Source of the DNA: Burkholderiales bacterium
Lineage (GTDB): Bacteria > Pseudomonadota > Gammaproteobacteria > Burkholderiales > SG8-39
Direction: 5' to 3'
DNA: 64,000 nt
Assembly: GCA_023383795.1 (NCBI GenBank)
Contig: JAHDYJ010000008.1
Location: forward strand, 3,582-67,581
Shown: piece after piece, positions 1-64,000 of the stretch
How positions within the stretch are numbered: position 1 is the first letter of the stretch
Layout: each line of letters opens with the position of its first letter
The notes under the pieces: model-generated
Told to the model about the DNA's origin: nothing
Database searches by the model: none
What the model saw: the letters and a program-made list of their open reading frames with translations, nothing else
Made by a program: the position numbers and the translations under genes

Positions 1-1
1 G

Positions 2-1609
2 GACGGACGGTGGCGGGCATTCACGCTCGCGAGCGCGCTCGAGCGCGCCGCGCGCGCCCATCCGCGGCGCGTCTTCCTCGCGGACCGCGACGGACGGCTC
101 ACGTACGCCGAGGTCGATCGGCTCGCCGACCGGCTCGCGGTCGAGCTCGCCGCCTGCGGCCTGCGAGCGCGCGAGATCGCGCTCGTGCAGCTGCCGAACG
201 TGCGCGAGTTCGCGCTCGCCTTCTTCGCGCTCCACAAGCTCGGCGCGATCCCGGTCCTGTGCCTGCCGGCGCACCGGCGCATGGAGATCGCCCACTTCGC
301 CGCGGCGACCGGCGCCGCCGCGCATTTCTTCGCGCCGGGCTTCCGCGGCTTCGACTACGTGGGCATGGCAAGAGAGGTCCAGGCCGAGGCGCCGACGGTT
401 CGCCTGCTCGTCGCGACCGGCAACGGCGCGGAGCCCGGCGTCCGCTATCTCGGCCCCTGGCTCGAGCGCGCGTCCGAGCCGCTCGACCGCGAGGCCGCGC
501 TCGGCCGGCATCGTCCGGACCCGTTCGACGTCGCGTTCATGCTGCTCTCGGGCGGCACGACCGGCACGCCGAAGCTGATCCCGCGCACCCACGCCGATTA
601 CCTCTACAACGCGACCGAATGCGCCCGCGTGCTCGCCTGGGGGCCGGACACCCGGTACATGATCGGCCTGCCCGCCGCGCACAATTTCGCGCTGGGCGCC
701 CCGGGCATGGTGGCGGCGCTTGCCGTCGGCGGCAGCGTCGCGCTCGCGCCGTCCACCGACGCCGACGAGCTGCTCGGGGCGATCGAGCGCGATCGCGCGA
801 CGGTGCTGCCGGTGACCCCGGCGCTGCTGATCCAGCTCCTCGACTGCCCGCGCCGGAGCAAGTACGACCTCGCGTCGCTGCAACAGATCTGCGTGGGCGG
901 GCAGCGCATGCTGCCCGAGCTCTTCGACCGGCTGCTCGCGGCGTTCCCGCACACGGAGCCGATCCACGCGTTCGGCATGGCTGAAGGCCTGACCAACCTG
1001 AGCCGGCCCGACGACCCGCTCGCGCTCCGGCGCGAGACGCAGGGGCGGCCGGTCTCGCCGGCCGACGAGATCCGGATCGTCGACGACGACGGCGCCGACG
1101 TGCCCGCCGGCGCGGTCGGCGAGCTGATCACGCGCGGCCCGTACACGATCCGCGGCTATTACCGCGGCGCCGAGCACGACCGCGCCGCGTTCACCGCCGA
1201 CGGGTACTACCGCACCGGCGATCTCGTCCGCATGCACGCGAGCGGGAACCTGGTCGTCGAGGGGCGCAGGAAGGATCTCATCAACCGCGGCGGCGAGAAG
1301 ATCAGCGCCGAGGAGGTCGAGAACCTGATCCTCGGTCACGAGAAGGTGCAGATGGCCGCCGTCGTGGCGATGCCCGACCCGGTCATGGGCGAGCGCGCCT
1401 GCGCGTTCGTGGTGCCCAAGGAAGGCGCGTCGGTCACGCTGGCCGAGGTCAACGCGTTCCTGCTCGCCAGGCAGATCGCGAAGTTCAAGCTGCCCGAGCG
1501 GCTGGAGGTCGTCCGGGCGTTCCCGTGCACCGCGATGGGCAAGGTCTCGAAGAAGGCGCTGCGCGACGAGATCGCGGCGCGCGTGCGCGCGGAGCACGCC
1601 GGCGGCTGA
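2..1609 (+). CDS. Aryl-acid adenylating enzyme of the EntE/DhbE (2,3-dihydroxybenzoate/salicylate-AMP ligase) type; 5' end cut by window edge
   Basis: The frame of track ORF 185..1609 stays open back to nt 2 (DGRWRAFTLASALERAARAHPRRVFLADRDGRLTYAEVDRLADRLA...). ANL-superfamily motifs LLSGGTTGTPKLIPRTH, YYRTGD, RGGEKISAEEVE and the C-terminal KFKLPERLEVVRAFPCTAMGKVSKK closely resemble EntE/DhbE. Confidence 0.9.
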   Translation, partial: DGRWRAFTLASALERAARAHPRRVFLADRDGRLTYAEVDRLADRLAVELAACGLRAREIALVQLPNVREFALAFFALHKLGAIPVLCLPAHRRMEIAHFAAATGAAAHFFAPGFRGFDYVGMAREVQAEAPTVRLLVATGNGAEPGVRYLGPWLERASEPLDREAALGRHRPDPFDVAFMLLSGGTTGTPKLIPRTHADYLYNATECARVLAWGPDTRYMIGLPAAHNFALGAPGMVAALAVGGSVALAPSTDADELLGAIERDRATVLPVTPALLIQLLDCPRRSKYDLASLQQICVGGQRMLPELFDRLLAAFPHTEPIHAFGMAEGLTNLSRPDDPLALRRETQGRPVSPADEIRIVDDDGADVPAGAVGELITRGPYTIRGYYRGAEHDRAAFTADGYYRTGDLVRMHASGNLVVEGRRKDLINRGGEKISAEEVENLILGHEKVQMAAVVAMPDPVMGERACAFVVPKEGASVTLAEVNAFLLARQIAKFKLPERLEVVRAFPCTAMGKVSKKALRDEIAARVRAEHAGG

Positions 1610-1621
1610 GCGCCTTCGGCG

Positions 1622-2542
1622 TCAGTCGTCGGCGAAGAGCTCGGCGATCTGTCGCCGGAACCAGGCGTGGGCCGGGTCGCGCTGCGCGCGGGCGTGCCAC
1701 TGCTGGGTGATCGTCAGCACCGGCGTCTGGAACGGCAGCGGCTTCACGCCGAGCGTCGTGCGGTCGCCGATCATCGACTTCGCGAGCCGCCCCGGCAGCG
1801 TCAGCAGCAGGTCGGATTCGGCGATGATCGCGTCGAGCCCGAGCGCGTGGCCGGCGATGAAGGTGACGTGGCGCTCCAGCCGCTCGCGCACGAGCGCCTT
1901 GTGCAGCGCGCGGCGCAGCGATGCGTACGTCGCCCCGCCCGGCCGGTAGTCCACGTGGCGCGCCTTGAGGTAGTCGGCCTTGGTGAGGGTCTTCCCGAAC
2001 AGCGGGTGCCTGCGGCGCATCAGGACGACGAAGGTCTCCGAGAAGAGCCGCTGCCGGACGTAGTCGGCGCCCATCGCCGGCCAGTTCCCGATCACGAGGT
2101 CGATCGCGCCCTCGTGCATCGCGCGGCGACCCTCCTCGACCGACGCCTCGATCGTGTCGATGCGCACGTCGGGCGCCGCCGCTGCCAGGTGCTTGAGCAG
2201 GCGCGGCACGAAGATCAGCTGCGCGAGGTCGCTCGCGAGGATGCGGAAGAGGCGGTCCGAGCTTAGCGGCTCGAACCGGCGCGGCGCCTTGATCGCGCCG
2301 TCGATCGCGCTCAGCCCTTCGTCGATCGGGCCGATGATCGACTCGACGAGCGGCGTGGGCAGCATGCCCTCGGCCGACGGCACGAACAGCGGATCGTCGA
2401 GGCGCTCGCGCAGCCGGCGCAGCGCGTTGCTCACCGCCGACTGGGTCATCCCGAGCCGGGCGCCCGCCTTCGACGCGCTGCGCGTGGCGTACACCGTGCG
2501 CAGCACGTGCAGCAGGTTGAGGTCGATGCCGTTGAGGTTCAT
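1622..2542 (-). CDS. LysR-family transcriptional regulator
   Basis: Internal ATG of track ORF 1622..3265 (cat at 2540..2542) gives 306 aa. It starts MNLNGIDLNLLHVLRTVYATRSASKAGARLGMTQSAVSNALRRLRE (LysR wHTH), followed by a LysR substrate-binding domain. The start overlaps the yqeC stop as ATGA. Confidence 0.9.
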   Translation of the reverse strand: MNLNGIDLNLLHVLRTVYATRSASKAGARLGMTQSAVSNALRRLRERLDDPLFVPSAEGMLPTPLVESIIGPIDEGLSAIDGAIKAPRRFEPLSSDRLFRILASDLAQLIFVPRLLKHLAAAAPDVRIDTIEASVEEGRRAMHEGAIDLVIGNWPAMGADYVRQRLFSETFVVLMRRRHPLFGKTLTKADYLKARHVDYRPGGATYASLRRALHKALVRERLERHVTFIAGHALGLDAIIAESDLLLTLPGRLAKSMIGDRTTLGVKPLPFQTPVLTITQQWHARAQRDPAHAWFRRQIAELFADD

Positions 2543-3360
2543 CGGCGTGGGGCCAGGCGTTCGCCGGCGGCGGGCGCATGCGGCGGATCGAACGCCGCCA
2601 GCGCGGCGAGCGCCGGCGCCGGGAGCAGGCAGCCGGCGACGACCCGGTGCAGGGTCGTGCCGCGGGCGGCGGCGATCCGCAGCGCGATACGCAGCGCCGC
2701 GGTCCGGCGGTCCGGCGTGTCGGCGCGATTCAGGAAGAGTACGCGCCGTGCGCGCGCCGGGCAGCCCTTCGTGAGCCCTTCGGGTTCGAGCGCGATCGCG
2801 GCCAGCGACTCCGCGCTGATCGGCGCGCCGGGGGCGAGGCCCGTCCGCTGCGCCCAGATCTCCGGCCGGAACAGGTTGTCCGCCGACAACGGCCGGCCGA
2901 GCCCGTTCAACCCGGCGACCACGATCACCGCGTCGCTCGAGGCGGGAACGACCGGCTCGTGCGCGGCGGGCGCCTTGAGCGGCCTGCGCGCCGAGCCGTC
3001 GGCCTCGACGAGAATGCGGTCGAAGCAGGCCGCCGGCTTCAACCGGTCGACGAGCTCGGGCGCAAGACCGGCGAGCTTCCCGTCCGCGCGGCCGGCGCCC
3101 GCGTAGGCGACCAGCGCGCCGCCGCCCTGCTCGAAAAGACGGCGGGCGTGCGCCAGGAGCTCCTCGGCGCTGCCCGCGGCGACCGTCGGCCACGGGCCGG
3201 CCGCCTCGCTGCGGGCGATCTTCGTGGTGGTCGTGACGAGGACACGCTCGCCCGCGCCCGCCCACTCCCGCGCGAGCGCGAACATCAGCGTCGTCTTGCC
3301 GCCCGCGCCGCAGAGCGCGACCAGGCGCGCGCGCTCGAGACCGAGCGCCGCAGTCAGCAT
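2539..3360 (-). CDS. yqeC: Selenium-dependent Mo-hydroxylase accessory protein, YqeC family (P-loop)
   Basis: 273 aa from the internal ATG at 3360 of track ORF 2539..4128. MLTAALGLERARLVALCGAGGKTTLMFALAREWAGAGERVLVTTTTKI is the characteristic YqeC N-terminus (GxGGKTT P-loop followed by VTTTTK). Confidence 0.85.
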   Translation of the reverse strand: MLTAALGLERARLVALCGAGGKTTLMFALAREWAGAGERVLVTTTTKIARSEAAGPWPTVAAGSAEELLAHARRLFEQGGGALVAYAGAGRADGKLAGLAPELVDRLKPAACFDRILVEADGSARRPLKAPAAHEPVVPASSDAVIVVAGLNGLGRPLSADNLFRPEIWAQRTGLAPGAPISAESLAAIALEPEGLTKGCPARARRVLFLNRADTPDRRTAALRIALRIAAARGTTLHRVVAGCLLPAPALAALAAFDPPHAPAAGERLAPRR

Positions 3361-4238
3361 CGCAGCGTGGCCGGGGACTCGACGCGCACGTCGTTGCAGT
3401 GGCGCATCACGGCCTCCAGCACCGCGCCGGCGATCGCGCGCGCCTTGTCCGAGATCGTGTCGCAGTACTCGCGGCGCCCGCGCGGGTCGATGTCGCCGAT
3501 CTTCAAGCCCGGCACGACCGCCGTGCCGGCGCGGATCAGCCCGCGCAGGACGCCGTCGATCCCGGCCTTCACCGGCTGCCCGGCGACCCGGCCGATGACT
3601 TCCTGCGCATGCACGAGATCGCCGATGGCGCGGTCGGTCTCGAAGGCGCCGGCGGCGGGCGCGCGCAGCACGCGGTCCGCCGCGTGCCCGGCGATCTCGC
3701 CGGGCACGCCGGTGTTCGGCGCGGCGCTGCCGGAGACGATGATGCGCCCGAGGTCGTGGCCGCGATTGGTCTCGACCACGAGATGGCAGTCCGCGCCCGC
3801 GACGAAGCCCGGTCCGAGCGCGATCACCATCGGCGCGTTGTCCTTGCGGGTGCCGGTGTTGCGCTTGGCGAGGATGGCGTCGACGACGACCTCGGGCGCA
3901 AGCCCCGCGATCCGCGCCCAGTCGCCGGTGCGGACGACGGCGATCTCCCGCACGCGCCAGGCGCGCTCGATCTCCTCGCGCGTGCGCGCGGCGCGCGCGC
4001 GCACGCCCTCCACGGACGCGGCGCCCGACTCGAGGGCGGTGCAGAAGGACACCGTCCTCCGCACGCAGAGAGGATTCTCCAGATCGAGCATGCAGATGCG
4101 CCGCAGGTGGGCCATATGGAGCCGCCACGCGACCGCGCTCGCCATCTCGCCGGCGCCCTTGACCAGGATCACCGGCGAGAGCGGCGCGTCGGTCGACGCT
4201 TGCCGCAGCGCAGGTGACATCGTGCGGAGCTCGCCCAT
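3354..4238 (-). CDS. yqeB: Selenium-dependent molybdenum hydroxylase system protein, YqeB/EF2563 family
   Basis: Track ORF 3354..4262. ILVKGAGEMASAVAWRL...VVDAILAKRNTGT...VIALGPGFVAGADCHLVVETNRGHDLGRII...GDIDPRG...ISDKARAIAGAVLEAV matches the YqeB-family pattern from memory. The start is uncertain: ATG at 4238 or 4220, TTG at 4262, none with a strong RBS. Overlaps the yqeC start by 7 nt. Confidence 0.8.
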   Translation of the reverse strand: MGELRTMSPALRQASTDAPLSPVILVKGAGEMASAVAWRLHMAHLRRICMLDLENPLCVRRTVSFCTALESGAASVEGVRARAARTREEIERAWRVREIAVVRTGDWARIAGLAPEVVVDAILAKRNTGTRKDNAPMVIALGPGFVAGADCHLVVETNRGHDLGRIIVSGSAAPNTGVPGEIAGHAADRVLRAPAAGAFETDRAIGDLVHAQEVIGRVAGQPVKAGIDGVLRGLIRAGTAVVPGLKIGDIDPRGRREYCDTISDKARAIAGAVLEAVMRHCNDVRVESPATLRC

Positions 4239-4285
4239 GTGTGGGGCTATAACTCGTCTCAAACTGTGACTACGCAGCCCACGGA

Positions 4286-4320
4286 GGGGATATACAAGGG
4301 GGCTTCCCCTCCTTGTTCGT
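4286..4320. repeat. GC-rich imperfect palindrome GGGGATATACAAGGGGGCTTCCCCTCCTTGTTCGT; a related copy lies at 40173..40204
   Basis: Read directly. Arms ACAAGG(G)GGG / CCCC(T)CCTTGT. Lies in the 130-nt gap between the CoA-ligase stop (4393) and the yqeB start. Aligns with the reverse complement of 40173..40204. Confidence 0.5.
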
Positions 4321-4392
4321 ACGACCGGGGTTCGAGTTGCATGCCGAGTTCGTCCAACGAAGTCCGGGGCGCTCGCATTCCTCAGGCACCTG

Positions 4393-5718
4393 TTACTGCA
4401 GGCGGATGATCCGCTTGGCCTTGCCCTCGACGCGGGGCAGGCTGCCGACGTCGCAGACCTCGACGTCCGGCGTGACCATGATGCGGTACTTGATCGTCTC
4501 GATCAGGAAGTCCCGCGCCGCCGCGATCCGGTCCTGCGGGACGTGCTCGTGCGCCGGCTCGACGCGGACCTTCAGGCGCTCGCCGCTGCCCATGCGCGGG
4601 ACGACCAGCTGGTACTCCTGCGAGAACTCGTCCACCTTGTGCAGCAGGTTCTGGATCTGCGTCGGGAAGATGTTGACGCCGGCGAACTGGAACATGTCGT
4701 CGGTGCGGCCGAGCACGCCGCCGTCGAGGCGCAGGAAGGTGCGCCCGCACTCGCACGGCGCGCGGTTGAAGCGGACGAGGTCGCGCGTGCGGTAGCGGAC
4801 GAGCGGCATGCTCTCGCAGCAGAGATTGGTGAGCACGAGCTCGCCGATCGCGCCGTCGGGGAGCGGGGCGAGCGTCTCCGGATCCAGCACCTCGGCGAGC
4901 AGCATGCTCTCGATCACGTGCGTCCCCTGGTGCCGGACGCACTCGTAACCGAAGTTGGTGATCTCGGTCGAGCCGATGTCGTCGAAGCACTCGGCGCCCC
5001 ACTGGGACTCCAGGGCCTTCTTGGTCGAGAGGACCGCGGCGCCGGGCTCGCCGGCGGCCACGATCTTCGCGATGGACGATCCGGGCAGGTCGATCCCGTT
5101 CTTGCGCGCCGTCTCCGCCAGGTAGAGCAGGTACGAGGGCGTGCCGCACACGACCGTGGCGCCCCAGTCGAGCATCGAGCGCAGGCGATCCTTGGAGCTC
5201 TGGCCGCCGCCCGGAATGACCATCAGCCCGGCCCGCTCCATCGCGGTCTGGAAGCCCCACCAGGCGACGAAGAGGCCGTAGTTGAACGGCACGAACAGCA
5301 CGTCGTCCTCGGTGAGCCCGTAGCCGCAGCGGAAGTGGCTGAACTGCTCGTAGAAGTTCTCGTGCCAGTCCTTGCGGCTCCACATCACGCGCACCGGGCG
5401 GCCGGTGGTGCCGGAGGTCTGGAAGACGCGCACCGCCTCCCGCGGGGTGATGCATGCGAAGTCGCCCCACGGCGGGTGGCGCTCCTGGCTCTCGCGGAGC
5501 TCGTCCTTCTCGGTGAAGGGGATCGCGCGCACGTCGTCGTAGGAACGGATCTCCTCCGGGCGCACGCCGGCGGCGTCGAGCTTGCGGCGGTAGAACGGGC
5601 TGCGCTCGCGGACGTAGGCGAGCTGGTCGCGGAGCTTGCCGAGCTGGAGCTGCGCGAGCTCGTCGCGCGGCATGCGCTCGAGCCGCTCGTTCCAGTAGAA
5701 GACCTGCCCGCAGGTCAT
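4393..5718 (-). CDS. Phenylacetate-CoA ligase family (PaaK-like) adenylate-forming enzyme
   Basis: 441 aa. FQTSGTTGRPVRV (AMP-binding P-loop), the length and the C-terminal LPRVEGKAKRIIR are typical of PaaK/F390-synthetase-type ligases. The start overlaps the upstream Mo-subunit stop as ATGA. Confidence 0.9.
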   Translation of the reverse strand: MTCGQVFYWNERLERMPRDELAQLQLGKLRDQLAYVRERSPFYRRKLDAAGVRPEEIRSYDDVRAIPFTEKDELRESQERHPPWGDFACITPREAVRVFQTSGTTGRPVRVMWSRKDWHENFYEQFSHFRCGYGLTEDDVLFVPFNYGLFVAWWGFQTAMERAGLMVIPGGGQSSKDRLRSMLDWGATVVCGTPSYLLYLAETARKNGIDLPGSSIAKIVAAGEPGAAVLSTKKALESQWGAECFDDIGSTEITNFGYECVRHQGTHVIESMLLAEVLDPETLAPLPDGAIGELVLTNLCCESMPLVRYRTRDLVRFNRAPCECGRTFLRLDGGVLGRTDDMFQFAGVNIFPTQIQNLLHKVDEFSQEYQLVVPRMGSGERLKVRVEPAHEHVPQDRIAAARDFLIETIKYRIMVTPDVEVCDVGSLPRVEGKAKRIIRLQ

Positions 5719-8084
5719 GCGCCGACCTTCTCCTTCGGCTTCGGTTGTTTCGCCTTGAACTCGAGCGCCTTCAGCCCGTACAGGATCCTCTCGGCAGTGA
5801 AGGGCGTGGAGTTCAGACGCACGCCGGTGGCGTCGTACACGGCGTTCGCCATCGCCGCGAGGATGCCGGACACGAGCCCCTCGCCGACCTCCTTGGTGCG
5901 ATAGGGCTGCCCGACGCGGTACTGCTCGGTGATGACGTCGGCGTCCTCGGAGACCGCCATGTTGTGGATGGTCGGCATCCGGTAGTCGAGCCAGTTCGGA
6001 TTCAGCGTGTAGCCGTCCTTGGTCATCACCTCTTCCATGAACGCGTGGCCGAGCGCCATCGAGATCTGGCCGTCGATCTGCCCTTTCACCAGGGCCGGGT
6101 TCACGGGGAAGCCGCAGTCGTGCACGGTGAGTGCTTTCACCAGGCGCGCCTCGCCGGTCTCGATGTCCACCTCGACCTCGGCCACCTGGGCGCTGAAGGC
6201 GTAGTTCTCGGTCCAGCGGCCCTTGGTGGTCGCGAGGCTCGGATGGTTCGGCTCGTCGCGCATCGTGCGCCAGTAGCCCTCGCCGATCACAGTATCGCCG
6301 CGGCGGGTGGCGACGCTCGCGGCGATCACCTCGCGATAGGTCATGCGCGCCGAGGGATCGCGCGTGCTGTAGACGACCTTGTCCTTCACGGCGAGGTCGC
6401 CGACCGGCACGCCGAGCCGCTCAGAGGCCACCGCGACCAGCTTGTCGCGGGCGTTGCCGGCGGCCTGGCGGGCGGCGTTGCCGGTGACGTAGGTCATGCC
6501 GCTGATCCACGCGCCGATGTCCTGCGGCGTGGTGTCGGTGTCCGACGAGACGATCTTCACGTCGTCCATGCCGATCGCGAGCTCCTCGGCGACGATCTGC
6601 GAGATCACGGTCTCCGAGCCCTGCCCGATGTCGATCGCGCCGGTCAGCACCACCGCCGAGCCGTCGTCGTTCATCTTGACGATGACCGCCGAGCCGTTCG
6701 GGTAGATCAGCGTCCCGCCCATGTAGGCGCTGACGCCGATGCCGATGCCGCGGCGGATCGTGCCCTGCGGCGGCGACCGGCGATCGCGGCCGTGCTTCTC
6801 GAGAAAGCCGGACTTCTCGGCGGCCACCTTGATGCAGTCGGCGAGCCCCGCGTTGTGGACGTTGTCGCCGTTCGGCAGCGCCTCCCCCGGCAGGCGCGCG
6901 TTGCGCAGCCGGATCGTGATCGGATCGATGCCGAGCTCCTCGGCGATCCGGTCGAGCTGCGACTCGATCGCGAAGCGGATCTGCGGGGCGCCGTGGCCGC
7001 GCTGGGGCGCGCGCACCGGGTAGTTGGTGTAGACCGAGAAGCCCTCGTAGCGCAGGTTCGGGATGCGGTACGGGATCATGGTGAAGCCCCAGGCGAGGAA
7101 GATCACCACCACGCCGCTGCCGCGGAACCCGCCCGAGTTGTTGATCACGCGGATTTGCTGCGCGACGATGGTGCCGTCCTTCTTGACGCCGGTCTTGATC
7201 TCCATCGCGAGCGGCTGGCCATGGCGGTAGGCCGAGAAGATCTCCTCGCGGGTCGCGACGATCCGCACCGGCCGTCCGGTGATCATCGACAGGCGCGCCG
7301 CGCAGTACTCGTGCGAGTAGAGGTCGATCTTGCCGCCGAACGTGCCGCCGACGTAGGTCTTGTGGATCCGCACCGCCGAGTACGGCAAATCGAGCGTGCG
7401 GGCGAGCTTGGCGCGCTTGACGAACGCCCCCATCGAGGACGTCCAGACGTTCATCTTGCCGCCTTCCCAGTGGGCGAGGGTCACGTGCGGCTCGAGGTAC
7501 CCGTGCGTGCGCAGGTGGCTCTCGAAGCGGTCCTCGCGCACGTAGTCGGACTCGGCGAAGCCGCGTTCGACGTCGCCCCACTCGGTCTCCGACTTGCCGC
7601 CGACGTTCGCGTACGGGTCGGTGACCTTGGGATGGCTGGGATGCACCTCCGGCGCGCCGGGCTTCATCGCCTCGACCGGGTCGAAGACCGCGGGAAGCTC
7701 CTCGTACTCGACTTCGATCAGCTCCACGGCCTTCAGCGCGGTGATCTGGTCGACCGCGGCGACCGCGGCCACCTCCTCGCCGACGTACACCACCTTGCCG
7801 CGCGCCAGCACTTCCTGGTCGGCCGGGTAGCGCGGCGTCTCGACGAAGCCGTGCCTGATCCCCTTGGTGTCGTCGACCGTGATCACCGCCTTGACCCCGG
7901 GCAGCGCTCTTGCGCGCGAGGTGTCGATGCGCGCGATGCGGGCGTGCGGATGCGGGCTGCGCAGGATCCGCCCGGCGAGCGTGCCCGGCAGCTTCACGTC
8001 CTGGGCGTAGACGGCCTTGCCGGTGACCTTGTCCGGGCCGTCCTTGCGCCGCCAGCTCTTGCCGACGTAGTTGAGATCGCTCAT
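5715..8084 (-). CDS. Molybdopterin-binding large subunit of a xanthine-dehydrogenase-family enzyme, 4-hydroxybenzoyl-CoA reductase alpha (HcrA)-like
   Basis: Track ORF 5715..8114. Full-length aldehyde oxidase/XDH a/b-hammerhead plus Mo-binding domains (GKSWRRKDGPDKVTGKAVYAQD..., GGTFGGK, RGHGAPQ, KEVGEG). The ATG at 8084 has the RBS GGAAGG 7-8 nt upstream; the alternative ATG at 8114 lacks one. Confidence 0.9.
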   Translation of the reverse strand: MSDLNYVGKSWRRKDGPDKVTGKAVYAQDVKLPGTLAGRILRSPHPHARIARIDTSRARALPGVKAVITVDDTKGIRHGFVETPRYPADQEVLARGKVVYVGEEVAAVAAVDQITALKAVELIEVEYEELPAVFDPVEAMKPGAPEVHPSHPKVTDPYANVGGKSETEWGDVERGFAESDYVREDRFESHLRTHGYLEPHVTLAHWEGGKMNVWTSSMGAFVKRAKLARTLDLPYSAVRIHKTYVGGTFGGKIDLYSHEYCAARLSMITGRPVRIVATREEIFSAYRHGQPLAMEIKTGVKKDGTIVAQQIRVINNSGGFRGSGVVVIFLAWGFTMIPYRIPNLRYEGFSVYTNYPVRAPQRGHGAPQIRFAIESQLDRIAEELGIDPITIRLRNARLPGEALPNGDNVHNAGLADCIKVAAEKSGFLEKHGRDRRSPPQGTIRRGIGIGVSAYMGGTLIYPNGSAVIVKMNDDGSAVVLTGAIDIGQGSETVISQIVAEELAIGMDDVKIVSSDTDTTPQDIGAWISGMTYVTGNAARQAAGNARDKLVAVASERLGVPVGDLAVKDKVVYSTRDPSARMTYREVIAASVATRRGDTVIGEGYWRTMRDEPNHPSLATTKGRWTENYAFSAQVAEVEVDIETGEARLVKALTVHDCGFPVNPALVKGQIDGQISMALGHAFMEEVMTKDGYTLNPNWLDYRMPTIHNMAVSEDADVITEQYRVGQPYRTKEVGEGLVSGILAAMANAVYDATGVRLNSTPFTAERILYGLKALEFKAKQPKPKEKVGA

Positions 8085-8121
8085 CGCGCTACCTTCCGGT
8101 GTCGTGCGGTCCATGGCGGCG

Positions 8122-8649
8122 TCACTTCATGACCGGCTTCACGCCCTGGCCGGACGCCTGCAGCACGGCGTCGACGATCGCGTTGTAGCCGGTGCACCGG
8201 CAGAGGTTCCCCTCCAGCGCCTTGTTTATCTCCTCGCGCGAGGGCCGCGGGCTGCGCTCGAGCAGCGCGGTGGCCGACATCAGCATGCCCGGGGTGCAGA
8301 ACCCGCACTGGAGCCCGCCCTGGTCGAGGAACGCCTCCTGCAGCGCGCTCAGCTTCTCGCCGTCGGCCAGGCCCTCGACGGTGCGCACCTGCCTGCCGTC
8401 GCACTCGACGGCGAGCGTGATGCAGGCGAGCACCGGCCGGCCGTCGACGAGCACCGTGCAGGCGCCGCAGGTGCCGCACTCGCAGCTCGCCTTGGTGCCG
8501 GTGAGCCCGATCGCGTCGCGGATCGCCTCGACCAGCGTGACCCGCGGCTTGACCGCGACCTCGTGCCACTCGCCGTTCACGCACAGCGAGACGAGCCGCG
8601 CACGCGTCCGCGCCTCGCTGCCGAGACCGCTCTTGGTGACGTCCAGCAT
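8122..8649 (-). CDS. [2Fe-2S]-binding small subunit (HcrC/CoxS-like)
   Basis: Both cluster motifs are present: CECGTCGACTV and CGFCTPG...CRCTGY. The ATG at 8649 is preceded by GAGGAGGG; the track start at 8664 is an alternative. Confidence 0.9.
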   Translation of the reverse strand: MLDVTKSGLGSEARTRARLVSLCVNGEWHEVAVKPRVTLVEAIRDAIGLTGTKASCECGTCGACTVLVDGRPVLACITLAVECDGRQVRTVEGLADGEKLSALQEAFLDQGGLQCGFCTPGMLMSATALLERSPRPSREEINKALEGNLCRCTGYNAIVDAVLQASGQGVKPVMK

Positions 8650-8679
8650 CTGATCCCTCCTCATCGCGTCCGGACCGGC

Positions 8680-9687
8680 TCAGCCGCGCGCCCCGCGCGC
8701 GCGCTCCAGCGCGCGGGCGAGCGTCCGGCGCAGGTGCACCCGGATGTTGTCCATCAGGTAGCGCTTGGTGAAGCCGTGGTGCGGCAGCGGATTCACCTCC
8801 TTTGCCGCCGCGGCGGCCGCCTCCGCGAGGCGTGCGTCCTCGGGCACCGCGCCCGCGAGCACGCGCTCCGCCGCCGACGCCCGCACCGGCCGCTCGCGCA
8901 CCGCGCCGACGGCGATGCGCGCGCCGGCGCAGGTCTTGCCGTCGTCCGCGAGCGCGAGGGTCACCGCGATGACCGCCATCCCGAACTCCAGGCCGCCGCG
9001 CACCGTCGACTTGTGGAACGCCCACCCGGTGCGCGGCGCGGGCGCCGGCACGATCGCCGCGCGAATGAGCTCGGCGCCGTCGAGGGCGAGCGGCGCGAGA
9101 CCGCTTCCGGTGAAGAGCTCCTCGACCGGAATGCGGCGGCCGCCCGCCTCGCTCAGGATCTCGACGTCGGCGCCGAGCGCGACGAGCGCGGGCGCGACGT
9201 CCGACATGTAGACCGACCAGCAGGTGTCGCGCTTGTTGGTCGGGAAGGGATAGCAGCGCTCGCCGCCGAGCTTGTAGCAGCGCGCAGCGAACTGGTAGTC
9301 GTGCCGCTGGTTGAAGTAGAGGCAGCGGCTCTCCTGGCAGAGGTTGCCGCCGAGCGTGCCCATCTCGCGGACCTGGTTGCCGCCCACGGCGCGCGCGCTC
9401 TCGGCGAGCATCGGCGCGCGGGCGTGCACCACGCCCGAGCGCTCGAGATCGGCGAGGCGGGAGAAGGCGTCGACGCGCAGGCTCCCGTCCGGCAGCGTCG
9501 CCGGCGCCTCCGGCGCGATTGCCCCCAGGCTCACGAGCACGCCGGGCTTCACGAGCTCGGCGCGCATGTTGGGCATGAGGTCGGTGCCGCCGGCCAGCAG
9601 GCGCGCGTCCCCGCGCAGGCGCCCGAGCAGCGCCACTGCGTCGGCCGCAGTGTCCGGACGCTCGAGCTCGAAATCGAAGAGGATCAT
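8680..9687 (-). CDS. FAD-binding medium subunit with a Cys-rich insertion (HcrB-like, putative extra [4Fe-4S])
   Basis: The internal ATG at 9687 (RBS GGGGAG) of track ORF 8680..9747 gives MILFDFELERPDT...LLAGGTDLMPNM (FAD_binding_5). The insertion GGNLCQESRCLYFNQRHDYQFAARCYKLGGERCYPFPTNKRDTCW contains 5 Cys, as in 4-hydroxybenzoyl-CoA reductase beta subunits. Confidence 0.85.
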   Translation of the reverse strand: MILFDFELERPDTAADAVALLGRLRGDARLLAGGTDLMPNMRAELVKPGVLVSLGAIAPEAPATLPDGSLRVDAFSRLADLERSGVVHARAPMLAESARAVGGNQVREMGTLGGNLCQESRCLYFNQRHDYQFAARCYKLGGERCYPFPTNKRDTCWSVYMSDVAPALVALGADVEILSEAGGRRIPVEELFTGSGLAPLALDGAELIRAAIVPAPAPRTGWAFHKSTVRGGLEFGMAVIAVTLALADDGKTCAGARIAVGAVRERPVRASAAERVLAGAVPEDARLAEAAAAAAKEVNPLPHHGFTKRYLMDNIRVHLRRTLARALERARGARG

Positions 9688-9811
9688 GCGCGGCTCCCCA
9701 GGGCAATGGCGAGGCCGGATCCGGCCCCGGCGCTCCTGGTCCCGCAACCGCCCGCGCGCCGCCGCGCGCCCGGGCGCGCCGCCGGCGTATCCGCACCGGC
9801 GGCTCCTTGCT

Positions 9812-9834
9812 TATAGTTTGTAGATAAAACTGTA
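9812..9834. promoter_or_regulatory. AT-rich palindromic operator candidate TATAGTTTG-TAGAT-AAAACTGTA upstream of the hcr-like operon
   Basis: Read directly. 20 of 23 positions are identical to 11305..11327. It lies 125 nt upstream of the 9687 start in an otherwise GC-rich spacer. Confidence 0.6.
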
Positions 9835-9956
9835 GGCCGGGGCGCGGGCGACTGTCAATCGTTCTGCGCACGCCACGGCCGATTGCGGCCGGCCGAGCGC
9901 GCGTGATGAATGATTCTCATCCGCCCGGCCCGCGCCGGAGGCCCGGCGCGCACCGC

Positions 9957-10436
9957 TCAGCGGTCGAAGGCGCCGGCGATGCGCTGCAACAGGTCCAAGA
10001 CCTGCTCGCGCTCGCCCGGCTTGAGCACCGCGTCCATGGCCCGCTCCTGCTTCTCGATGCGCCGGGTCACGCGCGCGAGCACCTTGCGCCCCGCCGGCGT
10101 CAGTTGCAGCGCGTGATACCGCCGGTCCTGCTCGCTGCGCTCGGTCCGGATCAGGCCGCGCCCGACGAGGCGCTTCAGCGACAGCGACAAGGTCGCCTTG
10201 TCGAGCCGATAGAGGCGCGCCAGCGTCACCGAGTTGAGGCCCGGGTTCGCCTCGAGCATGGTGAGCAGGCTGAACTCGCCCGGGGTCACCCCGAGATCCC
10301 CGATGGAGCGCGAGATGTCGCGGAAGATGGCCGACTGCGTCTGCCGGACCTGATAACCGATGTAGCCGGGCAGCCTGCCGAAGTCGACCCCGGCGGCGCG
10401 CGCGCCGTTCCTCCTCCTGGAGACGGGATCAGGCAC
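9957..10436 (-). CDS. MarR-family transcriptional regulator
   Basis: 159 aa. TPGEFSLLTMLEANPGLNSVTLARLYRLDKATLSLSLKRLVGRGLIRTERSEQDRRYHALQLTPAGRK is a typical MarR winged HTH. The start overlaps the xdhC end by 8 nt. Confidence 0.9.
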   Translation of the reverse strand: MPDPVSRRRNGARAAGVDFGRLPGYIGYQVRQTQSAIFRDISRSIGDLGVTPGEFSLLTMLEANPGLNSVTLARLYRLDKATLSLSLKRLVGRGLIRTERSEQDRRYHALQLTPAGRKVLARVTRRIEKQERAMDAVLKPGEREQVLDLLQRIAGAFDR

Positions 10437-11220
10437 GGGCGCCCTGCCTGAGCTTCAGGAGCTGGCTCACGATGCCGACCGCGATCTCGCCCGGCGTGTT
10501 GTCGCCGAGCTTCTCGCCGACCGGGCAGACGATGCGGTCGATGAACGACCGCGGGACGCCCGCCTCGGCGAGCTCCCTGCGGACGATGCGCGACTTCGCC
10601 TCGCTGCCGATCAGCCCGAGGTGGGCGATGTCGAGCCCGCGCGCGGCGATCGCCTTCAGGATCGGCAAGTCCGCGCTGTGGCCCACCGTCATGAGCAGCA
10701 CGTCGCCGCGCGGTGCGATGCGGTCGATGCCGTCGACATAGTCGGCCACGCGGACCGCCTCGAGCTTCGCGTTGCGCGGCAGGCGGTCGAGCCATTCGGC
10801 GCGCGTGTCGAGGCAGACGACGCGGCAGTCGAGCTCGACGAGAAAGCGGCAGAGCGCCTGCGCGACGTGCCCGGCGCCGAACACCGCGATGTTCCAGGCG
10901 TGGTCGCGACGGTGCACCTCGAAGTACAGCGCCGCCTCGCCGCCGCAGGTCATCCCGAGGTCGCGCTGCAGATTGACGCGCTCGAAGCGGGTCCGCGCAG
11001 CGGCGCCGTCGGCGAGCAGCGCGCGCGAGCGCTCCTCGCACATGGCCTCGAGCCGGCCGCCGCCGACCGTTCCGTGCGCCAGGCCGTCGGGGGTGAAGAT
11101 CGCGGAGGCGCCGACTACCTGCGGGATGCTGCCGCGCGCGTCCACGATGGTCGCGACGCAGAAGGCCGCGCCCGCCTGCCGCAGCCGCTCGATCTCGCGC
11201 AGAAGATCCTGGTCAAGCAC
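10429..11220 (-). CDS. xdhC: XdhC/CoxI-family Mo-cofactor insertion chaperone
   Basis: 263 aa. N-terminal XdhC_CoxI domain (AFCVATIVDARGSIPQVVGA...GTVGGG) plus a Rossmann-like C-terminal domain (IAVFGAGHVAQAL). Confidence 0.85.
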   Translation of the reverse strand: MLDQDLLREIERLRQAGAAFCVATIVDARGSIPQVVGASAIFTPDGLAHGTVGGGRLEAMCEERSRALLADGAAARTRFERVNLQRDLGMTCGGEAALYFEVHRRDHAWNIAVFGAGHVAQALCRFLVELDCRVVCLDTRAEWLDRLPRNAKLEAVRVADYVDGIDRIAPRGDVLLMTVGHSADLPILKAIAARGLDIAHLGLIGSEAKSRIVRRELAEAGVPRSFIDRIVCPVGEKLGDNTPGEIAVGIVSQLLKLRQGARA

Positions 11221-11304
11221 TCGCCGCCCTGTCTCGACTCTCCCGGCGGGGTCGATGCGCGCCGTCGGACGCCGCTCGCGGGCGCGGGAAGCGCCGCGCC
11301 CCGG

Positions 11305-11327
11305 TATGGTTTGTAGATCAAACTATA
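11305..11327. promoter_or_regulatory. AT-rich palindromic operator candidate TATGGTTTG-TAGAT-CAAACTATA upstream of xdhC-marR
   Basis: Read directly. 9-nt arms match in 8 of 9 positions around a 5-nt spacer. It lies 85 nt upstream of the xdhC start. The reverse complement begins TATAGT (-10-like). Confidence 0.6.
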
Positions 11328-11347
11328 TGGGCGGGCGGCGCGCGTGT

Positions 11348-11383
11348 CAAACGAAAGGGGGCGACGCCTGAGCGCCGCCCCCC
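11348..11383 (-). terminator. Rho-independent terminator of grxD
   Basis: On the minus strand: GGGGGCGGCGC-TCAG-GCGTCGCCCCC (11-bp stem with 1 mismatch) followed by TTTCGTTTG. It sits about 55 nt after the grxD stop. Confidence 0.6.
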
Positions 11384-11436
11384 GTTGCAAATCCCCTCGA
11401 GTCAGCGCGAGATGCGCGCCGGCAGCTCGGTGCCGT

Positions 11437-11754
11437 TCAGGCCTTGACGCCTTCGAGCAGCTGCTGCAGCTCGCCCGACTGGTACATCTCGCGCAGAATG
11501 TCCGAGCCCCCCACGAACTCGCCGTTCACGTACAGCTGCGGGATCGTCGGCCAGTTCGCGAACTGCTTGATGCCCTGGCGGATCTCCGGGTCCTCCAGCA
11601 CGTTCACGCTGGCGAAGTCGTCGATCCCGCACGCGTTGAGGATCGCCACCGCGTTGGCGGAGAACCCGCATTGCGGGAAGTCGGGCGTGCCCTTCATGTA
11701 GAGCACCACCTTGTTGCTCGTCACGGTCTGCTTGATGCGGTCTTGCACGTCCAT
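11437..11754 (-). CDS. grxD: Monothiol glutaredoxin, Grx4 family
   Basis: 105 aa with the CGFS active site (PQCGFSANAV) and WPTIPQLYVNGEFVGGSDI. Confidence 0.95.
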   Translation of the reverse strand: MDVQDRIKQTVTSNKVVLYMKGTPDFPQCGFSANAVAILNACGIDDFASVNVLEDPEIRQGIKQFANWPTIPQLYVNGEFVGGSDILREMYQSGELQQLLEGVKA

Positions 11755-11855
11755 GTGCGCTGCTCCTGAACTGTTCGGTTGCCGTTGCCAATACCCGACA
11801 AATTTTGTCGGATTTTAGCCCGGCGCCGCGGTCCGGTCAACCTGGGCCCTTCGCG

Positions 11856-12668
11856 TCACGAGGCCCGTCCCACGGTCACGCGCGCGATGCCGGCGAGGTC
11901 CGGCACGCTCGCGACGCCGGCGTACCCCCGCTCGGCCAGGAGCGCCCGGCATCGCTCCGCCTGATCGTGCCCGTGCTCGAGGGCGAGCCAGCCGCGCGGA
12001 GCGAGATGGTCGCGGGCCTCCCGCACGATTCGGCGGATGCAGTCGAGGCCGTCCGGGCCGCCGACGAGCGCCGCGCGCGGCTCGAAGCGCACGTCGCCCT
12101 CGTCGAGGTGGGGATCGTCCGCGGCGACGTAGGGCGGGTTCGAGAGGATCAGGTCGAACCGCTCGCCGCGGAGCGACCCGAACCAGTCCGACTGCACGAG
12201 ATGCACGCGCGGCGCATGGCGGGCGGCGTTCCTGCGTGCGACGGCCAGCGCTTCGGACGAAGCGTCGGTCGCCCACACCTCGACCGAGGGCGCCGCGTTT
12301 GCGAGCGCGACCGCGACCGCGCCGCTGCCGGTGCCGAGATCCAGCGCGCGGCGGGCGCCTTGCGCGGCGCGGCGCAGCGCGAAGTCCACCAGCAGCTCCG
12401 TCTCCGGACGCGGGATCAGGACGGCCGGCGTGACTTCGAGCGCGAGACCGTAGAACTCGCGCACGCCGAGGATGTACGCGACCGGCTCGCCGGCGCGCCG
12501 CCGCCGGAACAGCTCGCTCGCCTGCGCGCTCCGCGCGTCGTCCAGCGGATCGTCGGAGTGCGCGACGAGCCAGGCGCGATCCACGCCGAGGCTCGCTGCG
12601 AGCAGCAGCCGCGCCTCGGCTGCGGGCAGTCCGCTCTCCCGGATCAGGGCGCTGACGGCGGCGGGCAT
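11856..12668 (-). CDS. prmC: Release-factor glutamine N5-methyltransferase
   Basis: 270 aa. SAM motif LDLGTGSGAVAVALA and catalytic NPPY (LILSNPPYV); PrmC/HemK architecture. Confidence 0.9.
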   Translation of the reverse strand: MPAAVSALIRESGLPAAEARLLLAASLGVDRAWLVAHSDDPLDDARSAQASELFRRRRAGEPVAYILGVREFYGLALEVTPAVLIPRPETELLVDFALRRAAQGARRALDLGTGSGAVAVALANAAPSVEVWATDASSEALAVARRNAARHAPRVHLVQSDWFGSLRGERFDLILSNPPYVAADDPHLDEGDVRFEPRAALVGGPDGLDCIRRIVREARDHLAPRGWLALEHGHDQAERCRALLAERGYAGVASVPDLAGIARVTVGRAS

Positions 12669-12762
12669 CGGAGCGCGCGGGCGGGCATTTCCGCGCGATG
12701 TTTGCGCACGCCGCCGCGCCGTGCAAGACTACCTCGCAGGACTCGACACTCCATCCGCCCAG

Positions 12763-13404
12763 ATGCCGCAAAGGACCGGCCCGTTTGCCCACCTCGACGA
12801 GGCCGGCCTGCGCGAGCTCGCCCCGCACGGGGCGATCCGCACCTTGCCCAAGAACGTGGTCGTGGTCACCGAGGGCGACGCCACCGACACCCTGTACGTC
12901 GTCCTCTCCGGCCGGGTCAAGGCGTACGTCGCCGACGAGAACGGCCGGGAGGTGGTCGTCAACACGATCGGCGCGGGCGACTATTTCGGCGAGCTGGTGC
13001 TCGACGGCGGGCCGCGCGCCGCCTCGATCATGACGCTCGAGCCGTGCCGCTTCTACGTGATTCCGCGCGCCGACGTCGAGGGGCTGCTGGAGCGCAGTCC
13101 GGCTTTCGCGCGCGACCTGATCTACGCCCTGATCGGCAAGGTGCGCGCGCTGACCGACGCCGTGCGCGACCTCGCCCTCAAGGACGTATACGCGCGACTC
13201 GCCAAGTTCATCGAGGAGCACGCGGTCGAGCAGGAGGGCGTGCGGGTGATCCCCGAGCGCCTGACCCAGCACGACATCGCCGCGCGCATCGGCGGCTCGC
13301 GCGAGATGGTGAGCCGCATCGTGAAGGACCTGACGGCCGGTGGCTACATCTCGATCGAGGCCAAGCACATCGTCGTGCACCGGAAGCTGCCGGCGCACTG
13401 GTGA
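12763..13404 (+). CDS. Crp/Fnr-family cyclic-nucleotide-binding transcriptional regulator
   Basis: The ATG at 12763 within track ORF 12472..13404 gives 213 aa. cNMP-binding domain (GDYFGELVLDGGPRAASIMTLEP) plus a C-terminal HTH (LTQHDIAARIGGSREMVSRIVKDL). No clear RBS. Confidence 0.85.
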   Translation: MPQRTGPFAHLDEAGLRELAPHGAIRTLPKNVVVVTEGDATDTLYVVLSGRVKAYVADENGREVVVNTIGAGDYFGELVLDGGPRAASIMTLEPCRFYVIPRADVEGLLERSPAFARDLIYALIGKVRALTDAVRDLALKDVYARLAKFIEEHAVEQEGVRVIPERLTQHDIAARIGGSREMVSRIVKDLTAGGYISIEAKHIVVHRKLPAHW

Positions 13405-13589
13405 GCCGCTGACGACACCCCTCCGGCGGCCTCGTGGCGGCCGCTCGCGAGGGGCGGCCGACGCAATGTGAATCCGGCACTTTTCGCCTATGGCGGACGG
13501 CGACGCGACTGCCCTCTTCTGCCGCCTAGAGTCATTCCACGAGGCCGGCGACTCCCGCCGCCCGAGGACATAGCCGAAAGGAGACGACG

Positions 13590-13985
13590 ATGTTCAAGAC
13601 CACCATGGCCGTGCTGTGTGTCGCCGCCCTGCTCATCCCGGCCGCCCGCGCCGACGATAGCCCGGCCGCAACCAGAGAGGCTGAGCTGGGCACGTATGCT
13701 CGGGCGATCGCCATCTACCGTGCCGACACCCGGAGCAGCGATTCCAGGGCCCGGGAGATGGTCGGCCTCATGCTGTGGTTCGGCGACCCGGCGCCCCACG
13801 GGCCGCTGACGCGCGACGGCGGCGCAGCGACGCAGTGGCTCGCGCGGACCACCGCGCACGGCGGCAAGGCTGCCCACTTCGCGCTAGCCACCCAGGACAT
13901 TCGGGACGCCCGGGCCACAGAGCAGGCGAAAGCGCAGCAAGGGTACGGGTGCGGCGAGCTGCTCGAGTATCTGGACGACCGCTGA
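13590..13985 (+). CDS. Hypothetical secreted protein (signal peptide; possibly Sel1-like helical repeat)
   Basis: RBS AAGGAG 7 nt upstream. N-terminus MFKTTMAVLCVAALLIPAARADD looks like a Sec signal. No confident family. Confidence 0.55.
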   Translation: MFKTTMAVLCVAALLIPAARADDSPAATREAELGTYARAIAIYRADTRSSDSRAREMVGLMLWFGDPAPHGPLTRDGGAATQWLARTTAHGGKAAHFALATQDIRDARATEQAKAQQGYGCGELLEYLDDR

Positions 13986-14121
13986 GCCCTCAGCAGCCCG
14001 CGGCGGCACTCGCCACCCCTCAGGGGGGCCGCCGCGGCGACCGAGGCCCCCCATTCGGCCTATTCCGGGCGTCCTGCGCAAGTGTATGATGCTCGCGCCC
14101 GTCTCCCCAGGGAGGAGATCC

Positions 14122-17100
14122 ATGGCGCCGAAGCGAGCACGCGTCGGTGTGGTGGTGTTGGGGGCTTTTTTTCTCGTGGCGCCCTTGGCCCAAGGGCAGA
14201 TCACCACGGACGGCACGCTCGGCCCGGCCGGCGCGCTCGCGGGGCCGCATTACGCGATTCCGGCCGACCTCGGGCGCCAGGCGGGCGCCAACCTCTTCCA
14301 CAGCTTCGGACTCTTCAACCTCGCCACCGGCGAGAGCGCGACCTTCTCCGGCCCGGGCTCGGTCGCAAACATCATTTCGCGGGTCACCGGCGGGCAGGCC
14401 TCTAGCATCGACGGGCGACTCGCCTCGACGATCCCCGGCGCCAATCTCTTCCTGATCAACCCGCGTGGGGTCCTCTTCGGGCCAAACGCGAGCCTGGATC
14501 TCACCGGCTCGTTCAGCGCGTCGACGGCGGACTACCTGCGCTTCGCCGACGGCACGCGCTTCGAGGCGACGGCCACACCGGGGCCGATCCTCACCTCGGC
14601 GCCGCCGGCGGCGTTCGGGTTCCTCGGGCCGACCGGCGCGGTCGCCTTCCAGGGCTCGACGTTCGACCTCGCACCCGGACCGGGGCTCTCGGTCGCGGCC
14701 GGCAGCATCGCCCTGGACGGCGCGCTGCTCCGCACCCGCGCCGCCGACCTCCGGCTCGCGGCGGTGTCCGCGGGCGAGCTCCCGCTGGACGCGACCGCCG
14801 CACCCTCGACCGGCAGCGCGATGGGCGATGTCGGCGTCAGTTTCTCCCAGGTGCGGACGGTGAGCAGCGGCGACCTGCCGCCCGGCCGCCTCGTCATCCG
14901 CGGCGGCCAGCTCACGATCGCCGACTCGGTCGTGCGGGCCACCAACGGCTCTCCGGCGGATGCGCCGCCGGTCGAGCTGCTCGCTTCGGGCGATCTCAGA
15001 TTCTCGGGAGGCCAGTTCCTCGCAAATGCGCAGGGCGCCGGGCGGGGTGCGGACCTCGTCGCGCGCGGCGAGAACGTCACGATTGATCGCGCAGCACTGG
15101 TCCAGGCGTGGTCGACCACCTCGGGAGCCGTCGGCGAGATCGATTTCGAGGCACGTAACGCTCTGCGCATCGTCGCGGCGCCCGACGATCCCGACTACAC
15201 AGCGGTGAACAACGCGGTCTTCGCCGACGGCTCCGGCGGCGCCACGCGCTTGAGCGGCGACACGGTCACGGTCGACGCTGCGATCGTGAACAACGTGACG
15301 TTCGGCGCCGGCAATACCGGCCCGGTCGTCATGCGCGGGCGCGAGGTGATCCTGACCAATGGCGCCTTCGTGCTGAACGAGGTCAAGCCCGACGCCCCGG
15401 GACGTGGCGACGACGTCGACATCGCCGCCACCGAGCGCGTTTTCATCGGCAAGCACGACTGGTGGGATTTCCAGTCGGAGATCGTCACGGTCACGCGCGG
15501 GCCGCAGGACGCCGGCAACGTTCGCGTGGTTGCACCCCTCATCGAGGTCATCGGCGGCACTGTGCACAGCATCACCAACGGCACGGGGAACACCGGGGTG
15601 CTCGAGTTCGTCGGCGACGTCATACGCTTCCTCGGCGGCTACGGCGGCATCGCGTTCGTCGACACGACGTCGGAATGGACCGCCACCGGAAACAGCGGCA
15701 ATATCGACGTGCGGGCGTCGACTTCGTTCGAGATCGGCCGGGGCGACAATCCTGACGGCTGGAGCCGGATGACCACGTCCAGTTTCGGCGCGGGGCGCAG
15801 CGGCGACGTGACCGTGGATTCTCCGCTCGTCACCGTGCGCGGCCTGCAGGCGATCTGGAGCTCCATTTTCGGCACCGGCGACGGCGGCTCGATCCGCATC
15901 CGCGCGCACGACGTGAACGTGTTCGACAACGGCGAGATCCAGACCGGCGTATTCTGGGGCGCCACCGGACGCGGCGGCGACATCGTCATCGAGGGAACGG
16001 GCAGGCTCTACATCTCGGGATTCAATCAGCCGCTGCCGGGCGGAGGCCTGATCACCACGCTGACCGAGTCCCCGGGCCGCGCCGGCGACATACGGATCAG
16101 CATCCCGGTGGTCGAGACCGCATTCGAGACCGGGCCCCGGATCCTCTCCGGCACCGTCGGCGAGGGCGACGCAGGCAACATCGAGATCGCCACCGGACGG
16201 CTGATGAGCCGAGGCGGCGGGATCGAGGCAACGGCGTTCAATTTCTCGTCGGGCAAGGCCGGCGACATCCAGATCGTCGCCTCCGAGGCGATCGAGCTGG
16301 TCGGCCGCCCGTTCTACTGGTGGGAGGGCGTCTTCTCGCGCGCGCAGGGTACGGGCGACGCCGGGAGCATCTCGCTTGCGGCGCCTCGGGTCGTGCTCGA
16401 CGACCAGCGCGTGTGGGCGACCGCCTACTACATCGCCGACGGCGGCCGGATCGACATCGACACGAACGAGCTCATCCTGCGCAACGGCGGGCAGCTCGAT
16501 GCGCGAACGCTGGACGGGTCGAGCGGTGCGGCCGGCTCGGTGCAGGTCCGCGCGCGGGACCGGATCGAGATCACCGGCATGAGCCCGATCGACGCGGCGT
16601 TCAGCGGTATCAACGCCCAGACCGGCGGCTCCGGTCCGAGCGGCGGCATCCGGATCGAGACTGGCGACCTGCTCATCGATCGCGGATTCGTCAAGTCCAC
16701 GGCCAACGGGAGCGGCAACGCAGGCGACATCGACATCACCGCCCGTACCGTGACCCTCGTGAACGGAGGCCGGATCGACGCGAGCGCGGCGCCCGGATCG
16801 AGCGGCGCCGGGGGCAGCATCTCGGTGAACGCAGCCGAATCGATCTACGTCGGCGGTGTGGACCGGTCGCCGATCATCGTCGAGCAGGAACCCGTTCCAG
16901 GCGCCGATGGCGTGAACCAGCGCGGCCGTCCGCAAGGTGCGCTTGCGAGCACCATTACGACGAGCACCGCGGGCAGCGGCGCCGGGGGACGCGTCCTGCT
17001 CGTTGCGCCGCGGATCGACGTAGCCAGCGAAGGTCGCATCGAGGCCACGAGCACCGGCACCGGCAACGCTGGATCGATCGAGCTCGTGGCGCCCGACGCG

Positions 17101-17706
17101 CTGCGGATCTTCGGCGGCACGATCAGCTCGGAGGCGCTGGCAGCCGACGGCGGCAACATCGACGTCCGCGTCGGCAACCTCGTACACCTGAAGAACGCCG
17201 AGATCTCCACCGCGGTGGGCTCGGGCGAAGGTCGCGGCGGCAATATCACGATCGACCCGACCTTCGTGATCCTGCAGAACTCGAAGATCGTCGCCAACGC
17301 CTTCGGCGGGCCGGGCGGCAACATCCGCATCGTGGCGGACTACTTCCTGTCCTCGCCCGACAGCCTGATCGACGCCTCCTCGCAGCTCGGCGTATCGGGC
17401 CGCGTGGACATCTCGGCGCCGCGCACGGACCTCAACAACGGGCTCAAGCCGCTGCCGGAACAGTTCTTCGACGCGTCGACGCTGCTGCGCGAGACCTGCG
17501 GCGCGCGGGCTGCGGCGGGCGGCACGGCGAGCAGCCTGGTGGATGCGGGGCGCGGCGGGCTCGCGGCCTCGCCCGAGCGGTTCGCCGCGTCGAGCTACTT
17601 CGCGGGTGCGCCCGCCGCCGCGTCGCCGCGTGCGATGGCGGACGAACCGCTCGGCCTGAGGCTCGTTTCCGCGAAACGGGCGCGCCTGATCGCCTGCAAC
17701 GGCTAG
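14122..17706 (+). CDS. TpsA-type exoprotein: filamentous-haemagglutinin N-terminal (TPS) domain plus beta-helix repeats
   Basis: The ATG at 14122 follows GGGAGGAG (the track ORF starts at 14086). Signal peptide, then TPS motifs ANLFHSFGLFNL, NIISRVTGGQASSIDGRL and LFLINPRGVLFG. Many G-x-x-G-[DSN]-[IV]-x-[IV] repeats follow (GNAGDIDI, GDAGSISL, GRGGNITI...). Confidence 0.9.
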   Translation: MAPKRARVGVVVLGAFFLVAPLAQGQITTDGTLGPAGALAGPHYAIPADLGRQAGANLFHSFGLFNLATGESATFSGPGSVANIISRVTGGQASSIDGRLASTIPGANLFLINPRGVLFGPNASLDLTGSFSASTADYLRFADGTRFEATATPGPILTSAPPAAFGFLGPTGAVAFQGSTFDLAPGPGLSVAAGSIALDGALLRTRAADLRLAAVSAGELPLDATAAPSTGSAMGDVGVSFSQVRTVSSGDLPPGRLVIRGGQLTIADSVVRATNGSPADAPPVELLASGDLRFSGGQFLANAQGAGRGADLVARGENVTIDRAALVQAWSTTSGAVGEIDFEARNALRIVAAPDDPDYTAVNNAVFADGSGGATRLSGDTVTVDAAIVNNVTFGAGNTGPVVMRGREVILTNGAFVLNEVKPDAPGRGDDVDIAATERVFIGKHDWWDFQSEIVTVTRGPQDAGNVRVVAPLIEVIGGTVHSITNGTGNTGVLEFVGDVIRFLGGYGGIAFVDTTSEWTATGNSGNIDVRASTSFEIGRGDNPDGWSRMTTSSFGAGRSGDVTVDSPLVTVRGLQAIWSSIFGTGDGGSIRIRAHDVNVFDNGEIQTGVFWGATGRGGDIVIEGTGRLYISGFNQPLPGGGLITTLTESPGRAGDIRISIPVVETAFETGPRILSGTVGEGDAGNIEIATGRLMSRGGGIEATAFNFSSGKAGDIQIVASEAIELVGRPFYWWEGVFSRAQGTGDAGSISLAAPRVVLDDQRVWATAYYIADGGRIDIDTNELILRNGGQLDARTLDGSSGAAGSVQVRARDRIEITGMSPIDAAFSGINAQTGGSGPSGGIRIETGDLLIDRGFVKSTANGSGNAGDIDITARTVTLVNGGRIDASAAPGSSGAGGSISVNAAESIYVGGVDRSPIIVEQEPVPGADGVNQRGRPQGALASTITTSTAGSGAGGRVLLVAPRIDVASEGRIEATSTGTGNAGSIELVAPDALRIFGGTISSEALAADGGNIDVRVGNLVHLKNAEISTAVGSGEGRGGNITIDPTFVILQNSKIVANAFGGPGGNIRIVADYFLSSPDSLIDASSQLGVSGRVDISAPRTDLNNGLKPLPEQFFDASTLLRETCGARAAAGGTASSLVDAGRGGLAASPERFAASSYFAGAPAAASPRAMADEPLGLRLVSAKRARLIACNG

Positions 17707-17726
17707 CCGCGGCCCATAACAAGAAG

Positions 17727-19466
17727 ATGGTCTTCCGGCCGCGCGCCCGAGTGTCGTCTTGTGTGCGGCGCGCGCTGCCGGCGCTCGCGCTAGTCGTCGC
17801 CGCCGCGACCGGCGCCGCGCACGCGCAGGTGAGCGTGCCGCTCGATCAGCTGCCGCGCCCGCGCGACGAGCCGCTGCCGGAGCCGCCGGCGCAGGTGCCG
17901 AAGCCCGCGATCGAGCTGCCGCCCGCGGTGCCGCGCCCGCAAGAGCCGGCGCTCTCGCGCGGCGTCCGGGTCATGCCGCGCGCGTTCCGCTTCGTGGGCA
18001 ACACGGTCGTTCCCGACGCCGACCTCCAGACGATCGCCGCGCCTCTCGTCGGACGCCCGATCGGCAACGCCGAGCTCGAGGAGCTGCGGCTTGCGGTCAC
18101 GCGCCGCTACGTCGAGGCGGGCTACGTGAACTCCGGCGCCGTGATTCCGGATCAGGACGTCTCCGACGGCACGATCACGCTGCGAATCATCGAGGGGCGC
18201 CTGAGCGAGATCGTCGTGGGCGGACCGCATCATTTCCGGCCTACCTATCTGCGCGACCGGCTCGCGCTCGGCGCAGGCCCGCCGCTCAACGTGAACGAGC
18301 TGCAGGAGCGCATGCAGCTCATCCTGCAGGACCCCCAGATCGAGCGCATGGAAGCGCAGCTCGCACCCGGCGTGGAGCGTGGCGATGCGGTGCTGCGAGT
18401 GGACGTCACCGAAGCGAAGCGCTTCCTCGCGGGCGTGACGCTGTCGAACGATCGCTCGCCGGTGGTGGGCGAATACCAGGCCGAGGCGTTCGCGGCGGCG
18501 CGCAACCTTCTTGGCCGCGGCGACGCTCTCACGATCCGCGCGGCCGGCACGGAGGGGATCGGCGACTACTCGGCCGGCTTTTCGCTGCCGGTCTCGGCGC
18601 GCGGCACGCTGCTCAACCTGCGCTACACGCGCACCCGCAGCACGGTGGTGGAGCCGCCGCTCGACCAGCTCGACATCGGCGCGCGCTCGTACTCGTTCGA
18701 CGCCGCGCTCGCGCATCCGCTCTACGAGTCGTTGCGGCGGGTTCTGACCGCGAGCATCGCGCTCTCCCGGCGCGCGACGCAGAGCCTGTTCCTCGGCGAG
18801 CCGTCGCCGTTCATCCCCGGCGCGCCGGACGGCCGCACGACCGTGAGCGTGTTGCGCTTCGGCCTGGACGGCGTCTCGCGCTCGCAGCAGGAGGTGGTGG
18901 CGGGCCGCGTGCTCGTCTCGCGCGGGCTCGACGCCTTCGGCGCGACGGTGTCGAGCGATCCGCGCATCCCCGATTCGCGGTTCACCGCGCTGCTCGGCCA
19001 GTTCCAGTGGGTGCGCGCGCTGTCCAGGGACGGCCAGCTCCTCGTGCGCGCGGACGGCCAGTACGCGAACGACGCGCTGCTCGGGCCGGAGAAGTACTCG
19101 CTCGGCGGATTGGACAGCGTGCGCGGCTATCGCAAGGACGCGCTCGTGCGCGACAACGGCTGGTTCGCCTCGGCGGAGTACCGTCACCTGGTCGGGCGCG
19201 TCCCGGTGATGGGGAGTGCCACGCCCGACGAGGGCGCGGTCCGCCTCGCCGCGTTTGCCGACTACGGGCGCGCGTGGGACAAGGACGGCCCGCCGAACGT
19301 GCCGAAAGTCCTATCGAGCGTCGGGACGGGCGTGCGCTGGGAGCCGGCGCGCGGCGCGGACTTCCTGCTGTACTACGGCTACGCGCTCCGCGACCTCGAC
19401 ACCCCGACGCGCGGGCCGTCGGACCGCGGCATTCACGCCCGCTTCACGGTCAGCCGGGCGTTCTAG
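17727..19466 (+). CDS. TpsB-type outer-membrane transporter (ShlB/FhaC/HecB family, POTRA + beta-barrel)
   Basis: The ATG at 17727 within track ORF 16320..19466 gives 579 aa. Signal peptide, POTRA segment FRFVGNTVVPDADLQTIAAPLVGRPIGNAELEELRLAVTRRYVEAGYVNSGAVIPDQDVSDGTITLRIIEGRL, and a C-terminal barrel ending ...GIHARFTVSRAF. Confidence 0.9.
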   Translation: MVFRPRARVSSCVRRALPALALVVAAATGAAHAQVSVPLDQLPRPRDEPLPEPPAQVPKPAIELPPAVPRPQEPALSRGVRVMPRAFRFVGNTVVPDADLQTIAAPLVGRPIGNAELEELRLAVTRRYVEAGYVNSGAVIPDQDVSDGTITLRIIEGRLSEIVVGGPHHFRPTYLRDRLALGAGPPLNVNELQERMQLILQDPQIERMEAQLAPGVERGDAVLRVDVTEAKRFLAGVTLSNDRSPVVGEYQAEAFAAARNLLGRGDALTIRAAGTEGIGDYSAGFSLPVSARGTLLNLRYTRTRSTVVEPPLDQLDIGARSYSFDAALAHPLYESLRRVLTASIALSRRATQSLFLGEPSPFIPGAPDGRTTVSVLRFGLDGVSRSQQEVVAGRVLVSRGLDAFGATVSSDPRIPDSRFTALLGQFQWVRALSRDGQLLVRADGQYANDALLGPEKYSLGGLDSVRGYRKDALVRDNGWFASAEYRHLVGRVPVMGSATPDEGAVRLAAFADYGRAWDKDGPPNVPKVLSSVGTGVRWEPARGADFLLYYGYALRDLDTPTRGPSDRGIHARFTVSRAF

Positions 19467-20361
19467 CGCGCGCGGCGAGGTCCGGATCGTCCGCCCGCTC
19501 GGCGGCGAGCCGCCGCCAGTGCGCTGCCGCGTCCTCGCGCATGCCGAGCTCCTCGAGGAGCAGGGCATAGAGCACCCGATCGCCGAAGCGCGCGTCCGCC
19601 GCGGGGCGATCACGCTCGACGCGGGCGCGGAGCTCCGCGCCGGCGAGCCCGAACTCGGTCCAGCCTTCCGGCGCCGCGCCGTCGGCGAGCTCGGCCCACA
19701 CCTGCCAGCCGTACGTGTGCCCCGCCTCCAGGGCGACGGCCGCAGGCAGCTCGATCGACGTGGCGGCGGTGCGTGCCTCGTGCAGCGGCCGGCCGCTGGC
19801 GTCGGTGAGCTGGAAGCGATAGCTCTTGGCGCCGCTCACCGGCTCCCATCGGAACGCTGCCGGGCGCTCGAGCAGCCACGTCGACACCGGGAAGGCGAGC
19901 CGCACCGGGCGGGCCGTCTCGCCGCCGCGCATGCTGATGCTCGCCTGCGCGATGCGCGCCGTGCGCAGGCGCACCTCCTTCATCGATGCGCTCCCCGGTG
20001 CACGCGCGACGAGCTTGCCCGGCCGCACGATCTCCATGGCGCCGTTCGACCAGCGGAACGCTCCCGGCCCGAGCAGCTCGAACTGCCGCCCGCTCGCGCT
20101 GTCGAGGACCGTCACACGCGCGCCGGGCGCGAGCGAGACCTCGGCGCCGGGCGCCAGCCCGGCCAGGATGCCGACCCGTCCCCCGCCGGCGACTGTCGCG
20201 CCGCCCTGCACGTCGATTACGAGGCCCGGCAGCTCGGCCGGCCGGGCGGCTCCCGGCCACGCGAGGAGGAACCCGGCCGCGAGCGCGGCGATCCAGGCAC
20301 GCCACGCCGGCCCGCGGCGCGCCGCAGACGCGAAGCACGGGATGCGACAAGCGATGCTCAT
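19450..20361 (-). CDS. Hypothetical exported protein, last gene of the CHAT operon (possible FecR-like beta-sandwich N-domain)
   Basis: 303 aa with a hydrophobic N-terminus (WIAALAAGFLLAWPGAARPAE). The start overlaps the cyclase stop as ATGA. Amino-acid composition is not the Arg/Ala junk of shadow ORFs. The family assignment is only a guess. Confidence 0.6.
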   Translation of the reverse strand: MSIACRIPCFASAARRGPAWRAWIAALAAGFLLAWPGAARPAELPGLVIDVQGGATVAGGGRVGILAGLAPGAEVSLAPGARVTVLDSASGRQFELLGPGAFRWSNGAMEIVRPGKLVARAPGSASMKEVRLRTARIAQASISMRGGETARPVRLAFPVSTWLLERPAAFRWEPVSGAKSYRFQLTDASGRPLHEARTAATSIELPAAVALEAGHTYGWQVWAELADGAAPEGWTEFGLAGAELRARVERDRPAADARFGDRVLYALLLEELGMREDAAAHWRRLAAERADDPDLAARARTPG

Positions 20362-22187
20362 GGCTCACCTCCGCGGGCCGCCCGTCCTGCATCGTCTCGC
20401 GCGCGCGTTCGCGGCGGCCAGCCGAACACGCGTACCGGCGAGTGACCCTTCAGCGGCTGCTCGCCAAGGTCGTCGAACGACGCCCGGCCCCGCAGCGCCT
20501 GCACGACCGCCTCGGTCGCCACCAGCGGGTATCCGAGCCCGGCCGCGAGACCCTCGATCCGGGCCGATACGTTCGCGACGTCCCCGATGGCAGTGTACTC
20601 GTTCCGCTCGGCGCCGCCGATACGGCCGACGACCGATTCGCCGAACGCGAGCGCGAGGCCGATCCGCACCGGCTCCGCGCCCTCGGCCGCGAGCTCCCGG
20701 TTCAGTTCCTCGACCTCGGCGAAGAGCGCCCGCGCGGCGAGGAACGCATCGTGGCACGGATCGGCGGTCGGCTGCGGCGCGCCGAACAGGCACATGATGC
20801 CGTCGCCGCGGAAGTTGTCCAGCGTACCCCCGTACCGGTGTACCGCGCCGGCAACGCGCGTGAAGTAGCGGTTCAGCAGCCGCACCGCCTCTTCCGGCGC
20901 GACCCGCTCGGAGTACGGCGTGAAACCGCGAATGTCGCCGAACATCACGCAGAGCCGCCGCCGTCCGCTGCCCACCGCGGTGTCGAGCTCGCCGCGCAGG
21001 ATCAGGTCGAGCACGTTCGGGCTCACCGCGCCGGCGAACGCCGCCCGGAGCCGCTGCCGCTGGCGGCGGTTGAACCAAGATTCGTAGCCGACGCGCAGCG
21101 TGCCGGCGAGGCCCGCCGTCGCGATCGCGCCCGCGACCGGCAGGTAGACGCCGCGCTGCAGGAGCCAGGTGCCGAGGCTGAAGGCGCCCGCCGCGAAGAT
21201 CGCCAGCGCCGCGACGCCGCCGCCGACGCCGGCAAACGCGAACCACATGCCCGCGCCCGCCAGCACCAGCAAGAGCGTGGCGGCGACCGGAGCGTCGGCA
21301 ATGGCGCCCGGGCCGAGCAGCGTGCGCAGCGCCTGGCCGTGCGCCACGACCCCGGGCACGGTGCTCGAGGTCTCCCAGCCGGCGAGCTGCACCGGTATCC
21401 GGTGGCGGTCGACGAACGGCAGCACGCTGCCGACCAGCACGACACGATCCGCGAACGCCGACTGCAGGCGCTTCGCGTCGTCCGCCGCGGCCCACGCGCT
21501 CACCTCATGGGCCGGGACGTAGCCGAACGGCGCACCCAGCGTGAAGTCGATCAGGCCGGGTCGCGGCCGCGCGCCGAGCCGGCGCGCGAGCGTTCCGGTC
21601 AGCGTCGGCACGTCGGCGTCCGCTTCGCCCTGCCGTTCGTCGAAGCGCCGCACCGCGAGGTCAACGTCGAACTCCCAGGTCGCGAGACCGAGGCCGTCGG
21701 CGCCCGCAACCGCGAGAAACGGCGCGTGCACGGGCTTGACCCGGCCGGCGCCGTCCACGCCGCGCGCGATCACCACCGGGCACACCGCGCGCAGCGCGAC
21801 GAGCGCCCGCAGGAGCTCGGCGTCGAGCCCGGGCTGGACGAAGTCGTAGGAACGCTCCGGAAGCTCCACGTCCACGCCGACCGCCCGGGGGCGCGCCATG
21901 GCAAGTCCGTAGAGGACGCCCGCCAGGCGCCGGTGCCACAGCGCGAGCGGCTCCGGAAAGGCCTGCAGCGTCGCCTCGTCTATGCCTACGAGCGCCACGT
22001 CGACTGGCGCCGGACGCGGCTGCAGCGCGCGCAGCGCGCGGAACTGCGCGTCGAGGAGCTGCAGCTCGAGCCAGCGCGTGAACGGGGCGAGCTGGAGCGC
22101 GCCGCAGACCGCGGCGATCAGGAGCCACGCGGCGGCCGCGCCGCGCGGGGTCAGGGCGTCCTCCGAGCGCGCCGGGACTGTCGACAT
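20358..22187 (-). CDS. CHASE2 sensor domain - transmembrane - class III adenylate/guanylate cyclase
   Basis: The internal ATG at 22187 of track ORF 20358..22499 gives 609 aa. Order: N-terminal TM, periplasmic CHASE2-like region (VALVGIDEATL...VGVDVELPE...VLVGS), hydrophobic segments at about aa 300-360, then the cyclase domain (LCVMFGDIRGFT...GDGIMCLFGAP...YTAIGDVANVSARIE). Confidence 0.9.
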   Translation of the reverse strand: MSTVPARSEDALTPRGAAAAWLLIAAVCGALQLAPFTRWLELQLLDAQFRALRALQPRPAPVDVALVGIDEATLQAFPEPLALWHRRLAGVLYGLAMARPRAVGVDVELPERSYDFVQPGLDAELLRALVALRAVCPVVIARGVDGAGRVKPVHAPFLAVAGADGLGLATWEFDVDLAVRRFDERQGEADADVPTLTGTLARRLGARPRPGLIDFTLGAPFGYVPAHEVSAWAAADDAKRLQSAFADRVVLVGSVLPFVDRHRIPVQLAGWETSSTVPGVVAHGQALRTLLGPGAIADAPVAATLLLVLAGAGMWFAFAGVGGGVAALAIFAAGAFSLGTWLLQRGVYLPVAGAIATAGLAGTLRVGYESWFNRRQRQRLRAAFAGAVSPNVLDLILRGELDTAVGSGRRRLCVMFGDIRGFTPYSERVAPEEAVRLLNRYFTRVAGAVHRYGGTLDNFRGDGIMCLFGAPQPTADPCHDAFLAARALFAEVEELNRELAAEGAEPVRIGLALAFGESVVGRIGGAERNEYTAIGDVANVSARIEGLAAGLGYPLVATEAVVQALRGRASFDDLGEQPLKGHSPVRVFGWPPRTRARDDAGRAARGGEP

Positions 22188-22207
22188 CGGGCGCCCCGGG
22201 TCGAGCG

Positions 22208-22921
22208 TCACTCGGCGCGATCGAAAGCGGCCACCTCCGCGAGGCCGGCCTGCTCCAGCAGCGCCGCGCGGACCGCGCGCAGGCCGCGATCGCCCGGGCG
22301 CGCCGCGACGCCCGCGGACAGCGTCGCGAGCGCGTCGTACCACAGACCTTCGGCGGCGAGCGCCCCCGCGCGACGCCCGGGGTCGGTCTCGCGCAGCAGG
22401 TCGTGCAGCGCGTCCGACGGCGCCACGCGCATGATCGCGCCGCCCGCCACGACGTCCCGGGAGCGCTGCTCCGGATCGAGCACGACGGCGACCGACCACT
22501 CGTACTGCACGTTCGGCTCGAGCCGGACGCCCGCGCGCCCGGAGTCGAACGACTGGATCCCCGCGCGATCGCCGGCGACATGCGCCTCGACGAGCGGGCT
22601 CGACCGCCGCGGATCGATCAGGACGAGCTCGATGCGCGCCCCGGTCGGCGCCGACAGGAACCAGTGCAGCGTCGGCTGCTCCGAGAGCGTGAGCCCGAGG
22701 TGGTCGGGCGCCAGCACCTCGACGCGGGGCACGCCGGCCAGCAGCGCGCGCGCGACGCCGCCGATGCGGCGCGGCGCGGGATCGACCGCCGGCGCCCGGT
22801 AGTGCACGGCATCGGCCGGCGCTTCACCCGCGGCCCGCGCTCCGGGAGCGAGCGCGACGGCCGTCGCGGCGAGGAGCACCAGCGGACGCGGGACGAACAG
22901 CGATCGGATACCGGTTCTCAT
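22208..22921 (-). CDS. DUF928 domain-containing exported protein
   Basis: The internal ATG at 22921 of track ORF 22208..24316 gives 237 aa. Signal peptide, then PRRIGGVAR, VLAPDHLGLTLSEQPTLHWFL and LEPNVQYEWSVAVVLDPEQRSRDVVAGGAIMRV fit the DUF928 pattern from memory. Confidence 0.8.
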   Translation of the reverse strand: MRTGIRSLFVPRPLVLLAATAVALAPGARAAGEAPADAVHYRAPAVDPAPRRIGGVARALLAGVPRVEVLAPDHLGLTLSEQPTLHWFLSAPTGARIELVLIDPRRSSPLVEAHVAGDRAGIQSFDSGRAGVRLEPNVQYEWSVAVVLDPEQRSRDVVAGGAIMRVAPSDALHDLLRETDPGRRAGALAAEGLWYDALATLSAGVAARPGDRGLRAVRAALLEQAGLAEVAAFDRAE

Positions 22922-22977
22922 CTGCCGCTCCTTCCGCGGGCGCGGATCGATCGTTCGGCGCGCATGCGACGCGTCGG

Positions 22978-25275
22978 TCACAGCCAGTTCCCGATCACCA
23001 GGAACGGCGACCAGTAGCCCGGGTGCCGGTAGCGAAGATCGGCGAGGAGCTTGCGCTGCGCGCGCCGGAGCGCCTCGGCCTTGGTGACGCCGGGCTCGCC
23101 GAGCTGCCGGTAGAACTCGGCCACGAGCATGCTGGACGCCTGATCGTTGATGTGCCACAGCGTGGCGAGCGCGCTGCGCGCGCCCGCCTTCACTGCGACG
23201 CCGGCCAGGCCGAGCGCGGCGCGCTCGTCGCCCGCCGCGGTCTGGCACGCGCTCAGGAAGAGGAGCTCGATCGGCTCGTCGCGGAAGCGGTTCGCCTTCA
23301 TGCTCGCTTCGAGGCGGTCGATCGTCATGCGGCCGTCGTAGGTGAGCAGGAAGGAGCGGCGCGAGTCGGCGTCGAACCGGGCGTGCGACGCGAGGTGCAC
23401 GACCGCGAAGGTCTTGTCGCGCAGCTCGCGCTCCAGGTTCTCCGCGGTGAACGTCCGGTCGCGCAGCACATGGCCGGCGGCAAACGCGCCGAGCTCGTCG
23501 AGCTCGATGCCGACGAACGGCAGCGCCGGGTAGCCCTGCACCGGCTCGGTGAGCCCGCTCGCGAGAACGCGCGCGGAGCGCAGCGCGAGCGGCCGCGGCT
23601 CGACCAGCGTCAGGCTCGGCGCGGTGGCGAGCGCGTAGCGCGCGATCACGAAGTCGGTGCCGTCGTGCAGCGCCCCGAGCGGGATCGAGCGCAGCGGCTG
23701 GTCCGGCACGAAGACGAGCGTATCGACGCCCGCGTCGGCGAGCACCTTCTCCATCGGCCGGATGACCCAGTCGTAGAGCCGGCGCGCGTGCGGCAGGTAC
23801 TGGTACGTCGTGCGCTTCTCGAGCAGGCGGCGCAGCGCGAGCGCCTCGGCGCGCAGCGCCGGCTCGCCCACCGGCACCGTGAACAGCCGCATCTCGCTGC
23901 CGATGCTCACGAGGAGCTCGAGCCGGTCGGCGAGCGGCACCGGATAGATCACCGCGGTGCGCGCGGCGGTGTGCTCGACCGGGCGCGCGCGGGCGAGATA
24001 GCGCGCGACGCAGTCGTCGCGGAAGTAGTCCTCCAGCTCGACGGTCTTGAAGCGCTCGAGCACCGCGCGCGCCTCCTCGAGCCCGCTCCGCACGCGCGCC
24101 GGGTCGCCGGTGGCGGCCGCCTGCCGCAGCAGGAGATCGGTGAAGCCGAGGAACGCCGGGCCGACCTCGGCGCGGAACGACTCGCGGCTCGCCCAGAGCT
24201 CCGCGGCGTAGTCGGCCTTCACCGCGGCAAGCGCGGCGAGCGCGCGCCGGTAGGCGGCGAGCGCGTCGTCGGCGCGGCCGGCGCGATCGGCGATCCGCGC
24301 CGACTGCCACTGCCACAGGAAGATCGCCTCGGGCGCGCCGCTCGCCTGGGCCGCGAACGTCGCGCGCGCGTTCAACGACTCGGCGTCGGCGCGCCGGCCG
24401 CGATCGAGCGCGAGCTCCGCGCGATAGCCGAGCGCGTATGCGGCGGCGCGCGCATCGCCGAGCCGCTCGGCCATCCGCTCCGCGGCGGCGAGCGACGCTT
24501 CGGCCTCGCCGCGCAACGCTTCCGCCGGGCCGCCGCCCGCGGCCCGCCGCAGCAGCTCGCCGGCGCCGGCGAGCTGGAACGCCGATTCGCGCGAGTCCGG
24601 AAGCGTGCCGAGAACCGCGATCGCTGCGCGCGCGGAGGCGGCCGAATCGGCGTGCCTTCCGGCGCGCTGCAGGACCCGCGCGGCGTTCACCTGCGCCTGG
24701 GCGGCGAGCAATCCGTCGTCGGCTGCGCGCGCAAGCCGTGCCGCCGCCGCGAACGCCTCAAGCGCCGGCGTCGTCCGGCCGTCCGCCGCGAGCGCGAGCC
24801 CGCGATCGTTCTGCACAGCCGCCTCGATGCGCGGCGCCTGCGCCCGACGCGCGAGCTCGAGCGCCTGCGCGAGCACCGGTTCGGCGCGCTCCGAATCCCC
24901 GGCGAGAAAGTACGCCTGGCCGAGCGCGCCGGTCAGCGCGGCACGAAGCCCCGCTGGTGCGTCGCGGCCCTCAAGCAGGGCGACGGCCTCCCGCAGGTCC
25001 GCGAGCGCGTCCGACCGGTGCCCGAGCGATTGCCGGACCTCGGCGCGCCGCGCGAGCGCTTGGGCGAGCGCGAGCGGCTCGGCGCGCTTGCGCTCTGCCT
25101 CGACCGCGTCGGTCGCGCGACGGGCCGCCGCTTCCCAGGGGTCGGTGGCGGAGCGGGAAACGACCGGCGCGCCCGGTCCGACCGCGCGCCCGTCCGCTTC
25201 CTCCGCCGCGTGCGCGGCGCCGGCGGCGCCGAGCTGCAACGCCAGGCTTGCAGCAGCGAGCGCTCGGGCCTTCAC
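22978..25275 (-). CDS. TPR-repeat CHAT-domain (caspase-fold) protease with signal peptide
   Basis: 765 aa. Signal peptide MKARALAAASLALQLGAAGAAHAAEE, a long Ala/Leu-rich TPR-like helical region, and a C-terminal CHAT domain with a His/Cys dyad context (VVHLASHARF ... LLFLSACQTAAG). Confidence 0.9.
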   Translation of the reverse strand: MKARALAAASLALQLGAAGAAHAAEEADGRAVGPGAPVVSRSATDPWEAAARRATDAVEAERKRAEPLALAQALARRAEVRQSLGHRSDALADLREAVALLEGRDAPAGLRAALTGALGQAYFLAGDSERAEPVLAQALELARRAQAPRIEAAVQNDRGLALAADGRTTPALEAFAAAARLARAADDGLLAAQAQVNAARVLQRAGRHADSAASARAAIAVLGTLPDSRESAFQLAGAGELLRRAAGGGPAEALRGEAEASLAAAERMAERLGDARAAAYALGYRAELALDRGRRADAESLNARATFAAQASGAPEAIFLWQWQSARIADRAGRADDALAAYRRALAALAAVKADYAAELWASRESFRAEVGPAFLGFTDLLLRQAAATGDPARVRSGLEEARAVLERFKTVELEDYFRDDCVARYLARARPVEHTAARTAVIYPVPLADRLELLVSIGSEMRLFTVPVGEPALRAEALALRRLLEKRTTYQYLPHARRLYDWVIRPMEKVLADAGVDTLVFVPDQPLRSIPLGALHDGTDFVIARYALATAPSLTLVEPRPLALRSARVLASGLTEPVQGYPALPFVGIELDELGAFAAGHVLRDRTFTAENLERELRDKTFAVVHLASHARFDADSRRSFLLTYDGRMTIDRLEASMKANRFRDEPIELLFLSACQTAAGDERAALGLAGVAVKAGARSALATLWHINDQASSMLVAEFYRQLGEPGVTKAEALRRAQRKLLADLRYRHPGYWSPFLVIGNWL

Positions 25276-25476
25276 GCGAGGTCTCCCTCGATGGCGACCG
25301 GCTAGCTTCGCGCATCTCCGATCCGCCGGTCAAGTGCTCGGCCGCGCCGCGCACGGAACGTGAATTCGTCACAAAGTCGCAGTGAAGTGGTTCGCCGAGA
25401 TCGCGCGCGGGACGGTTCAGAGTGCTCCTCACCGGGCGGGCGATTCGCGCCGGCCCTCGGACCAAAGGAGGCTCTG

Positions 25477-25764
25477 ATGACCGCAATCCGTGGAACCGCC
25501 TCCCAGCGAGGCTCTTCAAGGGTGCCCCAGCTGGCGCTCAAGGCCGTCGTCGTCATCGCATTCGGGGTCGCGCTCGTCGCCCTCGCCCGCGGGCCGGTGA
25601 CCGTGGGCGGCAGCGCGCTCGCGCCCGCCGCCGCGACCGGGCAGCCCGCCGGGAAGGGTGCTCCCCAGGAGGCGCAGAGCGGTGCGCCCGAGCAGGTGCG
25701 CTACTTCCCGCGCGAGTTCCCCGACGTGGGCGGCGATCCGGCGCCGGTCTACGACACGTTCTGA
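25477..25764 (+). CDS. Small hypothetical single-pass membrane protein, divergent from the CHAT operon
   Basis: The ATG at 25477 is preceded by AAAGGAGG. 95 aa with one TM (LALKAVVVIAFGVALVALA). No family assignment. Confidence 0.45.
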   Translation: MTAIRGTASQRGSSRVPQLALKAVVVIAFGVALVALARGPVTVGGSALAPAAATGQPAGKGAPQEAQSGAPEQVRYFPREFPDVGGDPAPVYDTF

Positions 25765-25917
25765 GAAACGCGCGAGGTGCCTGAGCGCTGACGACCTGGA
25801 CAGCTCCGCGCCGCGTGCTCCTCCGGCACGGAGCGTTTTCCGGCCCTTCGCCGGGCGCCCGGGCGCACCGCCCGCGGCGTCCGCCGCAGGGCCCTTTTCT
25901 TGCGGGTACGCGGCCGG

Positions 25918-27018
25918 TCAGGGCGCCGGCTGCGCCGCGGTCTCCTCGGCGAGCGCCGCGAGCTGCTCGGCCTGGTGCTCGGCGGCGAGCGCGCCGGTGA
26001 GCTCGTCGAGGTCGCCGTCCATGATCGCCTGGATCTTGTAGAGCGTCAGGTTGACGCGGTGGTCGGTGACGCGGCCCTGCGGGAAGTTGTAGGTGCGGAT
26101 GCGCTCGGACCGGTCGCCGCTGCCGATCAGGCTCTTGCGCGTGGCCGCCGTCTTCGCCGCCTGCTCGCGCATCTGCTTGTCGCGGATGCGCGCGGCGAGC
26201 ACCGACATCGCCCGCTCCTTGTTCTTGTGCTGCGAGCGCGCGTCCTGGCACTCGACCACGATGCCGGTGGGCAGGTGCGTGATGCGGATCGCCGACTCGG
26301 TCTTGTTCACGTGCTGGCCGCCGGCGCCGGAGGCGCGGAACGTGTCGATCTTGAGATCGGCCGGGTTCAGATCCACCTCGCTCACCTCGTCGACCTCCGG
26401 CATCACCGCGACGGTCGCCGCGGAGGTGTGGATGCGCCCCTGCGTCTCGGTCTCCGGCACGCGCTGCACGCGGTGCCCGCCCGACTCGAACTTGAGCTTG
26501 GAGTACGCGCCGCGGCCGATGACGCGCGCGATCACCTCCTTGTAGCCGCCGAGGTCCGAGGGGCTCTCGGAGATGATCTCGACCGTCCAGCGCTTGCGCT
26601 CGGCATAGCGCGAGTACATGCGGAAGAGATCGCCGGCGAAGAGCGCCGACTCCTCGCCGCCGGTGCCGGCGCGGATCTCGAGGAAGATGTTGCGCTCGTC
26701 GTTCGGATCCCTCGGCAGGAGCAGCTTCTGGAGCTCGGCCTCGAGCTCCGCGAGGCGCGCGTTGCCCTCCTCGATCTCGGGCTCGGCGAGCGCGCGCATC
26801 TCGGCGTCGGCGAGCATCTCCTTCGCGCCCGCGATATCGCGCTCGGTCTGACGGTAGCGGTTGTAGAGATCGACGATCGGCGCGAGCTCGGCATGCTCGC
26901 GCGACAGGCGGCGGAACGAATCCATGTCGCGCGTGGCGGCCTCGGACGCGAGCAGCCCGTCGAGTTCCGCGAGCCGCCGGCGGAGCTGTTCGAGCTTGGC
27001 GGCGATGCTGGGTTTCAT
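25918..27018 (-). CDS. prfA: Peptide chain release factor 1
   Basis: 366 aa with [20 protein letters not shown] (GGQ motif) and the RF-1 PxT region. Confidence 0.97.
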
Positions 27019-27129
27019 GACCGGAAGGTTCCAGAGTGTCTCACCGGACGCGCGGCTGCGGGCGGGAATGCTGAGCGCCGGGCTGGATTCCCGCTTGCGC
27101 GGGAACGACGGTCCCGCCGCGATCGGCCC

Positions 27130-28383
27130 CTAGGCGCCGGAGCGCAGGCGGTAGATGCGCGACAGGACCTCGCGCGCGCGCACACGCTCCTCGGCGTCCG
27201 CCTCGTGCAGCGCCTGCGTCGGCGCGTGCAGCAGCTTGTTGGTGAGGCCGTGCGAGAGCGCCTCGAGCACCTGGCGCGGATCCTCGCCGCGCGCGAGCAT
27301 GCGCAGCGCGCGCTCGATCTCGTGCCGGCGCGCGGCCTCGCCCTGCTCGCGCAGGCTGCAGATGAGCGGCACCTGCTCGCGCCCCTCCATCCAGTGCAGG
27401 AAGTTGCCGACCTGCGTGTCGATGATCGCCTCGGCCTGCGCGACGTGCGACTGCCGCTCGTCGATGCCGGTGCGCACGACCTGCGCGAGGTCGTCGACCG
27501 TGTACAGGTAGACGTCGTCGAGCTCGCCGACTTCCGGCTCGATGTCGCGCGGCACCGCGAGATCGACCATGAAGACCGGCTGGTGGCGCCGCGCCTTGAT
27601 GACCCGCTCCATCGTGCCCTTCCCGAGGATCGGCAGCGAGCTCGCGGTGCAGGAGATCACGATATCGTGCTCGGGCAGCTGCTCCGGCAGGTCGCGCAGC
27701 AGCACCGCGTACCCGCTGAAGCGATGCGCGACCGACTGGGCGCGCTCGAGCGTGCGGTTGGCCACGGTGATCGCGCGCGGCATCTGCGCCGCGAAGTGCG
27801 TCGCGCAGAGCTCGATCATCTCGCCGGCGCCGATGAGGAGCACCCGGCAGTCGCGCAGCGAGGGGAAGATCCGGCCCGCGAGGCGCACCGCCGCGGCCGC
27901 CATCGAGACGACGTTGGTCCCGATGCGAGTGTTCGTCCGGACCTCCTTCGCCACGGCGAACGAGCGCTGGAACAGGCGCGACAGCGTGGCGCCGAGCGCG
28001 CCCGCCTCGGCCGCCATGCGCGCGGCGTCCTTCATCTGGCCGAGGATCTGCGGCTCCCCCAGCACCATCGAATCGAGCCCGGCGGCCACGCGGAACGCGT
28101 GCCGCACGGCCTGCTCCCGCGGGAGCGTGTACAGGAACGGCCGCAGCTCGTTCTGCGGCAGCCCGTGATGGCCGGCGAGCCACGCCAGCGCCTCGCGCGG
28201 CTCGCCCGCCGCGCAGTAGAGCTCGGTGCGGTTGCAGGTCGACAGGATCGCCGCCTCCTCGGCGGGCCGCGAGCGCACGATCTCCTGCAGCGCGCCGCGC
28301 AGGCCTTCGGGCGTGAAGGCGATCCGCTCGCGGATCGCGAGTGGCGCGCTCTGGTGGTTCAGGCCGAGGGCGAAGAGCTGCAT
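27130..28383 (-). CDS. hemA: Glutamyl-tRNA reductase
   Basis: The ATG at 28383 ([23 protein letters not shown]) within track ORF 27130..28413. Catalytic [11 protein letters not shown] and the NADPH site LLIGAGEM are present. Confidence 0.95.
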
Positions 28384-28480
28384 GGGTCCGGTTCCGCCCG
28401 AAATTATAGCCAAGCCGGGCGCGTGCGCCCCTTGCGGTGGATCAAGCCCACCGGGCGCCCCGCGGCGCCCGCCGCGCCGC

Positions 28481-29263
28481 CTACGGCGCGGTCCCGTCCG
28501 GCGGGCCCTCGCCGGGGACCTGCTTGCGCAGCTTGACCGGCTCGGTCCGCCGGGCGAGCCGGGCGCGGAGGCGCAGGTTCAGGAACTCGACCCCGACCGA
28601 GAAGGCCATCGCGAAGTAGATGTAGCCCTTCGGCACGTGGAGCTCCCAGCCCTCGACCACCAGCGTGAACCCGATCAGGATCAGGAACGCGAGCGCGAGC
28701 ATCCTGACGGTCGGGTGCCGCTCGACGAACTCGCCGATCGGCTTCGCCGAGAACATCATGACGCCGACCGCGACCACGATCGCGATCACCATGATCGAGA
28801 GCTGGTCCACCAGCCCGACCGCGGTGATCACCGAGTCGAGCGAGAACACGATGTCGATGATCGCGATCTGCGCCAGCACGCCGCCGAAGGTCGCGCGCAC
28901 CACGGCGCCGGCGCGCGCGTCCGCCTCGCCCTCGAGGGCGTTGTGGATCTCGTGCACGCTCTTCCACAGCAGGAACAGCCCGCCGCCGATCAGGATCAGG
29001 TCGCGCCCGGAGAGCTCGTTGCCGAACAGCTCGAAGAGCGGCGCGGTCAGTCTCATCATCCACGTCAGCGAGAACAGCAGCAGGATGCGCGTGCCCATGG
29101 CGAGCGCGAGCCCCATCACGCGCGCCTTGTTGCGCTGCGCCTCGGGCAGGCGCGCGACCAGGATCGAGATGAAGATGATGTTGTCGACGCCGAGGACGAT
29201 CTCGAGCGCGGTCAGCGTCGCGAGCGCGATCCACGCCTGCGGGTCGGCGAGCCACTCGATCAT
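28481..29263 (-). CDS. TerC-family integral membrane protein
   Basis: The internal ATG at 29263 of track ORF 28481..29641 gives 260 aa. [35 protein letters not shown]... has the two TerC DN-containing repeats (GVDNIIF / [10 protein letters not shown]). The start overlaps the kinase stop as ATGA. Confidence 0.9.
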
Positions 29264-30897
29264 CGCTTGGCGCTCACGAGCCCGAGGAAGTCGCTCGGCT
29301 GCCCGAGCAGATGGCTTGCGAACTGCTCGAACACGGCGTCCCCGGCCGACTTGGCGTCGACGACGAAGCTCTGGCTGCCGAACGCGCCGACGTTCTTGCA
29401 CAGGAACGCGAGGCGGCCGCGCTCGCGGTCGGCCATCACCCGCGCATAGACCGTGATCTCGCCGGCCACCTCGCCGGTCACCGGACCGGCGCCCGCGCCG
29501 TTGCCGGCCTCGTCCGACGAATAGCGCAGGTTGGCCGCGGTGAGCCTGTCGACCAGGGCCTGCATCTCGGCGCCCGGCAGCTCGAAGCGAAGCGTCGTGG
29601 GCGACACGCACACCACGGTCAGGGTGATCACGTCCATCCACGGCCGGCCCTCGGCGCGGCGCAGCTTGCTGTCGACGAACGCATCGGCGATCCTGGGCCG
29701 CGCGAAGCTGCCCAGGCCATCGAGGGCGTACGCGTGGCCGAGCTCCGGCTTGACGATGCCGAGGTAGCGCACCAGCTCCTCGAAGTAGGTCAGGCCGGCG
29801 CGCATCTTGCGCTCGACGTCGAGCGCGAGCATCAGCGTCTTGGCGCTGTACTCGTCGGTCGAGCCCTCCTGCTCGAGCGCCTCCGCCTGGCCCTTCAGGC
29901 GCTCGAGCAGGCCCCCGCCCGCCCGGGCGGCGGCCTTCGGCGCGGGCGCCGCGCGCTTGGGCGCCGGCGCGGCGGCCGCCCCCCCGCCGGCCCCGAACAG
30001 GTCGAACTCGGGCAGCACGAACTCCTCGGTCTGCGCGAGCTTCGCGATGTCGGGCTCCCCTTCCTTCGGCCTCAGCTCGCTCTGCAGCGCCCGGCGCAGG
30101 GCCTCGGCGAGCGCCTCCGCGGTCGGATAGCGCTCGTCCGGGTTCTTGCGCAGTGCGCGCTCGACGATGGCGTCGAGCGCGGCCGGCACCTCCGGGTTGA
30201 CGCGGCTCGGCGGCTCGGCCTGCTTGGCGACGATGTTCTGCATCAGCGTGAGGAAGTCCTCGGGCCGCGCGGCGTCGAAGGGCGCCACGCCGGTGACGAG
30301 CTCGTAGAGGACGATCCCGAGCGAGAACACGTCGCTGCGGCCGTCGGCCTTCCGGCCCGAGACCTGCTCGGGCGACATGTACCGCGGGGAGCCGATCACC
30401 ACGCCGGTGCGCGTGCGCGACGTCTGGTCGATGCGCGCGATGCCGAAGTCGGTGATCTTCACCAGGCCCTGCTTGGTGAGCATCAGGTTCCCCGGCTTGA
30501 CGTCGCGGTGGACCACGCCCTGGCGGTGCGCGAAGCCGAGCGCGTCGGCGGTCTGCAGCACGATCTGCGCGGCGGTCGCGAGCGGGATCCTCTCGCCGCG
30601 GTCGAGAACGTCCTTGAGCGAGCGGCCCTCGAGCAGCTCCATCACGATGTAGGCGGTGTCCTCGAACTCGCCCACGTCGTAGATCGTGACGATGCAGGGA
30701 TGGCTCAGCCGGCCGGCGGCCTTCGCCTCGCGCAGGAAGCGGCGCCGCGGCTCCGCGCTGCCGTCCTGGATCTGCAGCGCGTTGATGGTCTTGACCGCGA
30801 CCGTGCGTTCGATCATCGGATCGGACGCCTTGAAGACCGTGCCCATCGAGCCGCGCCCGATCTCCTCCTGCAGCACGTAGCGTCCGAGCGTCCTCAT
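29260..30897 (-). CDS. Ser/Thr protein kinase (Hanks type) with an unassigned roughly 250-aa C-terminal domain
   Basis: The internal ATG at 30897 of track ORF 29260..32364 gives 545 aa. Kinase motifs GRGSMGTVFKA, VAVK, HRDVKPGN, DFGIA and SPRYMSPE are present. No TM segment is evident. Confidence 0.9.
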   Translation of the reverse strand: MRTLGRYVLQEEIGRGSMGTVFKASDPMIERTVAVKTINALQIQDGSAEPRRRFLREAKAAGRLSHPCIVTIYDVGEFEDTAYIVMELLEGRSLKDVLDRGERIPLATAAQIVLQTADALGFAHRQGVVHRDVKPGNLMLTKQGLVKITDFGIARIDQTSRTRTGVVIGSPRYMSPEQVSGRKADGRSDVFSLGIVLYELVTGVAPFDAARPEDFLTLMQNIVAKQAEPPSRVNPEVPAALDAIVERALRKNPDERYPTAEALAEALRRALQSELRPKEGEPDIAKLAQTEEFVLPEFDLFGAGGGAAAAPAPKRAAPAPKAAARAGGGLLERLKGQAEALEQEGSTDEYSAKTLMLALDVERKMRAGLTYFEELVRYLGIVKPELGHAYALDGLGSFARPRIADAFVDSKLRRAEGRPWMDVITLTVVCVSPTTLRFELPGAEMQALVDRLTAANLRYSSDEAGNGAGAGPVTGEVAGEITVYARVMADRERGRLAFLCKNVGAFGSQSFVVDAKSAGDAVFEQFASHLLGQPSDFLGLVSAKR

Positions 30898-31197
30898 TCT
30901 CGTCTGTTCGATGACCGGGCGGCCAGTGTTCGTTGGTGCTCGCCCCCGGGGTGATCCGGCATCGCGGCGACTCCCCTCGGGCATTCTACCGGGGGTGCAA
31001 AATACCTTCTTGCCGGTTCGCTGAAATGGAATCTTGACGCGCGCCGCGGCAGTAGTCATACCGCCCGCGATCTTCCGCCGCCCGTCCCTCGGCGAGCTGC
31101 ATTCCGGGGCCGCCCGGCTGCGATGACGGTCCACCGAAAGCTCTCTACAATCGGGCGCGTTGAGGCAGCGCGCGAAAGGGAGGAGCGGGTGGCCAGG

Positions 31198-32469
31198 ATG
31201 ACGCCGTCGGATGACGTCATGGACATAGTGGTGCGCGGCGCGTGTCTGGCGGAACGTCCCGGCCGGTGGGACATCGGTGTTCGCGCCGGCCGGATCGCCG
31301 ACATCGCTCACCGCATCGGCGCCCGCGCGGCAACCGAACTCGATGCCGCAGGACGCTTGGCCGCGCCGACCTACGTGAACGGCCACGTGCACCTCGACAA
31401 GTGCAACCTGGGCGACGTCATGCGTCCGAACCGGACCAACAGCTTCCAGGAGTGCCTCGAGATCACGTGGGAGCACAAGCGCGGCTACACGGTCGAGGAC
31501 CTGCTCGAGCGCGCCGGCCGCGCGATCGAGGAGGGCATCCTGAACGGGACGACCGTCTTCCGGGTCTTCGCCGACGTCGACACGATCGGCGGGCTGCGCC
31601 CGCTCGAGGGCATGCTCGCGCTGCGCGCGAAGTGGCGGGACGTCGTTCACATCCAGGTGGTCGACTTTCCGCAGGAGGCCATCATCCGCGACCGCGGCAC
31701 CTTCGAGCTGATGGACGAGGGCATGCGCATGGGCGCGGACGTCGTCGGCGGGCTGCCGTGGCACGAGCACGTCGACGAGGACGCGCGGCGCCACATCGAT
31801 CTGTGCTTCGACCTGGCGAAGAAGTACGACAAGGACGTGCACATGCTGGTCGACGACACCGACAATCCGAACAGCCGGTCGCTCGAGTATCTGGCCGTCA
31901 AGACGCTGCGCGAGGACTTCCAGGGGCGCGTGTCGGCGAGCCACTGCGGCGCGCTCGCCGCCTACGACGAGGTGCATGCGCAGAAGGTGATGGCGCTGGT
32001 GAAGGAAGCCGGCATCTCGATCACGTCGAATCCGCACATCAGCCTGGTCGCACAGGGCCGCCACGACCGCGAGCCGATCCGCCGCGGCATCACGCGCGTC
32101 AAGCAGCTGTGGCGCATGGGTGTCAACGTCTTCTCGGGCCAGGACGACGTGAATGATCCGTACTACCCGTTCGGCCGCAACGACCAGCAGGAAGTCGCGT
32201 CGATCATGTGCCACAGCTGCCACATGACCTACCCGGACGAGATCCGCGCGGTATTCGAGTTCGTCACCGGAAACGCCGCGCGCGCGCTGCGGCTCGAGGA
32301 TTACGGGCTGGAGGTCGGGTGCCGCGCCGACTTCAACGTGCTGGCCGCGCCGACGATCCAGCACGTGCTGCGGCTGCAGCAGCCGCCGCGCTGGGTCGTC
32401 CGGGACGGCCGCGTGCTCGCGACGAACGAGCTGAAGCGCACGTTCGACGACGCCGGTCGCGCGCGATGA
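31198..32469 (+). CDS. Metal-dependent amidohydrolase, cytosine deaminase / AtzC-like subgroup
   Basis: Track ORF 31123..32469; the ATG at 31198 follows GGGAGGAG. N-terminal beta-sandwich then VNGHVHLDK (HxH metal site). Length is about 420 aa. Start uncertain (GTG at 31189 possible). Confidence 0.8.
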   Translation: MTPSDDVMDIVVRGACLAERPGRWDIGVRAGRIADIAHRIGARAATELDAAGRLAAPTYVNGHVHLDKCNLGDVMRPNRTNSFQECLEITWEHKRGYTVEDLLERAGRAIEEGILNGTTVFRVFADVDTIGGLRPLEGMLALRAKWRDVVHIQVVDFPQEAIIRDRGTFELMDEGMRMGADVVGGLPWHEHVDEDARRHIDLCFDLAKKYDKDVHMLVDDTDNPNSRSLEYLAVKTLREDFQGRVSASHCGALAAYDEVHAQKVMALVKEAGISITSNPHISLVAQGRHDREPIRRGITRVKQLWRMGVNVFSGQDDVNDPYYPFGRNDQQEVASIMCHSCHMTYPDEIRAVFEFVTGNAARALRLEDYGLEVGCRADFNVLAAPTIQHVLRLQQPPRWVVRDGRVLATNELKRTFDDAGRAR

Positions 32470-32497
32470 CCGGGCCTGCGGTGCGGGGGACCCCGCG

Positions 32498-33364
32498 GTG
32501 AAGCCAGCGCCGTTCTCCTACCACGCGCCGAGCACGCTGGACGCGATGCTCGCGCTGCTCGCCGAGGGCGGCGAGGACGGCAAGGTGATCGCCGGCGGGC
32601 AGAGCCTCGTGCCGATGATGAACTTCCGCCTCGCCAGGCCCGCGCGCCTGTTCGATCTCAACGGCGTGGCCGAGCTCGACTTCCTGCGCGCCGAAGGCGG
32701 CTGGCTGCGCATTGGCGCGCTCGCGCGGCACGCCGCCTTCCACCGGCCGCCGTGCGGCGGACCGACCGGCGCGCTGCTCGCCGAGGTCGTGCGCCACATC
32801 GCGCACTACCCGATCCGCCAGCGCGGCACGTTCGCCGGCAGCATCGCGCACGCCGATCCGGCATCCGAATGGTGCCTGGTGGCGGCGACGCTGGGCGCCG
32901 AGATCGTCGCCCGCAGCCGCGCCGGCGAGCGGCGGATCGGGGCCGGGGACTTCTTCCTCGCCAGCCTATCGACCGCGCTGCGGCCCGACGAGCTGATCGT
33001 CGAGGTGCGCCTGCCGATCCTGGACGCAGGCTGGCGCACCGGCTTCTGCGAGTTCTCCCGCCGCGTCGGCGACTTCGGCATCGCAATGACCGCCGTCGCG
33101 CTGCGCGTCGAGTCCGGCGTCGTGCGCGAGGCGCGCATCGGCGTCGGCGGCGTCGAGGATCATCCCGCACGCCAGCCGGCCGCCGAGCAGGCGCTCGTCG
33201 GCCAGCCCGTTGCGGCCCGAGCGTTCGCGGCGGCGGCCGACGCGGTCGCCGGCGCGGTGAGGCCCATGGAGGACCTGCACGCCGACGCCGCGTACCGGCG
33301 CCACCTCGCGCGCACCACCACGCGGCGCGCGCTGGAGCAGGCCTGCGCCGGGTCCGGAAGCTGA
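32498..33364 (+). CDS. FAD-binding medium subunit of a Mo hydroxylase (CoxM/CutM-like)
   Basis: GTG start. MKPAPFSYHAPSTLDAMLALL...VIAGGQSLVPMMNFR (FAD_binding_5) plus the CO_deh_flav_C part. Paralogous to 46085..46957. Confidence 0.9.
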   Translation: MKPAPFSYHAPSTLDAMLALLAEGGEDGKVIAGGQSLVPMMNFRLARPARLFDLNGVAELDFLRAEGGWLRIGALARHAAFHRPPCGGPTGALLAEVVRHIAHYPIRQRGTFAGSIAHADPASEWCLVAATLGAEIVARSRAGERRIGAGDFFLASLSTALRPDELIVEVRLPILDAGWRTGFCEFSRRVGDFGIAMTAVALRVESGVVREARIGVGGVEDHPARQPAAEQALVGQPVAARAFAAAADAVAGAVRPMEDLHADAAYRRHLARTTTRRALEQACAGSGS

Positions 33365-33387
33365 GTCGCGCGAACCGGCTGCAGCGG

Positions 33388-33880
<493 letters not shown>

Positions 33881-33888
<8 letters not shown>

Positions 33889-36061
33889 CGGGCCGACGCG
33901 CTACATCGGCATGCCGCACAAGCGGCTCGAGGACCGCACGCTCCTCACCGGCGGCGGGCGCTTCGCGGCCGATCTCTCCGCCCCGGGCCAGCTGCACATG
34001 CGGGTGGTGCGCTCGCCGGTCGCGTTCGGGCGCCTGCGGTCGGTGGACGTGCGCGAGGCACGCCGGCTTCCGGGCGTCGTGGCGGTGTGGACGTTCGCCG
34101 ACGTCGAGCGCATCCCGCCGATCCAGATCCGGCTGACGAAGATCGGCGGCCTCGAGCCGTACCAGCAGACCGTGCTCGCGCGCGACTACGTGCGCTACGT
34201 CGGCGACCCGGTGGCCGCGGTGTTCGCCGAGGACCCCTACGTCGCCGAGGACGCCGCCGAGCTCGTCTTCCCCGAGATCGAGGAGCTGCCGGCGTGCATC
34301 TCGGCCACCGAGCCGCCGCGCGAGTTCATGCCCGAGACGCTGCCGGGCGTGTCGAGCGAAGCGGCGTGCGTCACCAAGGCCTACGGCGATCTGGACGCCG
34401 CGTTCGCCGCCGCGCACGAAGTGGTGGAGCTCGAGGTCGCGGTCGGCCGCCACACCGGCGTGCCGCTCGAGACGCGCGGTGCGCTCGCGGAGTTCGACCC
34501 GGCGAAGGGCACGCTGACCATGCGCGGCGCGGCCAAGGTGCCGCACTACAACCGCGGCCAGGTGGCGCGCATGCTCGACATGCCCGATGAGATGGTGCAC
34601 CTGATCCAGGGGCATGTCGGCGGCGGCTTCGGCGTGCGCGGCGAGCTCTATCCCGAGGACGTCCTGGTATGCCACGCGGCGCTCCGGCTGAAGCGCCCGG
34701 TGAAATGGGTCGAGGACCGCCAGGAGCACCTGATGGCGGCCAACCACTCGCGCGACCAGTCGTACCGGCTGCGCGCGGCGGTCGACGCGCGCGGCTTCAT
34801 TCTGGGCCTCCAGGCCGAAGTGTTCTCCGACCAGGGCGGCTACGTCCGCACGCACGGCGTCACGGTGCCCGACCTCTCCGCCGCGATGCTGCCCGGTCCC
34901 TATCTGGTGCCGGCCTACCGGGCGGACGTGCACGTGCGCCTCACCAACAAGACGCCCGCAGGAACCTATCGCGCGCCAGGGCGCTACGAGAGCACGTTCG
35001 CGCGCGAGCGGCTGCTCGATGCGATCGCGCACGCCCTCGGCCGCGATCCGGTGGAGGTGCGGCGGGTCAACCTGATCCCGCGCGATCGCATGCCGTTCGA
35101 CCGCGGCGTCGACACGCTCGGCACTCGCGTCGTGTACGACTCCGGCGACTACGCGCTGCTGCTCGACAAGCTGCTCGCGTACCTGGACTACGACCGCCTG
35201 AAGCAGGCGCTCGCCGCGCGGCGCGCCGCCGGCGAGCACGTCGGGTTCGGCCTCGGCTACTTCGTCGAGAAGAGCGGGCTCGGTCCCGCCGACAAGGCGG
35301 TGATCTCGATCGACGCCGAGGGCATGGTCGAGGTCGTTACCGGCGCCGCCTCGATCGGCCAGGGCATCGAGACCGCGATGGCGCAGATCTGTGCCGAGGT
35401 TCTCGAGGTCCCGATCGAGCGCATCCGCGTCGTGCACGGGCGCACCGACCGCATCGACTACGGCATGGGCGCGTTCGCCTCGCGCGTCACGGTGATGACC
35501 GGCTGCGCGGTCAAGGCCGCCGCCGAGGCGCTGCTGGAGAAGCTCGCCGGGGCGCAGGTCGGCACGCCGGCGAGCGCCGAGGGCTGGTTCCGCGCCGACC
35601 ACATGACCTACCCCTACGGCATCCACGCCGCGGTCGTGCGGGTCGATCCGGGCACATGTGCTGTGCACGTCGAGCGCTTCGTCGTCGCCTACGACATCGG
35701 CCGCGCGGTCAACCCGATGCTGGTGGAGGGCCAGATCGTGGGCGGCGCCGTGCAAGGCATCGGCGGCGCGCTCTTCGAGGAGTTCGTGTACGACGCGAAC
35801 GGCCAGCCGCTGGTGACCACCTTCGGCGACTACCTGATGCCCACGCTCGCCGAAGTGCCGCCGGTCGAGGCGCTCGTGACCGAGGACGCCCCTGCCACGC
35901 AGAACCCGCTCGGCGTCAAGGGCGCGGGCGAAGCGGGCATCAACGGCGCCGGCGCGGCGATCGCCGCGGCCGTCGACGATGCGCTCGGCCGCCCCGGCGC
36001 GGTGACCCGACTGCCGGTCACGCCGATCCGCCTGCACCGGCTGCTCGGCGAGCGCGATTGA
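33881..36061 (+). CDS. Molybdopterin-binding large subunit, xanthine-dehydrogenase family (CoxL form-II-like)
   Basis: 726 aa; GTG start after AAGGAG. HKRLEDRTLLTGGGRFAADL N-terminus, GGGFG, TPAGTYRAPGRYE and GVKGAGEAG motifs. It lacks the form-I CODH AYRCSFR signature. Confidence 0.9.
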
Positions 36062-36086
36062 GCGCGCGCCGCCCCGGCGCGGCAGC

Positions 36087-37394
36087 TCAGAGCAGTACGC
36101 CCGGCAGCCAGAGCGCGAGCGCGGGGAACGCGACCAGCAGGGCAATCAGCAGCAGGTCGACCACGAGGAACGGTGCGATCCCGCCGTAGAGCGTCTGGAT
36201 CGGGATGTCCGGCAGCTGCGTCTTGATGACGAAGATGTTCAGTCCGACCGGCGGCGTGATCAGGCCGATCTCGGCCACGATCACGACGAACACGCCGAAC
36301 CATACCCCGTCGACGCCGAGCGCCTGCAGGATCGGCAGGAACACCGGCACCGTGATCAGCATCATGCTCACCGAGTCGAGGAACAGACCGAACACGATAT
36401 AGACCAGGACCAGGCAGAAGATGACCAGGTTCGCCGACAGGCCGGCGGCCTCGATCCAGCCGCCGAGCGAGGCCGGGATGCGCGAGAACACCATGAAGTA
36501 GCTGAACATGAACCCCCCGAGGATCACGACGAACAGCACCGTCGTGGTCCGGACGGTCTCGCGGAACGCCTCGACCAGGCCGCGCCAGCCGATCTGCCGC
36601 GTCGCGGTCCCGATCACGATCGCGGTGAATGCGCCCACGGCCGCCGCCTCGGTGGGGCTGAACCAGCCGAGATAGATGCCGCCGACCGCGAGAAAGAAGA
36701 GCAGCACGAGCTTCCAGACGCCGCTTAGCGCCCGCAGGCGCGCGGCGAGCGGAACCGCGCGTGCGACCGGCAGGCGCCCGGGCATCATGCGGCCAAGGAC
36801 CATGATCGCGGCGATGTGCAGGATCGTGAGCGCGACGCCGGGCAGGATTCCGGCCGCAAACAGCGCCGGCACGCTCTCCTCGGCGATGATCGCGTAGATC
36901 ACCAGGATCACCGACGGCGGGATCAGGATCCCGAGCGTGCCGGCCGAGGCGACGACGCCGGTCGCGATGCGCGCGTCGTAGCCGAAGCGCAGCATCTCGG
37001 GCACGGCGATCTTCGACATCGTCGCCGCGGTCGCGAGCGACGAGCCGCAGATCGCGCCGAAGCCCGCGCAGGCCGCGACGCTCGCCATTGCGAGCGAGCC
37101 GCGCAGCCCGGAGAAGAAACAGTCGGCCGCCTCGAACAGCTCGCGCGCCATGTTCGAGCGCACCGCGACTACGCCCATCAGGATGAACAGCGGCACGACC
37201 GTCAGCGAGTAGTTGCGCGCGATGTCGAGCGGCAGCGTGCCGACCGCGACGAGCGCGGGACGCCAGCCCTCGAGCGCGGCGTAGCCGAAGAACCCGACGA
37301 ACCCGAGCGCGATGCCGACCGGCCACCGCGCCAGGATCAGCGCGACCAGCGCGACGAAGCCCAGCGCGCCGACGACCTCGTTAGGCAGCGTCAC
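36087..37394 (-). CDS. TRAP transporter large permease (DctM family)
   Basis: 435-aa polytopic membrane protein with typical DctM composition and length. Overlaps the small-permease gene. Confidence 0.9.
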   Translation of the reverse strand: MTLPNEVVGALGFVALVALILARWPVGIALGFVGFFGYAALEGWRPALVAVGTLPLDIARNYSLTVVPLFILMGVVAVRSNMARELFEAADCFFSGLRGSLAMASVAACAGFGAICGSSLATAATMSKIAVPEMLRFGYDARIATGVVASAGTLGILIPPSVILVIYAIIAEESVPALFAAGILPGVALTILHIAAIMVLGRMMPGRLPVARAVPLAARLRALSGVWKLVLLFFLAVGGIYLGWFSPTEAAAVGAFTAIVIGTATRQIGWRGLVEAFRETVRTTTVLFVVILGGFMFSYFMVFSRIPASLGGWIEAAGLSANLVIFCLVLVYIVFGLFLDSVSMMLITVPVFLPILQALGVDGVWFGVFVVIVAEIGLITPPVGLNIFVIKTQLPDIPIQTLYGGIAPFLVVDLLLIALLVAFPALALWLPGVLL

Positions 37395-37899
37395 GCCGAT
37401 CCGGCCCTTCCTCCAGCGCTGCGCCGAACCGCCCGGTGATCAGCAGGTACGCCTCGGCGGCGAGCCCGCCCCCGAACCCGATCCAGATCGGCAGCCAGTA
37501 AAGGAACAGCGGGATGCGCAGGTCCATCGTCTCGTCGTCGAAGCGCAGCGCCTCGAGCCCGCTCACCACGATTTGCCAGTCCATCAGCGCGAGGTAGGCG
37601 ATCGTCCCCAGCCCCGCGGCTACGACCAGGAAGCGCAGGACGCGCCGCGGGACGGCCTCGTCGAACAGGCTGATCGCGATGTTCTCTCCGGCGAGGAACA
37701 CCGCCGGCATGGCGAGGAAGACGAGACAGCTGAACGCGAGCAGGACCAGCTCGACGACGCCGAAGATGCGCCACTGCGCGTCGATCGAGCGCAGGCACAC
37801 GTCGGCGACCGTGAGCGCGATCGCAGCGGCGAGGAACAGCGCGGCGACGCTCTCGAAGAGCGCCGCCGCCCGCTCGCGTCCCGAGGCCCGGCCGGCCAT
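37381..37899 (-). CDS. TRAP transporter small permease (DctQ family)
   Basis: 172 aa with four hydrophobic segments, positioned between the DctP and DctM genes. Confidence 0.8.
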   Translation of the reverse strand: MAGRASGRERAAALFESVAALFLAAAIALTVADVCLRSIDAQWRIFGVVELVLLAFSCLVFLAMPAVFLAGENIAISLFDEAVPRRVLRFLVVAAGLGTIAYLALMDWQIVVSGLEALRFDDETMDLRIPLFLYWLPIWIGFGGGLAAEAYLLITGRFGAALEEGPDRRDAA

Positions 37900-37914
37900 C
37901 GCCGCGGACGCGGA

Positions 37915-38976
37915 TCAGTTCGGACAGAAGCTCGCCGAGGTCGCCTTGTGCTTCGCCGCGAGCGCCTGCATCTCCTTGTACGCGGCCGAGGCCGGCAGCT
38001 TCTTGGCGTCGAGATCCTTCACCCAGTCGGCCGACACCTTCGCGCCGAGCGCGCGGAACTTCTGCATCTCGGCGGCGTCGAGCTTGACGATCTTGGTGCC
38101 GCCCTTGACGAGGGCCTGCTTCGCCTTCTGGTCGAAGTTGTCCCAGGAGCCGGCGACCTCCTTCTCGCGGCCCTGCGCGGCCCCGGTCACGATCTTCTGC
38201 AGGTTCGCCGGAAGCTTTTTCCACGACTCCGGATTCATCGCGACACCGAGCGAGGTCGTGTAGCCGTAGATCTCGGTGATATGCTGGGTCACCGGCCCGA
38301 GCTTGAACGCGAACGTGCCGGCCGGATAGTCCATGAAGGTGCCGTCCAGCGTGCCCTTCTGCATATTCTCGGCGAGCTCGTTCGGCGGCATGCCGACCGA
38401 CTTGGCACCGAGCGCGAGCAGGAACGCGCCGATCGTGCGCGACGGCGGCCGGATTGCCGCGCCGCTGAAGTCGGCGATCGACTCGACCGGCTTCTTCGAC
38501 ATCCAGACCTGTCCCGGCACGTGCGCGACGAGCAGCACGACCTTGACGCCGGTGTGCTCCGGATCGAGGTACTTCGCGCGCAGGCCGGCGTCGTTCACCA
38601 CCTTGGTGGCCTGCTCCGCGCTGCAGAACAGGAACGGCAGGTTGGAGAGCTCGGTCAGCGGAAACCGCCCCGGCGTGCCGCCGTGCAGGAACCACGTGAT
38701 GTCGGCCTGGCCGCGCCGCGCGATGTCGTAGTACTTCGGCGTCGGCCCGAGCTGCGCGCCCGGCACCACAGTGAACTTCAGCGCACCGTTCGACTTCTGC
38801 TCCATTTCCTTCGCCCAGTCGACCGTCCACTTCGAGACCGGATGCGAGGCCGGCAGGAAGTGCGCGAGCGTCAGCTCGAACCCGGCGGCCCGCGCGGATG
38901 CCGGCGCGCCGGCGCCGAGGACGGCGCCGGCCGCCGCCGCGGCGGCAAGGCATGCCATGGATCGGAAAGTAGTCAT
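37915..38976 (-). CDS. TRAP transporter substrate-binding protein (DctP family)
   Basis: 353 aa with a signal peptide, then LTLAHFLPASHPVSKW... typical of DctP-type SBPs. Confidence 0.85.
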   Translation of the reverse strand: MTTFRSMACLAAAAAAGAVLGAGAPASARAAGFELTLAHFLPASHPVSKWTVDWAKEMEQKSNGALKFTVVPGAQLGPTPKYYDIARRGQADITWFLHGGTPGRFPLTELSNLPFLFCSAEQATKVVNDAGLRAKYLDPEHTGVKVVLLVAHVPGQVWMSKKPVESIADFSGAAIRPPSRTIGAFLLALGAKSVGMPPNELAENMQKGTLDGTFMDYPAGTFAFKLGPVTQHITEIYGYTTSLGVAMNPESWKKLPANLQKIVTGAAQGREKEVAGSWDNFDQKAKQALVKGGTKIVKLDAAEMQKFRALGAKVSADWVKDLDAKKLPASAAYKEMQALAAKHKATSASFCPN

Positions 38977-39015
38977 GCTCTCCTCCTCTCGTTGCTAGGA
39001 ACTGCGAGCCGGGTG

Positions 39016-40125
39016 CTACTTCGTCGTATCGATGATCGCGGCGACCACGCCGCCGCCCGCCGGGCCCTGCTGCAGCGCGGCCACCGAGCAGTACACTGCC
39101 GGATCGCCGATCGCCGCGGCGGCCACCGCACCCACCGCGCCCTTGGTGTGGTGCGTATGGTGGATGTCGGAGTCGTTCAGGGACACCAGGCGTCGCCCGC
39201 GCAGGCGACCCGAGGGATGCGTCTCGCACTTGATGAAGCAGTTCACGACCGCGCCGCCGAGGTCGCTCGCGCGCGGGCGCTCGGGGAGCTGCAGCCCGGC
39301 GCTGCGGATCGCCTCGTAGATGGCGTCCACGTCGAGCGAATCCTTCATCACCGAATGGCCGATCCGGAACGCGCCGCCGATGCCGCGCCGGTTGCCGACC
39401 ACGACGATCTGCGCCTCCTCGTGCTCGACCCCCGACGAGCAGGATGCGACCGACGAGTAGAGCGAGAGATCGCGCGCGATCTGCTCCTCGCGCGGCAGCG
39501 GAAACTCGCCGACGCCGACGCCGATGCCGAGCGCTGCGGTCGCGTTGGAGACCGCCATCGACTCCATGGTGTCCTCCATCACGGTCGTCTTGCCGCGCGA
39601 CTTCGCGGCCGCGATGCGCTCAGAGGTCAGCAGCGGCGTCTTGGTCTGCACGAAGTGCACGTCGGCCGGATCGCTGATGCCGGCGTCGGCCATCGCGCGG
39701 CGCACGCCGGCGGCGACCTTCTCCACCATCGCCAGCCGGCCGATGTCCTCGGGCAGGATGCGCTCGGACACGGCGATGCCCACGGTCAGGCGCAGATCGT
39801 CCCTGGAGCCTTTCGGCGCCGCCGCGTCCGGCACTCGCGCGAACACGTTCAGGTGCGGCGAGATCACGCCGTCGCAGCCGCCGGACAGCGCGATCGGCAC
39901 CTGCAGCGCCTCGGCCCGGCTGCGCGAGCCCTTCCCGACCAGGAAGTCGCGCAGCACGCGGTCGACGAGGATCCGGGAGATGTCGTTGACGCCGCCGTTG
40001 CCCTCGGTCTTCGCGACCACGGCCACGATGTCGTCGGCGCCGAACCCGTGCTCGCGCATCGCCGCCTCGAGGCTGTCGGTGTCCTGCACGTGCTCCATCG
40101 GCACCTTGCATACCAGGAATGGCAT
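39016..40125 (-). CDS. Ring-opening amidohydrolase of the cyanuric acid amidohydrolase (AtzD/TrzD) / barbiturase family
   Basis: 369 aa with RBS GAGGAGG. Alignable by eye along its full length to AtzD as recalled: IVAVVAKTEGNGGVND, LSGGCDGVISPH, LRLTVGIA, HFVQTKTPLLT, KCE, LNDSDIHHT, QQGPAGGG. Confidence 0.85.
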   Translation of the reverse strand: MPFLVCKVPMEHVQDTDSLEAAMREHGFGADDIVAVVAKTEGNGGVNDISRILVDRVLRDFLVGKGSRSRAEALQVPIALSGGCDGVISPHLNVFARVPDAAAPKGSRDDLRLTVGIAVSERILPEDIGRLAMVEKVAAGVRRAMADAGISDPADVHFVQTKTPLLTSERIAAAKSRGKTTVMEDTMESMAVSNATAALGIGVGVGEFPLPREEQIARDLSLYSSVASCSSGVEHEEAQIVVVGNRRGIGGAFRIGHSVMKDSLDVDAIYEAIRSAGLQLPERPRASDLGGAVVNCFIKCETHPSGRLRGRRLVSLNDSDIHHTHHTKGAVGAVAAAAIGDPAVYCSVAALQQGPAGGGVVAAIIDTTK

Positions 40126-40172
40126 GTTCGCCTCCTCTCTCTAGAAGCTATCTCAAAATCGTATAGCCCCGA

Positions 40173-40204
40173 ACGAACAAGGGGCGAGCCCCTTGTAGAT
40201 CCCC
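40173..40204. repeat. Perfect 9-bp palindrome ACAAGGGGC-GA-GCCCCTTGT with flanks; related to 4286..4320
   Basis: Read directly. It lies in the 147-nt gap between the amidohydrolase_2 stop (40273) and the atzD-like start (40125). Confidence 0.5.
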
Positions 40205-40272
40205 ACTTTCGCGACCGCATTCGCATTCTTAGATAGGTTCTAGTCTGCGTCGCGGGTATTCGATCGATGCGG

Positions 40273-41307
40273 TCAGCCGGCGGCCCGCGGGTCGCGCAGG
40301 CCCATAAGCTTCAGCGCGTTTCCGCAGTAGATCCCCTCGCGGTCGAGCTGCGGCAGGTCGACCTCGTCCACCGACCGGATCGTCTCGCGCAGGAAGTAGT
40401 CCCCGCGCTCGGGGCCGTACGGAAAGTCGGTGCCGAACACGACGTGGCCGGGACCGAAGAAGTCCAGTCCGCAGCGCAGCGCGGCGGTCGAGCCGCCGAG
40501 CACGGTGTCGCCGTAGAAGCGCTTGAAGTAGTCGATCGGCCGCAGGCCGTGCTCGGCCATGCTCCGCCGGATCGCCTGGAAACGCGGGTTGTCGCCGCGC
40601 GCGCCGATCTCGTCCCAGAGCGGGCCGACGCGCCCGGCGAGGTAGGGAATGGTCGCCCCGCAGTGGTGCGTGATGACGCGCAGTCCGGGCAGCCGGTCGA
40701 ACATGCCGGAGAACACCAGCCGCGCCATGGCCACGCTCGATTCGTGCGGCCAGTTGAGCACGAGCCAGATCTCGTAGTCGGACGCCGCCTCGGCCGGGTA
40801 GTCCGGCACCGTCGGCGCCTTGAACGGGTGCAGCCAGATCGGCAGCGCGTGGTGACGGACGATCCGCTCGAACAGCGGGAAGAACTCCGGGTCGTCGAGC
40901 GGCCGCCCGTTGATGCTGGTGAGGATCTGGACCCCGCGCGCGCCGAGCCGCCCGACCGCGCGGTCGAGCTCGGCGATCGCCGCCGGGACGTTGTTCATCG
41001 GCAGCGAGGCGACGAAGGCCGGGAACCGGTCGGGGCGCGCGTCGCGGATCGCGGCCATGCCGTCGTTCGCTAGGCGGGCGAGCTCGGGCGAGTCGTCCGG
41101 CGCGGCCACCATCTCGGGCGTCGGCTGGCCGAGCGTCACGATCTGCTGCACGTCGGGCCAGCGCTCGAGCGCGGCGAGCCGCTCGGCGACGTTCCAGAGC
41201 GGCCGGATGCCGCTGGCGTAGCGCACGATCGGCTGCTCGCCGATCGCGCTCCGCACCGCCTCGAGATACCGTTCGGGCAGGAAGTGATTGAAGATGTCGA
41301 TCTTCAC
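40273..41307 (-). CDS. Amidohydrolase_2 family protein (ACMSD / LigW / iso-orotate-decarboxylase-type metal-dependent hydrolase or decarboxylase)
   Basis: 344 aa; GTG start after AGGAG. MKIDIFNHFLP N-terminus (metal-binding H) and ...VVFGTDFPY (conserved D) are typical of PF04909-type enzymes. Confidence 0.8.
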   Translation of the reverse strand: MKIDIFNHFLPERYLEAVRSAIGEQPIVRYASGIRPLWNVAERLAALERWPDVQQIVTLGQPTPEMVAAPDDSPELARLANDGMAAIRDARPDRFPAFVASLPMNNVPAAIAELDRAVGRLGARGVQILTSINGRPLDDPEFFPLFERIVRHHALPIWLHPFKAPTVPDYPAEAASDYEIWLVLNWPHESSVAMARLVFSGMFDRLPGLRVITHHCGATIPYLAGRVGPLWDEIGARGDNPRFQAIRRSMAEHGLRPIDYFKRFYGDTVLGGSTAALRCGLDFFGPGHVVFGTDFPYGPERGDYFLRETIRSVDEVDLPQLDREGIYCGNALKLMGLRDPRAAG

Positions 41308-41341
41308 CGCGCGCTCCTAGGTTCGGCCCTGCAAGAGCGGA

Positions 41342-42205
41342 TCAGCCCGGCGCCGCGATGCCGGGCCGCGCACGCCAGCGTCCGTGCTCGACCGCGGCGA
41401 AGAACTCGGCGAGCGCGGCGTTGAACGCCGCCGGCTCCTCGCTGTTGATCGTGTGTCCGGCGCACGGCAGCATCAGCAGTCCCGCGTTCGGGATCGCGCG
41501 CTTGAGCATCAGGCTGCCGTCGATGCACGGATCGTCCTCGTCGCCGATGATCACGAGCGTGGGCAGCTGCAGGACGCGCAACCGCGGCTCGAGCTCGCCG
41601 ATCGCGGGGCGCTTGAGCTGGAGGTTGAGCATCGTGAGCGCGTGGCCCTCGGCCGAGTGCTCGGACATCCAGCGGATGAACTCCTCGTAGCCGCGCGGAT
41701 CCTTCGCCTGGAACTGGGCGCGCATCGGTGCGGCGCCGTACTTCCGCGCCGCCGCGACGATGCCCTCGTTGCGGAACATCTCGCCGGTCTCGCGGGCGAG
41801 CGCCATCATGGCCTCGCGGTTGCCGGGCGCCGAGCCCCAGCCGCAGCCGGCCGCGACCAGCGACCGGCAGCGCTGCGGGTGGTCGAGCCCGACGTGCAGC
41901 GTCGTGTAGGCGCCCATCGAATGCCCGACCACGTGCGCCTTGTCGATGCCCGCTGCGTCCATGACCGCGATCACGTCGTCGCGGGCGAGCGACTGGGAGT
42001 ACGCCGCGTCCGCCAGCGGAACCTCGGAGGGCGGGTAGCCACGCGCGTCGAAAACCACGCAGCGGTAGCGCCGCGCGAAGAAGCGCACCTGCGGCCCCCA
42101 GCTGCGATGGTCGCCGGCGTACTCGTGGACGAACACGACCGGCTCGCCGGCGCCGCATTCCTCCCAGTAGAGCCTGGTTCCGTCGCTCGAGGTCGCGTAG
42201 GGCAT
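41342..42205 (-). CDS. Alpha/beta-fold hydrolase
   Basis: The internal ATG at 42205 of track ORF 41342..43105 gives 287 aa. VVFVHEYAGD (oxyanion region), nucleophile elbow GHSMGA, and a late His in CAGHTIN. Confidence 0.85.
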   Translation of the reverse strand: MPYATSSDGTRLYWEECGAGEPVVFVHEYAGDHRSWGPQVRFFARRYRCVVFDARGYPPSEVPLADAAYSQSLARDDVIAVMDAAGIDKAHVVGHSMGAYTTLHVGLDHPQRCRSLVAAGCGWGSAPGNREAMMALARETGEMFRNEGIVAAARKYGAAPMRAQFQAKDPRGYEEFIRWMSEHSAEGHALTMLNLQLKRPAIGELEPRLRVLQLPTLVIIGDEDDPCIDGSLMLKRAIPNAGLLMLPCAGHTINSEEPAAFNAALAEFFAAVEHGRWRARPGIAAPG

Positions 42206-42210
42206 GGCGG

Positions 42211-43221
42211 TCACTCCGGGATGCCGAACAGCGCGCGCGGGTTGCGCTCGCCGATCTGCGCAACGTCCGCGGCGGAGAAGTTCGCCCGGCGCAGCAGGCC
42301 GAGCGGGTCGGCTTCGTGCGGCGGGAACGATTCGTCGGTGCCGAGCACCATCCGGTCGGTCTGCACCCGCTGCGCGAGGAACTGCAGCGAGAGCGGGTCG
42401 TGCAGGATGGTGTCGTACCAGAAGCGGCGCAGGTACGCGGACGGCGCGTGCTGCGCCACGGCGCCGGTCTGCCGGCGGTCGGCGCGCTCGTGCATGCAGT
42501 CGAACCGGCCGATCAGGTAGGGCACGCTGCCGCCGCCGTGGGACACGATCAGCCGCAGCGCGGGAAAGCGGTCCAGCACGCCCGCGCCGATCAGCGACCC
42601 GATGCACAGCGTCGTGTCGAAGGTGTACTGCGCGACCTGCGCCAGCGCGAACTTCTGCGTGCGCGGAGCGGGCGCGGGCTGCGCGGGGTGCAGGAACACC
42701 GGCACGTCGAGCTCGACCGCGGCGGCCCAGTACTCGTCGAGCGGCAGCTCGCCGAGGTTCGTGCCCTCCACGTTGGTCGCCGCGACTCCGCCGACCGCGC
42801 CGAGCTTGCGCACCGAGCGCTCGAGCTCCCTGGCAGCGAGTCCCGCGTGGGGCAGCGGACCGGACGCGAGCCAGGAGAAGGCGTCCGGCCGCGACGCGAC
42901 GAAGTCGGCGAGCCGGTCGTTCAGCAGGCCGTGCCATGCCGCGCCCTTCTCCGCCGGCAGCGCGTAGCCGAAGATGTCGGTCCAGACGGACAGCACCTGG
43001 CGGGTGAGCCCGATGCCGTGCATCCATTCGATGCGCCGGTCGGCCGGCTCCAGCAGGCGCGGGAAGAACGGCCGCACCTGCAGGCCGTACTCGAAGCGCA
43101 GGCACTTCTGGCAGGTCGGCTCGTGCATCGCGACGTCGATACCGTACTTGCCGCCCGCGCGCTCGAGCGCCTCGACCACCGGCGGCGGCACGTAGTGGGC
43201 ATGGACGTCGATCGCTGCCAT
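42211..43221 (-). CDS. Amidohydrolase_2 family protein (second copy)
   Basis: The internal ATG at 43221 of track ORF 42211..44796 gives 336 aa. MAAIDVHAHYVPP (HxH), FLHP, VSHGGG and LGTDESFP motifs. Confidence 0.8.
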   Translation of the reverse strand: MAAIDVHAHYVPPPVVEALERAGGKYGIDVAMHEPTCQKCLRFEYGLQVRPFFPRLLEPADRRIEWMHGIGLTRQVLSVWTDIFGYALPAEKGAAWHGLLNDRLADFVASRPDAFSWLASGPLPHAGLAARELERSVRKLGAVGGVAATNVEGTNLGELPLDEYWAAAVELDVPVFLHPAQPAPAPRTQKFALAQVAQYTFDTTLCIGSLIGAGVLDRFPALRLIVSHGGGSVPYLIGRFDCMHERADRRQTGAVAQHAPSAYLRRFWYDTILHDPLSLQFLAQRVQTDRMVLGTDESFPPHEADPLGLLRRANFSAADVAQIGERNPRALFGIPE

Positions 43222-43268
43222 CGTCTGACCTGCGTTCCCCCGATCGTCGCGCCGAGCGCGCGCCGGCT

Positions 43269-45596
43269 TCAAGCCCTGCGCCGCGCCGCGCGGATGCTCG
43301 CCGCCAGGTTGTTGAGCGACAGAGGCAAGGCCGTGATCTTCACGCCGAGCGGCGCGAGCGCGTCGGCGACGGCGTTCGCCACCGCGGCGCCGGTCGCGAC
43401 GATCGCCCCCTCCCCCGCGCCCTTGGCTCCGAGCGGGTTCGACGCCGACGGCGCCTCCTCGAGGAAGATCGCCTGGATCGGCGGCGCCTCGGTGCTGGTG
43501 GGCACCAGGTAGTCGGCGAAGGTCCCGCTCACGAGCTGTCCGGCCTCGTCGTACAGGAGCTCGTCGAGGAAGGTCGCGCCGATGCCCTGGACCGCGCCGC
43601 CGACCGCCTGCCCCTTCGCCAGCAGCGGGTTGATCACGCGGCCGACGTCCTCCAGCGCGACGTAGGCGAGCACCTCGACCTGCGCGGTCTCCGGGTCGAC
43701 CGCCACGTGGGCGACGTGGGTGCCGTAGCTGTAGGGCCGCATCTTGATGTCGAAGCGCGCCTTGACGTGCGTCGCCTCGCGCGCTTCGGCGTCGCCTTCG
43801 GCGGCGGCACGGGCGAGCTCGGCGACGTCGAGCACCGTGCTGGCGTCGGACTCGCGCAGCACCGCGCCCGCGCCGACGCGCAGCTCCGCGGCCGGCAGGC
43901 CGGAACGGCGCGCCGCGAGCTCGATCAGCTTGTCGCGCATCGCGGCGCCGGCCAGCTTGACCGCGCTGCCGCCGACCACGATGGCGCGGCTGTGATAGGT
44001 GCCCCAGCCTTCGTCGACGTGCGAGGTCGAGCCGTGGAAGACCTGGAACGCGGCGACCGGCAGCCCGAGCTCGTCGGCGGCGATCTGCGCGAACACCGTC
44101 TCGTGCCCCTGGCCCATAGTCGTGACCCCGACGTAGACCTCGTAGCGCCCGTCCGGCCGCGCGACGATCCGCGCGCTCTCCGACGGACCGGCGCCGCTCG
44201 ACTCGGTGAAGCACGCGAGCCCGACCCCGTGCAGCCGCCCGTCGATCACCGCTCCCTTGGCGGGCAGCGAGCCGTGGCCGATCGCGGCGAGCGCCTGGCG
44301 GTACGCCGAGTGGAAGTCGCCACCCTCGTACGCGTTCGGGCCCTCGAACGGCACCAGCGTGCCGATGTCGTAGGGGATTTCCTGCGCCGACACGAGGTTC
44401 TTCTCGCGCAGCGCGGCCGGGTCGAGGCCGAGATCGGCGGCCGCGAGGTCGAGCAGGCGCTCGCGGAAGAAGTTCGCCTCGTAGCGGCCGGGGCCGCGAT
44501 ACGTGCCGACCGGGGTCTTGTTCGAATGGAGCGCGAACACCTCGCAGGCGTAGTCGGGAATGCGGTACGGCCCCGGCAGGAACTGCGGCACGCGCGCGAT
44601 CGCCACGCCACCGCCGGTACGGGTGTAGGCGCCGAGGTCGGCCCAGACGGTCGCGCGCAGGCCGACGATGGTGCCGTCGCGCTTCATGCCGATCTCGAGC
44701 TCGCACTCGGTCTCGCGCGCGTGGTTCGTCGCCATCAGGTGTTCGCGCCGGTCCTCGATCCACTTGACCGGCCGGCGCAGCCGCATCGCCGCCCACGGCA
44801 CCAGGTAGTCTTCCGGATAGAACTCGCCGCGCACGCCGAAGCCGCCGCCGATGTCGGTCTCGATCATCTCGATCGCCGTCTCGGGCAGGTCGAGCATCTT
44901 CGCCAGCAGGCGCCGGTTGAAGAACGGCACCTTGGTCGCGCCCCAGACGCGCATGGCCGCGCCGTCGTACTCGGCGACCAGTCCGCGCGTCTCCATCGGC
45001 GCGGCGGTGTGGCGATGGCAGCGGAAGCGCTCCTTGCGCGTGTATTCGGCACGCGCGAATCCGCCCGCCGGGTCGCCGCGCGCGACGTGGTAGTGGCTGC
45101 CGACGTTGGTGCCTACGGCTTCGTGCACCAGCGCGGTCCCGGCGAGCGCCTGCGCGATGTTGGTCACCGGGTCGAGCGCCTCGTAGTCCACGACGATCAG
45201 GTCGAGCGCGTCCTCGGCGATGTAGCGCGACTCGGCGACGATCAGCGCGACCGGCTCGCCGACGTAGCGCACGCGGTCGACCGCGATTGCGCGCTGCACG
45301 AAGCGGTCGAGCCCCGGCAGCGGCGCGAGCCGCAGCGGGATCACCGGCACCTCGCCGAGGTCGGCGGCGGTGGCCACGAGGAGCACCCCCGGCAGCGCGG
45401 CCGCAGCCGCCGCGTCGAACCCGCGGATCCGCGCGTTCGCGTGCGGGCTGCGCAGCACCGCGGCGTGGACCATGCGCTCGAAGCGCACGTCGTCGGTGAA
45501 GCGGGCGGCGCCGGTGAGGAAGCGCTGGTCCTCGCCGCGCACGGTCGGGGTGCCGACGTGGGTGGCGCGGTCGACCGCACGGTCGGGTGCGTTCAT
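43269..45596 (-). CDS. Molybdopterin-binding large subunit, xanthine-dehydrogenase family (paralog of 33881..36061)
   Basis: The internal ATG at 45596 of track ORF 43269..45938 gives 775 aa. VRGEDQRFLTGAARFTDD, GGGFGVRGE, TPVGTYRGPGRYE and GAKGAGEGA motifs. ATGA overlap with the small subunit. Confidence 0.9.
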   Translation of the reverse strand: MNAPDRAVDRATHVGTPTVRGEDQRFLTGAARFTDDVRFERMVHAAVLRSPHANARIRGFDAAAAAALPGVLLVATAADLGEVPVIPLRLAPLPGLDRFVQRAIAVDRVRYVGEPVALIVAESRYIAEDALDLIVVDYEALDPVTNIAQALAGTALVHEAVGTNVGSHYHVARGDPAGGFARAEYTRKERFRCHRHTAAPMETRGLVAEYDGAAMRVWGATKVPFFNRRLLAKMLDLPETAIEMIETDIGGGFGVRGEFYPEDYLVPWAAMRLRRPVKWIEDRREHLMATNHARETECELEIGMKRDGTIVGLRATVWADLGAYTRTGGGVAIARVPQFLPGPYRIPDYACEVFALHSNKTPVGTYRGPGRYEANFFRERLLDLAAADLGLDPAALREKNLVSAQEIPYDIGTLVPFEGPNAYEGGDFHSAYRQALAAIGHGSLPAKGAVIDGRLHGVGLACFTESSGAGPSESARIVARPDGRYEVYVGVTTMGQGHETVFAQIAADELGLPVAAFQVFHGSTSHVDEGWGTYHSRAIVVGGSAVKLAGAAMRDKLIELAARRSGLPAAELRVGAGAVLRESDASTVLDVAELARAAAEGDAEAREATHVKARFDIKMRPYSYGTHVAHVAVDPETAQVEVLAYVALEDVGRVINPLLAKGQAVGGAVQGIGATFLDELLYDEAGQLVSGTFADYLVPTSTEAPPIQAIFLEEAPSASNPLGAKGAGEGAIVATGAAVANAVADALAPLGVKITALPLSLNNLAASIRAARRRA

Positions 45597-46078
45597 CCGG
45601 CCCTCCCGGCGCGGCCGCGCGCGCAGTCCAGGACCGCCTGCACGATCGGCTCGTAGCCGGTGCAGCGGCAGATGTTCCCGGAGAGCGCGCGGCGGACGTC
45701 CTCGCGCGTGGGTGTCGGGTTGTCCGCGAGCAGCGCGGTCATGGTGGTGAGGATTCCCGGCGTGCAGAACCCGCATTGCAGCGCGTGATGCTCCTGGAAC
45801 GCCCGCTGCAGGTCGTTCATCTCGCCGGGCGGCGCGAGGCCCTCGACGGTGGTGAGCCGCGCGCCCGCCGCCTGCACCGCGAACATCAGGCACGAGCGCA
45901 CCGGCGCGCCGTCCAGCAGCACGGTGCAGGCGCCGCACACGCCGTGCTCGCAGCCGACGTGGGTCCCGGTGAGGGCGCAGGTCTCGCGCAGGAAATCGAC
46001 GAGCGTCGTGCGCGGCTCGCAGCGGCCCGCGCGCCGCTCGCCATTGATGGTCAGCTCGATCTCGCGCGGCTCGGGCAT
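45593..46078 (-). CDS. [2Fe-2S]-binding small subunit of a Mo hydroxylase
   Basis: 161 aa with CEHGVCGACTV and CGFCTPG...CRCTGY. Confidence 0.9.
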   Translation of the reverse strand: MPEPREIELTINGERRAGRCEPRTTLVDFLRETCALTGTHVGCEHGVCGACTVLLDGAPVRSCLMFAVQAAGARLTTVEGLAPPGEMNDLQRAFQEHHALQCGFCTPGILTTMTALLADNPTPTREDVRRALSGNICRCTGYEPIVQAVLDCARGRAGRAG

Positions 46079-46084
46079 GGCGGT

Positions 46085-46957
46085 TCAGCGCCTCCGTGGC
46101 GTCAAGGCCTGCGCGAGCGCGCGGCGCGCGAGCACCGGCAGGAGCTCGGACCGGTATTCGGCCGATGCGTGATGGTCGGCACGCGGGGTCAAGCCGTCGG
46201 CGGCCGCTCCGGCGGCGGACCGGAGCGCGTCCTCGCCGCCGTCGGTGCCGGCGAGCGCGCGCTCCACGGCCGCCAGGCGCACCGGCCGGTCGACCACGCC
46301 GAACGCCACGACCCGCGCGTCACCGACGCGGCCGGCGCGATCGCGTTCGACGGTCGCCGCGATGCCGCAGATGGCGAAATCGCCGTGCCGACGCGCGATC
46401 TCGATGAAGCCGTGGCGCCGGCCGTCGGGCCACGCCGGGAAGCGGATCTCGACGAGCAGCTCGTCGGCGCCGAGCGCGGTCTCGAACATGCCGCGGAAGA
46501 AGGCGGCCGCCGCGATCGCGCGCCGCCCGCGCACGCTCTGCGCCACGAGCGTTGCGTCGCAGGCGAGGCAGACCGCGGGCAGCTCGGCGGCCGGGTCGGC
46601 GTGCACGAGGCTGCCGCCGACGGTGCCGCGGTTGCGGATCGCCGTGTGCGCGACCCACGGCATCGCCGAGGCGAGCAGCGGATTCGCCCGGGCCACGAGC
46701 TCGCTGCGCTCGACCGCCGCATGGCGGGTCAGGGCGCCGATCGCGAGCTCGCCCGTGTCCAGCTGCCGGATCCCGGCGAGCGAAGCGATGCGGTTCAGGT
46801 CGATGAGCCACGCCGGCGTCGCGAGCCTCAGCGCCATGACCGGCACCAGGCTCTGGCCACCGGCGAGCACCTTCGCGTTCTCGCCGTGCTCGACGAGTAG
46901 CGCCAGCGCCTCCTCGAGCGTCGCCGGAGCGACGTGATCGAACGGCGCGGGCTTCAT
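46085..46957 (-). CDS. FAD-binding medium subunit of a Mo hydroxylase
   Basis: 290 aa. MKPAPFDHVAPATLEEALALL...VLAGGQSLVPVMALR. No Cys-rich insertion. Confidence 0.9.
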   Translation of the reverse strand: MKPAPFDHVAPATLEEALALLVEHGENAKVLAGGQSLVPVMALRLATPAWLIDLNRIASLAGIRQLDTGELAIGALTRHAAVERSELVARANPLLASAMPWVAHTAIRNRGTVGGSLVHADPAAELPAVCLACDATLVAQSVRGRRAIAAAAFFRGMFETALGADELLVEIRFPAWPDGRRHGFIEIARRHGDFAICGIAATVERDRAGRVGDARVVAFGVVDRPVRLAAVERALAGTDGGEDALRSAAGAAADGLTPRADHHASAEYRSELLPVLARRALAQALTPRRR

Positions 46958-46979
46958 CGCGGACGGCGCCCCGGTCGCA

Positions 46980-47738
46980 TCACTTCCACCGCACCAGCGC
47001 CCGCTCGCACGCCTGCACCAGCTGCGAGCAGATGATCGCGACCAGCAGCACCGACAGGATCACGGCGTAGAGCTCGGTGACGAGGAACGTGTTGCCGTAG
47101 GAGATGATCCGCTCGCCGAGGCCGACCAGCGAGATCAGCATCTCGCCCACGACCATGCCCTTCACCGCCTGCACGACGCCGAGCCGCAGCCCGAGCATGA
47201 CCGCCGGCAACGCCGAGGGCAGGTAGATGCGCCGGAAGAGCGTCGCCTCGCCGGCGCCGAACGCGCGCCCCATCTCCACCAGCGAGCGCTCGGTGCCGCG
47301 CACGCCGGTCAGCGTGTTCACCGCGATCACGAAGAACGCGAACAGGAACACGGTGGCCACCACCACCGTGTCGCGGATCCCGAACAGCGCGATCAGCACC
47401 GGGACGAGCGCCGACAGCGGCGCGGACATGAGCGCGTTGATCCAGCCGTCGAGCAGATAGCGCACGACCGCGAAGCGCCCCATCGCGAGACCGACGCCCA
47501 CGCCGAGGACCGCCGCGAGGAGATACCCCTTGACGAGCGCCGCGAGGCTGGACGCTCCGGCCTGGAACAGCGTGCCGTCGCGGATCAGTCCCCACCAGGC
47601 GACGAAGACCTCCGAGACGGGCGGCAGGAACAGCGAAACGTCGAGCCGTCCGAGGATCTCCCAGACCGCGAGCAGGCCGAGGATCGCCGCGAGACCGGTC
47701 GGCCCGAGATCCGAGTCGCGCTTCGCGGCGGGCGTCAC
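46980..47738 (-). CDS. ABC transporter permease (NitT/TauT-type)
   Basis: The GTG at 47738 overlaps the ATPase stop (GTGA) within track ORF 46980..48269. 252 aa, polytopic, BPD-transporter loop (EMGRAFGAGEATLFRRIYLPSALP). Confidence 0.85.
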   Translation of the reverse strand: MTPAAKRDSDLGPTGLAAILGLLAVWEILGRLDVSLFLPPVSEVFVAWWGLIRDGTLFQAGASSLAALVKGYLLAAVLGVGVGLAMGRFAVVRYLLDGWINALMSAPLSALVPVLIALFGIRDTVVVATVFLFAFFVIAVNTLTGVRGTERSLVEMGRAFGAGEATLFRRIYLPSALPAVMLGLRLGVVQAVKGMVVGEMLISLVGLGERIISYGNTFLVTELYAVILSVLLVAIICSQLVQACERALVRWK

Positions 47739-48541
47739 TGCAGCTTCCTCAGGACCTGCCAGAGTCCGTCGACCATGCGCGCGAAGTCCGCGGTCGCGCG
47801 CACGTCGCCGGATTCGCGCGGGCGCGGCAGCGGGACGTCCAGCACCTGGTGCACGCGGCCCGGGCGCGGGCTGAGCACGACGACGCGATCGGAAAGGTAG
47901 ATCGCCTCCTCCATGCTGTGCGTGACCAGCACGACGGTCTTGCGCTCGGCCGACCACAGCCGGAGCAGGTCGTCCTGGAAGACGCGGCGGGTCTGCTCGT
48001 CGATGGAGGCGAATGGCTCGTCCATGAGCAGCACCTGCGGGTTCACGGCGAGCGCGCGCGCGAGCCCGACGCGCTGCTGCATGCCGCCCGAGAGCTGCGA
48101 CGGATAGGCGTATTCGAAGCTGCCGCCGAGCCCCACCTTGGCGATCGCGCGGCGCGCCGTCTCGGCCCGCTCCTTCGCGGGCACGCCGCGCAGCAGGAGC
48201 CCGAACTCGACGTTGTGCTGGACGGTCGCCCACGGCATCAGCGCGAAGTCCTGGAACACGACGCTGCACTCGGGCCCCGGCCCCGTCACGACGCGCTCGC
48301 CGACCGTGATCCGGCCGCTGTCGATCGGGATCAGTCCGGCGATCGACTTCAGCAGCGTCGTCTTGCCGCAGCCGCTCGGTCCGATCAGCGCGAGGAACTC
48401 GCCCGCTCGCACGCCGATGTTGATATCGACGAGCGCGTGCACGGCGCCGAAGGACTTGTGCACGCCTTCGATGCCGATGCCGACCGGCGCGGGCGGCGCG
48501 GCGGCGGCCGATGCTGCCAGCGCGGCCATCACATCCGCCAT
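47735..48541 (-). CDS. ABC transporter ATP-binding protein (NitT/TauT-type)
   Basis: Walker A GPSGCGKTT, signature LSGGMQQR, Walker B LLMDEPF. Start at ATG 48541 or 48529 within track ORF 47735..48802. Confidence 0.9.
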   Translation of the reverse strand: MADVMAALAASAAAAPPAPVGIGIEGVHKSFGAVHALVDINIGVRAGEFLALIGPSGCGKTTLLKSIAGLIPIDSGRITVGERVVTGPGPECSVVFQDFALMPWATVQHNVEFGLLLRGVPAKERAETARRAIAKVGLGGSFEYAYPSQLSGGMQQRVGLARALAVNPQVLLMDEPFASIDEQTRRVFQDDLLRLWSAERKTVVLVTHSMEEAIYLSDRVVVLSPRPGRVHQVLDVPLPRPRESGDVRATADFARMVDGLWQVLRKLQ

Positions 48542-49263
48542 CGCAGCAGCCGGCCTTCGAGCCGGGCGAGCCCGGCGAGCGCGGCGCCGGAGAGCAGCAG
48601 CGTCCACAGCACCGTCGCGAACATGCGGTCGTGCTCGAACATCGAGCGCGAGTCCATGATCAACCGGCCGAGGCCGAACGGCGAGAGCAGCAACTCGGCG
48701 ACGATCAGCCCGAGGAACGCGCGCGACAGGCCGAGGCGCAGCCCCGCGAGGATCATCGGCAGCGCGCTCGGCAGCACGATGCGCGCGAAGAGCTGGCCCC
48801 ACGACGCGCCGAACGAGCGCGCCATCTCCACCAGCCGGGGGCGCATGTCACGCACGCCGCCGTAGGCGTTCATCGTCACGAACGGCGCGCAGAAGACGAA
48901 CACGATGACCGCCGAGGAGAGGATGCTGATGCCGAACGACAGGATCACCAGCGGGATCAGCGCGGCGGTCGGCAGCGCAATCAGGAGATCCAGGTAGATC
49001 CGCGCAACGCGCCCGATCGGCCGCACCACACCCATGACGAGGCCGAACGGCACGCCGAGCAGTACCGCGGCGCCGAAGCCGAGTGCGAGCGACTGCAGGC
49101 TGGTCAGGCTCGCCTGCAGGAGCGCGCCGGACCAGACCAGCTCGATCAGCGCGGTGAACGTCGCCCACGGCGTCGGGAAATTGAAGCTGATCGGCACCCG
49201 CGCCGCCCACTCCCACAGCAGGAGGAAGACGACGAGGGATGCCGTGCGCAGCGCGATGACCAC
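48529..49263 (-). CDS. ABC transporter permease (second membrane subunit)
   Basis: 244 aa; the GTG start abuts the SBP stop. EMARSFGASWGQLFARIVLPSALP loop. Confidence 0.85.
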   Translation of the reverse strand: MVIALRTASLVVFLLLWEWAARVPISFNFPTPWATFTALIELVWSGALLQASLTSLQSLALGFGAAVLLGVPFGLVMGVVRPIGRVARIYLDLLIALPTAALIPLVILSFGISILSSAVIVFVFCAPFVTMNAYGGVRDMRPRLVEMARSFGASWGQLFARIVLPSALPMILAGLRLGLSRAFLGLIVAELLLSPFGLGRLIMDSRSMFEHDRMFATVLWTLLLSGAALAGLARLEGRLLRWRM

Positions 49264-50250
49264 TTACCGCTTGCCGAAATCCTTGAGCGTGGCTTGGAGT
49301 GCTCCGAGGTCGAAGAACTGCTCGGGGTTCCACTTGGCCGCCGGGCCTTCGAGGTTGCCGGCGGCCACCTGGAACGCCAGGTTCTGTCTGGCGCCTGCCC
49401 CCTGCATCCGCTCGAGACCGCCGTTGGCATCGAACACCTTCACCAGCGCCCGGAGCTGGGCCTCGAGCTTGGCGTCCTCGAGGCCTTTCAGCGCATCGCC
49501 GCGCTCGCGCACCCAGAAGGTGGGATCGGCGATGCCCTTGCGATACGACTCGATCATCCGCCGCACCAGCTTCTGGACCACCGCGGGCTGTTTCTTCGCG
49601 AACTCGGTGTTGACCACCAGGATGCTCGAGGACACCGGCTCGCTGGTGAAGTCGACCAGCGTGTGGAACTTGCCCGGCGCGCGCTCGTTGACGACCTGGC
49701 CCGCCGAGACGTCGAACGCGGCCGCGTCCACTGCGCCGCGCAGCAGCGCCTGCGCGCGCGCCGGAGAGCCCTCGGGCATGAACACGAACTCGGGCTTCAC
49801 CCCGGGACGGGAGTCGAAGTAGTACTCCATCAGCGACTGCACCGTCGACTTCGGCGAGTGAGACGCGATGCGCACACCGTTGAGCGCCTTGACGTCGCCG
49901 AGCTCCTTCTTCGCCATCACGATGAACTCGGGCCGCGAGAGCTCCATCAGGCCGCGGATGTTCGCCCCCTTCGCGACCGCGGGATAGAACGGCGCGAACC
50001 CGGTCGCGAACGCGCCCTGCCCGTCCGCGACGGCGAGCACCACGGCCTCGGACGACTTGAGGTCCTTGATCGTGACCTTGATGCCGTCCTCGCGCTCGAG
50101 GAGCCGCAGGCCGACGATCATCGGGATGTTGACCGCGCGCGTCACCGTGGCGAGGAGGGTGACCTCGTCGGCGGCGGCGGCCGGCCCAGCACCGGCGGCG
50201 AGTACGAGCGAAGCGAGGCCGATAACGGATCTCATGCCACGGATGAACAT
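49264..50250 (-). CDS. ABC transporter substrate-binding protein (NMT1/SsuA-like)
   Basis: The ATG at 50250 (RBS GAGGAGGAG) within track ORF 49264..50319 gives 328 aa with a signal peptide (VIGLASLVLAAGAGPAAAADE). Confidence 0.8.
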   Translation of the reverse strand: MFIRGMRSVIGLASLVLAAGAGPAAAADEVTLLATVTRAVNIPMIVGLRLLEREDGIKVTIKDLKSSEAVVLAVADGQGAFATGFAPFYPAVAKGANIRGLMELSRPEFIVMAKKELGDVKALNGVRIASHSPKSTVQSLMEYYFDSRPGVKPEFVFMPEGSPARAQALLRGAVDAAAFDVSAGQVVNERAPGKFHTLVDFTSEPVSSSILVVNTEFAKKQPAVVQKLVRRMIESYRKGIADPTFWVRERGDALKGLEDAKLEAQLRALVKVFDANGGLERMQGAGARQNLAFQVAAGNLEGPAAKWNPEQFFDLGALQATLKDFGKR

Positions 50251-50427
50251 GTCAGCTCCTCCTCGATGTGTTGGTCGCCGGCGGCCGTGAGGCTCGCCGC
50301 GGCAGCGAGGTTGTAGCACGAGTTCGCGATTCCTTCCACGCGGGCGCCGCCGACCGCATTTTCCGCAGCACGGCGCGGATGCGCAGCCAGGCCGGGACCG
50401 GCGGCCGATCCCGGCTCGTCGCGCCCG

Positions 50428-51207
50428 CTACTGAAGCAGGCGCGGGTCGATCCGATTCGTCTGCAGCGTCGCCTGGATCGCCTCGCGCAGCAGCGCCGTG
50501 TCGTCGGCGCCGTAGCCGTCCAGCCGCACGTCGGCAAGCAGCGTCGCCGGCTTGCCGAACACCAGGATCCGATTGCCGATGCCGATCGCCTCCTCGAGCT
50601 GATGCGTGATCAGCACCGCCGTCGCCCCGTTCGCCCGCGCGAGCCCCACGAACTCGTCGCGGAGCTGGCTTGCCGTCACCTCGTCGAGGTGCCCGAACGC
50701 CTCGTCGGCGAGCAGGATGCCGGGCTGCACCGCGAACGCTCGCGCGATCGCGACGCGCTGGCGCATGCCTCCCGAGAGCTCGTGCGGATAGGCCTGCAGG
50801 AAATCGCCCAGGCCGAGCCGCGCGAGCCACTCGCGCGAGCGCTCGACCTGCTGCGCCTCGGGTAAACCGAGCATCTCCAGGCCGAGGCGCACGTTGTCGA
50901 GCGCCGAGCGCCACGGCAGCAGCCGGTCCTGCTGGAACACGGTCGCGATGCGGCCGCGGAATCCGTCGAAGTCGCCGTACGGCGTGCGCCCGCCGATCTC
51001 GATCGATCCGGCGGTCGGCGCCTCGAGGCCGATCAGGATGTCGAAGAACGTGGACTTGCCGCAGCCGGTCTGGCCCACGATCGCGACCACCTCGCCGGGC
51101 TCGATGCGGAAATCGAGCTGCTGGATCGCGGTCACCGCCTCGCCGGTGGTGGTCTGGCGGTACACCTTGCGCAGGCCGGCGACCTCGATGGGGGCGGGCG
51201 CGCTCAC
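50428..51207 (-). CDS. ABC transporter ATP-binding protein (second system)
   Basis: Walker A GQTGCGKST, signature LSGGMRQR, Walker B LLADEAF. The GTG start abuts the permease stop. Confidence 0.9.
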   Translation of the reverse strand: MSAPAPIEVAGLRKVYRQTTTGEAVTAIQQLDFRIEPGEVVAIVGQTGCGKSTFFDILIGLEAPTAGSIEIGGRTPYGDFDGFRGRIATVFQQDRLLPWRSALDNVRLGLEMLGLPEAQQVERSREWLARLGLGDFLQAYPHELSGGMRQRVAIARAFAVQPGILLADEAFGHLDEVTASQLRDEFVGLARANGATAVLITHQLEEAIGIGNRILVFGKPATLLADVRLDGYGADDTALLREAIQATLQTNRIDPRLLQ

Positions 51208-51978
51208 TCAGGTCCTCCAGCGGAGCAACCGGTGCTCCAGCCAGTTGACCGCGGCCTCGAGCGCGAAGAGCAGCACCACCAGCACGAGCGTCCAGGCAAA
51301 TACGTTCGCCACCGAGAAGAGCTCCTGCGCCACCGCGAGCTGGTGGCCGATGCCGGTCACCGCGCCGACCAGCTCGGCGATCGTGACCACCCGGATCGCG
51401 AGCGACAGATTGATCTTCCAGCTGGTGAGGATCGCTGGCAGAGTGGCCGGCAGCATCAGCTTGACGAAGAACTGCACGCGCGTCGGACGGAAGCTCCGGA
51501 CCATCTCGCGCAGCTCGCGCGACACACCCTTCATCGCGTCCAGAATGTCGATCAGGAAGACCGGAGCGCAGACCACCACCAGGACGAAGCCGATGCGGAA
51601 CTCGACCCAGCGAAACCAGAGGATCGCGAACAGGATCCAGGAGACGACCGGCACCGCCATCAGCAGGCGCACGATCGGCTTCGCGTACCGGTCCGCCGTC
51701 TGCGACAGGTACATGACGACCGCACCCGCGACGCCGAGGGCGAACGACGCGGCGAGCGCGCCCAGCACCCGCGCGAGCGTGACCGCGACGTCGAGCGGCG
51801 TGATCTTCGTGAGCGCCTCGCCGATGCGCACCAGGCTCGGCACCGCGAAGGCCGGAATGCCGAGCGCGGGCGAGAGACGCGCGAGCGTCTCCCACAGCGC
51901 AGCGAGCACCGCGAGCGCGACGAACGCCTCGCGCGGCAGCCGGGCGGGCGGGGTGCCGCCGAGATCGGGCGAGATCAC
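51208..51978 (-). CDS. ABC transporter permease (second system)
   Basis: 256 aa, polytopic, with the EMVRSFRPTRVQFFVKLMLPATLP loop. Confidence 0.85.
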   Translation of the reverse strand: MISPDLGGTPPARLPREAFVALAVLAALWETLARLSPALGIPAFAVPSLVRIGEALTKITPLDVAVTLARVLGALAASFALGVAGAVVMYLSQTADRYAKPIVRLLMAVPVVSWILFAILWFRWVEFRIGFVLVVVCAPVFLIDILDAMKGVSRELREMVRSFRPTRVQFFVKLMLPATLPAILTSWKINLSLAIRVVTIAELVGAVTGIGHQLAVAQELFSVANVFAWTLVLVVLLFALEAAVNWLEHRLLRWRT

Positions 51979-51995
51979 GCGCGCCTAGGGCGTAT

Positions 51996-52955
51996 CTACG
52001 GCGTATAGATGATCATCTCGGCGGGCAGCTTGTCGAGAAACTTCGCCGCGACCGCGCGCTCGAACATCTCCCAGATGGTCTTGCGCTCCGGGCCCCAGGC
52101 CGGCTGCACGTCGAGCTCGAGGCGCTTGTTCGTGAGCGCCTCCTTGACCACACCGGGCGGCAGCTTGATGGTCTTCACGACGATCGCGTCCACCTCGTCC
52201 GGATCGGAGCGCGTGAGCGCGGCGACGTCCTGCATCGCCGCGATCAGGCGGCGCGGCAGATCACCCTTCTTCGCGAAGTCCTCGCGGATCGACAGCACGA
52301 GTTCCCACCCTGCATTGCCGGCGATCTCCTGCCACGCGGCCGCCCCGTTGAAGATGATGCGCAGATCCTTGTCCTGCCGCAGCATCATGGTCACGATCGG
52401 CTCGATCACCATCGCCGCGTCCACGCGGCCGGCGGCGAGCTGACTGCGCGCGAGCGGGAAATTCGCGTTGACCACCGTCACGTCCTTGCCCATCGTGACG
52501 CCCTTCTCGCGCGCGTAGATCGAGACCACCTGGTACTGGCCCGATCCCATGTCGGCGGCGAGCTGCTTGCCCTTCAGGTCGGCGAGCGTCTTGATCGCCG
52601 GATCCTTGGTCAAGATCGAGAGATCGGACAGGCGGAACGCGGTTGCAGCGATCTGCACCGGCGCGCCCTCGGCGCGCATCTTCTGCATCACGGTCGGCCC
52701 GCCGATCAGGGCGTCGACTTCGCCGACTGCGAGCCCGGCGTAGTACGCCGAGATCGAGGGATACGGGCGGACCTCGAGCTCGAACCCGTGCTTGGCGTCG
52801 AAGCGCTTCTCCTTCATCACGTTCACCACCAGCGGCGCGAGCACCGGGAGCGTGAGGCTTGCGGCCCTGATCTTCGGTCGCTCCTGGGCAAGGGCGCCGG
52901 CGGCGAGCGCCGAGAAGGCAAGTGCGCAGACGCAACGCGTGACGACGGTCGGCAT
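51996..52955 (-). CDS. ABC transporter substrate-binding protein (NMT1/SsuA-like, second system)
   Basis: The ATG at 52955 (RBS AAAGGAGAGG) within track ORF 51996..53042 gives 319 aa with a signal peptide. Confidence 0.8.
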   Translation of the reverse strand: MPTVVTRCVCALAFSALAAGALAQERPKIRAASLTLPVLAPLVVNVMKEKRFDAKHGFELEVRPYPSISAYYAGLAVGEVDALIGGPTVMQKMRAEGAPVQIAATAFRLSDLSILTKDPAIKTLADLKGKQLAADMGSGQYQVVSIYAREKGVTMGKDVTVVNANFPLARSQLAAGRVDAAMVIEPIVTMMLRQDKDLRIIFNGAAAWQEIAGNAGWELVLSIREDFAKKGDLPRRLIAAMQDVAALTRSDPDEVDAIVVKTIKLPPGVVKEALTNKRLELDVQPAWGPERKTIWEMFERAVAAKFLDKLPAEMIIYTP

Positions 52956-53122
52956 GGCTTCCTCTCCTTTTCCGCACTGCGGGCAGCGGCCGGCGGCGTG
53001 CCGGCCACGCGAGATGTTCCGCCAGCGCAGTCCGGGCGGCAAGTCCCCGGGCGGTGCGGGTAGACTAGCGGCCGGCGCGCGCGGAGCGCGTGCCTAGAGT
53101 CGGCACCGAGAGGAGGGTTGGC

Positions 53123-53935
53123 ATGGATCTCAAGTTGCAGGGCAAGACGGCCGTCGTCACCGGCGGCAGCGAGGGCATCGGCAAGGGCATCGCGCTCGCG
53201 CTCGCGAAAGAGGGCGTCGACGTGGCGATCTGCGCCCGGCGCAAGGACGTGCTGGAGGCCGCCGCCGCCGAGATCGCGAAGGCCACCGGCCGGAAGATCC
53301 ATCCGATCCCCGCCGACCTCACCAAGCCCGCCGACTGCAAGAGCTTCATCGACGGCGCGGCGAAGGCGCTCGGCCGCATCGACATCCTGGTCAACAACGC
53401 CGGCGCGGCGGCCGGCGGCACGATCGAGTCGCTGACCGACGAGCAGTGGGAGGCGGGCCTCGCGCTCAAGTTCTTCGGCTACGTGCGCTGCACGCGCTAC
53501 ACGCTGCCCTACATGCTGAAGCAGGGCGGCGGCCGCGTCGTGAACCTGATCGGCAACGACGGCGTGAAGGAGTCCTACTGGGAGATCTGCCCCGGCGCGG
53601 CGAACGCGGCCGGGCAGAACTTCACCATGTCGCTCGCCGGCCAGTACGGCAGGCACAACATCAGCTTCTGCGCGGTGAACCCGGGCCCGGTGCGCACCGA
53701 GCGCTGGGCCGGGCTGGTGAAGGCGATGGCGCGGGACATGAAGCTCAGCCTGGAGGAGGCGGACCAGCTCGCGCCTGCGTCGATCCCGCTCGGCCGCATC
53801 GCCGAGGTGGAGGAGGTGGCGAATCTCGTCACCTACCTCTGCTCGCCGCTCGCGCAGTTCGTGAACGGCACGATGATCGAGATCGACGGCGGCCAGATGA
53901 AGCCGCTCATGGACCGCGCGCGCGACAGACGCTGA
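53123..53935 (+). CDS. Short-chain dehydrogenase/reductase (SDR)
   Basis: The ATG at 53123 follows GAGAGGAGGG. TGGSEGIGKG (TGxxxGIG) and NNAG are present. 270 aa. Confidence 0.9.
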   Translation: MDLKLQGKTAVVTGGSEGIGKGIALALAKEGVDVAICARRKDVLEAAAAEIAKATGRKIHPIPADLTKPADCKSFIDGAAKALGRIDILVNNAGAAAGGTIESLTDEQWEAGLALKFFGYVRCTRYTLPYMLKQGGGRVVNLIGNDGVKESYWEICPGAANAAGQNFTMSLAGQYGRHNISFCAVNPGPVRTERWAGLVKAMARDMKLSLEEADQLAPASIPLGRIAEVEEVANLVTYLCSPLAQFVNGTMIEIDGGQMKPLMDRARDRR

Positions 53936-53968
53936 GCGGTCGCGGGGGCCGCGCGCGCCGGCGCGCGG

Positions 53969-54736
53969 TCAGGCCGCGATCGCGGGCACGCTGTCGAGGT
54001 CCTGCGGCGGCTGGGTGAGGTCGAGGTTGCGGAATGCGACCTGCTCGTCGAGCAGCGGGAACTGGCGCGGATGCCCCACCAGGAACCCCTGGAAGTAGCG
54101 CACGCCGAGCGCATAGGCCCAGTCGAACTTCTCCTGGCTGTCGATGCCTTGCGCGACGGCACGGCAGCCGAGCGAGGCCGCGAGCTGGATCAGCGCTCGC
54201 AGCGGCTCCTCGTCGAGCGCCTGGAATGCGGTCGAGATCGCCTTGCGGTCGAGCTTGACGAGCTTCGGGCGCAGGCGGCGGAGCACCGTCTCCTCGCAGC
54301 GCGGCATGCCGGGGGCGCAGTCGTCGAGCGCCACGCGCACGCGGCGTCCGGCGCATTCCTTCGCGAAGTCGAGCAGGGACCGCGGATCCTGCGGCACGAC
54401 CGAGTCGGTGATCTCGATGATCAGGCGCTTCGCGAGCGCGCCGAGATCGGTCAGCTCCCGCAGGTAGCGCGCGGCGTGCTGGGTCACCGTGATCGACGAC
54501 ACGTTCACGCTGACCGCGATCGAGGGGTGCAGCTGCCCGAGCGCGGCGACCGCCTGCTTCAGCACGGCCACGTCCACGGTGCCGATGTAGCCGGTGCCCT
54601 CCCAGCGTCGGATCGAGGCCTCGCGCGCTTCGGGCTTGTTCTCGCCGTCGCGGAAGCGCAGCAGCGCCTCGTACGCCACGATCTGCCCGCGCGCGCTCAT
54701 GATCGGCTGGAAGGCCGTGCGGATCAGCTTCTGCAT
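53969..54736 (-). CDS. Stand-alone EAL-domain protein with a substituted EGVE motif (QGID)
   Basis: The ATG at 54736 within track ORF 53969..54802 gives 255 aa. FQPI, YEALLR, VNVS, EITD, LDDC, KLD and FQGF are present, but the canonical AEGVE reads AQGID. Confidence 0.8.
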   Translation of the reverse strand: MQKLIRTAFQPIMSARGQIVAYEALLRFRDGENKPEAREASIRRWEGTGYIGTVDVAVLKQAVAALGQLHPSIAVSVNVSSITVTQHAARYLRELTDLGALAKRLIIEITDSVVPQDPRSLLDFAKECAGRRVRVALDDCAPGMPRCEETVLRRLRPKLVKLDRKAISTAFQALDEEPLRALIQLAASLGCRAVAQGIDSQEKFDWAYALGVRYFQGFLVGHPRQFPLLDEQVAFRNLDLTQPPQDLDSVPAIAA

Positions 54737-54932
54737 TGGATTCCCTGAGGTCCTGGCTCGTCGGATGCAAGACCAGTGCCAGTAAATCCCGATTCGGATC
54801 AAGGCCCTGCACGCCGGGGGGCGTAGGCATTCCGACGCCAGTGTCGGCCGCCGGTCAGCTCGTGACGCACGTCACGCGAGAAAAGGCGCACGGGGCGCAC
54901 GCGCCGTGCGCCCCGCGGCCGGAGTCGTCGCG

Positions 54933-55535
54933 CTACCAGGACACCTGGGCGAGCTTCGCCTTCTCGAGCCGGTAACCCCACGGCAGGTTCTGATTCTTCC
55001 ACCCGTTCACCATGCGGTGGCCCTTGTGCGGACCGGCCTTCGCCTTGTCGCCTTCGAAGCCGTCCACCACGGAGTAGACCCGTGCGTAGCCCGCTTTCGC
55101 GAGCAGGTCGACGGCCCGTGCGCTGCGGCTGCCGGAGCGGCAGATCACGATCACCACATCGGCCTTCGTGAGGCCTTTCGCGGCGAGTCGCTTCGTCAGC
55201 TCTTCTACGAACGCGGCGTTCTCGACCAGGCGGTAGGCGCCGGAGGCCTCGTCGAACTCGCCGAACTCGCTGAACTCCTTGAGCGGCACGATGGCGTCGA
55301 CGCTGCTCGGCACCCCCACGAACTGGGCTTCCGCACGGCTGCGCACGTCGACGAACAGGGTCTGCGCGCCCGATTCGGTCATGTGCGCGTGGGCTTCGGC
55401 CGCGGTCAGATACAAGCCTTGCGAGGTGCGCTTGCCCGTCGGCACGCTCGCCGGATCCATGGCCAGCGCCGCGTGCGAGAACGCGACCGCGACGAAGGTG
55501 GCGAAGCAGGCGATGCGGATCTTGGTGGTGCACAT
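54933..55535 (-). CDS. Periplasmic rhodanese-domain sulfurtransferase
   Basis: The ATG at 55535 within track ORF 54933..56774 gives 200 aa. Signal peptide, then the active-site loop CRSGSRS. Confidence 0.8.
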   Translation of the reverse strand: MCTTKIRIACFATFVAVAFSHAALAMDPASVPTGKRTSQGLYLTAAEAHAHMTESGAQTLFVDVRSRAEAQFVGVPSSVDAIVPLKEFSEFGEFDEASGAYRLVENAAFVEELTKRLAAKGLTKADVVIVICRSGSRSARAVDLLAKAGYARVYSVVDGFEGDKAKAGPHKGHRMVNGWKNQNLPWGYRLEKAKLAQVSW

Positions 55536-55717
55536 GGCTGTCTCTCTCCCTTTCCGGTCCGGCCGCAGACATTGCGTGCCTGGTGGAACGGACTGTACGC
55601 GGGAGGGACGCACGGTTCGGCGCCGTACGGCCGGCGCACACTGCGCCGCATGCACATTCCGGCCGTCGCGGCGCGCGCACGCGTGAACTGCTTCACGCCG
55701 GCCGCACGGTGCCCGCC

Positions 55718-56608
55718 CTACTCGCAGGCGTACTCGATCACGGTCGCCTCCGGGTCGCCAGTCCGGTGTCCGAGCGCGACGCGACCCCGGCCGCGCAGCA
55801 TCAGCTCCTCGCGGCGCAGCGTGACCTCGTTCCCGTCGGCGCCCTTCACGTGGGTGCCATTCGAGCTGTGATCGACGAGCACGAACTTGTCGCGCCGGCA
55901 CTCGATCGTCGCGTGCAGGCGCGAAGCCTTGCGGTCGCCGATCGCGATATCGCAGGCGACGTCGCGGCCGAGCGAGAGCCTGCGCCAGCCGCCGCCGTCC
56001 AGCCACAGCTCGCGGCTGCCGCAGACGAGGTGCAGGCGCGGCACGCGCGGTTCCGGGAAGTCCGTCCCGCGCATCGTGAGATCCTCGGCGTTCTGCCACA
56101 TGAGCTCGTGGATCCGGATCGGCTCGCGCTTGCCCTTGACGGCGACGCGGTCGAAACTGCGGATGCGGTCGCGAAGCGTCGCGCCGGCGAGCGCCGCAAC
56201 CTCGTCGGTCATGATGATCTGCCCCGCCTTCGCTATCCCGGCGATGCGCGCGGCGAGGTTCACCGCGTCGCCGTAGAGGTCGCCGCCGCTCTCGATCGTC
56301 GGGCCGACGTGGCAGCCGACGTGTATGCCGAGCGCTGGCCCGCCGAGCTCGCGCTGCTGCACGACGCGCTCCTGCATCACCTGCGCGGCGCGGAGCGCGA
56401 TGGCGCATTCGGCGAACGCGCACATCACCCCGTCGCCGGTCGTCTTGACCAGCCGGCCGCCGAAATCCTCGGTGATCGAGTGCAGGAGCGCGAAGCACCG
56501 GTTGACGCGCGCGAGCGCCTGCTCGTCGCCGAGCTCGGCGTACAGCTCGGTGCTGCCGCTGATGTCGACGAAGAGGACTGCGAGGGATTGCGACGATTCG
56601 CTCATCAT
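55718..56608 (-). CDS. Class III adenylate cyclase domain fused to a C-terminal FHA domain
   Basis: This is the last 296 aa of the 2747-aa track ORF (ATG at 56608). Cyclase motifs: LFVDISGST, KTTGDGVMCAF, YGDAVNLAARI. FHA motifs: LSLGRDVACDIAIGDRKASRLHATIECRRDKFVLVDHSSNGTHV. Confidence 0.9.
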   Translation of the reverse strand: MMSESSQSLAVLFVDISGSTELYAELGDEQALARVNRCFALLHSITEDFGGRLVKTTGDGVMCAFAECAIALRAAQVMQERVVQQRELGGPALGIHVGCHVGPTIESGGDLYGDAVNLAARIAGIAKAGQIIMTDEVAALAGATLRDRIRSFDRVAVKGKREPIRIHELMWQNAEDLTMRGTDFPEPRVPRLHLVCGSRELWLDGGGWRRLSLGRDVACDIAIGDRKASRLHATIECRRDKFVLVDHSSNGTHVKGADGNEVTLRREELMLRGRGRVALGHRTGDPEATVIEYACE

Positions 56609-56794
56609 GGCGCCGGGTACGGGACCGCCGGGCCGACGCGGGAAGAGTATAGGCCACCGCACGTCGCCGGGCGCTCGGCCGCCGCGAGGATCTTGCCCGG
56701 GCGCAAGCGCCCGCTCCCGGGCGCGCACGGCCTCGCCCGGCCGCGGTTCGGCTACCATGGCGCGGCGCAGGCATTTCATCGAAGGAGCGTCGAG

Positions 56795-57349
56795 ATGGAA
56801 GCTCGGACCTACAGTCGCGCGGCGCGCTTCTTGCACTGGCTGACCGTCGCGCTCGTCGCCGTGCAGCTCCCGGTCGGGATCTACATGTCCTATCGCGGCA
56901 ACGTCCTCGACGTCTGGGACGCGGTCACCGGCGGTCTCTACAACGGCCACAAGTTCCTCGGCGTGGCGATCCTGCTCGTCGTCCTCTGCCGGGTCGCCTA
57001 CCGACTCCTGCACGGCGCACCGCCGTCCGAGCCGACCATCGCCCGCTGGCAGGACGTCGCGAGCCGCCTCAACCACTGGGGCATGTACGCCCTGCTGATC
57101 TGCGTCCCCGTCGCGGGCTACGTCGGCATCTCGCTCTTCCCCGCGCTCGATATCTTCGGAGTCTTCTCGCTGCCCGGCGTGGTCGCGCCCGACAAGGAGG
57201 CCGCCAAGACCGCGTTCGCGATTCACGGGCTGCTCGCGTTCCTGCTCGTGCTGCTGGTCGCCGTGCACGTGGCGGCGGCGCTGTTTCACTACTTCGTGCG
57301 CAAGGACAACGTCCTCGGGCGCATGATCCCGCGCCTGCTCCGGCGCTAG
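56795..57349 (+). CDS. Cytochrome b561 family membrane protein
   Basis: The ATG at 56795 follows GAAGGAG. 184 aa with four TM segments and conserved His positions (FLHWLTV, NGHKFLG, LNHWGMY, AIHGLLA...HVAAALFH). Confidence 0.85.
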   Translation: MEARTYSRAARFLHWLTVALVAVQLPVGIYMSYRGNVLDVWDAVTGGLYNGHKFLGVAILLVVLCRVAYRLLHGAPPSEPTIARWQDVASRLNHWGMYALLICVPVAGYVGISLFPALDIFGVFSLPGVVAPDKEAAKTAFAIHGLLAFLLVLLVAVHVAAALFHYFVRKDNVLGRMIPRLLRR

Positions 57350-57500
57350 CAGGCCCCTCCCCACGAACATTGCGCCGCGCGCCGCGCGGCGCGCAGCCGC
57401 CGCGGCGGCCGACCGGCAAGGCCGATCCCCCTGCGCGCCGACGGGCGGTCGCCGGGAACGGCCCGGCGGACGCCCCACCTCGAGCCGCTGGTCCGCAACT

Positions 57501-57556
57501 TGCGTAGTTTTCTTCAAGTTCACATGAATTTCATGATATAAGTCATTGTTTTTTAG
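57501..57556 (+). promoter_or_regulatory. Strongly AT-rich island immediately upstream of tpsA2 with a sigma70-like TTCAAG-N18-TATAAG
   Basis: Read directly: tgcgtagttttcttcaagttcacatgaatttcatgatataagtcattgttttttag. The -35-like element is at 57513..57518 and the -10-like element at 57537..57542. It is the only stretch of this composition in the window. Confidence 0.45.
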
Positions 57557-60500
57557 ATGCGTAACGGCCGAGATTCGATGGAGATCTCGACACGGGTGAC
57601 GGCCTGCGGGACACGTCGGCGCATCGCGCAAGCGGTCCTGGTGGCGTTCGGCCTGTCGCAGGGCACGCCTGTCTCGGCGCTGCCGACCGGCGCCGAGGTC
57701 ACCGCCGGCACGGCAGCCGTGTCGAGCGCCGGCTCTGCGATGACGATCCATCAGTCGACGCCCAGGGCGGCGATCAACTGGCAGCAGTTCAACATCGGGC
57801 CCGGGGAGTCGGTGCAGTTCGTCCAGCCGGGCGCCGCGGCGATCGCGCTGAACCGCGTGCTCGGGCAGGACCCGACGGCAATCCTCGGGCGGCTCTCGGC
57901 GAACGGCCAGATCTTCCTGCTCAACCCGAACGGCGTGCTCTTCGGCCCCGGCGCGCAGGTCAACGTGGGCGGTATCGTGGCCTCCACGCTCGGCCTGTCC
58001 GACGCGGATTTCATGGCCGGTCGCTACCGCTTCTCGGGCCAGCGCGGCGCGGTGACGAACCGGGGCGCGATCGAGGCCGCCGAGGGCGGCTACGTCGTCC
58101 TGCTCGCGCCGCACGCCGCCAACGCAGGAACGATCTCCGCGCCGCTCGGCACGGCCGCGCTCGCCGCCGGCGAGCAGGTGACGCTCACGCTCGCCGACAA
58201 CCGGCTCCTCGCCGTGGCCGTCGACCGCGCGGCGGTCGGCGCGCTCGCCGAGAACCGGCAGCTCATCCGCGCCGACGGCGGCCAGGTGCTGCTCACGGCC
58301 AAGGCGCGCGACGCGCTGCTCGCCACGGTGGTCAACAACGAGGGCGTGATCGAAGCGCACAGCGCGAGCATAGCGAACGGCGTCGTCCGCCTCGAGGGCG
58401 GGGACGCCGGAGTGGTGTCGGTCGGCGGCACGATCGACGCCTCGGGGCGCGCGCCCGGCGCGACCGGCGGGACCATCGAGATCACCGGCGACAAGGTCGC
58501 GCTGCGCGCCGATGCGCGGATCGACGCCTCGGGCGCGGCGGGCGGCGGGACCGTGCTGGTCGGCGGCGACGTCCAGGGCGGCAATCCCGCCGTGCGCAAC
58601 GCCGATCGCACCTTCGTCGCGCACGGCGCATCGGTCGCGGCCGATGCGATCGCCGCCGGCGACGGCGGCAAGATCGTGGTCTGGGGGACGACGTCGGCGC
58701 AGGTTCACGGCTCGCTCACCGCCAACGGCGGCGCCGCGGGCGGCGACGGCGGCTTCGTCGAGACCTCGGGCAGACACCTCGACGTCGACGGCGCGCGCAT
58801 CGAGGCGGCGGCCCCGTACGGGCACGGCGGCACCTGGCTGCTCGACCCCTACAACCTGACGATCAGCGGCGCGGCCACCGCCGGCACCGACAACAATGCG
58901 AACGTCAACCCGGACTGGAACGCCACCGGCACGAGCGCGGTCGTGCAGGCGGGCCAGATCGCGGCCAAGCTGAACGCCGGCACCAGCGTGATCGTCACGA
59001 CCGGCGACGGCTCGGGCGCGCAGGACGGCGATCTGACGGTCGCCGCGAGCATCGCCAAGACCGCCGGTGGCGATGCCGCGCTGACGCTTCGCGCGCACGA
59101 TCAGATCACGCTCAACAACAACGTCTCGATTTCCTCGACCGCCGGCCGGCTCGACGTGACGCTGAACGCCGACAGCGACGGCGCGAACGGCGGCAGCATC
59201 ACGCTGAACAGCGGCTCGTCGATCCTCACCAATGGCGGCAGCGTCACGCTCGGCGGCGGCGCAAACCCGGCCGCCGCGCCCGCCTCGGGCGGCGCGACCT
59301 CGACCGCGTACGGCGTGCGGCTGAACAACGCGACGGTAGACTCGGCCGGCGGCGCGATCAGCATCCGCGGCGAAGGGCGCAGCGGCACGCCGAATACCGT
59401 GACCGCCCGGCACGGCGTGCTGATCGAGGGCGGCAGCCGCGTCGCGAGCGGCGGCGGCGCGGTGACGGTGGTCGGCCAGGGCGGCGTGGCGACCGGCGGC
59501 GCCGGCCGCGACACGAACTATGGCGTCTACGTGAACGGCGCGAGCAGCAGGATCGAGTCGGGCGCGGGCGCGCTCTCGGTCGCCGGCACCGGCGGCGGCA
59601 ACCGCAACAACAACTTCGGCGTCTACGTCAACGGCGCCGACGCGCGCCTGGTGTCGACGACCGGCGCCATCACGGTCACCGGCACGGGCGGCGCCGGGGC
59701 CGGCAACAACCGCGGCGTGTCCCTCAACGGCAACGGCGCGCGCATCGAGACCGCCGACGGCGCCATCACGGTCACCGGCCAGGGCGATGGCACCGGGGCG
59801 ACCAACTACGGCGTTCACCTCCAGAACGCCGCGCGCATCGAAGCGACCGGCGCCGGCACCGTGGCCGTGACCGGCACCGGCGGCAACGGAACCAACACGA
59901 ACTACGGCGTCTACCTGCAGAGCAACAACACGCGCGTCTCGACCACGACCGGCAGCGTGACATTGACCGGGCAGGCGCGGGGCCTGGGCACCAACAACAT
60001 CGGCGTACGGATGGACAACACCAGCGCCGTGCAGAGCGCCGACGGCGCGATCGTGGTGACCGGCACCGGCGGCGGCGGGACGAACGGCAACAACCGCAAC
60101 GCGCACGGCGTGTATCTCGCCGGCGGCAACGCGAAGATCGCCGCCACCGGCGCCGGCAGCATCACCCTTCAGGGCACCGGCGGCACCGCGGGAACCGGCA
60201 ACACGCGCTCCCACGGCGTCGTCATCACCGGCGCGAACACGCGCGTCGAGACCGCCGCGGGCGACATCGCGATCACCGGAGCCGCGGCGCAGACCGGCGG
60301 CGCCCAGAACTACGGCGTCTACGTGACCGGCGGCGATGCGCGCATCGCCTCCACGGGCGGCGACGTCGCGGTGACGGGCGCCGGCGGCACCGGCACCAAC
60401 GACAACTACGGGGTCTACGTCAACGGCAGCGGCGCGCGCGTGGCGAGCGTCGACGGCGACGTCACGGTCATCGGGTCGGGCGGCGGCACCGGCAACAACA

Positions 60501-63145
60501 ACTTCGGCGTGCGCCTGCAGGGTGCCGCGCGCGTCGAGGCGACCGGCGCCGGCACCGTGGCCGTGACCGGCACCGGCGGCAACGGAACCAACACGAACTA
60601 CGGCGTCTACCTGCAGACCAACGACACGCTCGTCTCGACCACGACCGGGAACCTCACGCTGACCGGGCAGGCGCAAGGCAGCGCGGCGAACAACATGGGC
60701 GTACGCATGGAGAACGCCAGCGCGCTGCAGACCGTCGACGGCGCGATCACGGTCTCCGGCACGGGCGCCGCGGGCACGACCGGGAACCACGGCGTGTATC
60801 TGCGCGGCGGCAATGTCAAGGCCGCCGCCACCGGCACCGGCTCGGTCTCGATCACCGGCGTCGCCGGCGCCGGCACGGACGACAACGTGGGCGTGCGGAT
60901 CGACCAGAACAACACTCGCGTCGAGACCGTCTCCGGCGACATCGTCGTGAGCGGCACCGGCAACGGGTCGGGCCTCCGCAACTACGGCGTCTATCTGCTC
61001 AACAACGGCACGCGCGCGACGTCGACCGCGGGCGACGTCGCCGTCGCCGGCACCGGCGGCGACGGCACGAACGACAACTACGGGGTCTACCTCACCGGCA
61101 CCGCGACGCGGTTCGCGAGCGGCTCGGGCGACACGAGCGTCACCGGCACCGGACGCGGCGGCGGCACGAACAACTACGGCGTGCGCCTGAACGCGGGCGC
61201 CCAGGTGACCTCGTCCGGGCCGGGCACCGGCGCGATCGCGCTCGCCGGGACCGGCGCGGGCGCCGCACCCGGCGTCATCACCACCGGCACCGGCACGCTG
61301 ATCGGCGAGGCGGGACATGCCGGCGACATCACGGTCAACGCGGACACGGCGACCGGTGCGGACAGCATCGTGCTCGCGGGGACGGCGCTGCGCGGCACCG
61401 GCCGGCTCTTTCTGCAGCCGATCGACCCGGCCGCGACGATCGGCGCAGCCGGCGGCGCCGGCGAGTTCAACCTGTCCGCGGCCGAGCTCGGCTTGGTCCA
61501 GAACGGTTTCGATGCGATCACCCTCGGACGCGCGAACGGAACCGGCGCCCTCACGACGGGCACCTACGCGTACAACGCGGATCTCACGCTGCGCGGCGCC
61601 ACGAGCAACATCTCGGTCGGGCAGACGACGATGCCCGCGCCGGGCGGCAACGACGCCGGCACGCTCACGCTCGACACCTCGGGCGCCGTGACGCAGAGCG
61701 GCCGCATCGCGGCGACGAACCTCGTCCTGCTCGGCGGCGGCGGCAGCCACACGCTCACGAACGCGGCGAATGCCGTCGGCACCCTCGCCGCGTCGACCGG
61801 CGCCGTGAACGTTCTCAATTCCGGCGCGCTCACGATCGGCACGGTCGGCGCCACCGCCGGCCTCTCCACGACCGGCGATGCGACGGTGGTGACCGCCGCC
61901 GGCGCGGGGAACGACATCACCCTTGCGAACGGGATCGCATCGGGCGGCGGTGACGTCGTCCTCGCGAGCGGCGAGGACATCCACTACGGGACGGCAACGA
62001 TCTCGGCCGGCGGGCGCTGGCTCACCTACTCGCGCAGCCCGGCGCAGAACACCGGAGCCGTGCCGGTGCCGGGCAACGCCAAGCCGAACCTGTACAACCG
62101 CACCTACGCGGCGAACCCGCCGCCGACCATCACGGCGCCCGGCAACCACAACATCTACAGCTATCAGCCGTCGCTCACCGTCACCGCCGACAACCAGGCG
62201 AAGCCCTACGGCGAGCCGGTCCCGGCGCTGACCGCGACGATCACCGGCTTCGTGAACGGCGACACCGCCGCCGATGCCTACAGCGGCGCGCCGGGGCTTG
62301 CCACCATCGCCACGGCGACGAGCTCGACCGCCGGCAATCCGTACCCCATCGCCGTCGCGCCGGGCACGCTCGCCTCGGACGTCGGCTATGCGTTCACCTT
62401 CGCGAACGGGCAGCTCACGGTCGTCCCGCGTCCCGTCACCGTCGCCGCCGACGCCGGCCAGGGCAAGGTCTACGGCGATCCGGATCCGCCGGCCTACGCC
62501 TACACCATCACCGGCGGCCCTGGCACGACCGGCAGCGCGATCGTGGCGGGCGACGTCGTGAACGGCGCCCTCGCGCGGGCCGGGGGCGAGAACGCCGGCG
62601 CCTACGCGATCACCCAGGGCACGCTCGCCGTCGCTCCGGCCATCGACTACGCCGTCACCTACGTCGGGCGCGACTTCACGGTCACGCCGGCGACGCTGAC
62701 CTACGTGGCCGATCCCGTGTCGGTGCCGGCGTTCGCGGCGCTGCCGGCTTTCACGGGGACCGTCACGGGCTTCAAGGGCGCCGACAACCTCGGCAACGCC
62801 ACGACCGGCACCGTCGCGTTCGCGAGCACCGTTCCGAACGCGTTCGTTCCGGGCGTCTACCCGATCTGGGGCGCGGGCCTGACCGCAAACAACGGCAACT
62901 ACGCCTTCGCGCAGGCGCCCGGTAACGCCACCGCGTTCGAAGTGGCCGCCGGCGCGCAGGGCGACGCGGCCGACCGCGCGCGGGCGCAGCGCATGGCGCG
63001 TTGCAGCGACGCCGATCTCGCCTACGCCGGCCCGGGGAGCGCGCTGCCGTGCACGCTTCCTCCGGACCGCGGCGAACCCCTGGCATCGCAGCAGCGACTG
63101 GTCATCGAGGATGACGGGATCCGGCTCCCGCAAGGGTTGCGCTAG
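57557..63145 (+). CDS. Large TpsA-type exoprotein: TPS domain, about 20 copies of a 32-aa Gly/Thr/Asn-rich repeat, three MBG-like modules
   Basis: 1862 aa. TPS motifs INWQQFNIGPGESVQF, ALNRVLGQDPTAILGRL and IFLLNPNGVLFG. The repeat is [NYG]GV[YR][LV]...G.[VI]T[VL]TG.GG. The C-terminal units begin TVTADNQAKPYGEP / VTVAADAGQGKVYGDP. An alternative start lies at 57578. Confidence 0.9.
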   Translation: MRNGRDSMEISTRVTACGTRRRIAQAVLVAFGLSQGTPVSALPTGAEVTAGTAAVSSAGSAMTIHQSTPRAAINWQQFNIGPGESVQFVQPGAAAIALNRVLGQDPTAILGRLSANGQIFLLNPNGVLFGPGAQVNVGGIVASTLGLSDADFMAGRYRFSGQRGAVTNRGAIEAAEGGYVVLLAPHAANAGTISAPLGTAALAAGEQVTLTLADNRLLAVAVDRAAVGALAENRQLIRADGGQVLLTAKARDALLATVVNNEGVIEAHSASIANGVVRLEGGDAGVVSVGGTIDASGRAPGATGGTIEITGDKVALRADARIDASGAAGGGTVLVGGDVQGGNPAVRNADRTFVAHGASVAADAIAAGDGGKIVVWGTTSAQVHGSLTANGGAAGGDGGFVETSGRHLDVDGARIEAAAPYGHGGTWLLDPYNLTISGAATAGTDNNANVNPDWNATGTSAVVQAGQIAAKLNAGTSVIVTTGDGSGAQDGDLTVAASIAKTAGGDAALTLRAHDQITLNNNVSISSTAGRLDVTLNADSDGANGGSITLNSGSSILTNGGSVTLGGGANPAAAPASGGATSTAYGVRLNNATVDSAGGAISIRGEGRSGTPNTVTARHGVLIEGGSRVASGGGAVTVVGQGGVATGGAGRDTNYGVYVNGASSRIESGAGALSVAGTGGGNRNNNFGVYVNGADARLVSTTGAITVTGTGGAGAGNNRGVSLNGNGARIETADGAITVTGQGDGTGATNYGVHLQNAARIEATGAGTVAVTGTGGNGTNTNYGVYLQSNNTRVSTTTGSVTLTGQARGLGTNNIGVRMDNTSAVQSADGAIVVTGTGGGGTNGNNRNAHGVYLAGGNAKIAATGAGSITLQGTGGTAGTGNTRSHGVVITGANTRVETAAGDIAITGAAAQTGGAQNYGVYVTGGDARIASTGGDVAVTGAGGTGTNDNYGVYVNGSGARVASVDGDVTVIGSGGGTGNNNFGVRLQGAARVEATGAGTVAVTGTGGNGTNTNYGVYLQTNDTLVSTTTGNLTLTGQAQGSAANNMGVRMENASALQTVDGAITVSGTGAAGTTGNHGVYLRGGNVKAAATGTGSVSITGVAGAGTDDNVGVRIDQNNTRVETVSGDIVVSGTGNGSGLRNYGVYLLNNGTRATSTAGDVAVAGTGGDGTNDNYGVYLTGTATRFASGSGDTSVTGTGRGGGTNNYGVRLNAGAQVTSSGPGTGAIALAGTGAGAAPGVITTGTGTLIGEAGHAGDITVNADTATGADSIVLAGTALRGTGRLFLQPIDPAATIGAAGGAGEFNLSAAELGLVQNGFDAITLGRANGTGALTTGTYAYNADLTLRGATSNISVGQTTMPAPGGNDAGTLTLDTSGAVTQSGRIAATNLVLLGGGGSHTLTNAANAVGTLAASTGAVNVLNSGALTIGTVGATAGLSTTGDATVVTAAGAGNDITLANGIASGGGDVVLASGEDIHYGTATISAGGRWLTYSRSPAQNTGAVPVPGNAKPNLYNRTYAANPPPTITAPGNHNIYSYQPSLTVTADNQAKPYGEPVPALTATITGFVNGDTAADAYSGAPGLATIATATSSTAGNPYPIAVAPGTLASDVGYAFTFANGQLTVVPRPVTVAADAGQGKVYGDPDPPAYAYTITGGPGTTGSAIVAGDVVNGALARAGGENAGAYAITQGTLAVAPAIDYAVTYVGRDFTVTPATLTYVADPVSVPAFAALPAFTGTVTGFKGADNLGNATTGTVAFASTVPNAFVPGVYPIWGAGLTANNGNYAFAQAPGNATAFEVAAGAQGDAADRARAQRMARCSDADLAYAGPGSALPCTLPPDRGEPLASQQRLVIEDDGIRLPQGLR
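59303..61252 (+). repeat. Intragenic tandem coding repeat, period about 96 nt (32 aa), about 20 units, inside tpsA2
   Basis: The [YFHM]GV anchor recurs at aa 585, 620, 655, 687, 720, 751, 783, 815, 850, 886, 919, 951, 983, 1015, 1047, 1079, 1111, 1143, 1175 and 1207. A 79-nt exact duplicate is at 59843..59921 and 60539..60617. Confidence 0.85.
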
Positions 63146-63199
63146 CGCGAACGGCGACCGCGACGGGCCGAGGCCTGCGCGCACCATCAAGAAGAAGAA

Positions 63200-64000
63200 A
63201 TGACACGATTGCGACGCGATCAGATCTTTCACGGGCGGCTGCCTTGGTGGACGCTGCTCCTCGCGGCCCTCGCGTCCGCTCCGGTCGATGCACAGCTGCT
63301 GCCTGGCATCGGCGATGCCCTCCGCGATGCCGAGAAGACGCGTCCGCAGCCACCCCCGCAGACGCAACCCAGGCTGGACGTCGACCGTCCGGCGCCGCCT
63401 GCGCCGGGGGCGCCCGACGCGCCGGGCTTTCGCGTCGAGCGCATCCGGCTCACGGGCGTGACGGTCCTGCCCGAAGCCGAGCTGGTCGAGATCCTGAAGC
63501 CGTACGCGGGACGCGACCTGACGCTGGACGATCTCAACCAGGCCGCCGCGGAGATCACGCGCCTGTACCGCGTCCGCGGGTATCCGGTCGCGCGTGCCTA
63601 CGTTCCCGCGCAGACGATCCGCGACGGGGTCGTCGAGCTCGCGGTGCTCGAGGGACGCTACGGCGAGCTCTCCGTGCGCGTGGACGCCGCGCTGTCGGGC
63701 CGCCTGGCGGACGAGGCGGTGCGCGCGCTGCGCCCGGGAGAGGTCATCGCCGAGGACGCGCTCAACCGCGCCCTGCTGCTGCTCGACGACCTGGGCGGCG
63801 TCGCCGCGCGGGGCACCCTGCGGCCCGGCGCCCGTCCGGGCACGGCCGATCTCGTCATCGACGTGACCGGGACGCCGCGCTTCGGCGGCACGCTGAGTGC
63901 CGACAACTTCGGCAGCGAGCTCACCGGCCGCTACCGCCTCGGCGCGGGCTTCCACGCGCACAACCTGGCGGGACAGGGCGACACGCTCGCCGCCCGCGCG
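63200..64000 (+). CDS. TpsB-type transporter (ShlB/FhaC family), 3' end beyond window
   Basis: Not in the ORF track because no stop is reached. ATG at 63200 gives MTRLRRDQIFHGRLPWWTLLLAALASAPVDAQ (signal). POTRA segment: FRVERIRLTGVTVLPEAELVEILKPYAGRDLTLDDLNQAAAEITRLYRVRGYPVARAYVPAQTIRDGVVELAVLEGRYG. The frame is open to nt 64000. Confidence 0.85.
   Translation, partial: MTRLRRDQIFHGRLPWWTLLLAALASAPVDAQLLPGIGDALRDAEKTRPQPPPQTQPRLDVDRPAPPAPGAPDAPGFRVERIRLTGVTVLPEAELVEILKPYAGRDLTLDDLNQAAAEITRLYRVRGYPVARAYVPAQTIRDGVVELAVLEGRYGELSVRVDAALSGRLADEAVRALRPGEVIAEDALNRALLLLDDLGGVAARGTLRPGARPGTADLVIDVTGTPRFGGTLSADNFGSELTGRYRLGAGFHAHNLAGQGDTLAARA

Follow-up and report, generated by a model that had tools for sequence, protein, structure and literature searches.

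The locus described here raises the question whether a molybdenum (Mo) enzyme resembling 4-hydroxybenzoyl-CoA reductase (HBCR) may depend on a selenium-containing cofactor in a proteobacterium, as the adjacent genes yqeB and yqeC might suggest. It lies at one end of a 64 kb stretch of Burkholderiales DNA, hereafter referred to as the window.

Gene content and organization

Gene calls in this region rest on GC3 frame analysis in combination with NCBIfam and Pfam. All genes listed in an earlier sequence-only reading were recovered with the strand and order claimed, i.e., xdhC, marR, the genes of a FAD subunit, a 2x[2Fe-2S] subunit and a Mo subunit, a PaaK-like ligase gene, yqeB, yqeC, and lysR, all on the minus strand. 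The block begins with xdhC (10429..11220; Pfam XdhC_CoxI and XdhC_C; TIGR02964 158 bits, cut-off 161.6), upstream of which a promoter-like site (11350-11322) and a terminator-like hairpin (11383-11356) are situated. An overlap of 8 nt connects it to a marR-family regulator gene (9957..10436; Pfam MarR/MarR_2). The spacer between marR and the FAD subunit gene contains a sigma-70-like promoter site, TTGACA-18-TACAGT (9829..9858, minus strand), with 10/12 matches to the consensus; three promoter-like sites occur in the region compared to 0.3 expected, all being consensus matches only.

The HcrB-like FAD subunit (8680..9687, 335 aa; Pfam FAD_binding_5 and CO_deh_flav_C) starts with an ATG at 9687 preceded by the RBS GGGGAG, and is followed by the HcrC-like 2x[2Fe-2S] subunit (8122..8664; Pfam Fer2 and Fer2_2; TIGR03193 192 bits, cut-off 258) and the HcrA-like Mo-MCD subunit (5715..8114, 799 aa; Pfam Ald_Xan_dh_C, MoCoBD_1, and MoCoBD_2). 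At the junction to the PaaK-like aryl-acid CoA ligase gene (4393..5718; AMP-binding and AMP-binding_C_2; TIGR02155 281 bits, cut-off 646) the ATGA overlap claimed before is present. The spacer between ligase gene and yqeB (4239..4392, minus strand) carries a short GC hairpin (GGGGAAGCCCC) and, behind it, a T-rich tail; an Rfam search of it returned no family and no Moco riboswitch. According to the called start it measures 154 nt, and the 130 nt given previously apply only if the TTG at 4262 is the start codon of yqeB (3354..4238). The 7-nt overlap of yqeB with yqeC (2539..3360) and the ATGA coupling of the latter to a lysR-family regulator gene (1622..2542; HTH_1 and LysR_substrate) are as described earlier. 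A DhbE/EntE-like aryl-acid ligase gene (2..1609; TIGR02275 505 bits, cut-off 724) is located on the plus strand and truncated at the window edge. Since all three enzyme subunits and both ligases stay below the curated NCBIfam cut-offs of their name-giving families, “-like” is the correct wording in each case.

With only 43 bits, the lysR gene product stays far below the cut-off of 250 of the model “selenium metabolism-associated LysR”. No homologue was found in 84 compared loci and the gene is present only in loci L088 and L089; it is thus specific to the window's own lineage.

Relation to canonical HBCR

HBCR models are the best or near-best curated-family matches for all three subunits, with TIGR03194 as the best one for the Mo subunit (642 bits, cut-off 995) and TIGR03195 reaching 208 bits (cut-off 405) for the FAD subunit. 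Among solved structures, the Mo subunit matches 1rm6_A with 413 bits (next best 276) and the FAD subunit 1rm6_B with 160 bits (next best 90), with the Cys loop aligned. The Cys-rich loop noticed from the sequence can indeed be aligned to the [4Fe-4S] loop in Thauera HcrB, with 5/5 Cys retained; these are also kept in 34/35 subclade I and 32-33/34 subclade II FAD homologues (see the next section for the subclades).

With HcrCAB/HbaBCD of Thauera aromatica and Rhodopseudomonas palustris (PDB 1rm6, 1sb3), the window enzyme thus shares the Mo-MCD subunit, the 2x[2Fe-2S] subunit, and the FAD subunit with a Cys-rich [4Fe-4S] loop, as well as an aryl-acid CoA ligase, a MarR regulator, and xdhC in the locus. 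In contrast, identity is only ~40%, none of the three subunits reaches its equivalog cut-off, and the gene order is B-C-A instead of C-A-B. Furthermore, the isolate Rhodospirillaceae bacterium LM-1 possesses both canonical HcrCAB and the B-C-A enzyme, which are therefore paralogues, probably with different substrates. Due to the scores below cut-off, the B-C-A order, and the occurrence of both types in one isolate, sequence comparison indicates that the Mo enzyme and canonical HcrCAB are not orthologous; the HBCR-like architecture described initially stands. Against the window Mo subunit, at least 150 clusters (50% identity) of uncharacterised XO-family proteins equal or surpass canonical HcrA in score. 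Canonical HcrCAB loci contain xdhC only, without yqeB, yqeC, and selD. As canonical HcrCAB copes with XdhC alone, the additional genes are no general requirement of HBCR-type enzymes.

Conservation of the locus

The window enzyme belongs to a large conserved clade (61-95% identity) known almost only from MAGs. Subclade I comprises Proteobacteria and Acidobacteria (at least 75% identity) and subclade II Desulfobacterota (61-70% identity); loci with adequate flanks numbered 20 and 21, respectively. Obligately anaerobic aromatic degraders are the hosts of half the clade.

Both yqeB and yqeC were observed in all 20 subclade I loci with adequate flanks, so their linkage to the hcr-like operon, for which co-occurrence had been proposed as a check, is no local accident. 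In subclade I, xdhC adjoins the enzyme in 16/20 loci and marR is kept in 17/20. A CoA ligase is encoded in 19/20 subclade I and 16/21 subclade II loci, and a PaaK-like gene directly follows the Mo subunit gene in 26/39 and 27/41 loci, respectively. Subclade II loci keep the ligase, but no maturation genes were found nearby. The Mo subunits of both subclades differ at only one diagnostic position, and, as far as its residues can be read, the enzyme sequence itself carries no selenium signal.

Predicted function and proposed selenium dependence

We presume, with a probability of about one half, that the locus encodes an aryl-CoA module with an HBCR-type reductive enzyme and a selenium-dependent Mo cofactor. 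xdhC-marR, the FAD-FeS-Mo-ligase genes, and yqeB-yqeC would form a self-contained module feeding an aromatic acid into central metabolism. The PaaK-like ligase would convert an aromatic carboxylate (a substituted benzoate being the likeliest) to its CoA thioester, and the three-subunit Mo-flavo-iron-sulfur enzyme would then alter a ring substituent. Most likely, it would use low-potential electrons to eliminate a hydroxyl or comparable group reductively, in the manner of 4-hydroxybenzoyl-CoA reductase. Its Mo cofactor would be matured by XdhC together with YqeB and YqeC, which in this clade probably install a selenophosphate-derived selenium ligand (Mo=Se for Mo=S), like in clostridial nicotinate and xanthine dehydrogenases.

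As claimed before, YqeB (TIGR03309 326 bits, cut-off 220, E 2e-97) and YqeC (TIGR03172 181 bits, cut-off 73, E 2e-53; Pfam YqeC) are true family members, both scoring above the curated NCBIfam cut-offs. The AF2 model of YqeB shows a Rossmann-like and a barrel-sandwich domain, and its homologues are named [quoted passage not shown] by NCBI, while a Walker-A-like motif, GAGGKTT, can be read from the YqeC sequence. [quoted passage not shown] The accepted marker, however, is given by SelD, YqeB, and YqeC together (PMC9312934). Neither selD nor mocA was found within the 64 kb window or within 10 kb in the 12 Burkholderiales relatives, so one leg of this marker is missing here.

In 8/20 subclade I loci selD is located at a distance of at most 10 kb, in case of L017, L018, L019, L032, L035, L036, and L083 inside or directly beside the cluster, whereas a single-copy gene is expected by chance inside a 20-kb interval in well under 1% of loci. 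Two distinct types occur among the linked selD genes, both above the SelD cut-offs, which suggests independent recruitment. When YqeB is taken as the starting point, the subfamily it belongs to here (at least 61% identity) adjoins this enzyme clade, and one additional locus has selD-xdhC-yqeB.

These observations have to be weighed against the possibility, doubtful in our view, that the same enzyme and ligase work with an ordinary sulfido Mo cofactor, YqeB and YqeC being selenium-independent helpers of MCD maturation or insertion beside XdhC. The lack of selD in the window and near the enzyme in its Burkholderiales relatives would be explained in this way, as would the subclade II enzymes, which hardly differ at conserved positions but are devoid of adjacent yqeB and yqeC. 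Comparative genomics has cautioned that YqeB or YqeC alone may serve selenium-unrelated processes (PMC5029168, PMC2432076), and yqeC deletion in C. difficile remained without phenotype (PMC11448449). Against an ordinary sulfido cofactor stand, however, selD near the enzyme in 8/20 sister loci (in or beside the cluster in most) in two unrelated forms, a YqeB score above the cut-off of a model with members reported only from selD-positive genomes, and the sufficiency of XdhC alone for canonical HcrCAB. For the clade as a whole, selenium dependence thus has strong comparative support at the sequence level. Since its subclade I relatives always occur with yqeB and yqeC and often with selD, the window enzyme is probably an uncharacterised, selenium-dependent HBCR relative in aromatic-acid breakdown.

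Related systems and direction of the reaction

We know of no report of selenium in Thauera HBCR. The view that HBCR genes in combination with yqeB and yqeC had not been described was too strong, as a published precedent exists in Geobacter metallireducens, and the combination is not wholly new. There, Gmet_2134-2136 (HBCR) are followed by xdhC, yqeB (HP1 = pcmV), yqeC (HP2 = pcmW), and a mobA-like gene (PMC2432076 Table 1, PMC2700814 Table 1, PMC1924859). This pcmRST-UVWX cluster resembles the window locus in its HBCR-type enzyme with the Mo subunit last of three and in XdhC, YqeB, and YqeC, and includes a MobA/MocA-like gene (pcmX); compared by published coordinates only, it differs by xdhC instead of a CoA ligase directly after the Mo subunit. 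The products of pcmV and pcmW were termed “possible Mo cofactor biosynthesis proteins” and the reductase was not tied to selenium (PMC2432076, PMC2700814, PMC1924859); our literature search found no paper calling the G. metallireducens HBCR selenium-dependent.

The selenium-dependent Mo hydroxylases (Eubacterium barkeri nicotinate dehydrogenase 3hrd, clostridial xanthine dehydrogenase and purine hydroxylase, E. faecalis EF2570) are likewise XO-family enzymes with yqeB and yqeC, accompanied by mocA/ygfJ and selD (PMC2276186, PMC2432076). Unlike the window enzyme, they are oxidative, act on free N-heterocycles, and occur in Firmicutes and enterobacteria. The window enzyme scores low on their models (Se_dep_XDH 327, cut-off 830; 3hrd 229 + 182 bits), probably acts on a CoA thioester, has the [4Fe-4S] FAD loop, and belongs to environmental Proteobacteria and Acidobacteria. 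Urolithin C 9-dehydroxylase (Ucdh) of Enterocloster, the second XO-family enzyme known to dehydroxylate reductively, has HBCR as its closest characterised relative and needs XdhC for good activity; selenium and yqeB are both unmentioned in the Ucdh paper (bioRxiv 10.1101/2025.01.17.632430). Ucdh differs by its free phenol substrate, the use of NADH, and the lack of a CoA ligase.

That the enzyme is instead oxidative, a hydroxylase (dehydrogenase) of aryl- or heteroaryl-CoA working like 2-furoyl-CoA or nicotinate dehydrogenase, with or without selenium dependence, is regarded as unlikely, even though the nearest sequence cluster is not canonical HcrA. To our knowledge, nearly all XO-family enzymes, and all Mo enzymes biochemically proven to be selenium-dependent, are hydroxylases. 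E. coli PaoABC, which is oxidative, also has a [4Fe-4S] cluster in its FAD subunit PaoB; therefore, the Cys loop is no proof of reductive chemistry. HBCR and Ucdh are the only known reductive members (bioRxiv 10.1101/2025.01.17.632430). On the other hand, HBCR is the best solved-structure match for Mo and FAD subunits, the HcrB-type loop is conserved across the clade, and the half of the clade residing in obligately anaerobic aromatic degraders shows no downstream ring-hydroxylation pathway nearby, all of which argues for the reductive direction.

Neighbouring Mo enzymes and substrate

The EntE-like ligase was rejected as a member of the operon. Its gene terminates a second, convergent operon for a Mo enzyme, the remainder of which lies just beyond the window edge; in L088, the corresponding ligase (98% identity) is preceded by genes for a FAD subunit (303 aa, no Cys loop), an FeS subunit, and a second Mo subunit (Mo2, 771 aa). 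The EntE-like ligase is therefore uninformative on the substrate of the B-C-A enzyme. L088 and, in part, L078 are the only loci in which this second operon was seen. Two CoxLMS-like enzymes are encoded at 32-36 kb and 43-47 kb. In total, three XO-family enzymes are encoded in the window, compared to a single copy each of yqeB, yqeC, and xdhC. That yqeB and yqeC serve another client (a CoxLMS-like enzyme or the second, HcrA-like Mo enzyme beyond the left window edge), with an incidental HBCR-like neighbourhood, would fit this sharing, the position of yqeB-yqeC-lysR between two convergent Mo-enzyme/ligase operons, and the hairpin spacer parting yqeB from the ligase gene, but is highly improbable given the B-C-A enzyme with yqeB and yqeC in 20/20 loci of several phyla, the restriction of the second operon, and a YqeB identity that follows B-C-A enzyme identity.

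With regard to the presumed aryl-CoA module, phenylacetate-CoA ligases 4r1l and 2y27 are the best PDB matches of the PaaK-like ligase. Sister loci without a PaaK-like gene encode a benzoate-CoA ligase family member instead (TIGR02262 396 bits, cut-off 375), with a 3-hydroxybenzoate-CoA ligase as best match, which points to a substituted benzoate as substrate. Hydroxyphenylacetyl-CoA, suggested earlier, is chemically unlikely for an enzyme of the HBCR type. The loci are flanked by Liv-type ABC transporters and dedicated regulators, usually without further catabolic enzymes; one acidobacterial locus contains a BcrC-like gene with benzoyl-CoA reductase subunit C as best match (288, cut-off 421).

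Gene organization of the Mo enzyme cluster

As the window has a G+C content of approximately 72%, genes were called by third-position GC, and names were assigned from NCBIfam and Pfam. In order of transcription on the minus strand, xdhC (10429-11220) and marR (9957-10436) are followed by the genes of the FAD subunit (8680-9687; ATG start, RBS GGGGAG), the 2x[2Fe-2S] subunit (8122-8664), and the Mo subunit (5715-8114), the latter with an ATGA overlap to a PaaK-like ligase gene (4393-5718). A spacer of 154 nt (4239-4392) separates this ligase gene from yqeB (3354-4238), yqeC (2539-3360; 7-nt overlap with yqeB), and lysR (1622-2542; ATGA overlap with yqeC), and a DhbE/EntE-like ligase gene on the plus strand (2-1609) is convergent with lysR. 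Gene content, strand, order, and overlaps had all been described correctly in the sequence-only reading.

Promoter-like sites, recognized by sequence match only, are situated 5' of xdhC and of the FAD subunit gene. Just 3' of the latter site, at 9800-9835, the imperfect inverted repeat TTATCTACAAACTATAA represents a candidate MarR operator. Neither a Moco riboswitch nor any other Rfam RNA element was found in the spacers of the block. An assignment of the LysR protein as a “selenium metabolism-associated LysR” was rejected, since it scores 43 bits (cut-off 250) and the gene is not conserved in the other loci.

Affiliation of the Mo enzyme

The three-subunit Mo, 2x[2Fe-2S], and FAD architecture of 4-hydroxybenzoyl-CoA reductase (HBCR) is present in the Pfam domains, and the HBCR models of NCBIfam are the best or near-best match for all three subunits. 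Among solved structures, Thauera HBCR is the top match of the Mo subunit (413 bits; runner-up 276) and of the FAD subunit (160 bits; runner-up 90). Furthermore, the Cys-rich insertion of the FAD subunit aligns with the [4Fe-4S] loop of 1rm6_B, with all five Cys kept. However, the scores stay below the equivalog cut-offs for HcrA (TIGR03194, 642 bits, cut-off 995), HcrB (TIGR03195, 208 bits, cut-off 405), and HcrC (TIGR03193, 192 bits, cut-off 258). The gene order also differs, since the canonical operon is arranged hcrC-hcrA-hcrB, whereas that of the window enzyme is FAD-FeS-Mo (B-C-A). The three canonical HcrCAB loci examined, of Paramagnetospirillum, Sedimenticola, and Rhodospirillaceae bacterium LM-1, are C-A-B and lack yqeB and yqeC; they are followed by xdhC in two cases and by an unannotated 311-aa gene in the third. 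The earlier designation as HBCR-like thus stands for the architecture, but does not extend to orthology with HcrABC.

LM-1 (GCA_902725215; L032, L085) is a cultured magnetotactic isolate with two enzyme sets. One comprises canonical hcrCAB, an adjoining near-PaaK ligase gene (TIGR02155, 625 bits, cut-off 646), and phenylglyoxylate oxidoreductase-like genes; the second set consists of the B-C-A enzyme, a PaaK-like ligase, mocA, yqeB, yqeC, xdhC, and selD. As both types occur in LM-1, canonical and B-C-A enzymes are paralogues, and the isolate is a ready experimental system with both enzyme types. The clade enzyme, labelled in part “4-hydroxybenzoyl-CoA reductase” by JGI annotation, is a distinct paralogue.

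The HcrB-type loop, together with the occurrence of half the clade in anaerobic hosts, leads us to infer that the window-type enzyme would act in the reductive direction. Since E. coli PaoB, part of an oxidative enzyme, likewise carries a [4Fe-4S] cluster, the loop is not a proof of this direction.

Distribution and microsynteny of the clade

Homologues of the Mo subunit number in the thousands, of which the best 120 share 70-95% identity with it and are almost exclusively metagenomic. A library clustered at 50% identity contains a single entry for the clade (1166 bits), with the next clusters at 802 and approximately 650 bits. Since canonical HcrA is absent from the best 150 representatives matching the window Mo subunit, the clade branches separately within an extensive, uncharacterised group of “HcrA-like” proteins.

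A scan at one genome per species yielded at least 80 loci, whose neighbours were determined by local tblastn and clustering. Adequate flanks were available for 20 loci of subclade I, which includes the window enzyme, and 21 loci of subclade II. Subclade I (at least 75% identity to the window Mo subunit) occurs in Burkholderiales, Rhodospirillales, Xanthobacteraceae, Rhodobacteraceae, one gammaproteobacterium, and one acidobacterium; subclade II (61-70%) is found in Desulfobacula, Desulfatiglandales, Desulfomonilaceae, Syntrophales, and similar hosts. In subclade I, besides yqeB and yqeC, each of which was detected in all 20 loci, xdhC (16/20), marR (17/20), a mocA-like gene (13/20), and a CoA ligase gene (19/20) are associated with the enzyme, and selD is located within 10 kb in 8 of the 20. 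Except for the CoA ligase gene (16/21, PaaK-like), none of these genes was observed in the 21 subclade II loci, selD again being counted within 10 kb; a PAS histidine kinase, a sigma-54 response regulator, and a Liv-type ABC transporter are encoded there instead.

An alignment of the Mo subunits of both subclades revealed a single discriminating column, residue 274 (approximately 7293-7295 in the window), which is Arg in subclade I and Leu in subclade II; canonical HcrA has Leu as well. No signature of selenium use was found in the Mo subunit when the yqeBC-linked subclade I was compared with subclade II, which lacks yqeBC. Since the Mo subunits differ at only one diagnostic column, both subclades probably catalyse identical chemistry and share their mode of maturation, the maturation genes of the Desulfobacterota presumably being located elsewhere in the genome.

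Association with selenium-cofactor genes

The YqeB and YqeC families have been suggested to mark selenium-dependent Mo hydroxylases (PMC2276186, PMC2432076). As presumed in the sequence-only reading, the window proteins fall inside these families, with 326 bits for YqeB (TIGR03309, cut-off 220) and 181 bits for YqeC (TIGR03172, cut-off 73). The XO-family Mo enzyme genes are situated directly upstream of yqeB-yqeC on the same strand, and this linkage is kept in all 20 subclade I loci with adequate flanks. In a scan from the YqeB side, YqeBs at least 61% identical to that of the window adjoin the B-C-A enzyme clade, more distant ones adjoin other XO-family enzymes, and one further locus with selD-xdhC-yqeB was detected. 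YqeB homologues in MAGs already carry the name [quoted passage not shown] from the NCBI pipeline.

In most of the eight selD-linked loci, selD is located inside or directly beside the cluster. The order is xdhC-selD-marR-FAD-FeS-Mo in loci L017 and L083, while in L036 and in L032 of LM-1 the cluster ends with xdhC-selD, preceded by yqeB-yqeC. A divergent selD-xdhC pair occurs in L035, and in L018 and L019 selD is found with yqeB on a divergent arm. In case of L031, selD is situated approximately 8 kb upstream, with unrelated genes in between. Two different SelD types are present among the clade loci, both above the SelD cut-offs.

No selD was found in the 64-kb window, nor within 10 kb of the locus in any of the 12 Burkholderiales relatives; contigs of the closest relatives (L054 and L088) were covered to 10 kb on either side. 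These relatives and the window organism may carry selD elsewhere in the genome. A mocA/YgfJ gene (TIGR03310) is likewise absent from the 64-kb window, and the one MocA homologue scored from a sister locus reaches 156 bits (cut-off 186).

Taken from gene neighbourhoods, guilt-by-association argues strongly for selenium-dependent maturation of the clade, although the window itself lacks the third leg, selD. Tentatively, at a probability of roughly one in three, we propose that the HBCR-type aryl-CoA reductases of an entire clade would use a Mo=Se cofactor, fitted by XdhC, YqeB, and YqeC from selenophosphate made by SelD; such a clade would be widespread among environmental Alpha-, Beta-, and Gammaproteobacteria and Acidobacteria, and probably represented in Desulfobacterota and Geobacter as well.

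Neither YqeB nor YqeC gave sequence matches to solved structures. In an AF2 model of YqeB (pLDDT 84), a Rossmann-like N-terminal domain is joined to a C-terminal barrel-sandwich domain resembling biotinyl/lipoyl carriers. Due to the fact that its matches in the PDB are at domain level only, with no match over the whole chain, the model yields no mechanism. Conservation of Cys49, Cys66, and Cys259 of YqeB extends even to the selD-linked LM-1 homologue.

Precedent in Geobacter metallireducens

The sequence-only reading knew of no description of an HBCR-like aryl-CoA reductase in a GC-rich proteobacterium that may depend on the Se-type cofactor; this claim of novelty is overstated. Zhang et al. 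2008 (PMC2432076, Table 1) list a single G. metallireducens operon with a Mo subunit (2402117-2404423), XdhC, HP1/YqeB, HP2/YqeC, and a MobA-related gene, and Gmet_2134-2136 were identified as HBCR by Butler et al. 2007 (PMC1924859). These two papers and that of Aklujkar et al. (PMC2700814) are consistent in their coordinates and locus tags. Since the three together place both genes after the HBCR genes, the adjacency is already published. No paper treating an HBCR-type enzyme as selenium-dependent emerged from full-text searches of the literature. The G. metallireducens sequences are not among the 80 loci listed or the ten best representative clusters.

Second operon and substrate

On metagenome contig L088 of a very close relative, whose ligase is 98% identical to that encoded at 2-1609 of the window, a second Mo-enzyme operon (L088:12630-18067) is situated immediately left of window position 1, convergent on lysR-yqeC-yqeB. 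It encodes a FAD subunit of 303 aa without Cys loop, a FeS subunit, the HcrA-like Mo2 (771 aa; 708 bits against TIGR03194; sharing 42% identity with the first Mo subunit), and, as its last gene product, the DhbE-like ligase. The truncated ligase copy in the window scores 505 bits and the full-length L088 orthologue 529 bits, both below the TIGR02275 cut-off of 724. The second enzyme may be an oxidative aryl-CoA dehydrogenase and is possibly a further client of YqeB/YqeC, though conservation of this pairing does not extend to other loci. Beyond the operon, L088 carries an EthD-family gene and ABC-transporter genes. Use of the EntE-like ligase to judge the substrate of the B-C-A enzyme was rejected: it belongs to the operon of another enzyme and is therefore uninformative in this respect.

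The PaaK-like ligase is not PaaK (281 bits against TIGR02155, cut-off 646). Loci without a PaaK-like gene harbour instead a ligase gene of the benzoate-CoA ligase type (396 bits, above the family cut-off of 375) with 3-hydroxybenzoate-CoA ligase as best match. A BcrC-like gene in one acidobacterial locus matches benzoyl-CoA reductase subunit C best, though below cut-off. Judged from this replacement ligase and the BcrC-like gene, the substrate is most likely a substituted benzoate. In HBCR chemistry, the substituent must be conjugated to the thioester; thus 4-hydroxyphenylacetyl-CoA is unlikely, hydroxyphenylacetyl-CoA having been named earlier as a possibility. As the conserved unit of transporter, regulator, ligase, and enzyme usually comes without further catabolic genes, it would fit a peripheral step by which a single aromatic acid enters a central CoA-thioester pathway.

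Possible implications

To our knowledge, only a handful of selenium-cofactor Mo enzymes were studied biochemically, all of them purine or nicotinate hydroxylases from Firmicutes, and we know of no established route of selenium insertion into Mo enzymes. If the proposed Mo=Se cofactor is confirmed, the clade would provide the first selenium-cofactor enzyme acting reductively on CoA thioesters, and the selenium trait would extend to this chemistry, to soil, groundwater, and marine habitats, and to other phyla. Anaerobic breakdown of phenolic or similar aromatic acids would depend on trace selenium, tying aromatic-compound degradation to selenium supply. Two organisms would become new experimental systems for the maturation pathway: G. 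metallireducens, which has the pcm cluster and is known for HBCR activity, and the LM-1 isolate. The finding also marks out a large clade of HBCR-like paralogues that is in part annotated as HBCR.

Other regions of the window

Two more XO-family enzymes of the CoxLMS type are encoded at 32498-36061 (plus strand) and 43269-46957 (minus strand). At 726 aa, the Mo subunit encoded at 33881-36061 is short, and models matched it in two pieces. A cytosine-deaminase-like amidohydrolase (31357-32469), a TRAP transporter (36087-38958), and an AtzD/barbiturase-type ring-opening amidohydrolase (39016-40104) are found in the same region together with hydrolases and NitT/TauT-type ABC transporters, so that 31357-46957 looks like a catabolic island for N-heterocycles. 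Unrelated to the Mo enzyme, a giant protein of the filamentous-haemagglutinin type (TPS domain) is encoded beside an unannotated 567-aa protein at 14149-19466, and a second, unannotated protein of approximately 1800 aa at 57740-63145.

Follow-up and report, generated by a model that had tools for sequence, protein, structure and literature searches.

A candidate envelope-spanning gene module combining a TPS pair, an exported CHAT protease and a CHASE2 cyclase in a Burkholderiales bacterium

Organisation of the locus

The window analysed here is a 64,000-nucleotide stretch of a Burkholderiales genome (contig JAHDYJ010000008.1). Gene models were built from GC3 frame analysis and inspection of start codons, and families were assigned using Pfam. 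This gave nine genes in a 13-kb segment at positions 12763-25764 (Table 1), a block that interrupts hemA-prfA-prmC. All seven domain families proposed in a first-pass annotation scored above Pfam thresholds, and the tight packing that it described was recovered. The genes for the 303-aa protein and the CHASE2-cyclase share a 4-nt ATGA overlap (20358-20361), gaps of 20 nt (CHASE2/DUF928) and 56 nt (DUF928/CHAT) separate the other members of the minus-strand run, and the 3' end of the 303-aa gene overlaps that of the convergent TpsB gene by 17 nt (19450-19466). The mechanical ORF of the CHASE2 gene begins at GTG 22499; since the GC3 frame switches near 22200, the true start is taken as the ATG at 22187.

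Table 1. Genes and sequence features of the segment, with window coordinates.
Feature	Position	Strand	Product	Family or basis
Crp-like regulator	12763-13404	+	213 aa	cNMP_binding 8.7e-24, HTH_Crp_2 1.8e-10 (Pfam)
Small secreted ORF	13590-13985	+	131 aa	No Pfam or NCBIfam family
TpsA	14086-17706	+	1206 aa	TPS 2.9e-34; TIGR01901 3e-18
TpsA C-terminal module	17353-17706	+	About residues 1090-1206	Alignment of 44 TpsA C-termini
TpsB	17727-19466	+	579 aa	POTRA_2 5.5e-21, ShlB 8e-28; VRGY at 465
303-aa MtxA-family protein	19450-20361	-	303 aa	No Pfam family
CHASE2 + class III cyclase	20358-22187	-	609 aa	CHASE2 1.3e-24, Guanylate_cyc 2.8e-13
DUF928 protein	22208-22921	-	237 aa	Pfam 2e-28
TPR+CHAT protease	22978-25275	-	765 aa	CHAT 3.3e-54 (Pfam)
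TGTGA-N5-TCAC inverted repeat	25360-25373	-		CHAT/small-ORF intergenic region
Small membrane ORF	25477-25764	+	95 aa	No family

The small secreted ORF has a GC3 of 0.87 and a hydrophobic N-terminus with a signal-like helix; no homologue was found in 87 related loci. The small membrane ORF, divergent from the CHAT gene, encodes one TM helix and was likewise not conserved among the 87 related loci tested. Apart from the cyclase domain and the Crp-like regulator, every product carries an export or membrane signal, which bears out the earlier view that all else in the block is extracytoplasmic.

An exported CHAT protease and a TPS pair

CHAT domains belong to the caspase fold. The HLASH and SACQT motifs previously quoted for the TPR-CHAT protein are both in place, the former at residue 627, providing His627 and His631, and the latter within LSACQT at residue 674, which holds the predicted catalytic Cys677. 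Of 79 cluster homologues, 97% retain the His and Cys at these columns, and signal-peptide-like N-termini were seen in 55 of 64 TPR-CHAT homologues. Judged by its sequence, the protein is an exported caspase-fold cysteine protease with an intact His/Cys dyad.

TpsA comprises a signal peptide, a TPS secretion domain with an NPRG motif at residue 125 and a repetitive body; the TpsA-body HMM matches internal repeats, as seen in the TpsA homologue at locus L088. A motif scan and Pfam searches of TpsA found neither a VENN motif nor a toxin domain. Its partner TpsB is predicted to be an outer-membrane transporter with a POTRA_2 domain and a ShlB barrel, in which VRGY represents the loop-6 motif. Alignment of 44 cluster TpsA C-termini defined a C-terminal module that, in the window protein, carries the only two cysteines (C1138 and C1204) together with R1156 of an invariant Gly-Arg pair; C45, G62 and R63 are invariant in the TpsA C-terminal alignment A5. 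Exactly two cysteines occur in 37 of the 44 C-termini, one of them within the last 8 residues. The module HMM matches a cyanobacterial cluster TpsA at 7e-15 and gives no match in the second TpsA of the window. The two-Cys/Gly-Arg module is thus, by these profile comparisons, specific to cluster TpsAs.

DUF928 and the MtxA-like protein

The 303-aa protein had been called unassignable, but it can be placed in the MtxA family. Searched against the PDB, its family profile retrieved MtxA (4Z29) at E 2.4e-8 over nearly the full length, and 4Z29 was also the best Foldseek match of its AlphaFold model (pLDDT 84). The model consists of an N-terminal helix, a beta domain (46-120), an Ig-like sandwich (155-239) and TPR-like helices (242-300), with an SISMRG motif (141-146) in a low-confidence linker. 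Arg145 of this motif is nearly invariant across 85 members of the MtxA-like family; the family of the 303-aa protein comprises 349 clusters at E<=1e-30.

The DUF928 protein, assigned to the periplasm like the 303-aa protein, has a signal peptide and is modelled (pLDDT 88) with a low-confidence N-terminal stretch, an Ig-like sandwich and TPR-like helices. Its best Foldseek match is again 4Z29 (E 3e-6), and hhalign of DUF928 against the MtxA family returned 95% probability (E 3.4e-8), marking DUF928 as a homologue of MtxA's C-terminal half. DUF928 alignments display a PxRRxGGxxR(G) motif with an invariant R58; the window protein has Ala rather than Gly after the conserved Arg. Arg58 aligns with Arg145 of the MtxA-like protein (hhalign), both lying in the low-confidence stretch before the Ig-like domain. 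MtxA is cut by trypsin near residue 141, and the gene immediately downstream of mtxA encodes a CHASE2-cyclase; a Magnetospirillum mtxA deletion mutant showed no phenotype in standard conditions (PMC4439547).

The CHASE2-cyclase and the Crp-like regulator

Pfam and hydropathy analysis of the CHASE2-cyclase predict a TM helix (16-34), a periplasmic CHASE2 domain, a TM cluster (296-343) and a cytoplasmic cyclase domain (411-586). Of the catalytic residues, the metal-binding pair Asp418/Asp462 and the transition-state pair Asn539/Arg543 are retained. The positions that specify substrate hold Asn458 and Thr532 in place of the canonical Lys/Asp. Because this pair is replaced, specificity is uncertain; the most likely product is cAMP.

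The Crp-like regulator is 28% identical over 197 aa to E. coli CRP (BLASTP), and CRP also tops its NCBIfam matches, with a score under the equivalog cut-off. Glu77 and Arg85 for phosphate binding are retained, as are Arg180, Glu181 and Arg185 of the recognition helix. No canonical CRP or FNR box was found in the intergenic regions of the cluster. The TGTGA-N5-TCAC repeat upstream of the CHAT gene is only a lead, as its spacing is one base under that of a canonical CRP box; the window contains 4 matches to the pattern against 5.8 expected.

Conservation of the gene set

The gene set is not unique to this strain and recurs in dozens of species. Clusters were found in Betaproteobacteria, Nitrospirota, Deltaproteobacteria, Verrucomicrobia, Gammaproteobacteria and Cyanobacteria, with the same gene order in metagenomic relatives and on a Nostoc plasmid. 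Co-conservation was counted with DUF928 as anchor, in 38 loci that each represent a species and have both flanks complete. TPR-CHAT was present in 37 of them, TpsB in 34 and TpsA likewise in 34, and these counts define a core of TpsA, TpsB, exported TPR-CHAT and DUF928. The TPS pair, earlier described as converging on the minus-strand genes, does so here but is no mere neighbour: it is a core member. Across phyla the core mostly forms one co-directional operon, its four genes lying on the same strand in 24 of 31 loci.

The CHASE2-cyclase is a frequent but facultative addition to this core (16/38, about 40%). In many species its gene is an internal member of the operon, flanked by CHAT and DUF928; in others, such as Nitrospira, it is missing. 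On the Nostoc plasmid, the only cyanobacterial locus examined, CHASE2 has a cytoplasmic CHAT domain as its output instead of a cyclase. Genes for Crp-like or other cNMP-binding proteins are occasional additions, rarer than the CHASE2-cyclase: Crp-like genes lie inside or adjoin clusters in the window and at L006, L007, L010 and L091, and a cNMP-binding SulP gene adjoins L096. The betaproteobacterial branch has added the MtxA-family paralogue of DUF928, often with a local cNMP-binding protein, of Crp type here and a SulP/STAS/cNMP-binding transporter in a relative. Since CHASE2 is missing from more than half of the clusters, and a Crp gene from most of them, the core function needs no cNMP.

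Fusion proteins unite the components in two ways, MtxA-like+TPR+CHAT and CHASE2+cyclase+MtxA-like. Together with co-conservation across phyla, they support the view that the genes of the block are functionally linked as one conserved unit. Of the system originally proposed, the linkage between genes therefore stands, while the cNMP branch is reduced to an add-on.

A proposed mechanism and its alternatives

Our tentative reading, to which we assign a probability of roughly 45%, is that the segment encodes one envelope-spanning module in which, we infer, periplasmic proteolysis is read by CHASE2 as a cNMP signal. TpsA would be exported through TpsB, its Cys-bracketed C-terminal module being kept in the periplasm, an assumption modelled on FhaB. 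Periplasmic TPR-CHAT would engage, and probably cleave, this module and/or the Arg motifs of DUF928 and its MtxA-like relative, thereby controlling TpsA maturation, retention or release. The DUF928 and MtxA-like proteins may then relay the assembly state to the CHASE2 ectodomain, whereupon the cyclase would produce a cyclic nucleotide that the Crp-like regulator turns into transcription, with wiring as in the S. meliloti NsrA-CHASE2 cyclase-Clr pathway. Such a module would mirror protease-controlled adhesin systems in the outside-in direction and may reveal what CHASE2 sensors detect.

In favour of this mechanism we count the domain identities, co-conservation and its taxonomic spread, the fusions, the CHAT dyad and export signals, the TpsA module, the intact cyclase catalytic residues, the MtxA kinship of the 303-aa protein and DUF928 with the aligned Arg145/Arg58, mtxA beside a CHASE2-cyclase gene, the trypsin cut near residue 141, nearby cNMP receptors and the S. 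meliloti precedent. Counted against it are the absence of CHASE2 from more than half of clusters, Arg-Ala in place of Arg-Gly in the window DUF928, the lack of a canonical CRP/FNR box, the silent Magnetospirillum mtxA deletion and the non-canonical cyclase residues.

Signalling might instead run in reverse, with the CHASE2-cyclase responding to some unrelated ligand, periplasmic or external, and cNMP with the Crp-like regulator switching on a self-contained TPS/CHAT/DUF928 operon for adhesin secretion and maturation. CHAT would then be a protease dedicated to maturation or release, in the manner of FhaB processing in the Bordetella periplasm or of LapG acting on LapA. Clusters without CHASE2 fit this arrangement, as do the Crp-like gene adjoining the operons, the retained R180, E181 and R185 and the TGTGA/TCAC repeat upstream of CHAT, although that motif is non-canonical and not enriched. 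We nevertheless hold it unlikely, because MtxA-like domains are fused to the CHASE2-cyclase and elsewhere to TPR-CHAT, which argues for physical coupling in the periplasm, because CHASE2 so often sits within the operon, and because the Nostoc plasmid CHASE2 feeds a CHAT protease and not a transcription-linked cyclase.

TPS pairs include CdiB/CdiA systems, and the locus could in principle serve contact-dependent competition, with TpsA as a CdiA-like toxin carrier, or anti-phage defence through a Pycsar-like pair of cyclase and cNMP-binding protein. PADLOC Pycsar models are matched by the cyclase domain (cyclase models, best 8.6e-18) and by the cNMP domain of the Crp-like protein (effector models, about 4e-8). 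The substrate-specifying residues of the cyclase are non-canonical, and the block appears inserted in a housekeeping operon. These PADLOC matches are, however, limited to generic class III cyclase and cNMP-binding folds, with no meaningful match for CHAT, DUF928, MtxA-like, TpsA or TpsB; the cyclase is anchored to CHASE2, a periplasmic sensor, and the protein that would receive the cNMP is a DNA-binding regulator. TpsA, moreover, has no VENN motif, toxin domain or small immunity-like gene downstream, and its C-terminus is conserved across phyla instead of polymorphic. Both variants are thus highly improbable.

We give equally little credence to a role in cell death or differentiation, as has been discussed for cyanobacterial metacaspases and HetF, in which exported CHAT degrades envelope proteins on a CHASE2-sensed cue. 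The caspase fold of CHAT and the CHASE2-CHAT fusion on the Nostoc plasmid would accord with it, and CHASE2-metacaspase fusions have been catalogued (PMC2853523). In the window, however, a cyclase output and a nearby transcription factor indicate signalling, not killing, and strict linkage to the TPS pair and DUF928 suggests a dedicated substrate set. Chance assembly of unrelated neighbours in this strain, for which one could cite the two convergent gene sets and the unconserved small ORFs, is refuted by recurrence across six groups, from Betaproteobacteria to Cyanobacteria, and by the fusion proteins.

Relation to known systems

Literature searches found no published account of this gene combination, in keeping with the first-pass statement that no experimentally characterised example was known; a partial experimental precedent nonetheless exists. 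The nearest studied system, S. meliloti NsrA-CyaK/CyaD1/D2-Clr, likewise pairs CHASE2 cyclases with a Crp-like regulator: the cyclases depend on NsrA, a protein of the outer membrane, and signal via Clr (PMC7529298, PMC13001267). On S. meliloti pSymB, the gene upstream of a CHASE2-cyclase ORF encodes FecR and TPR domains, and gene order suggests that the two are nsrA and cyaK.

Gene organisation and genomic setting

The G+C content of the window is ~72%, and the mechanical ORF list is therefore full of spurious frames. Gene models were built from the GC content at third codon positions together with a check of the start codons, giving the nine genes listed below. For the CHASE2-cyclase gene, the ATG at 22187 was taken as the start and the upstream GTG of the mechanical ORF was discarded.

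Genes of the cluster and its immediate flanks, with the recurrence of components among the 38 related loci that have full flanks
Gene	Window coordinates	Strand	Product	Full-flank loci with component
glutaredoxin gene	11437-11754			
prmC	11856-12668	-		
crp-like	12763-13404	+	213 aa	3/38
small secreted ORF	13590-13985	+	131 aa	
tpsA	14086-17706	+	1206 aa	34/38
tpsB	17727-19466	+	579 aa	34/38
mtxA-like (303-aa protein)	19450-20361	-	303 aa	2/38
CHASE2-cyclase	20358-22187	-	609 aa	16/38
DUF928	22208-22921	-	237 aa	
TPR-CHAT	22978-25275	-	765 aa	37/38
small membrane ORF	25477-25764	+	95 aa	
prfA	25918-27018	-		
hemA	27130-28413			

All domain families named in the first-pass annotation score well above their Pfam cut-offs, namely cNMP_binding/HTH_Crp_2, TPS, POTRA_2/ShlB, CHASE2, Guanylate_cyc, DUF928 and CHAT with its TPRs. 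The junctions it described are also present: the mtxA-like and CHASE2-cyclase genes share a 4-nt ATGA overlap, gaps of 20 and 56 nt separate the other co-directional genes, and the convergent 3' ends overlap by 17 nt. The tpsB start lies 20 nt past the tpsA stop. Neither of the two small edge ORFs has a homologue in any of 87 related loci, and on this comparison both were excluded from the module components. A promoter scan returned a single weak promoter-like site, which is intragenic, and no terminators; across 12500-26000 there are 0 intrinsic-terminator-like sites, against 3.2 expected from shuffled sequence. Over the full 64 kb, no tRNA gene or Rfam family scored up to threshold.

The block is flanked by prfA and prmC, with hemA beyond the former and the glutaredoxin gene beyond the latter. 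As hemA, prfA and prmC form a single operon in E. coli, the 13 kb looks like an insertion. The insertion junctions have no direct or inverted repeats of at least 10 nt in common. In one related locus, L096, the block also follows hemA-prfA, and in two others (L095 and L001) it sits at other sites. A long ORF with a Ser/Thr protein kinase domain (Pkinase 3.5e-56) occupies 29260-32517 on the minus strand; L096 likewise has a kinase gene upstream of hemA, so that this synteny is conserved. Genes of the xanthine-dehydrogenase/aldehyde-oxidase type surround the region (8680-11322, 33728-36061 and 43269-46319), encoding a FAD-binding subunit, XdhC and two molybdopterin-binding subunits, and a MarR regulator is found at 9957-10454.

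Conservation of the gene set

Related loci were collected with DUF928 as the anchor. Four metagenomic relatives (40-66% identity) share the same neighbour genes. A scan of one genome per species, using a single peptide pattern and an alignment of 8 DUF928 sequences, yielded 173 relatives among species-representative genomes. The 80 loci fetched come from Betaproteobacteria, Gammaproteobacteria, many Nitrospirota, Deltaproteobacteria, Verrucomicrobia and Methylacidiphilales, with one Thermodesulfovibrio and one spirochaete. Iterated HMMs built on the window proteins were run on the six-frame ORFs of these loci, and component counts were restricted to the 38 with full flanks.

The TPR-CHAT gene is present in all but one of these loci, and tpsA and tpsB are each present in most of them. 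The same neighbours thus recur in relatives, and their co-location is not peculiar to this strain. The gene unit proposed in the first-pass annotation stands in that its members are conserved together; its emphasis shifts, since the two-partner secretion (TPS) pair is a core member and the CHASE2 branch is facultative. All four core genes (TpsA, TpsB, TPR-CHAT and DUF928) lie on one strand in 24 of the 31 loci that possess them all. The usual order is TpsA-TpsB-CHAT-DUF928 in Nitrospira and TpsA-TpsB-CHAT-CHASE2cyclase-DUF928 outside it.

A Nostoc plasmid locus is arranged as DUF1822, CHAT-CHASE2 fusion, DUF928, TpsA, TpsB and TPR-CHAT. Its CHASE2 protein (L088, Nostoc sp. UHCC 0302 plasmid NZ_CP151101.1, 5647-8004) carries an N-terminal CHAT domain and no cyclase, so that the locus encodes two CHAT proteins; the DUF1822 gene lies upstream, and a short additional TPS-domain gene is found downstream. 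Copy number of DUF928 also varies, with three tandem genes after the CHAT gene in two Nitrospiraceae loci (L044, 8923-11324; L068, 9073-11482) and two genes in L080.

The two-partner secretion pair and its C-terminal module

The TpsA protein has a TPS domain at residues 60-241 (PF05860, 2.9e-34; TIGR01901 adhes_NPXG, 3e-18), an NPNG-type motif (NPRG) at residue 125 and a hydrophobic N-terminus (residues 18-36). Its partner carries POTRA_2 (5.5e-21) and ShlB (8e-28) domains and the loop-6 motif VRGY at residue 465. By these features the two adjacent genes are predicted to encode a genuine TpsA/TpsB pair.

Conservation of the last ~115 residues of TpsA extends from Betaproteobacteria to Nitrospira and Cyanobacteria. 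These residues follow the pattern ...ASSQFGxxGTVxIxxP...LLxxxC...SSFxVxGR(G/D)xLPxxP..., after which a variable linker leads to a Cys among the last eight residues. Exactly two Cys occur in 37/44 C-termini, and C1138 and C1204 are the sole cysteines of the whole window protein. The Gly-Arg of the module (R1156) is invariant. An HMM of this module matches the TpsA of the cyanobacterial cluster at 7e-15 and does not match the second, unrelated TpsA of the window (57557-63145), suggesting that the module is specific to CHAT/DUF928 clusters. A protein search with the module matched short fragmentary gene calls only; three of the neighbourhoods were inspected, of which L093 holds the full gene module with CHAT and DUF928, and L092 holds decayed TPS fragments.

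The second TPS pair (57557-64000) consists of a 1862-aa TpsA with TPS and MBG_2 domains, lacking the two-Cys C-module, and a TpsB that runs off the end of the window. It has no CHAT or DUF928 neighbour within the window.

A predicted exported TPR-CHAT clade

The CHAT domain (PF12770, 3.3e-54) contains the HLASH and LSACQT motifs quoted in the first-pass annotation, with H627/H631 and C677 as the key residues. The HxAxH and LSACxT columns, which hold the catalytic His and Cys, are kept in 97% of 79 cluster homologues. A basic-then-hydrophobic N-terminus precedes the first TPR in 55/64 homologues, and likewise in the window protein. The cluster TPR-CHATs are hence best described as a predicted exported clade; to our knowledge, the CHAT proteases characterised so far are cytoplasmic. 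At the sequence level, the TPR-CHAT protein found no match in the PDB.

DUF928 and an MtxA-like protein are homologous

The 303-aa protein, called unassignable in the first-pass annotation, could be placed. Narrow profiles of its family and of DUF928 matched nothing among PDB sequences. A broader profile of 85 family members matches 4z29_A (E 2.4e-8) over nearly its full length (profile 25-283, chain 19-277), which places the protein in the MtxA family. Its AlphaFold model (pLDDT 84) comprises an N-terminal helix, a beta domain, a low-confidence SISMRG linker, an Ig-like sandwich and four helices, and has 4z29 as its best Foldseek match (E 5e-5). The SISMRG motif is conserved, with Arg145 invariant among 23 aligned sequences and nearly so among the 85 family members. 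The family is large: a profile run against 1.84 billion representative proteins recovered 349 clusters at E<=1e-30, mostly of 275-300 aa. Two fusions were found: P0171 joins CHASE2, cyclase and, at its C-terminus, an MtxA-like part, and another family member is fused to TPR-CHAT.

The window DUF928 protein scores 99.8 bits against the Pfam family (PF06051; cut-off 26). Its AlphaFold model (pLDDT 88) shows a low-confidence N-terminal stretch with a PxRRxGGxxR(G) motif, followed by an Ig-like sandwich and five helices. The PDB match that is best for both this and the MtxA-like model is the C-terminal domain of Magnetospirillum MtxA (4Z29). An hhalign comparison of DUF928 with the C-terminal half of the MtxA family (95% probability, E 3.4e-8) begins exactly at the conserved Arg of each, R58 and R145. 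Judged by these profiles, DUF928 and the C-terminal half of MtxA are homologues. The two proteins may replace each other, because one related cluster (L091) has a called MtxA-like gene and no called DUF928 gene.

MtxA is a periplasmic protein that trypsin cleaves near residue 141; its deletion has no phenotype under standard conditions, and a CHASE2-adenylate cyclase gene directly follows mtxA (PMC4439547). The MtxA-like protein shares with MtxA a signal peptide, an N-terminal domain, a linker (protease-sensitive in MtxA, of low confidence in the window model), Ig-like and TPR-like domains, and a CHASE2-cyclase gene as neighbour. Gene order differs: the window gene comes after the cyclase gene, whereas mtxA of Magnetospirillum gryphiswaldense (MGR_0208) comes before it. 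Unlike in the module, no CHAT or TPS genes are mentioned in the available part of the description (PMC4439547). One component of the module is structurally solved and functionally unexplained.

The CHASE2-cyclase and the cyclic-nucleotide branch

The CHASE2 domain (PF05226, 1.3e-24) spans residues 24-312, with hydrophobic segments at 16-34 and 296-343 and the cyclase at 411-586. This corresponds to the predicted layout of a CHASE2 receptor: a TM segment, an extracytoplasmic CHASE2 domain, a TM cluster and a cytoplasmic output. For comparison we used the S. meliloti pSymB locus from strain AK57, where nsrA and cyaK were assigned by gene order. The metal-binding residues D418 and D462 and the transition-state residues N539 and R543 are conserved across 35 cluster cyclases and the presumed CyaK, and the cyclase is probably active. 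The substrate-specifying positions in the window protein and its closest relatives are Asn458 and Thr532. Neither canonical pair (Lys/Asp for ATP, Glu/Cys for GTP) is present, and the product therefore cannot be read from sequence. Among the other cluster cyclases, the first of these positions is occupied by Lys, Asp or Ser and the second by Thr/Ser; the presumed CyaK has Lys/Ser.

The Crp-like protein contains Pfam cNMP and HTH domains and scores 95.7 bits against NCBIfam CRP, below the cut-off of 266. Aligned with an approximate E. coli CRP sequence, it is 28% identical, keeping the phosphate-binding E77 and R85 and the recognition residues R180/E181/R185; measured against that same sequence, the equivalent of Ser83 is Ala and that of Ser128 is Asp. 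Crp-like genes lie within four related clusters (L006, L007, L010 and L091). Among the eight Crp-like co-occurrences in the genome set, six include the cyclase and the remaining two loci are truncated. In L096, a SulP/STAS/cNMP-binding transporter (19168-20714) lies beside tpsA, in the Crp position.

Scans for CRP (TGTGA-N6-TCACA) and FNR (TTGAT-N4-ATCAA) sites found none in the intergenic regions of the cluster, and the regions upstream of the CHAT genes in six relatives have no common palindrome. Upstream of the CHAT gene, at 25360-25373, there is a TGTGA-N5-TCAC repeat whose spacing is one base less than that of a CRP box; the number of such repeats in the window is not above chance. There are four near-matches of this type in the window, of which two are intergenic within the cluster, this one between the CHAT gene and the small ORF and another between crp and the small ORF (13467-13480).

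Comparison with characterised systems

We found no characterised example of this gene combination, as the first-pass annotation had supposed. DUF928 is mentioned in a single unrelated survey. Searches for literature pairing the CHAT domain with two-partner secretion or hemagglutinin returned none, and none pairs CHASE2 with the CHAT domain; as whole words, CHASE2 and CHAT coincide only in a catalogue of cyanobacterial metacaspases.

Among studied systems, the closest is the NsrA pathway of Sinorhizobium meliloti, which acts in the autoregulation of infection. There, the CHASE2 cyclases CyaK, CyaD1 and CyaD2 require NsrA, an outer-membrane beta-barrel protein (barrel residues 600-1200) encoded beside the cyclase, and relay a signal of protein nature as cAMP to the Crp-like regulator Clr (PMC7529298, PMC13001267). 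Like the module, this pathway combines a CHASE2 class III cyclase, an outer-membrane partner and a Crp-family regulator. Both also have a periplasm-facing TPR element, which belongs to the outer-membrane side in the presumed NsrA and to the protease here. In the pSymB locus, the presumed NsrA ORF, upstream of the CHASE2-cyclase ORF, has FecR and TPR domains and does not match the TpsB HMM, and TPS, CHAT, DUF928 and MtxA-like genes were not found. Conversely, Pfam detected no FecR domain in the window proteins, and unlike NsrA the outer-membrane part here is a TpsB/TpsA pair. The resemblance to NsrA-CHASE2 cyclase-Clr is one of function and not of membership.

As in the window, Bordetella FhaB/FhaC pairs a TpsA bearing a TPS domain at its N-terminus with a POTRA_2/ShlB TpsB that exports it. 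The FhaB prodomain is kept periplasmic and removed by proteases; by analogy, the C-terminal region of the window TpsA could stay in the periplasm and be removed proteolytically. FhaB processing relies on housekeeping or serine proteases and is not known to involve a dedicated operon-encoded caspase-fold protease. FhaB is also not known to have DUF928/MtxA partners or a CHASE2 sensor, and unlike it the C-module of the cluster TpsA is short (~115 aa) and bracketed by two Cys.

In the LapA/LapG/LapD system, a giant surface adhesin is held in an outer-membrane pore, a periplasmic cysteine protease controls retention, and an inner-membrane protein is tied to a nucleotide messenger. The logic proposed below resembles this by analogy only, as the families differ: Lap uses type I secretion, a transglutaminase-like fold in LapG and a c-di-GMP-binding LapD, and Pfam detected no LapG-type (DUF920), LapD GGDEF/EAL or type I adhesin domain in the nine proteins. 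Lap signals inside-out, whereas having a cyclase as output domain implies outside-in signalling here. Csx29 (type III-E CRISPR), HetF and the gasdermin-activating CHAT proteases work in the cytoplasm, in defence or differentiation. They have the TPR + CHAT architecture and His/Cys dyad of the window protease, but not the signal peptides and the tie to a TPS pair that mark the cluster family.

Readings of the module as toxin delivery, defence or cell death have little support. A CdiA/CdiB/CdiI assignment was rejected: TpsA has no VENN motif or toxin domain, its C-terminus is conserved across phyla, and the gene directly after tpsA is tpsB. PADLOC gave its best matches for the cyclase to the Pycsar pyrimidine cyclase (PycC) models (8.6e-18), with effector models matching the cNMP-binding domain only. 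Pycsar pairs a soluble pyrimidine cyclase with a cNMP-activated TIR or TM effector, in contrast to the CHASE2 membrane receptor and DNA-binding regulator found here. Apart from these PADLOC matches, which extend only to generic cyclase and cNMP folds, the defence reading was considered unlikely.

Proposed function and significance

The module brings known parts together in a widespread combination that we did not find described, with a partial functional precedent; the known kinds that it varies are two-partner secretion and CHASE2-cNMP envelope signalling. From its demonstrated composition, conservation, export signals, intact catalytic residues, homologies and fusions, we propose the following mechanism. 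TpsB would export TpsA, leaving the Cys-bracketed C-terminal module in the periplasm. There, TPR-CHAT would engage, and probably cleave, this module, the Arg motifs of DUF928 and MtxA-like proteins, or both, thereby setting TpsA maturation or release. The Ig-TPR proteins may then convey this state to the CHASE2 ectodomain, for the cyclase and the Crp-like regulator to transduce. The first-pass interpretation, periplasmic CHAT proteolysis read by CHASE2 as a cNMP signal, is supported in part, with its centre moved from the cNMP branch to the TPS/CHAT/DUF928 core.

The main rival uses the same parts with reversed logic, CHASE2, cNMP and Crp forming an independent switch for a self-contained secretion and maturation operon. 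Most clusters have no CHASE2, and the core therefore works without it, as this rival would have it; physical coupling is favoured instead by the fusions and by CHASE2 lying within the operon. A bolder form of the coupled reading, to which we give a probability of about one in four, is a trans-envelope signalling device, not recognised before, in which the TpsB/TpsA pair would act as a surface receptor or antenna. A surface event would lead to periplasmic cleavage by the exported caspase-fold protease, at the conserved Arg of the TpsA C-module or of the DUF928/MtxA proteins, and the Ig-TPR protein so cleaved or unmasked would be the CHASE2 ligand. The cytoplasmic output of such a device would be interchangeable, being a cyclic nucleotide in the window and, in the one cyanobacterial locus that was examined, a second CHAT protease.

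We found no defined direct ligand for the widespread CHASE2 receptors, on which the S. meliloti NsrA pathway is the sole genetic handle. The module encodes a constant group of periplasmic partners as candidate, testable inputs to CHASE2, namely DUF928, the MtxA-like protein, TPR-CHAT and the TpsA C-module, and defines a large, putatively exported CHAT clade together with candidate substrates. DUF928 and MtxA gain structural and genomic context, as Ig+TPR homologues linked to CHAT and CHASE2, and two-partner secretion gains a class that comes with its own protease and, in many species, with a second-messenger readout. Given the 173 relatives found among species-representative genomes, nitrifying Nitrospira among them, and the related cluster on a Nostoc plasmid, the function of the module likely matters for the surface behaviour of environmentally important bacteria.

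Follow-up and report, generated by a model that had tools for sequence, protein, structure and literature searches.

A tight cluster of 22 genes from an uncultured high-GC bacterium encodes a ring-opening hydrolase with a barbiturase-type active site, a CodA-like deaminase, two Mo/FAD/2Fe-2S hydroxylases and three importers. Packing is operon-like, and several of these families recur together in other genomes. We read the cluster as a set of catabolic genes that channel pyrimidine-type N-heterocycles towards a barbiturate-type ring by the oxidative pyrimidine route, and give this reading about an even chance. The oxidative pyrimidine pathway leads from uracil or thymine to barbiturate, then to ureidomalonate, and finally to urea and malonate. 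Its uracil-to-barbiturate oxidation is known biochemically as uracil/thymine dehydrogenase, for which we found no gene assignment in the searchable literature. The cluster supplies testable gene candidates for oxidative-pyrimidine enzymes of this kind.

Cluster organization

The window is the whole 64,000-nt stretch of DNA analysed. GC3-based gene calling and the independent JGI gene calls for the source contig gave identical gene maps. All genes that an earlier sequence-only reading had listed between 31198 and 52955 are present in the order it stated, and no gap exceeds 177 bp. That reading missed a conserved short-chain dehydrogenase/reductase (SDR) at 53090-53935, to which the cluster should be extended. 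Its term ‘island’ holds for the gene cluster and nothing beyond it: GC content is uniform across the window, which contains no tRNA, mobile-element or Rfam features. Minus-strand genes overlap or are 0–39 bp apart, save for gaps of 177 bp (50250/50428) and 147 bp (40125/40273).

Genes for a ureidomalonase, a urease or the use of malonate could not be recognised in the 64,000-nt window, a point against the pyrimidine reading. The earlier claim that amidase-signature and biuret-hydrolase genes are absent was borne out by tblastn of the whole window with amidase-signature and isochorismatase-family (biuret-hydrolase) proteins from related loci, which gave no match at E≤1e-4.

Related loci were compared around barbiturase homologues. 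In many lineages these homologues are accompanied by hydroxylases of the xanthine-dehydrogenase family, by CodA-like deaminases and by NMT1-type ABC importers. A xanthine-dehydrogenase-family large subunit lies within 10 kb at 25 of 53 loci (47%) in the ring opener's subclade and at 5 of 12 Rhodococcus-type loci (42%), both raw shares uncorrected for background; many of these hydroxylases are only 0.1–2.7 kb away. It counts against the pyrimidine reading that the window alone holds three xanthine-dehydrogenase-family operons. CodA-like genes and NMT1-type importers are common to window-type and Rhodococcus-type loci, and amidase genes occur near both. In the tblastn maps, SDR orthologues (at least 60% identity) and Rieske/VanA-type oxygenase, S15 peptidase and cupin genes are found at window-type loci only. 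Amidohydrolase_2 genes are near the homologue at 17 of 53 window-type versus 0 of 12 Rhodococcus-type loci, and PucR regulators and hydantoinase A/B genes are among the commonest neighbours for the Rhodococcus type only.

Neighbourhoods of the ring opener differ greatly from lineage to lineage. One set recurs on independent contigs in changed gene order: the SDR, hydroxylase 1, the ring opener, hydroxylase 2, the amidohydrolase_2 protein A2a, the alpha/beta hydrolase and ABC importer 2. It is whole in L092/L094, where a 77% ring-opener homologue accompanies the same two-hydroxylase layout, orthologues of A2a and the alpha/beta hydrolase, and an amidase; parts are found in L087, L088/L096, L090, L091 and L097. 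That the same set is kept despite rearrangement argues for functional coupling.

Predicted functions

The ring opener (39016-40125, minus strand) is an amidohydrolase of the AtzD/TrzD fold (PF09663, Amido_AtzD_TrzD, 415 bits), predicted to be of barbiturase type rather than a cyanuric acid hydrolase. In the PDB it scores 431 bits against barbiturase 5hwe and at most 273 bits against cyanuric acid hydrolase structures. Identity is 58% to the crystallised Rhodococcus barbiturase, only a little higher than the 50% between barbiturase and cyanuric acid hydrolase, and 45% to the Moorella cyanuric acid hydrolase. The first shell is barbiturase's throughout: three Ser-Lys dyads, R52, N193, K328, E235 and V348 (residue roles from PMC6557486). 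Cyanuric acid hydrolases have R52/R193/R328/G348 at those sites, with three substrate-binding arginines. A family tree built from representatives at 50% identity answers the sequence-only reading's question of clade: the ring opener is sister to the Rhodococcus-type group within one barbiturase clade, outside the cyanuric acid hydrolase clades. Members of its subclade here come only from metagenome contigs and MAGs. They share fixed second-shell changes near site A, T324/H325 versus H324/R325 (R325H, H324T), and a C-terminal loop that reads SVAALQQ versus SVSAAHQ in the sequenced Rhodococcus enzyme. On this placement we assign the ring opener to an uncharacterised sister subclade, not as an orthologue of the characterised barbiturase. 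This lack of orthology to the tested enzyme, with the fixed second-shell differences and an identity close to that 50% level, counts against the pyrimidine reading.

The CodA/AtzC-family aminohydrolase (31189-32469, plus strand; Amidohydro_1/3 in Pfam) is a candidate aminopyrimidine/cytosine deaminase. Its top NCBIfam match is cytosine deaminase NF005748 (327 bits, under the cutoff of 438), and its top PDB match is E. coli CodA (227 bits, versus 159 bits for AtzC). In L087 two small cupin genes separate an 83% orthologue from the barbiturase homologue downstream.

Hydroxylase 1 follows on the plus strand with an FAD subunit (32498-33364; FAD_binding_5 and CO_deh_flav_C), a 2Fe-2S subunit (33388-33888; Fer2 and Fer2_2) and the 726-aa molybdopterin subunit Mo1 (33881-36061; Ald_Xan_dh_C and MoCoBD_1/2). 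Hydroxylase 2, on the minus strand, comprises the 775-aa molybdopterin subunit Mo2 (43269-45596; Pfam), a 2Fe-2S subunit (45593-46078; Fer2 and Fer2_2) and an FAD subunit (46085-46957; FAD_binding_5 and CO_deh_flav_C). Mo1 and Mo2 are 41% identical. The top PDB match of both is Kdh: for Mo1 7dqx at 589 bits, then quinoline 2-oxidoreductase (Qor), and for Mo2 485 bits, then CoxL-like proteins and Qor. Mo1 is under every NCBIfam cutoff, XDH and CODH included, and both are far under the XDH, CODH and aldehyde-oxidoreductase cutoffs. Both translations have the conserved GAGE motif near the C-terminus, whose Glu serves as catalytic base in this family. These similarities identify both as predicted Kdh/Qor-like N-heterocycle hydroxylases.

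Mo1 orthogroup members lie 0.2–2.7 kb from barbiturase homologues in three phyla (Betaproteobacteria, Acidimicrobiia and a Verrucomicrobiales MAG), and the Mo2 orthogroup adjoins a barbiturase homologue in L005 and L090. The two hydroxylases are co-conserved in the window, L092/L094 and L097. Hydroxylase 1 is the main, slightly better candidate for the enzyme feeding the ring opener. The earlier suggestion that one Mo hydroxylase is uracil/thymine dehydrogenase is reasonable in that the family recurs beside barbiturase homologues, but the reverse association, from hydroxylase 1 to a barbiturase gene, is weak: close Mo1 homologues (55–67% identity) mostly have no barbiturase gene within up to 10 kb. 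The latter observation also counts against the pyrimidine reading, as does the conservation together of two hydroxylases where uracil requires one hydroxylation.

Three further minus-strand hydrolase-family genes lie between the ring opener and hydroxylase 2. A2a (42211-43272; PF04909) is probably a metal-dependent decarboxylase. Its top PDB match is human ACMSD (129 bits), with uracil-5-carboxylate decarboxylase lower (66 bits), and no NCBIfam model matches it. It aligns equivalents of the ACMSD HxH, His174, His224 and Asp291 and both carboxylate-binding arginines (R47, R235). A2a orthologues (66–82%) adjoin hydroxylase 2 or the barbiturase homologue in L092, L090 and L007. The second amidohydrolase_2, A2b (40273-41307; PF04909), is a candidate second hydrolase. 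It has DIFNH in place of the N-terminal HxH, its top PDB match is the uncharacterised 3ij6 (142 bits), and no orthologue was found among the related loci mapped. The sequence-only reading had named iso-orotate decarboxylase as an amidohydrolase_2 member; nothing links A2a or A2b specifically to iso-orotate. The alpha/beta-fold hydrolase (41342-42214; Abhydrolase_1/6) has weak similarity to PcaD and RutD, under cutoffs, and a 75% orthologue after the hydroxylase-2/A2a genes in L092. It is a candidate hydrolase for a ring-opened product. At relatives' loci amidase-signature, M20, S15 or isochorismatase-family hydrolases adjoin the barbiturase homologue, a variety expected if different enzymes fill the second hydrolytic step.

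The SDR (53090-53935, plus strand, divergently transcribed; adh_short) has orthologues (74–81%) inside barbiturase-containing clusters in L003, L087, L088, L090, L091 and L092, first in the same-strand gene run in five of these six. Orthologues also adjoin Mo1-like genes without a barbiturase gene (L104, L108, L129). By its conservation we count the SDR as a member of the cluster system.

All three importers are on the minus strand. ABC importer 1 has a binding protein (51996-52955; NMT1/NMT1_2), a permease (51208-51978) and an ATPase (50428-51207; ABC_tran). The permease was called by similarity to other permeases: 27–31% to those of importer 2 and 68% to a BPD_transp_1 permease called in L088. 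Importer 1 orthologues (50–68%) come after hydroxylase-1 genes in L088 and L096. ABC importer 2 has a binding protein (49264-50250; NMT1/Phosphonate-bd), two permeases (48529-49263 and 46980-47738; BPD_transp_1) and an ATPase (47735-48541; ABC_tran). All four genes are kept (59–86% identity) beside barbiturase homologues in L004–L007, L087, L091 and L092. The TRAP importer consists of DctP (solute-binding, 37915-38976; PF03480), DctQ (small membrane subunit, 37381-37899; PF04290) and DctM (large membrane subunit, 36087-37394; PF06808). The top PDB matches of DctP are 7nsw/7nrr (157 bits), and it is not conserved beside barbiturase homologues in the other loci mapped.

Interpretation

The clade and first shell of the ring opener, with the recurrent hydroxylase, CodA-like and NMT1-type neighbours, make an oxidative-pyrimidine-type route the best reading. 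We infer all substrates, the order of steps, the pairing of hydroxylase with ring and the role of the SDR. The two NitT/TauT-family ABC importers, with NMT1-type binding proteins, would take up the substrate or substrates, and the TRAP importer probably a carboxylated relative. The CodA-like enzyme would strip an exocyclic amino group, as from cytosine to uracil, and a three-subunit hydroxylase would insert oxygen adjacent to a ring nitrogen, as from uracil to barbiturate. The ring opener would then cleave the trioxo ring hydrolytically, giving a ureidomalonate-type product that would be split to urea (or carbamate) and malonate. The enzyme for this split would not be of the amidase-signature type here; the adjacent alpha/beta hydrolase and A2b are candidates, and its gene may also lie elsewhere. 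Hydroxylase 2, the ACMSD-like decarboxylase and the alpha/beta hydrolase would form a conserved second module, through which a substituted ring, probably one with a carboxyl group, is probably fed into the barbiturate-type route.

It is possible, if doubtful, that the substrate of the sister-subclade hydrolase is a related hydroxylated ring other than barbiturate, derived from a source other than uracil or thymine. Candidates are a 5-substituted barbiturate, a 2-substituted 4,6-dihydroxypyrimidine and a polyhydroxypyridine; another N-heterocyclic carboxylate or an aminopyrimidine would be converted to such a ring by two successive Mo hydroxylations, an SDR step and a decarboxylation. The distinct, uncharacterised subclade with its changes near site A fits this, as do the co-conserved hydroxylases, the carboxylate-binding arginines of A2a, the leading SDR in five relatives, the unlike neighbourhoods of the two subclades, and the TRAP importer, which implies a carboxylate substrate. 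However, the first shell is wholly identical to that of an enzyme proven on barbiturate, Rhodococcus-type loci share the CodA-like genes and NMT1-type importers, and no alternative substrate is positively indicated, with no TPP or other riboswitch found in the window. We think it unlikely that three modules with substrates of their own (the deaminase/hydroxylase-1 operon, the hydroxylase-2/decarboxylase/hydrolase operon and the ring-opener/TRAP unit) are adjacent just by chance or loose clustering. The same combination recurs, reordered, on independent contigs (L092/L094, with parts elsewhere), even though the 147-bp and 177-bp gaps permit separate transcription units, ring-opener neighbourhoods vary, Mo1-like operons are common without a ring opener, and the organism has many xanthine-dehydrogenase-family enzymes.

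The sequence-only reading had offered an oxidative pyrimidine or a related hydroxylated triazine/pyridine route; the barbiturase-clade opener and recurrent neighbours best support the former. An s-triazine route, with a cyanuric acid hydrolase and a CodA/AtzC-like enzyme deaminating or dealkylating ammelide-type intermediates, is very improbable. The ring opener does exceed the NCBIfam cyanuric acid amidohydrolase equivalog cutoff (397 versus 360 bits), and the aminohydrolase has recognisable similarity to AtzC. But N193 and K328 stand in for two of the three substrate-binding arginines, and Val takes the place of G348, which is exactly the barbiturase pattern; barbiturase is reported inactive on cyanuric acid (PMC4051656). 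The window has no biuret hydrolase, AtzE/F/G/H or allophanate hydrolase, and triazine hydrolysis gives the Mo hydroxylases no role.

Comparison with known systems

The ring opener shares the PF09663 fold and all of the above first-shell residues with Rhodococcus erythropolis barbiturase (EC 3.5.2.1; PDB 5HWE), and differs in its sister-subclade position, R325H, H324T and C-terminal loop. With the cyanuric acid hydrolases AtzD/TrzD (Moorella 6BUM, Pseudomonas 4BVQ) it shares the Toblerone fold, the Ser-Lys dyads, the conserved QGPxGGG metal-binding loop motif and a score above the equivalog cutoff. Unlike them it lacks R193 and R328, has Val at Gly348, and sits among Mo hydroxylases, in surroundings that lack biuret and allophanate genes.

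Mo1 and Mo2 have their nearest structural relatives in two members of the xanthine oxidase family that are three-subunit N-heterocycle hydroxylases, Kdh (6-hydroxypseudooxynicotine dehydrogenase, 7DQX) and quinoline 2-oxidoreductase (1T3Q). The division into FAD, 2Fe-2S and Mo subunits is common to all of them. Kdh and quinoline 2-oxidoreductase belong to other pathways (nicotine, quinoline), the sequences are well diverged, and orthology is not implied; Mo1 aligns to Kdh in two separate stretches, not one. Like the ACMSD/iso-orotate decarboxylase group, A2a retains the metal ligands, catalytic His and both arginines, but its scores to that group are low, and A2b departs further, with DIFNH and an uncharacterised closest structure.

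Compared with the oxidative pyrimidine pathway, the window lacks the amidase-type ureidomalonase that relatives have. The SDR, second hydroxylase, ACMSD-like decarboxylase, alpha/beta hydrolase and TRAP importer have no textbook place, and the canonical pathway leaves the conserved SDR, the decarboxylase and the TRAP importer unexplained, which counts against the pyrimidine reading. The CodA-like deaminase and Mo/FAD/Fe-S hydroxylase in the cluster fit the biochemical steps of the pathway.

Gene content of the region

Gene calling was GC3-guided and its result matches the JGI calls on the 85.7-kb metagenome contig that holds the window (sample 3300009873). Pfam and NCBIfam scans of the window found every item of the gene list given by the sequence-only reading, in the same order. 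On the plus strand, a CodA/AtzC-like aminohydrolase (31189-32469) stands ahead of hydroxylase 1 (32498-36061), with its genes in the order FAD, 2Fe-2S and Mo subunit. On the minus strand, two ABC importers of the NitT/TauT type, whose binding proteins are NMT1-type (52955-46980; importer 1 at 50428-52955, importer 2 at 46980-50250), precede a second FAD/2Fe-2S/Mo set, hydroxylase 2 (46957-43269). Between hydroxylase 2 and the AtzD/TrzD-family ring opener (39016-40125, minus strand) lie, all on the minus strand, an ACMSD-like amidohydrolase_2 (A2a, 42211-43272), an alpha/beta hydrolase (41342-42214) and a second amidohydrolase_2 (A2b, 40273-41307). A DctPQM TRAP importer (38976-36087, minus strand) comes after the ring opener, and a short-chain dehydrogenase/reductase (SDR; 53090-53935, plus strand) is divergent from importer 1. 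Cluster neighbours overlap or lie at most 39 bp apart, except at two gaps of 147 and 177 bp.

GC content is 72% throughout the window. The catabolic region holds no regulator gene, tRNA or Rfam element, and a promoter and terminator scan of 35.9-54 kb, uninformative at a GC content of 72%, gave counts no higher than shuffle expectation. A mobile island was rejected, there being no compositional break, tRNA or mobility gene. On its flanks the region has genes for two giant haemagglutinin-like proteins with TPS (two-partner-secretion) domains, one protein with a CHAT domain, one CHASE2-adenylate/guanylate cyclase and one cyclase-FHA protein (13888-19466 and 57557-63145, plus strand; 20358-24690 and 55718-56620, minus strand), which have no relation to the catabolic cluster.

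A third xanthine-dehydrogenase-family enzyme, 4-hydroxybenzoyl-CoA-reductase-like, is encoded on the minus strand within 4393-11322. Its Mo subunit (5715-8126) scores 642 bits against TIGR03194, under the cutoff of 995, and is accompanied by an FeS subunit (8122-8679) and an FAD subunit (8680-9810) that exceeds both other FAD subunits by about 90 aa. Its companions on the same strand are a PaaK-like CoA ligase (4393-5745), a regulator of the MarR family (9957-10454) and the sole XdhC chaperone of the window (10429-11322), and the gene set probably serves an aromatic-acid CoA pathway.

The ring opener and its subclade

The ring opener matches PF09663 over residues 5-365 (414.9 bits, cutoff 25) and TIGR02714 (433 bits, cutoff 153). 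Among PDB structures, it scores 431 bits against the Rhodococcus erythropolis barbiturase (EC 3.5.2.1; 5HWE), at most 273 bits against cyanuric acid hydrolases and 183 bits against the Frankia ring-opening amidohydrolase. It is 58% identical to the barbiturase and 45% to the Moorella cyanuric acid hydrolase, which are 50% identical to each other.

Residue roles in the family are set by the Moorella structures (PMC6557486), in whose numbering the Ser-Lys dyads are K40/S83, K161/S231 and K299/S347. Cyanuric acid hydrolases bind the substrate with R52, R193 and R328, one per carbonyl of the symmetric ring (PMC6557486); the third of these arginines is R328, and R325 belongs to the second shell (Moorella structures, PMC6557486). 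The ring opener keeps all three dyads, R52 and E235. The dyad lysines, S83, S231, R52 and E235 are present in 66/66 sequences of its subclade, and S347 in all 36 that cover that column. At positions 193, 328 and 348 it has Asn, Lys and Val, the same as 5HWE; the hydrolases have R193, R328 and G348 there.

The family is small, with 184 clusters at E <= 1e-30 among 1.84 billion 50%-identity representatives. A neighbour-joining tree of full-length representatives, the placement check suggested by the sequence-only reading, groups the ring opener with the Rhodococcus barbiturase in one clade, within which it belongs to a distinct subclade, sister to that of the barbiturase (window-type). This subclade comprises 66 sequences from fetched loci, all from metagenome contigs or MAGs and 67-86% identical to the ring opener. 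Identity to the Rhodococcus barbiturase is 54-60% for the window type and 63-67% within the Rhodococcus-type group, which consists of 19 sequences and those of two cultured actinomycetes. Just 12 well-conserved columns differ between the two types. Near the active site, window-type sequences have fixed T324/H325 and Rhodococcus-type sequences H324/R325; the window type has SVAALQQ as its C-terminal loop, and the sequenced Rhodococcus enzyme has SVSAAHQ. The nearest relatives of the ring-opener gene come from uncultured Burkholderiales and Betaproteobacteria MAGs. Two actinomycete replicons (PLSDB) have Rhodococcus-type genes, for which our annotation of the surroundings gave a loose context only. 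The barbiturase sister subclade delimited by the analysis occurs commonly in uncultured MAGs of Acidimicrobiia, Candidatus Poriferisocius among them, and in Burkholderiales.

Conserved neighbourhoods

We compared 80 GTDB loci and further contigs carrying homologues, limiting 10-kb counts to loci with at least 12 kb of flank (53 window-type, 12 Rhodococcus-type). Of the 53 window-type loci, 25 (47%) have a large subunit of the xanthine-dehydrogenase family within 10 kb of the homologue, as do 5 of the 12 Rhodococcus-type loci (42%). In a tree of large subunits, the hydroxylase-1 orthogroup is found 0.2-2.7 kb from the ring opener and is adjacent to it in three phyla; its members come from the window, the related loci L088 and L092, Acidimicrobiia (e.g. 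L014, L024, L028, L029, L032 and L040) and a Verrucomicrobiales MAG (L043). The hydroxylase-2 orthogroup adjoins the ring opener in two loci (L005, L090). A near-complete system is present in L092/L094, where the ring-opener homologue is 77% identical. Besides the ring opener, it includes importer 2, the SDR, hydroxylases 1 and 2, and orthologues of A2a (82%) and the alpha/beta hydrolase (75%), together with an amidase-signature gene, two small cupins and one more ABC importer. An SDR orthologue (74-81%) occurs in the cluster of every betaproteobacterial relative and is first in the gene run in 5/6. In another locus, L087, the ring opener is accompanied by two cupins and an orthologue (83%) of the CodA-like gene, and 18 kb of sequence contain no Mo enzyme.

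The hydrolase beside the ring opener varies among amidase, M20, S15 peptidase-family, isochorismatase-family, amidohydrolase_2 and alpha/beta hydrolase, as would be expected if non-orthologous enzymes carried out a second hydrolytic step in different lineages. Window-type loci are enriched in Mo hydroxylases, amidohydrolase_2, TauD-family dioxygenases and alpha/beta hydrolases; Rhodococcus-type loci are enriched in amidase, hydantoinase A/B, PucR regulators, NCS1 permeases and AtzH-like proteins.

Several loci have further distinctive neighbours. In L063, L074 and L080, two large ORFs whose sizes fit hydantoinase/oxoprolinase A and B lie directly upstream of the Rhodococcus-type barbiturase gene; the Hydantoinase_A/B Pfam matches, to 4-5 members, are for the pooled neighbour set as a whole. 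In Embleya sp. (L174), a carbamate-kinase-like AA_kinase gene precedes the barbiturase gene, and PucR, CodA-like, CN_hydrolase, CoxG and Mo hydroxylase genes lie within about 12 kb of it. A Rieske/VanA-type oxygenase is beside the window-type gene in 19/53 loci, many of them Acidimicrobiia MAGs (L013, L015, L017, L018, L021 and others), and a subset of these Acidimicrobiia loci adds a Mo hydroxylase, an amidohydrolase_2, a 339-aa protein and an ornithine-cyclodeaminase-family gene. The Rieske-bearing loci hint that other feedstocks are used, N-methylated ones for example. A contig labelled Klebsiella pneumoniae MAG (L001; probably mis-binned) has an 85% ring-opener homologue and no nearby Mo hydroxylase. 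It carries a TauD/TfdA-family Fe/2-oxoglutarate dioxygenase ORF (6640-7755 of that contig) 2.2 kb upstream of the ring opener and, in the same upstream run, a third ORF (8781-9917) 44% identical to the dioxygenase, which may be an alternative hydroxylating enzyme. In L088/L096, the hydroxylase-1 operon has FAD and Mo genes without an intervening 2Fe-2S subunit gene and is followed by importer 1, a thiamine-diphosphate enzyme and an M20 amidohydrolase.

The two hydroxylases

The large subunits of hydroxylases 1 and 2 (Mo1 and Mo2) are 41% identical. Their best structural match is the ring hydroxylase Kdh (589 and 485 bits); quinoline 2-oxidoreductase also matches, and aldehyde oxidoreductases and true XDHs score much lower against both. 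Identity as XDH, CODH, aldehyde oxidoreductase or 4-hydroxybenzoyl-CoA reductase was rejected, all curated NCBIfam cutoffs (for XDH, CODH, 4-hydroxybenzoyl-CoA reductase and PaoC) being far from reached. Both translations have a GAGE motif near the C-terminus, which in this family carries the catalytic Glu, and a TYR(A/G)PGRYE motif at the place of the CODH cysteine loop. Uracil/thymine dehydrogenase (EC 1.17.99.4) has been described biochemically as a multi-subunit Mo/FAD/Fe-S enzyme of the xanthine oxidase family, and both hydroxylases match its subunit make-up (FAD, 2Fe-2S, molybdopterin). We found no reference sequence for it in the searchable literature. On sequence alone, either of hydroxylases 1 and 2 is a candidate for this role.

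For the reverse test, metagenome contigs were scanned with Mo1. The closest homologues (76-81%) sit with the ring opener or hydroxylase 2 (L094, L096, L097). Those at 55-67% are mostly in another conserved operon (cupin, cupin, FAD, second Mo-like subunit, FeS, Mo1-like subunit), with no barbiturase homologue within up to 10 kb. This two-large-subunit operon is seen, with no barbiturase homologue over that distance, in metagenome contigs L099-L101, L105 and L123; it also occurs in L014, L024, L028 and L029. Identity is 63-66% for the Mo1-like subunit and about 35% for the second Mo-like subunit. SDR orthologues (80-84%) accompany some Mo1-like genes (L104, L108, L129), so the SDR tracks the hydroxylase-1 type as much as the ring opener. 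The coupling of hydroxylase genes to barbiturase is strong from the barbiturase side but weak from the hydroxylase-1 side, and hydroxylase 1 is not solely a barbiturase partner.

Other cluster proteins

The CodA-like protein scores 227 bits against E. coli cytosine deaminase and 159 against AtzC. Its best NCBIfam score is for the cytosine deaminase model NF005748 (327 bits, short of the cutoff of 438). The HxH, FPQ (Q156, base), SH (H246) and DD (D313/314) motifs align with cytosine deaminase, and the H214-x-x-E217 segment aligns two residues off (DVHMLVDD versus DVHCDEIDD). A2a aligns with human ACMSD at the HxH, His, His, Asp metal/catalytic set and at both carboxylate-binding arginines, and is probably a decarboxylase; its score against uracil-5-carboxylate decarboxylase is low (66 bits). 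A2b has DIFNH where ACMSD-type enzymes have HxH, its best structural match is uncharacterised, and it has no orthologue in the related loci. The structural relatives of the TRAP binding protein are distant (best 157 bits), so its ligand cannot be inferred from them, and the TRAP system is not conserved beside the ring opener in other loci. For the NMT1/THI5-like binding proteins of the ABC importers, no useful PDB relatives were found and the family match is generic.

Pathway interpretation

The oxidative pyrimidine pathway is known from biochemical work of the early 1950s. To our knowledge, barbiturase is its only enzyme with an assigned gene, uracil/thymine dehydrogenase and ureidomalonase being without sequences. 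Our searches of the accessible literature found no gene assignment for either, although subscription journals could contain one, and the cluster is therefore useful as a source of candidates. It offers two Kdh-like three-subunit hydroxylases for the uracil/thymine dehydrogenase-type step. Further candidates are, from this organism, the alpha/beta hydrolase and an amidohydrolase_2 and, from relatives, amidase, M20 or S15 hydrolases. It also exposes conserved partners (SDR, second hydroxylase, decarboxylase) with no place in the textbook pathway.

The best reading of the cluster is an oxidative-pyrimidine-type pathway, which we judge to have about an even chance of being correct. Its substrate would be imported, deaminated and hydroxylated by a Mo-dependent enzyme to a barbiturate-type ring, which would undergo barbiturase-type opening and then be hydrolysed further. 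On this reading, a conserved module made up of hydroxylase 2, the decarboxylase and the alpha/beta hydrolase would feed in a ring that is substituted and probably carboxylated. The ureidomalonase step that a complete pathway would have beside barbiturase is not recognisable in the window; relatives possess candidate hydrolases. The earlier statement that the window has no ureidomalonase or biuret hydrolase stands, since tblastn of the window with the amidase, isochorismatase-family, M20, S15 and cupin proteins of related loci gave no match. A serious, though less probable, alternative is that the sister-subclade ring opener and its partners act on a related ring and not on barbiturate itself. 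Histidine at position 325 was considered as the loss of a substrate-binding arginine that would point to such a substrate. R325 is second shell, however; because the third arginine is R328 and the first shell is identical to that of barbiturase, the argument for a different 2-substituent loses its main support.

We give only a small chance to the reading that the cluster breaks down substituted pyrimidines by an aerobic pathway not yet described. Its substrates could be uracil or cytosine with a 5-hydroxymethyl, 5-formyl or 5-carboxy group, or the pyrimidine moiety of thiamine (2-methyl-4-amino-5-hydroxymethylpyrimidine). The side chain would be oxidised by the SDR and one Mo enzyme and removed as CO2 by the ACMSD-like enzyme; the ring would be deaminated by the CodA-like enzyme, hydroxylated by the other Mo enzyme and opened by the new barbiturase subclade. 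If this reading is true, genes would for the first time be assigned to the steps of uracil/thymine-dehydrogenase type and of ureidomalonase type. The thiamine pyrimidine survives as a substrate only here and was otherwise rejected, the NMT1/THI5-like matches being generic and no TPP or other riboswitch being found. A triazine (cyanuric acid) route is disfavoured. The ring opener does pass the cyanuric acid amidohydrolase equivalog NF052395 (396.7 bits, cutoff 360), but active-site residues and genomic context are both against the route, and the hydroxylated-triazine alternative of the sequence-only reading loses ground to N193, K328 and V348, as in barbiturase, and to the gene context. JGI already names some homologues 'barbiturase' and others 'cyanuric acid amidohydrolase'. 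Automated annotation would probably give the latter name, wrongly, to all of the window-type subclade, and the NCBI equivalog label would inflate the apparent triazine-degradation potential of metagenomes. Judged by its residues, we do not class the ring opener as a cyanuric acid hydrolase, because two of the three substrate-binding arginines are replaced: cyanuric acid hydrolases have all three, whereas the ring opener has Asn in place of R193 and Lys in place of R328.
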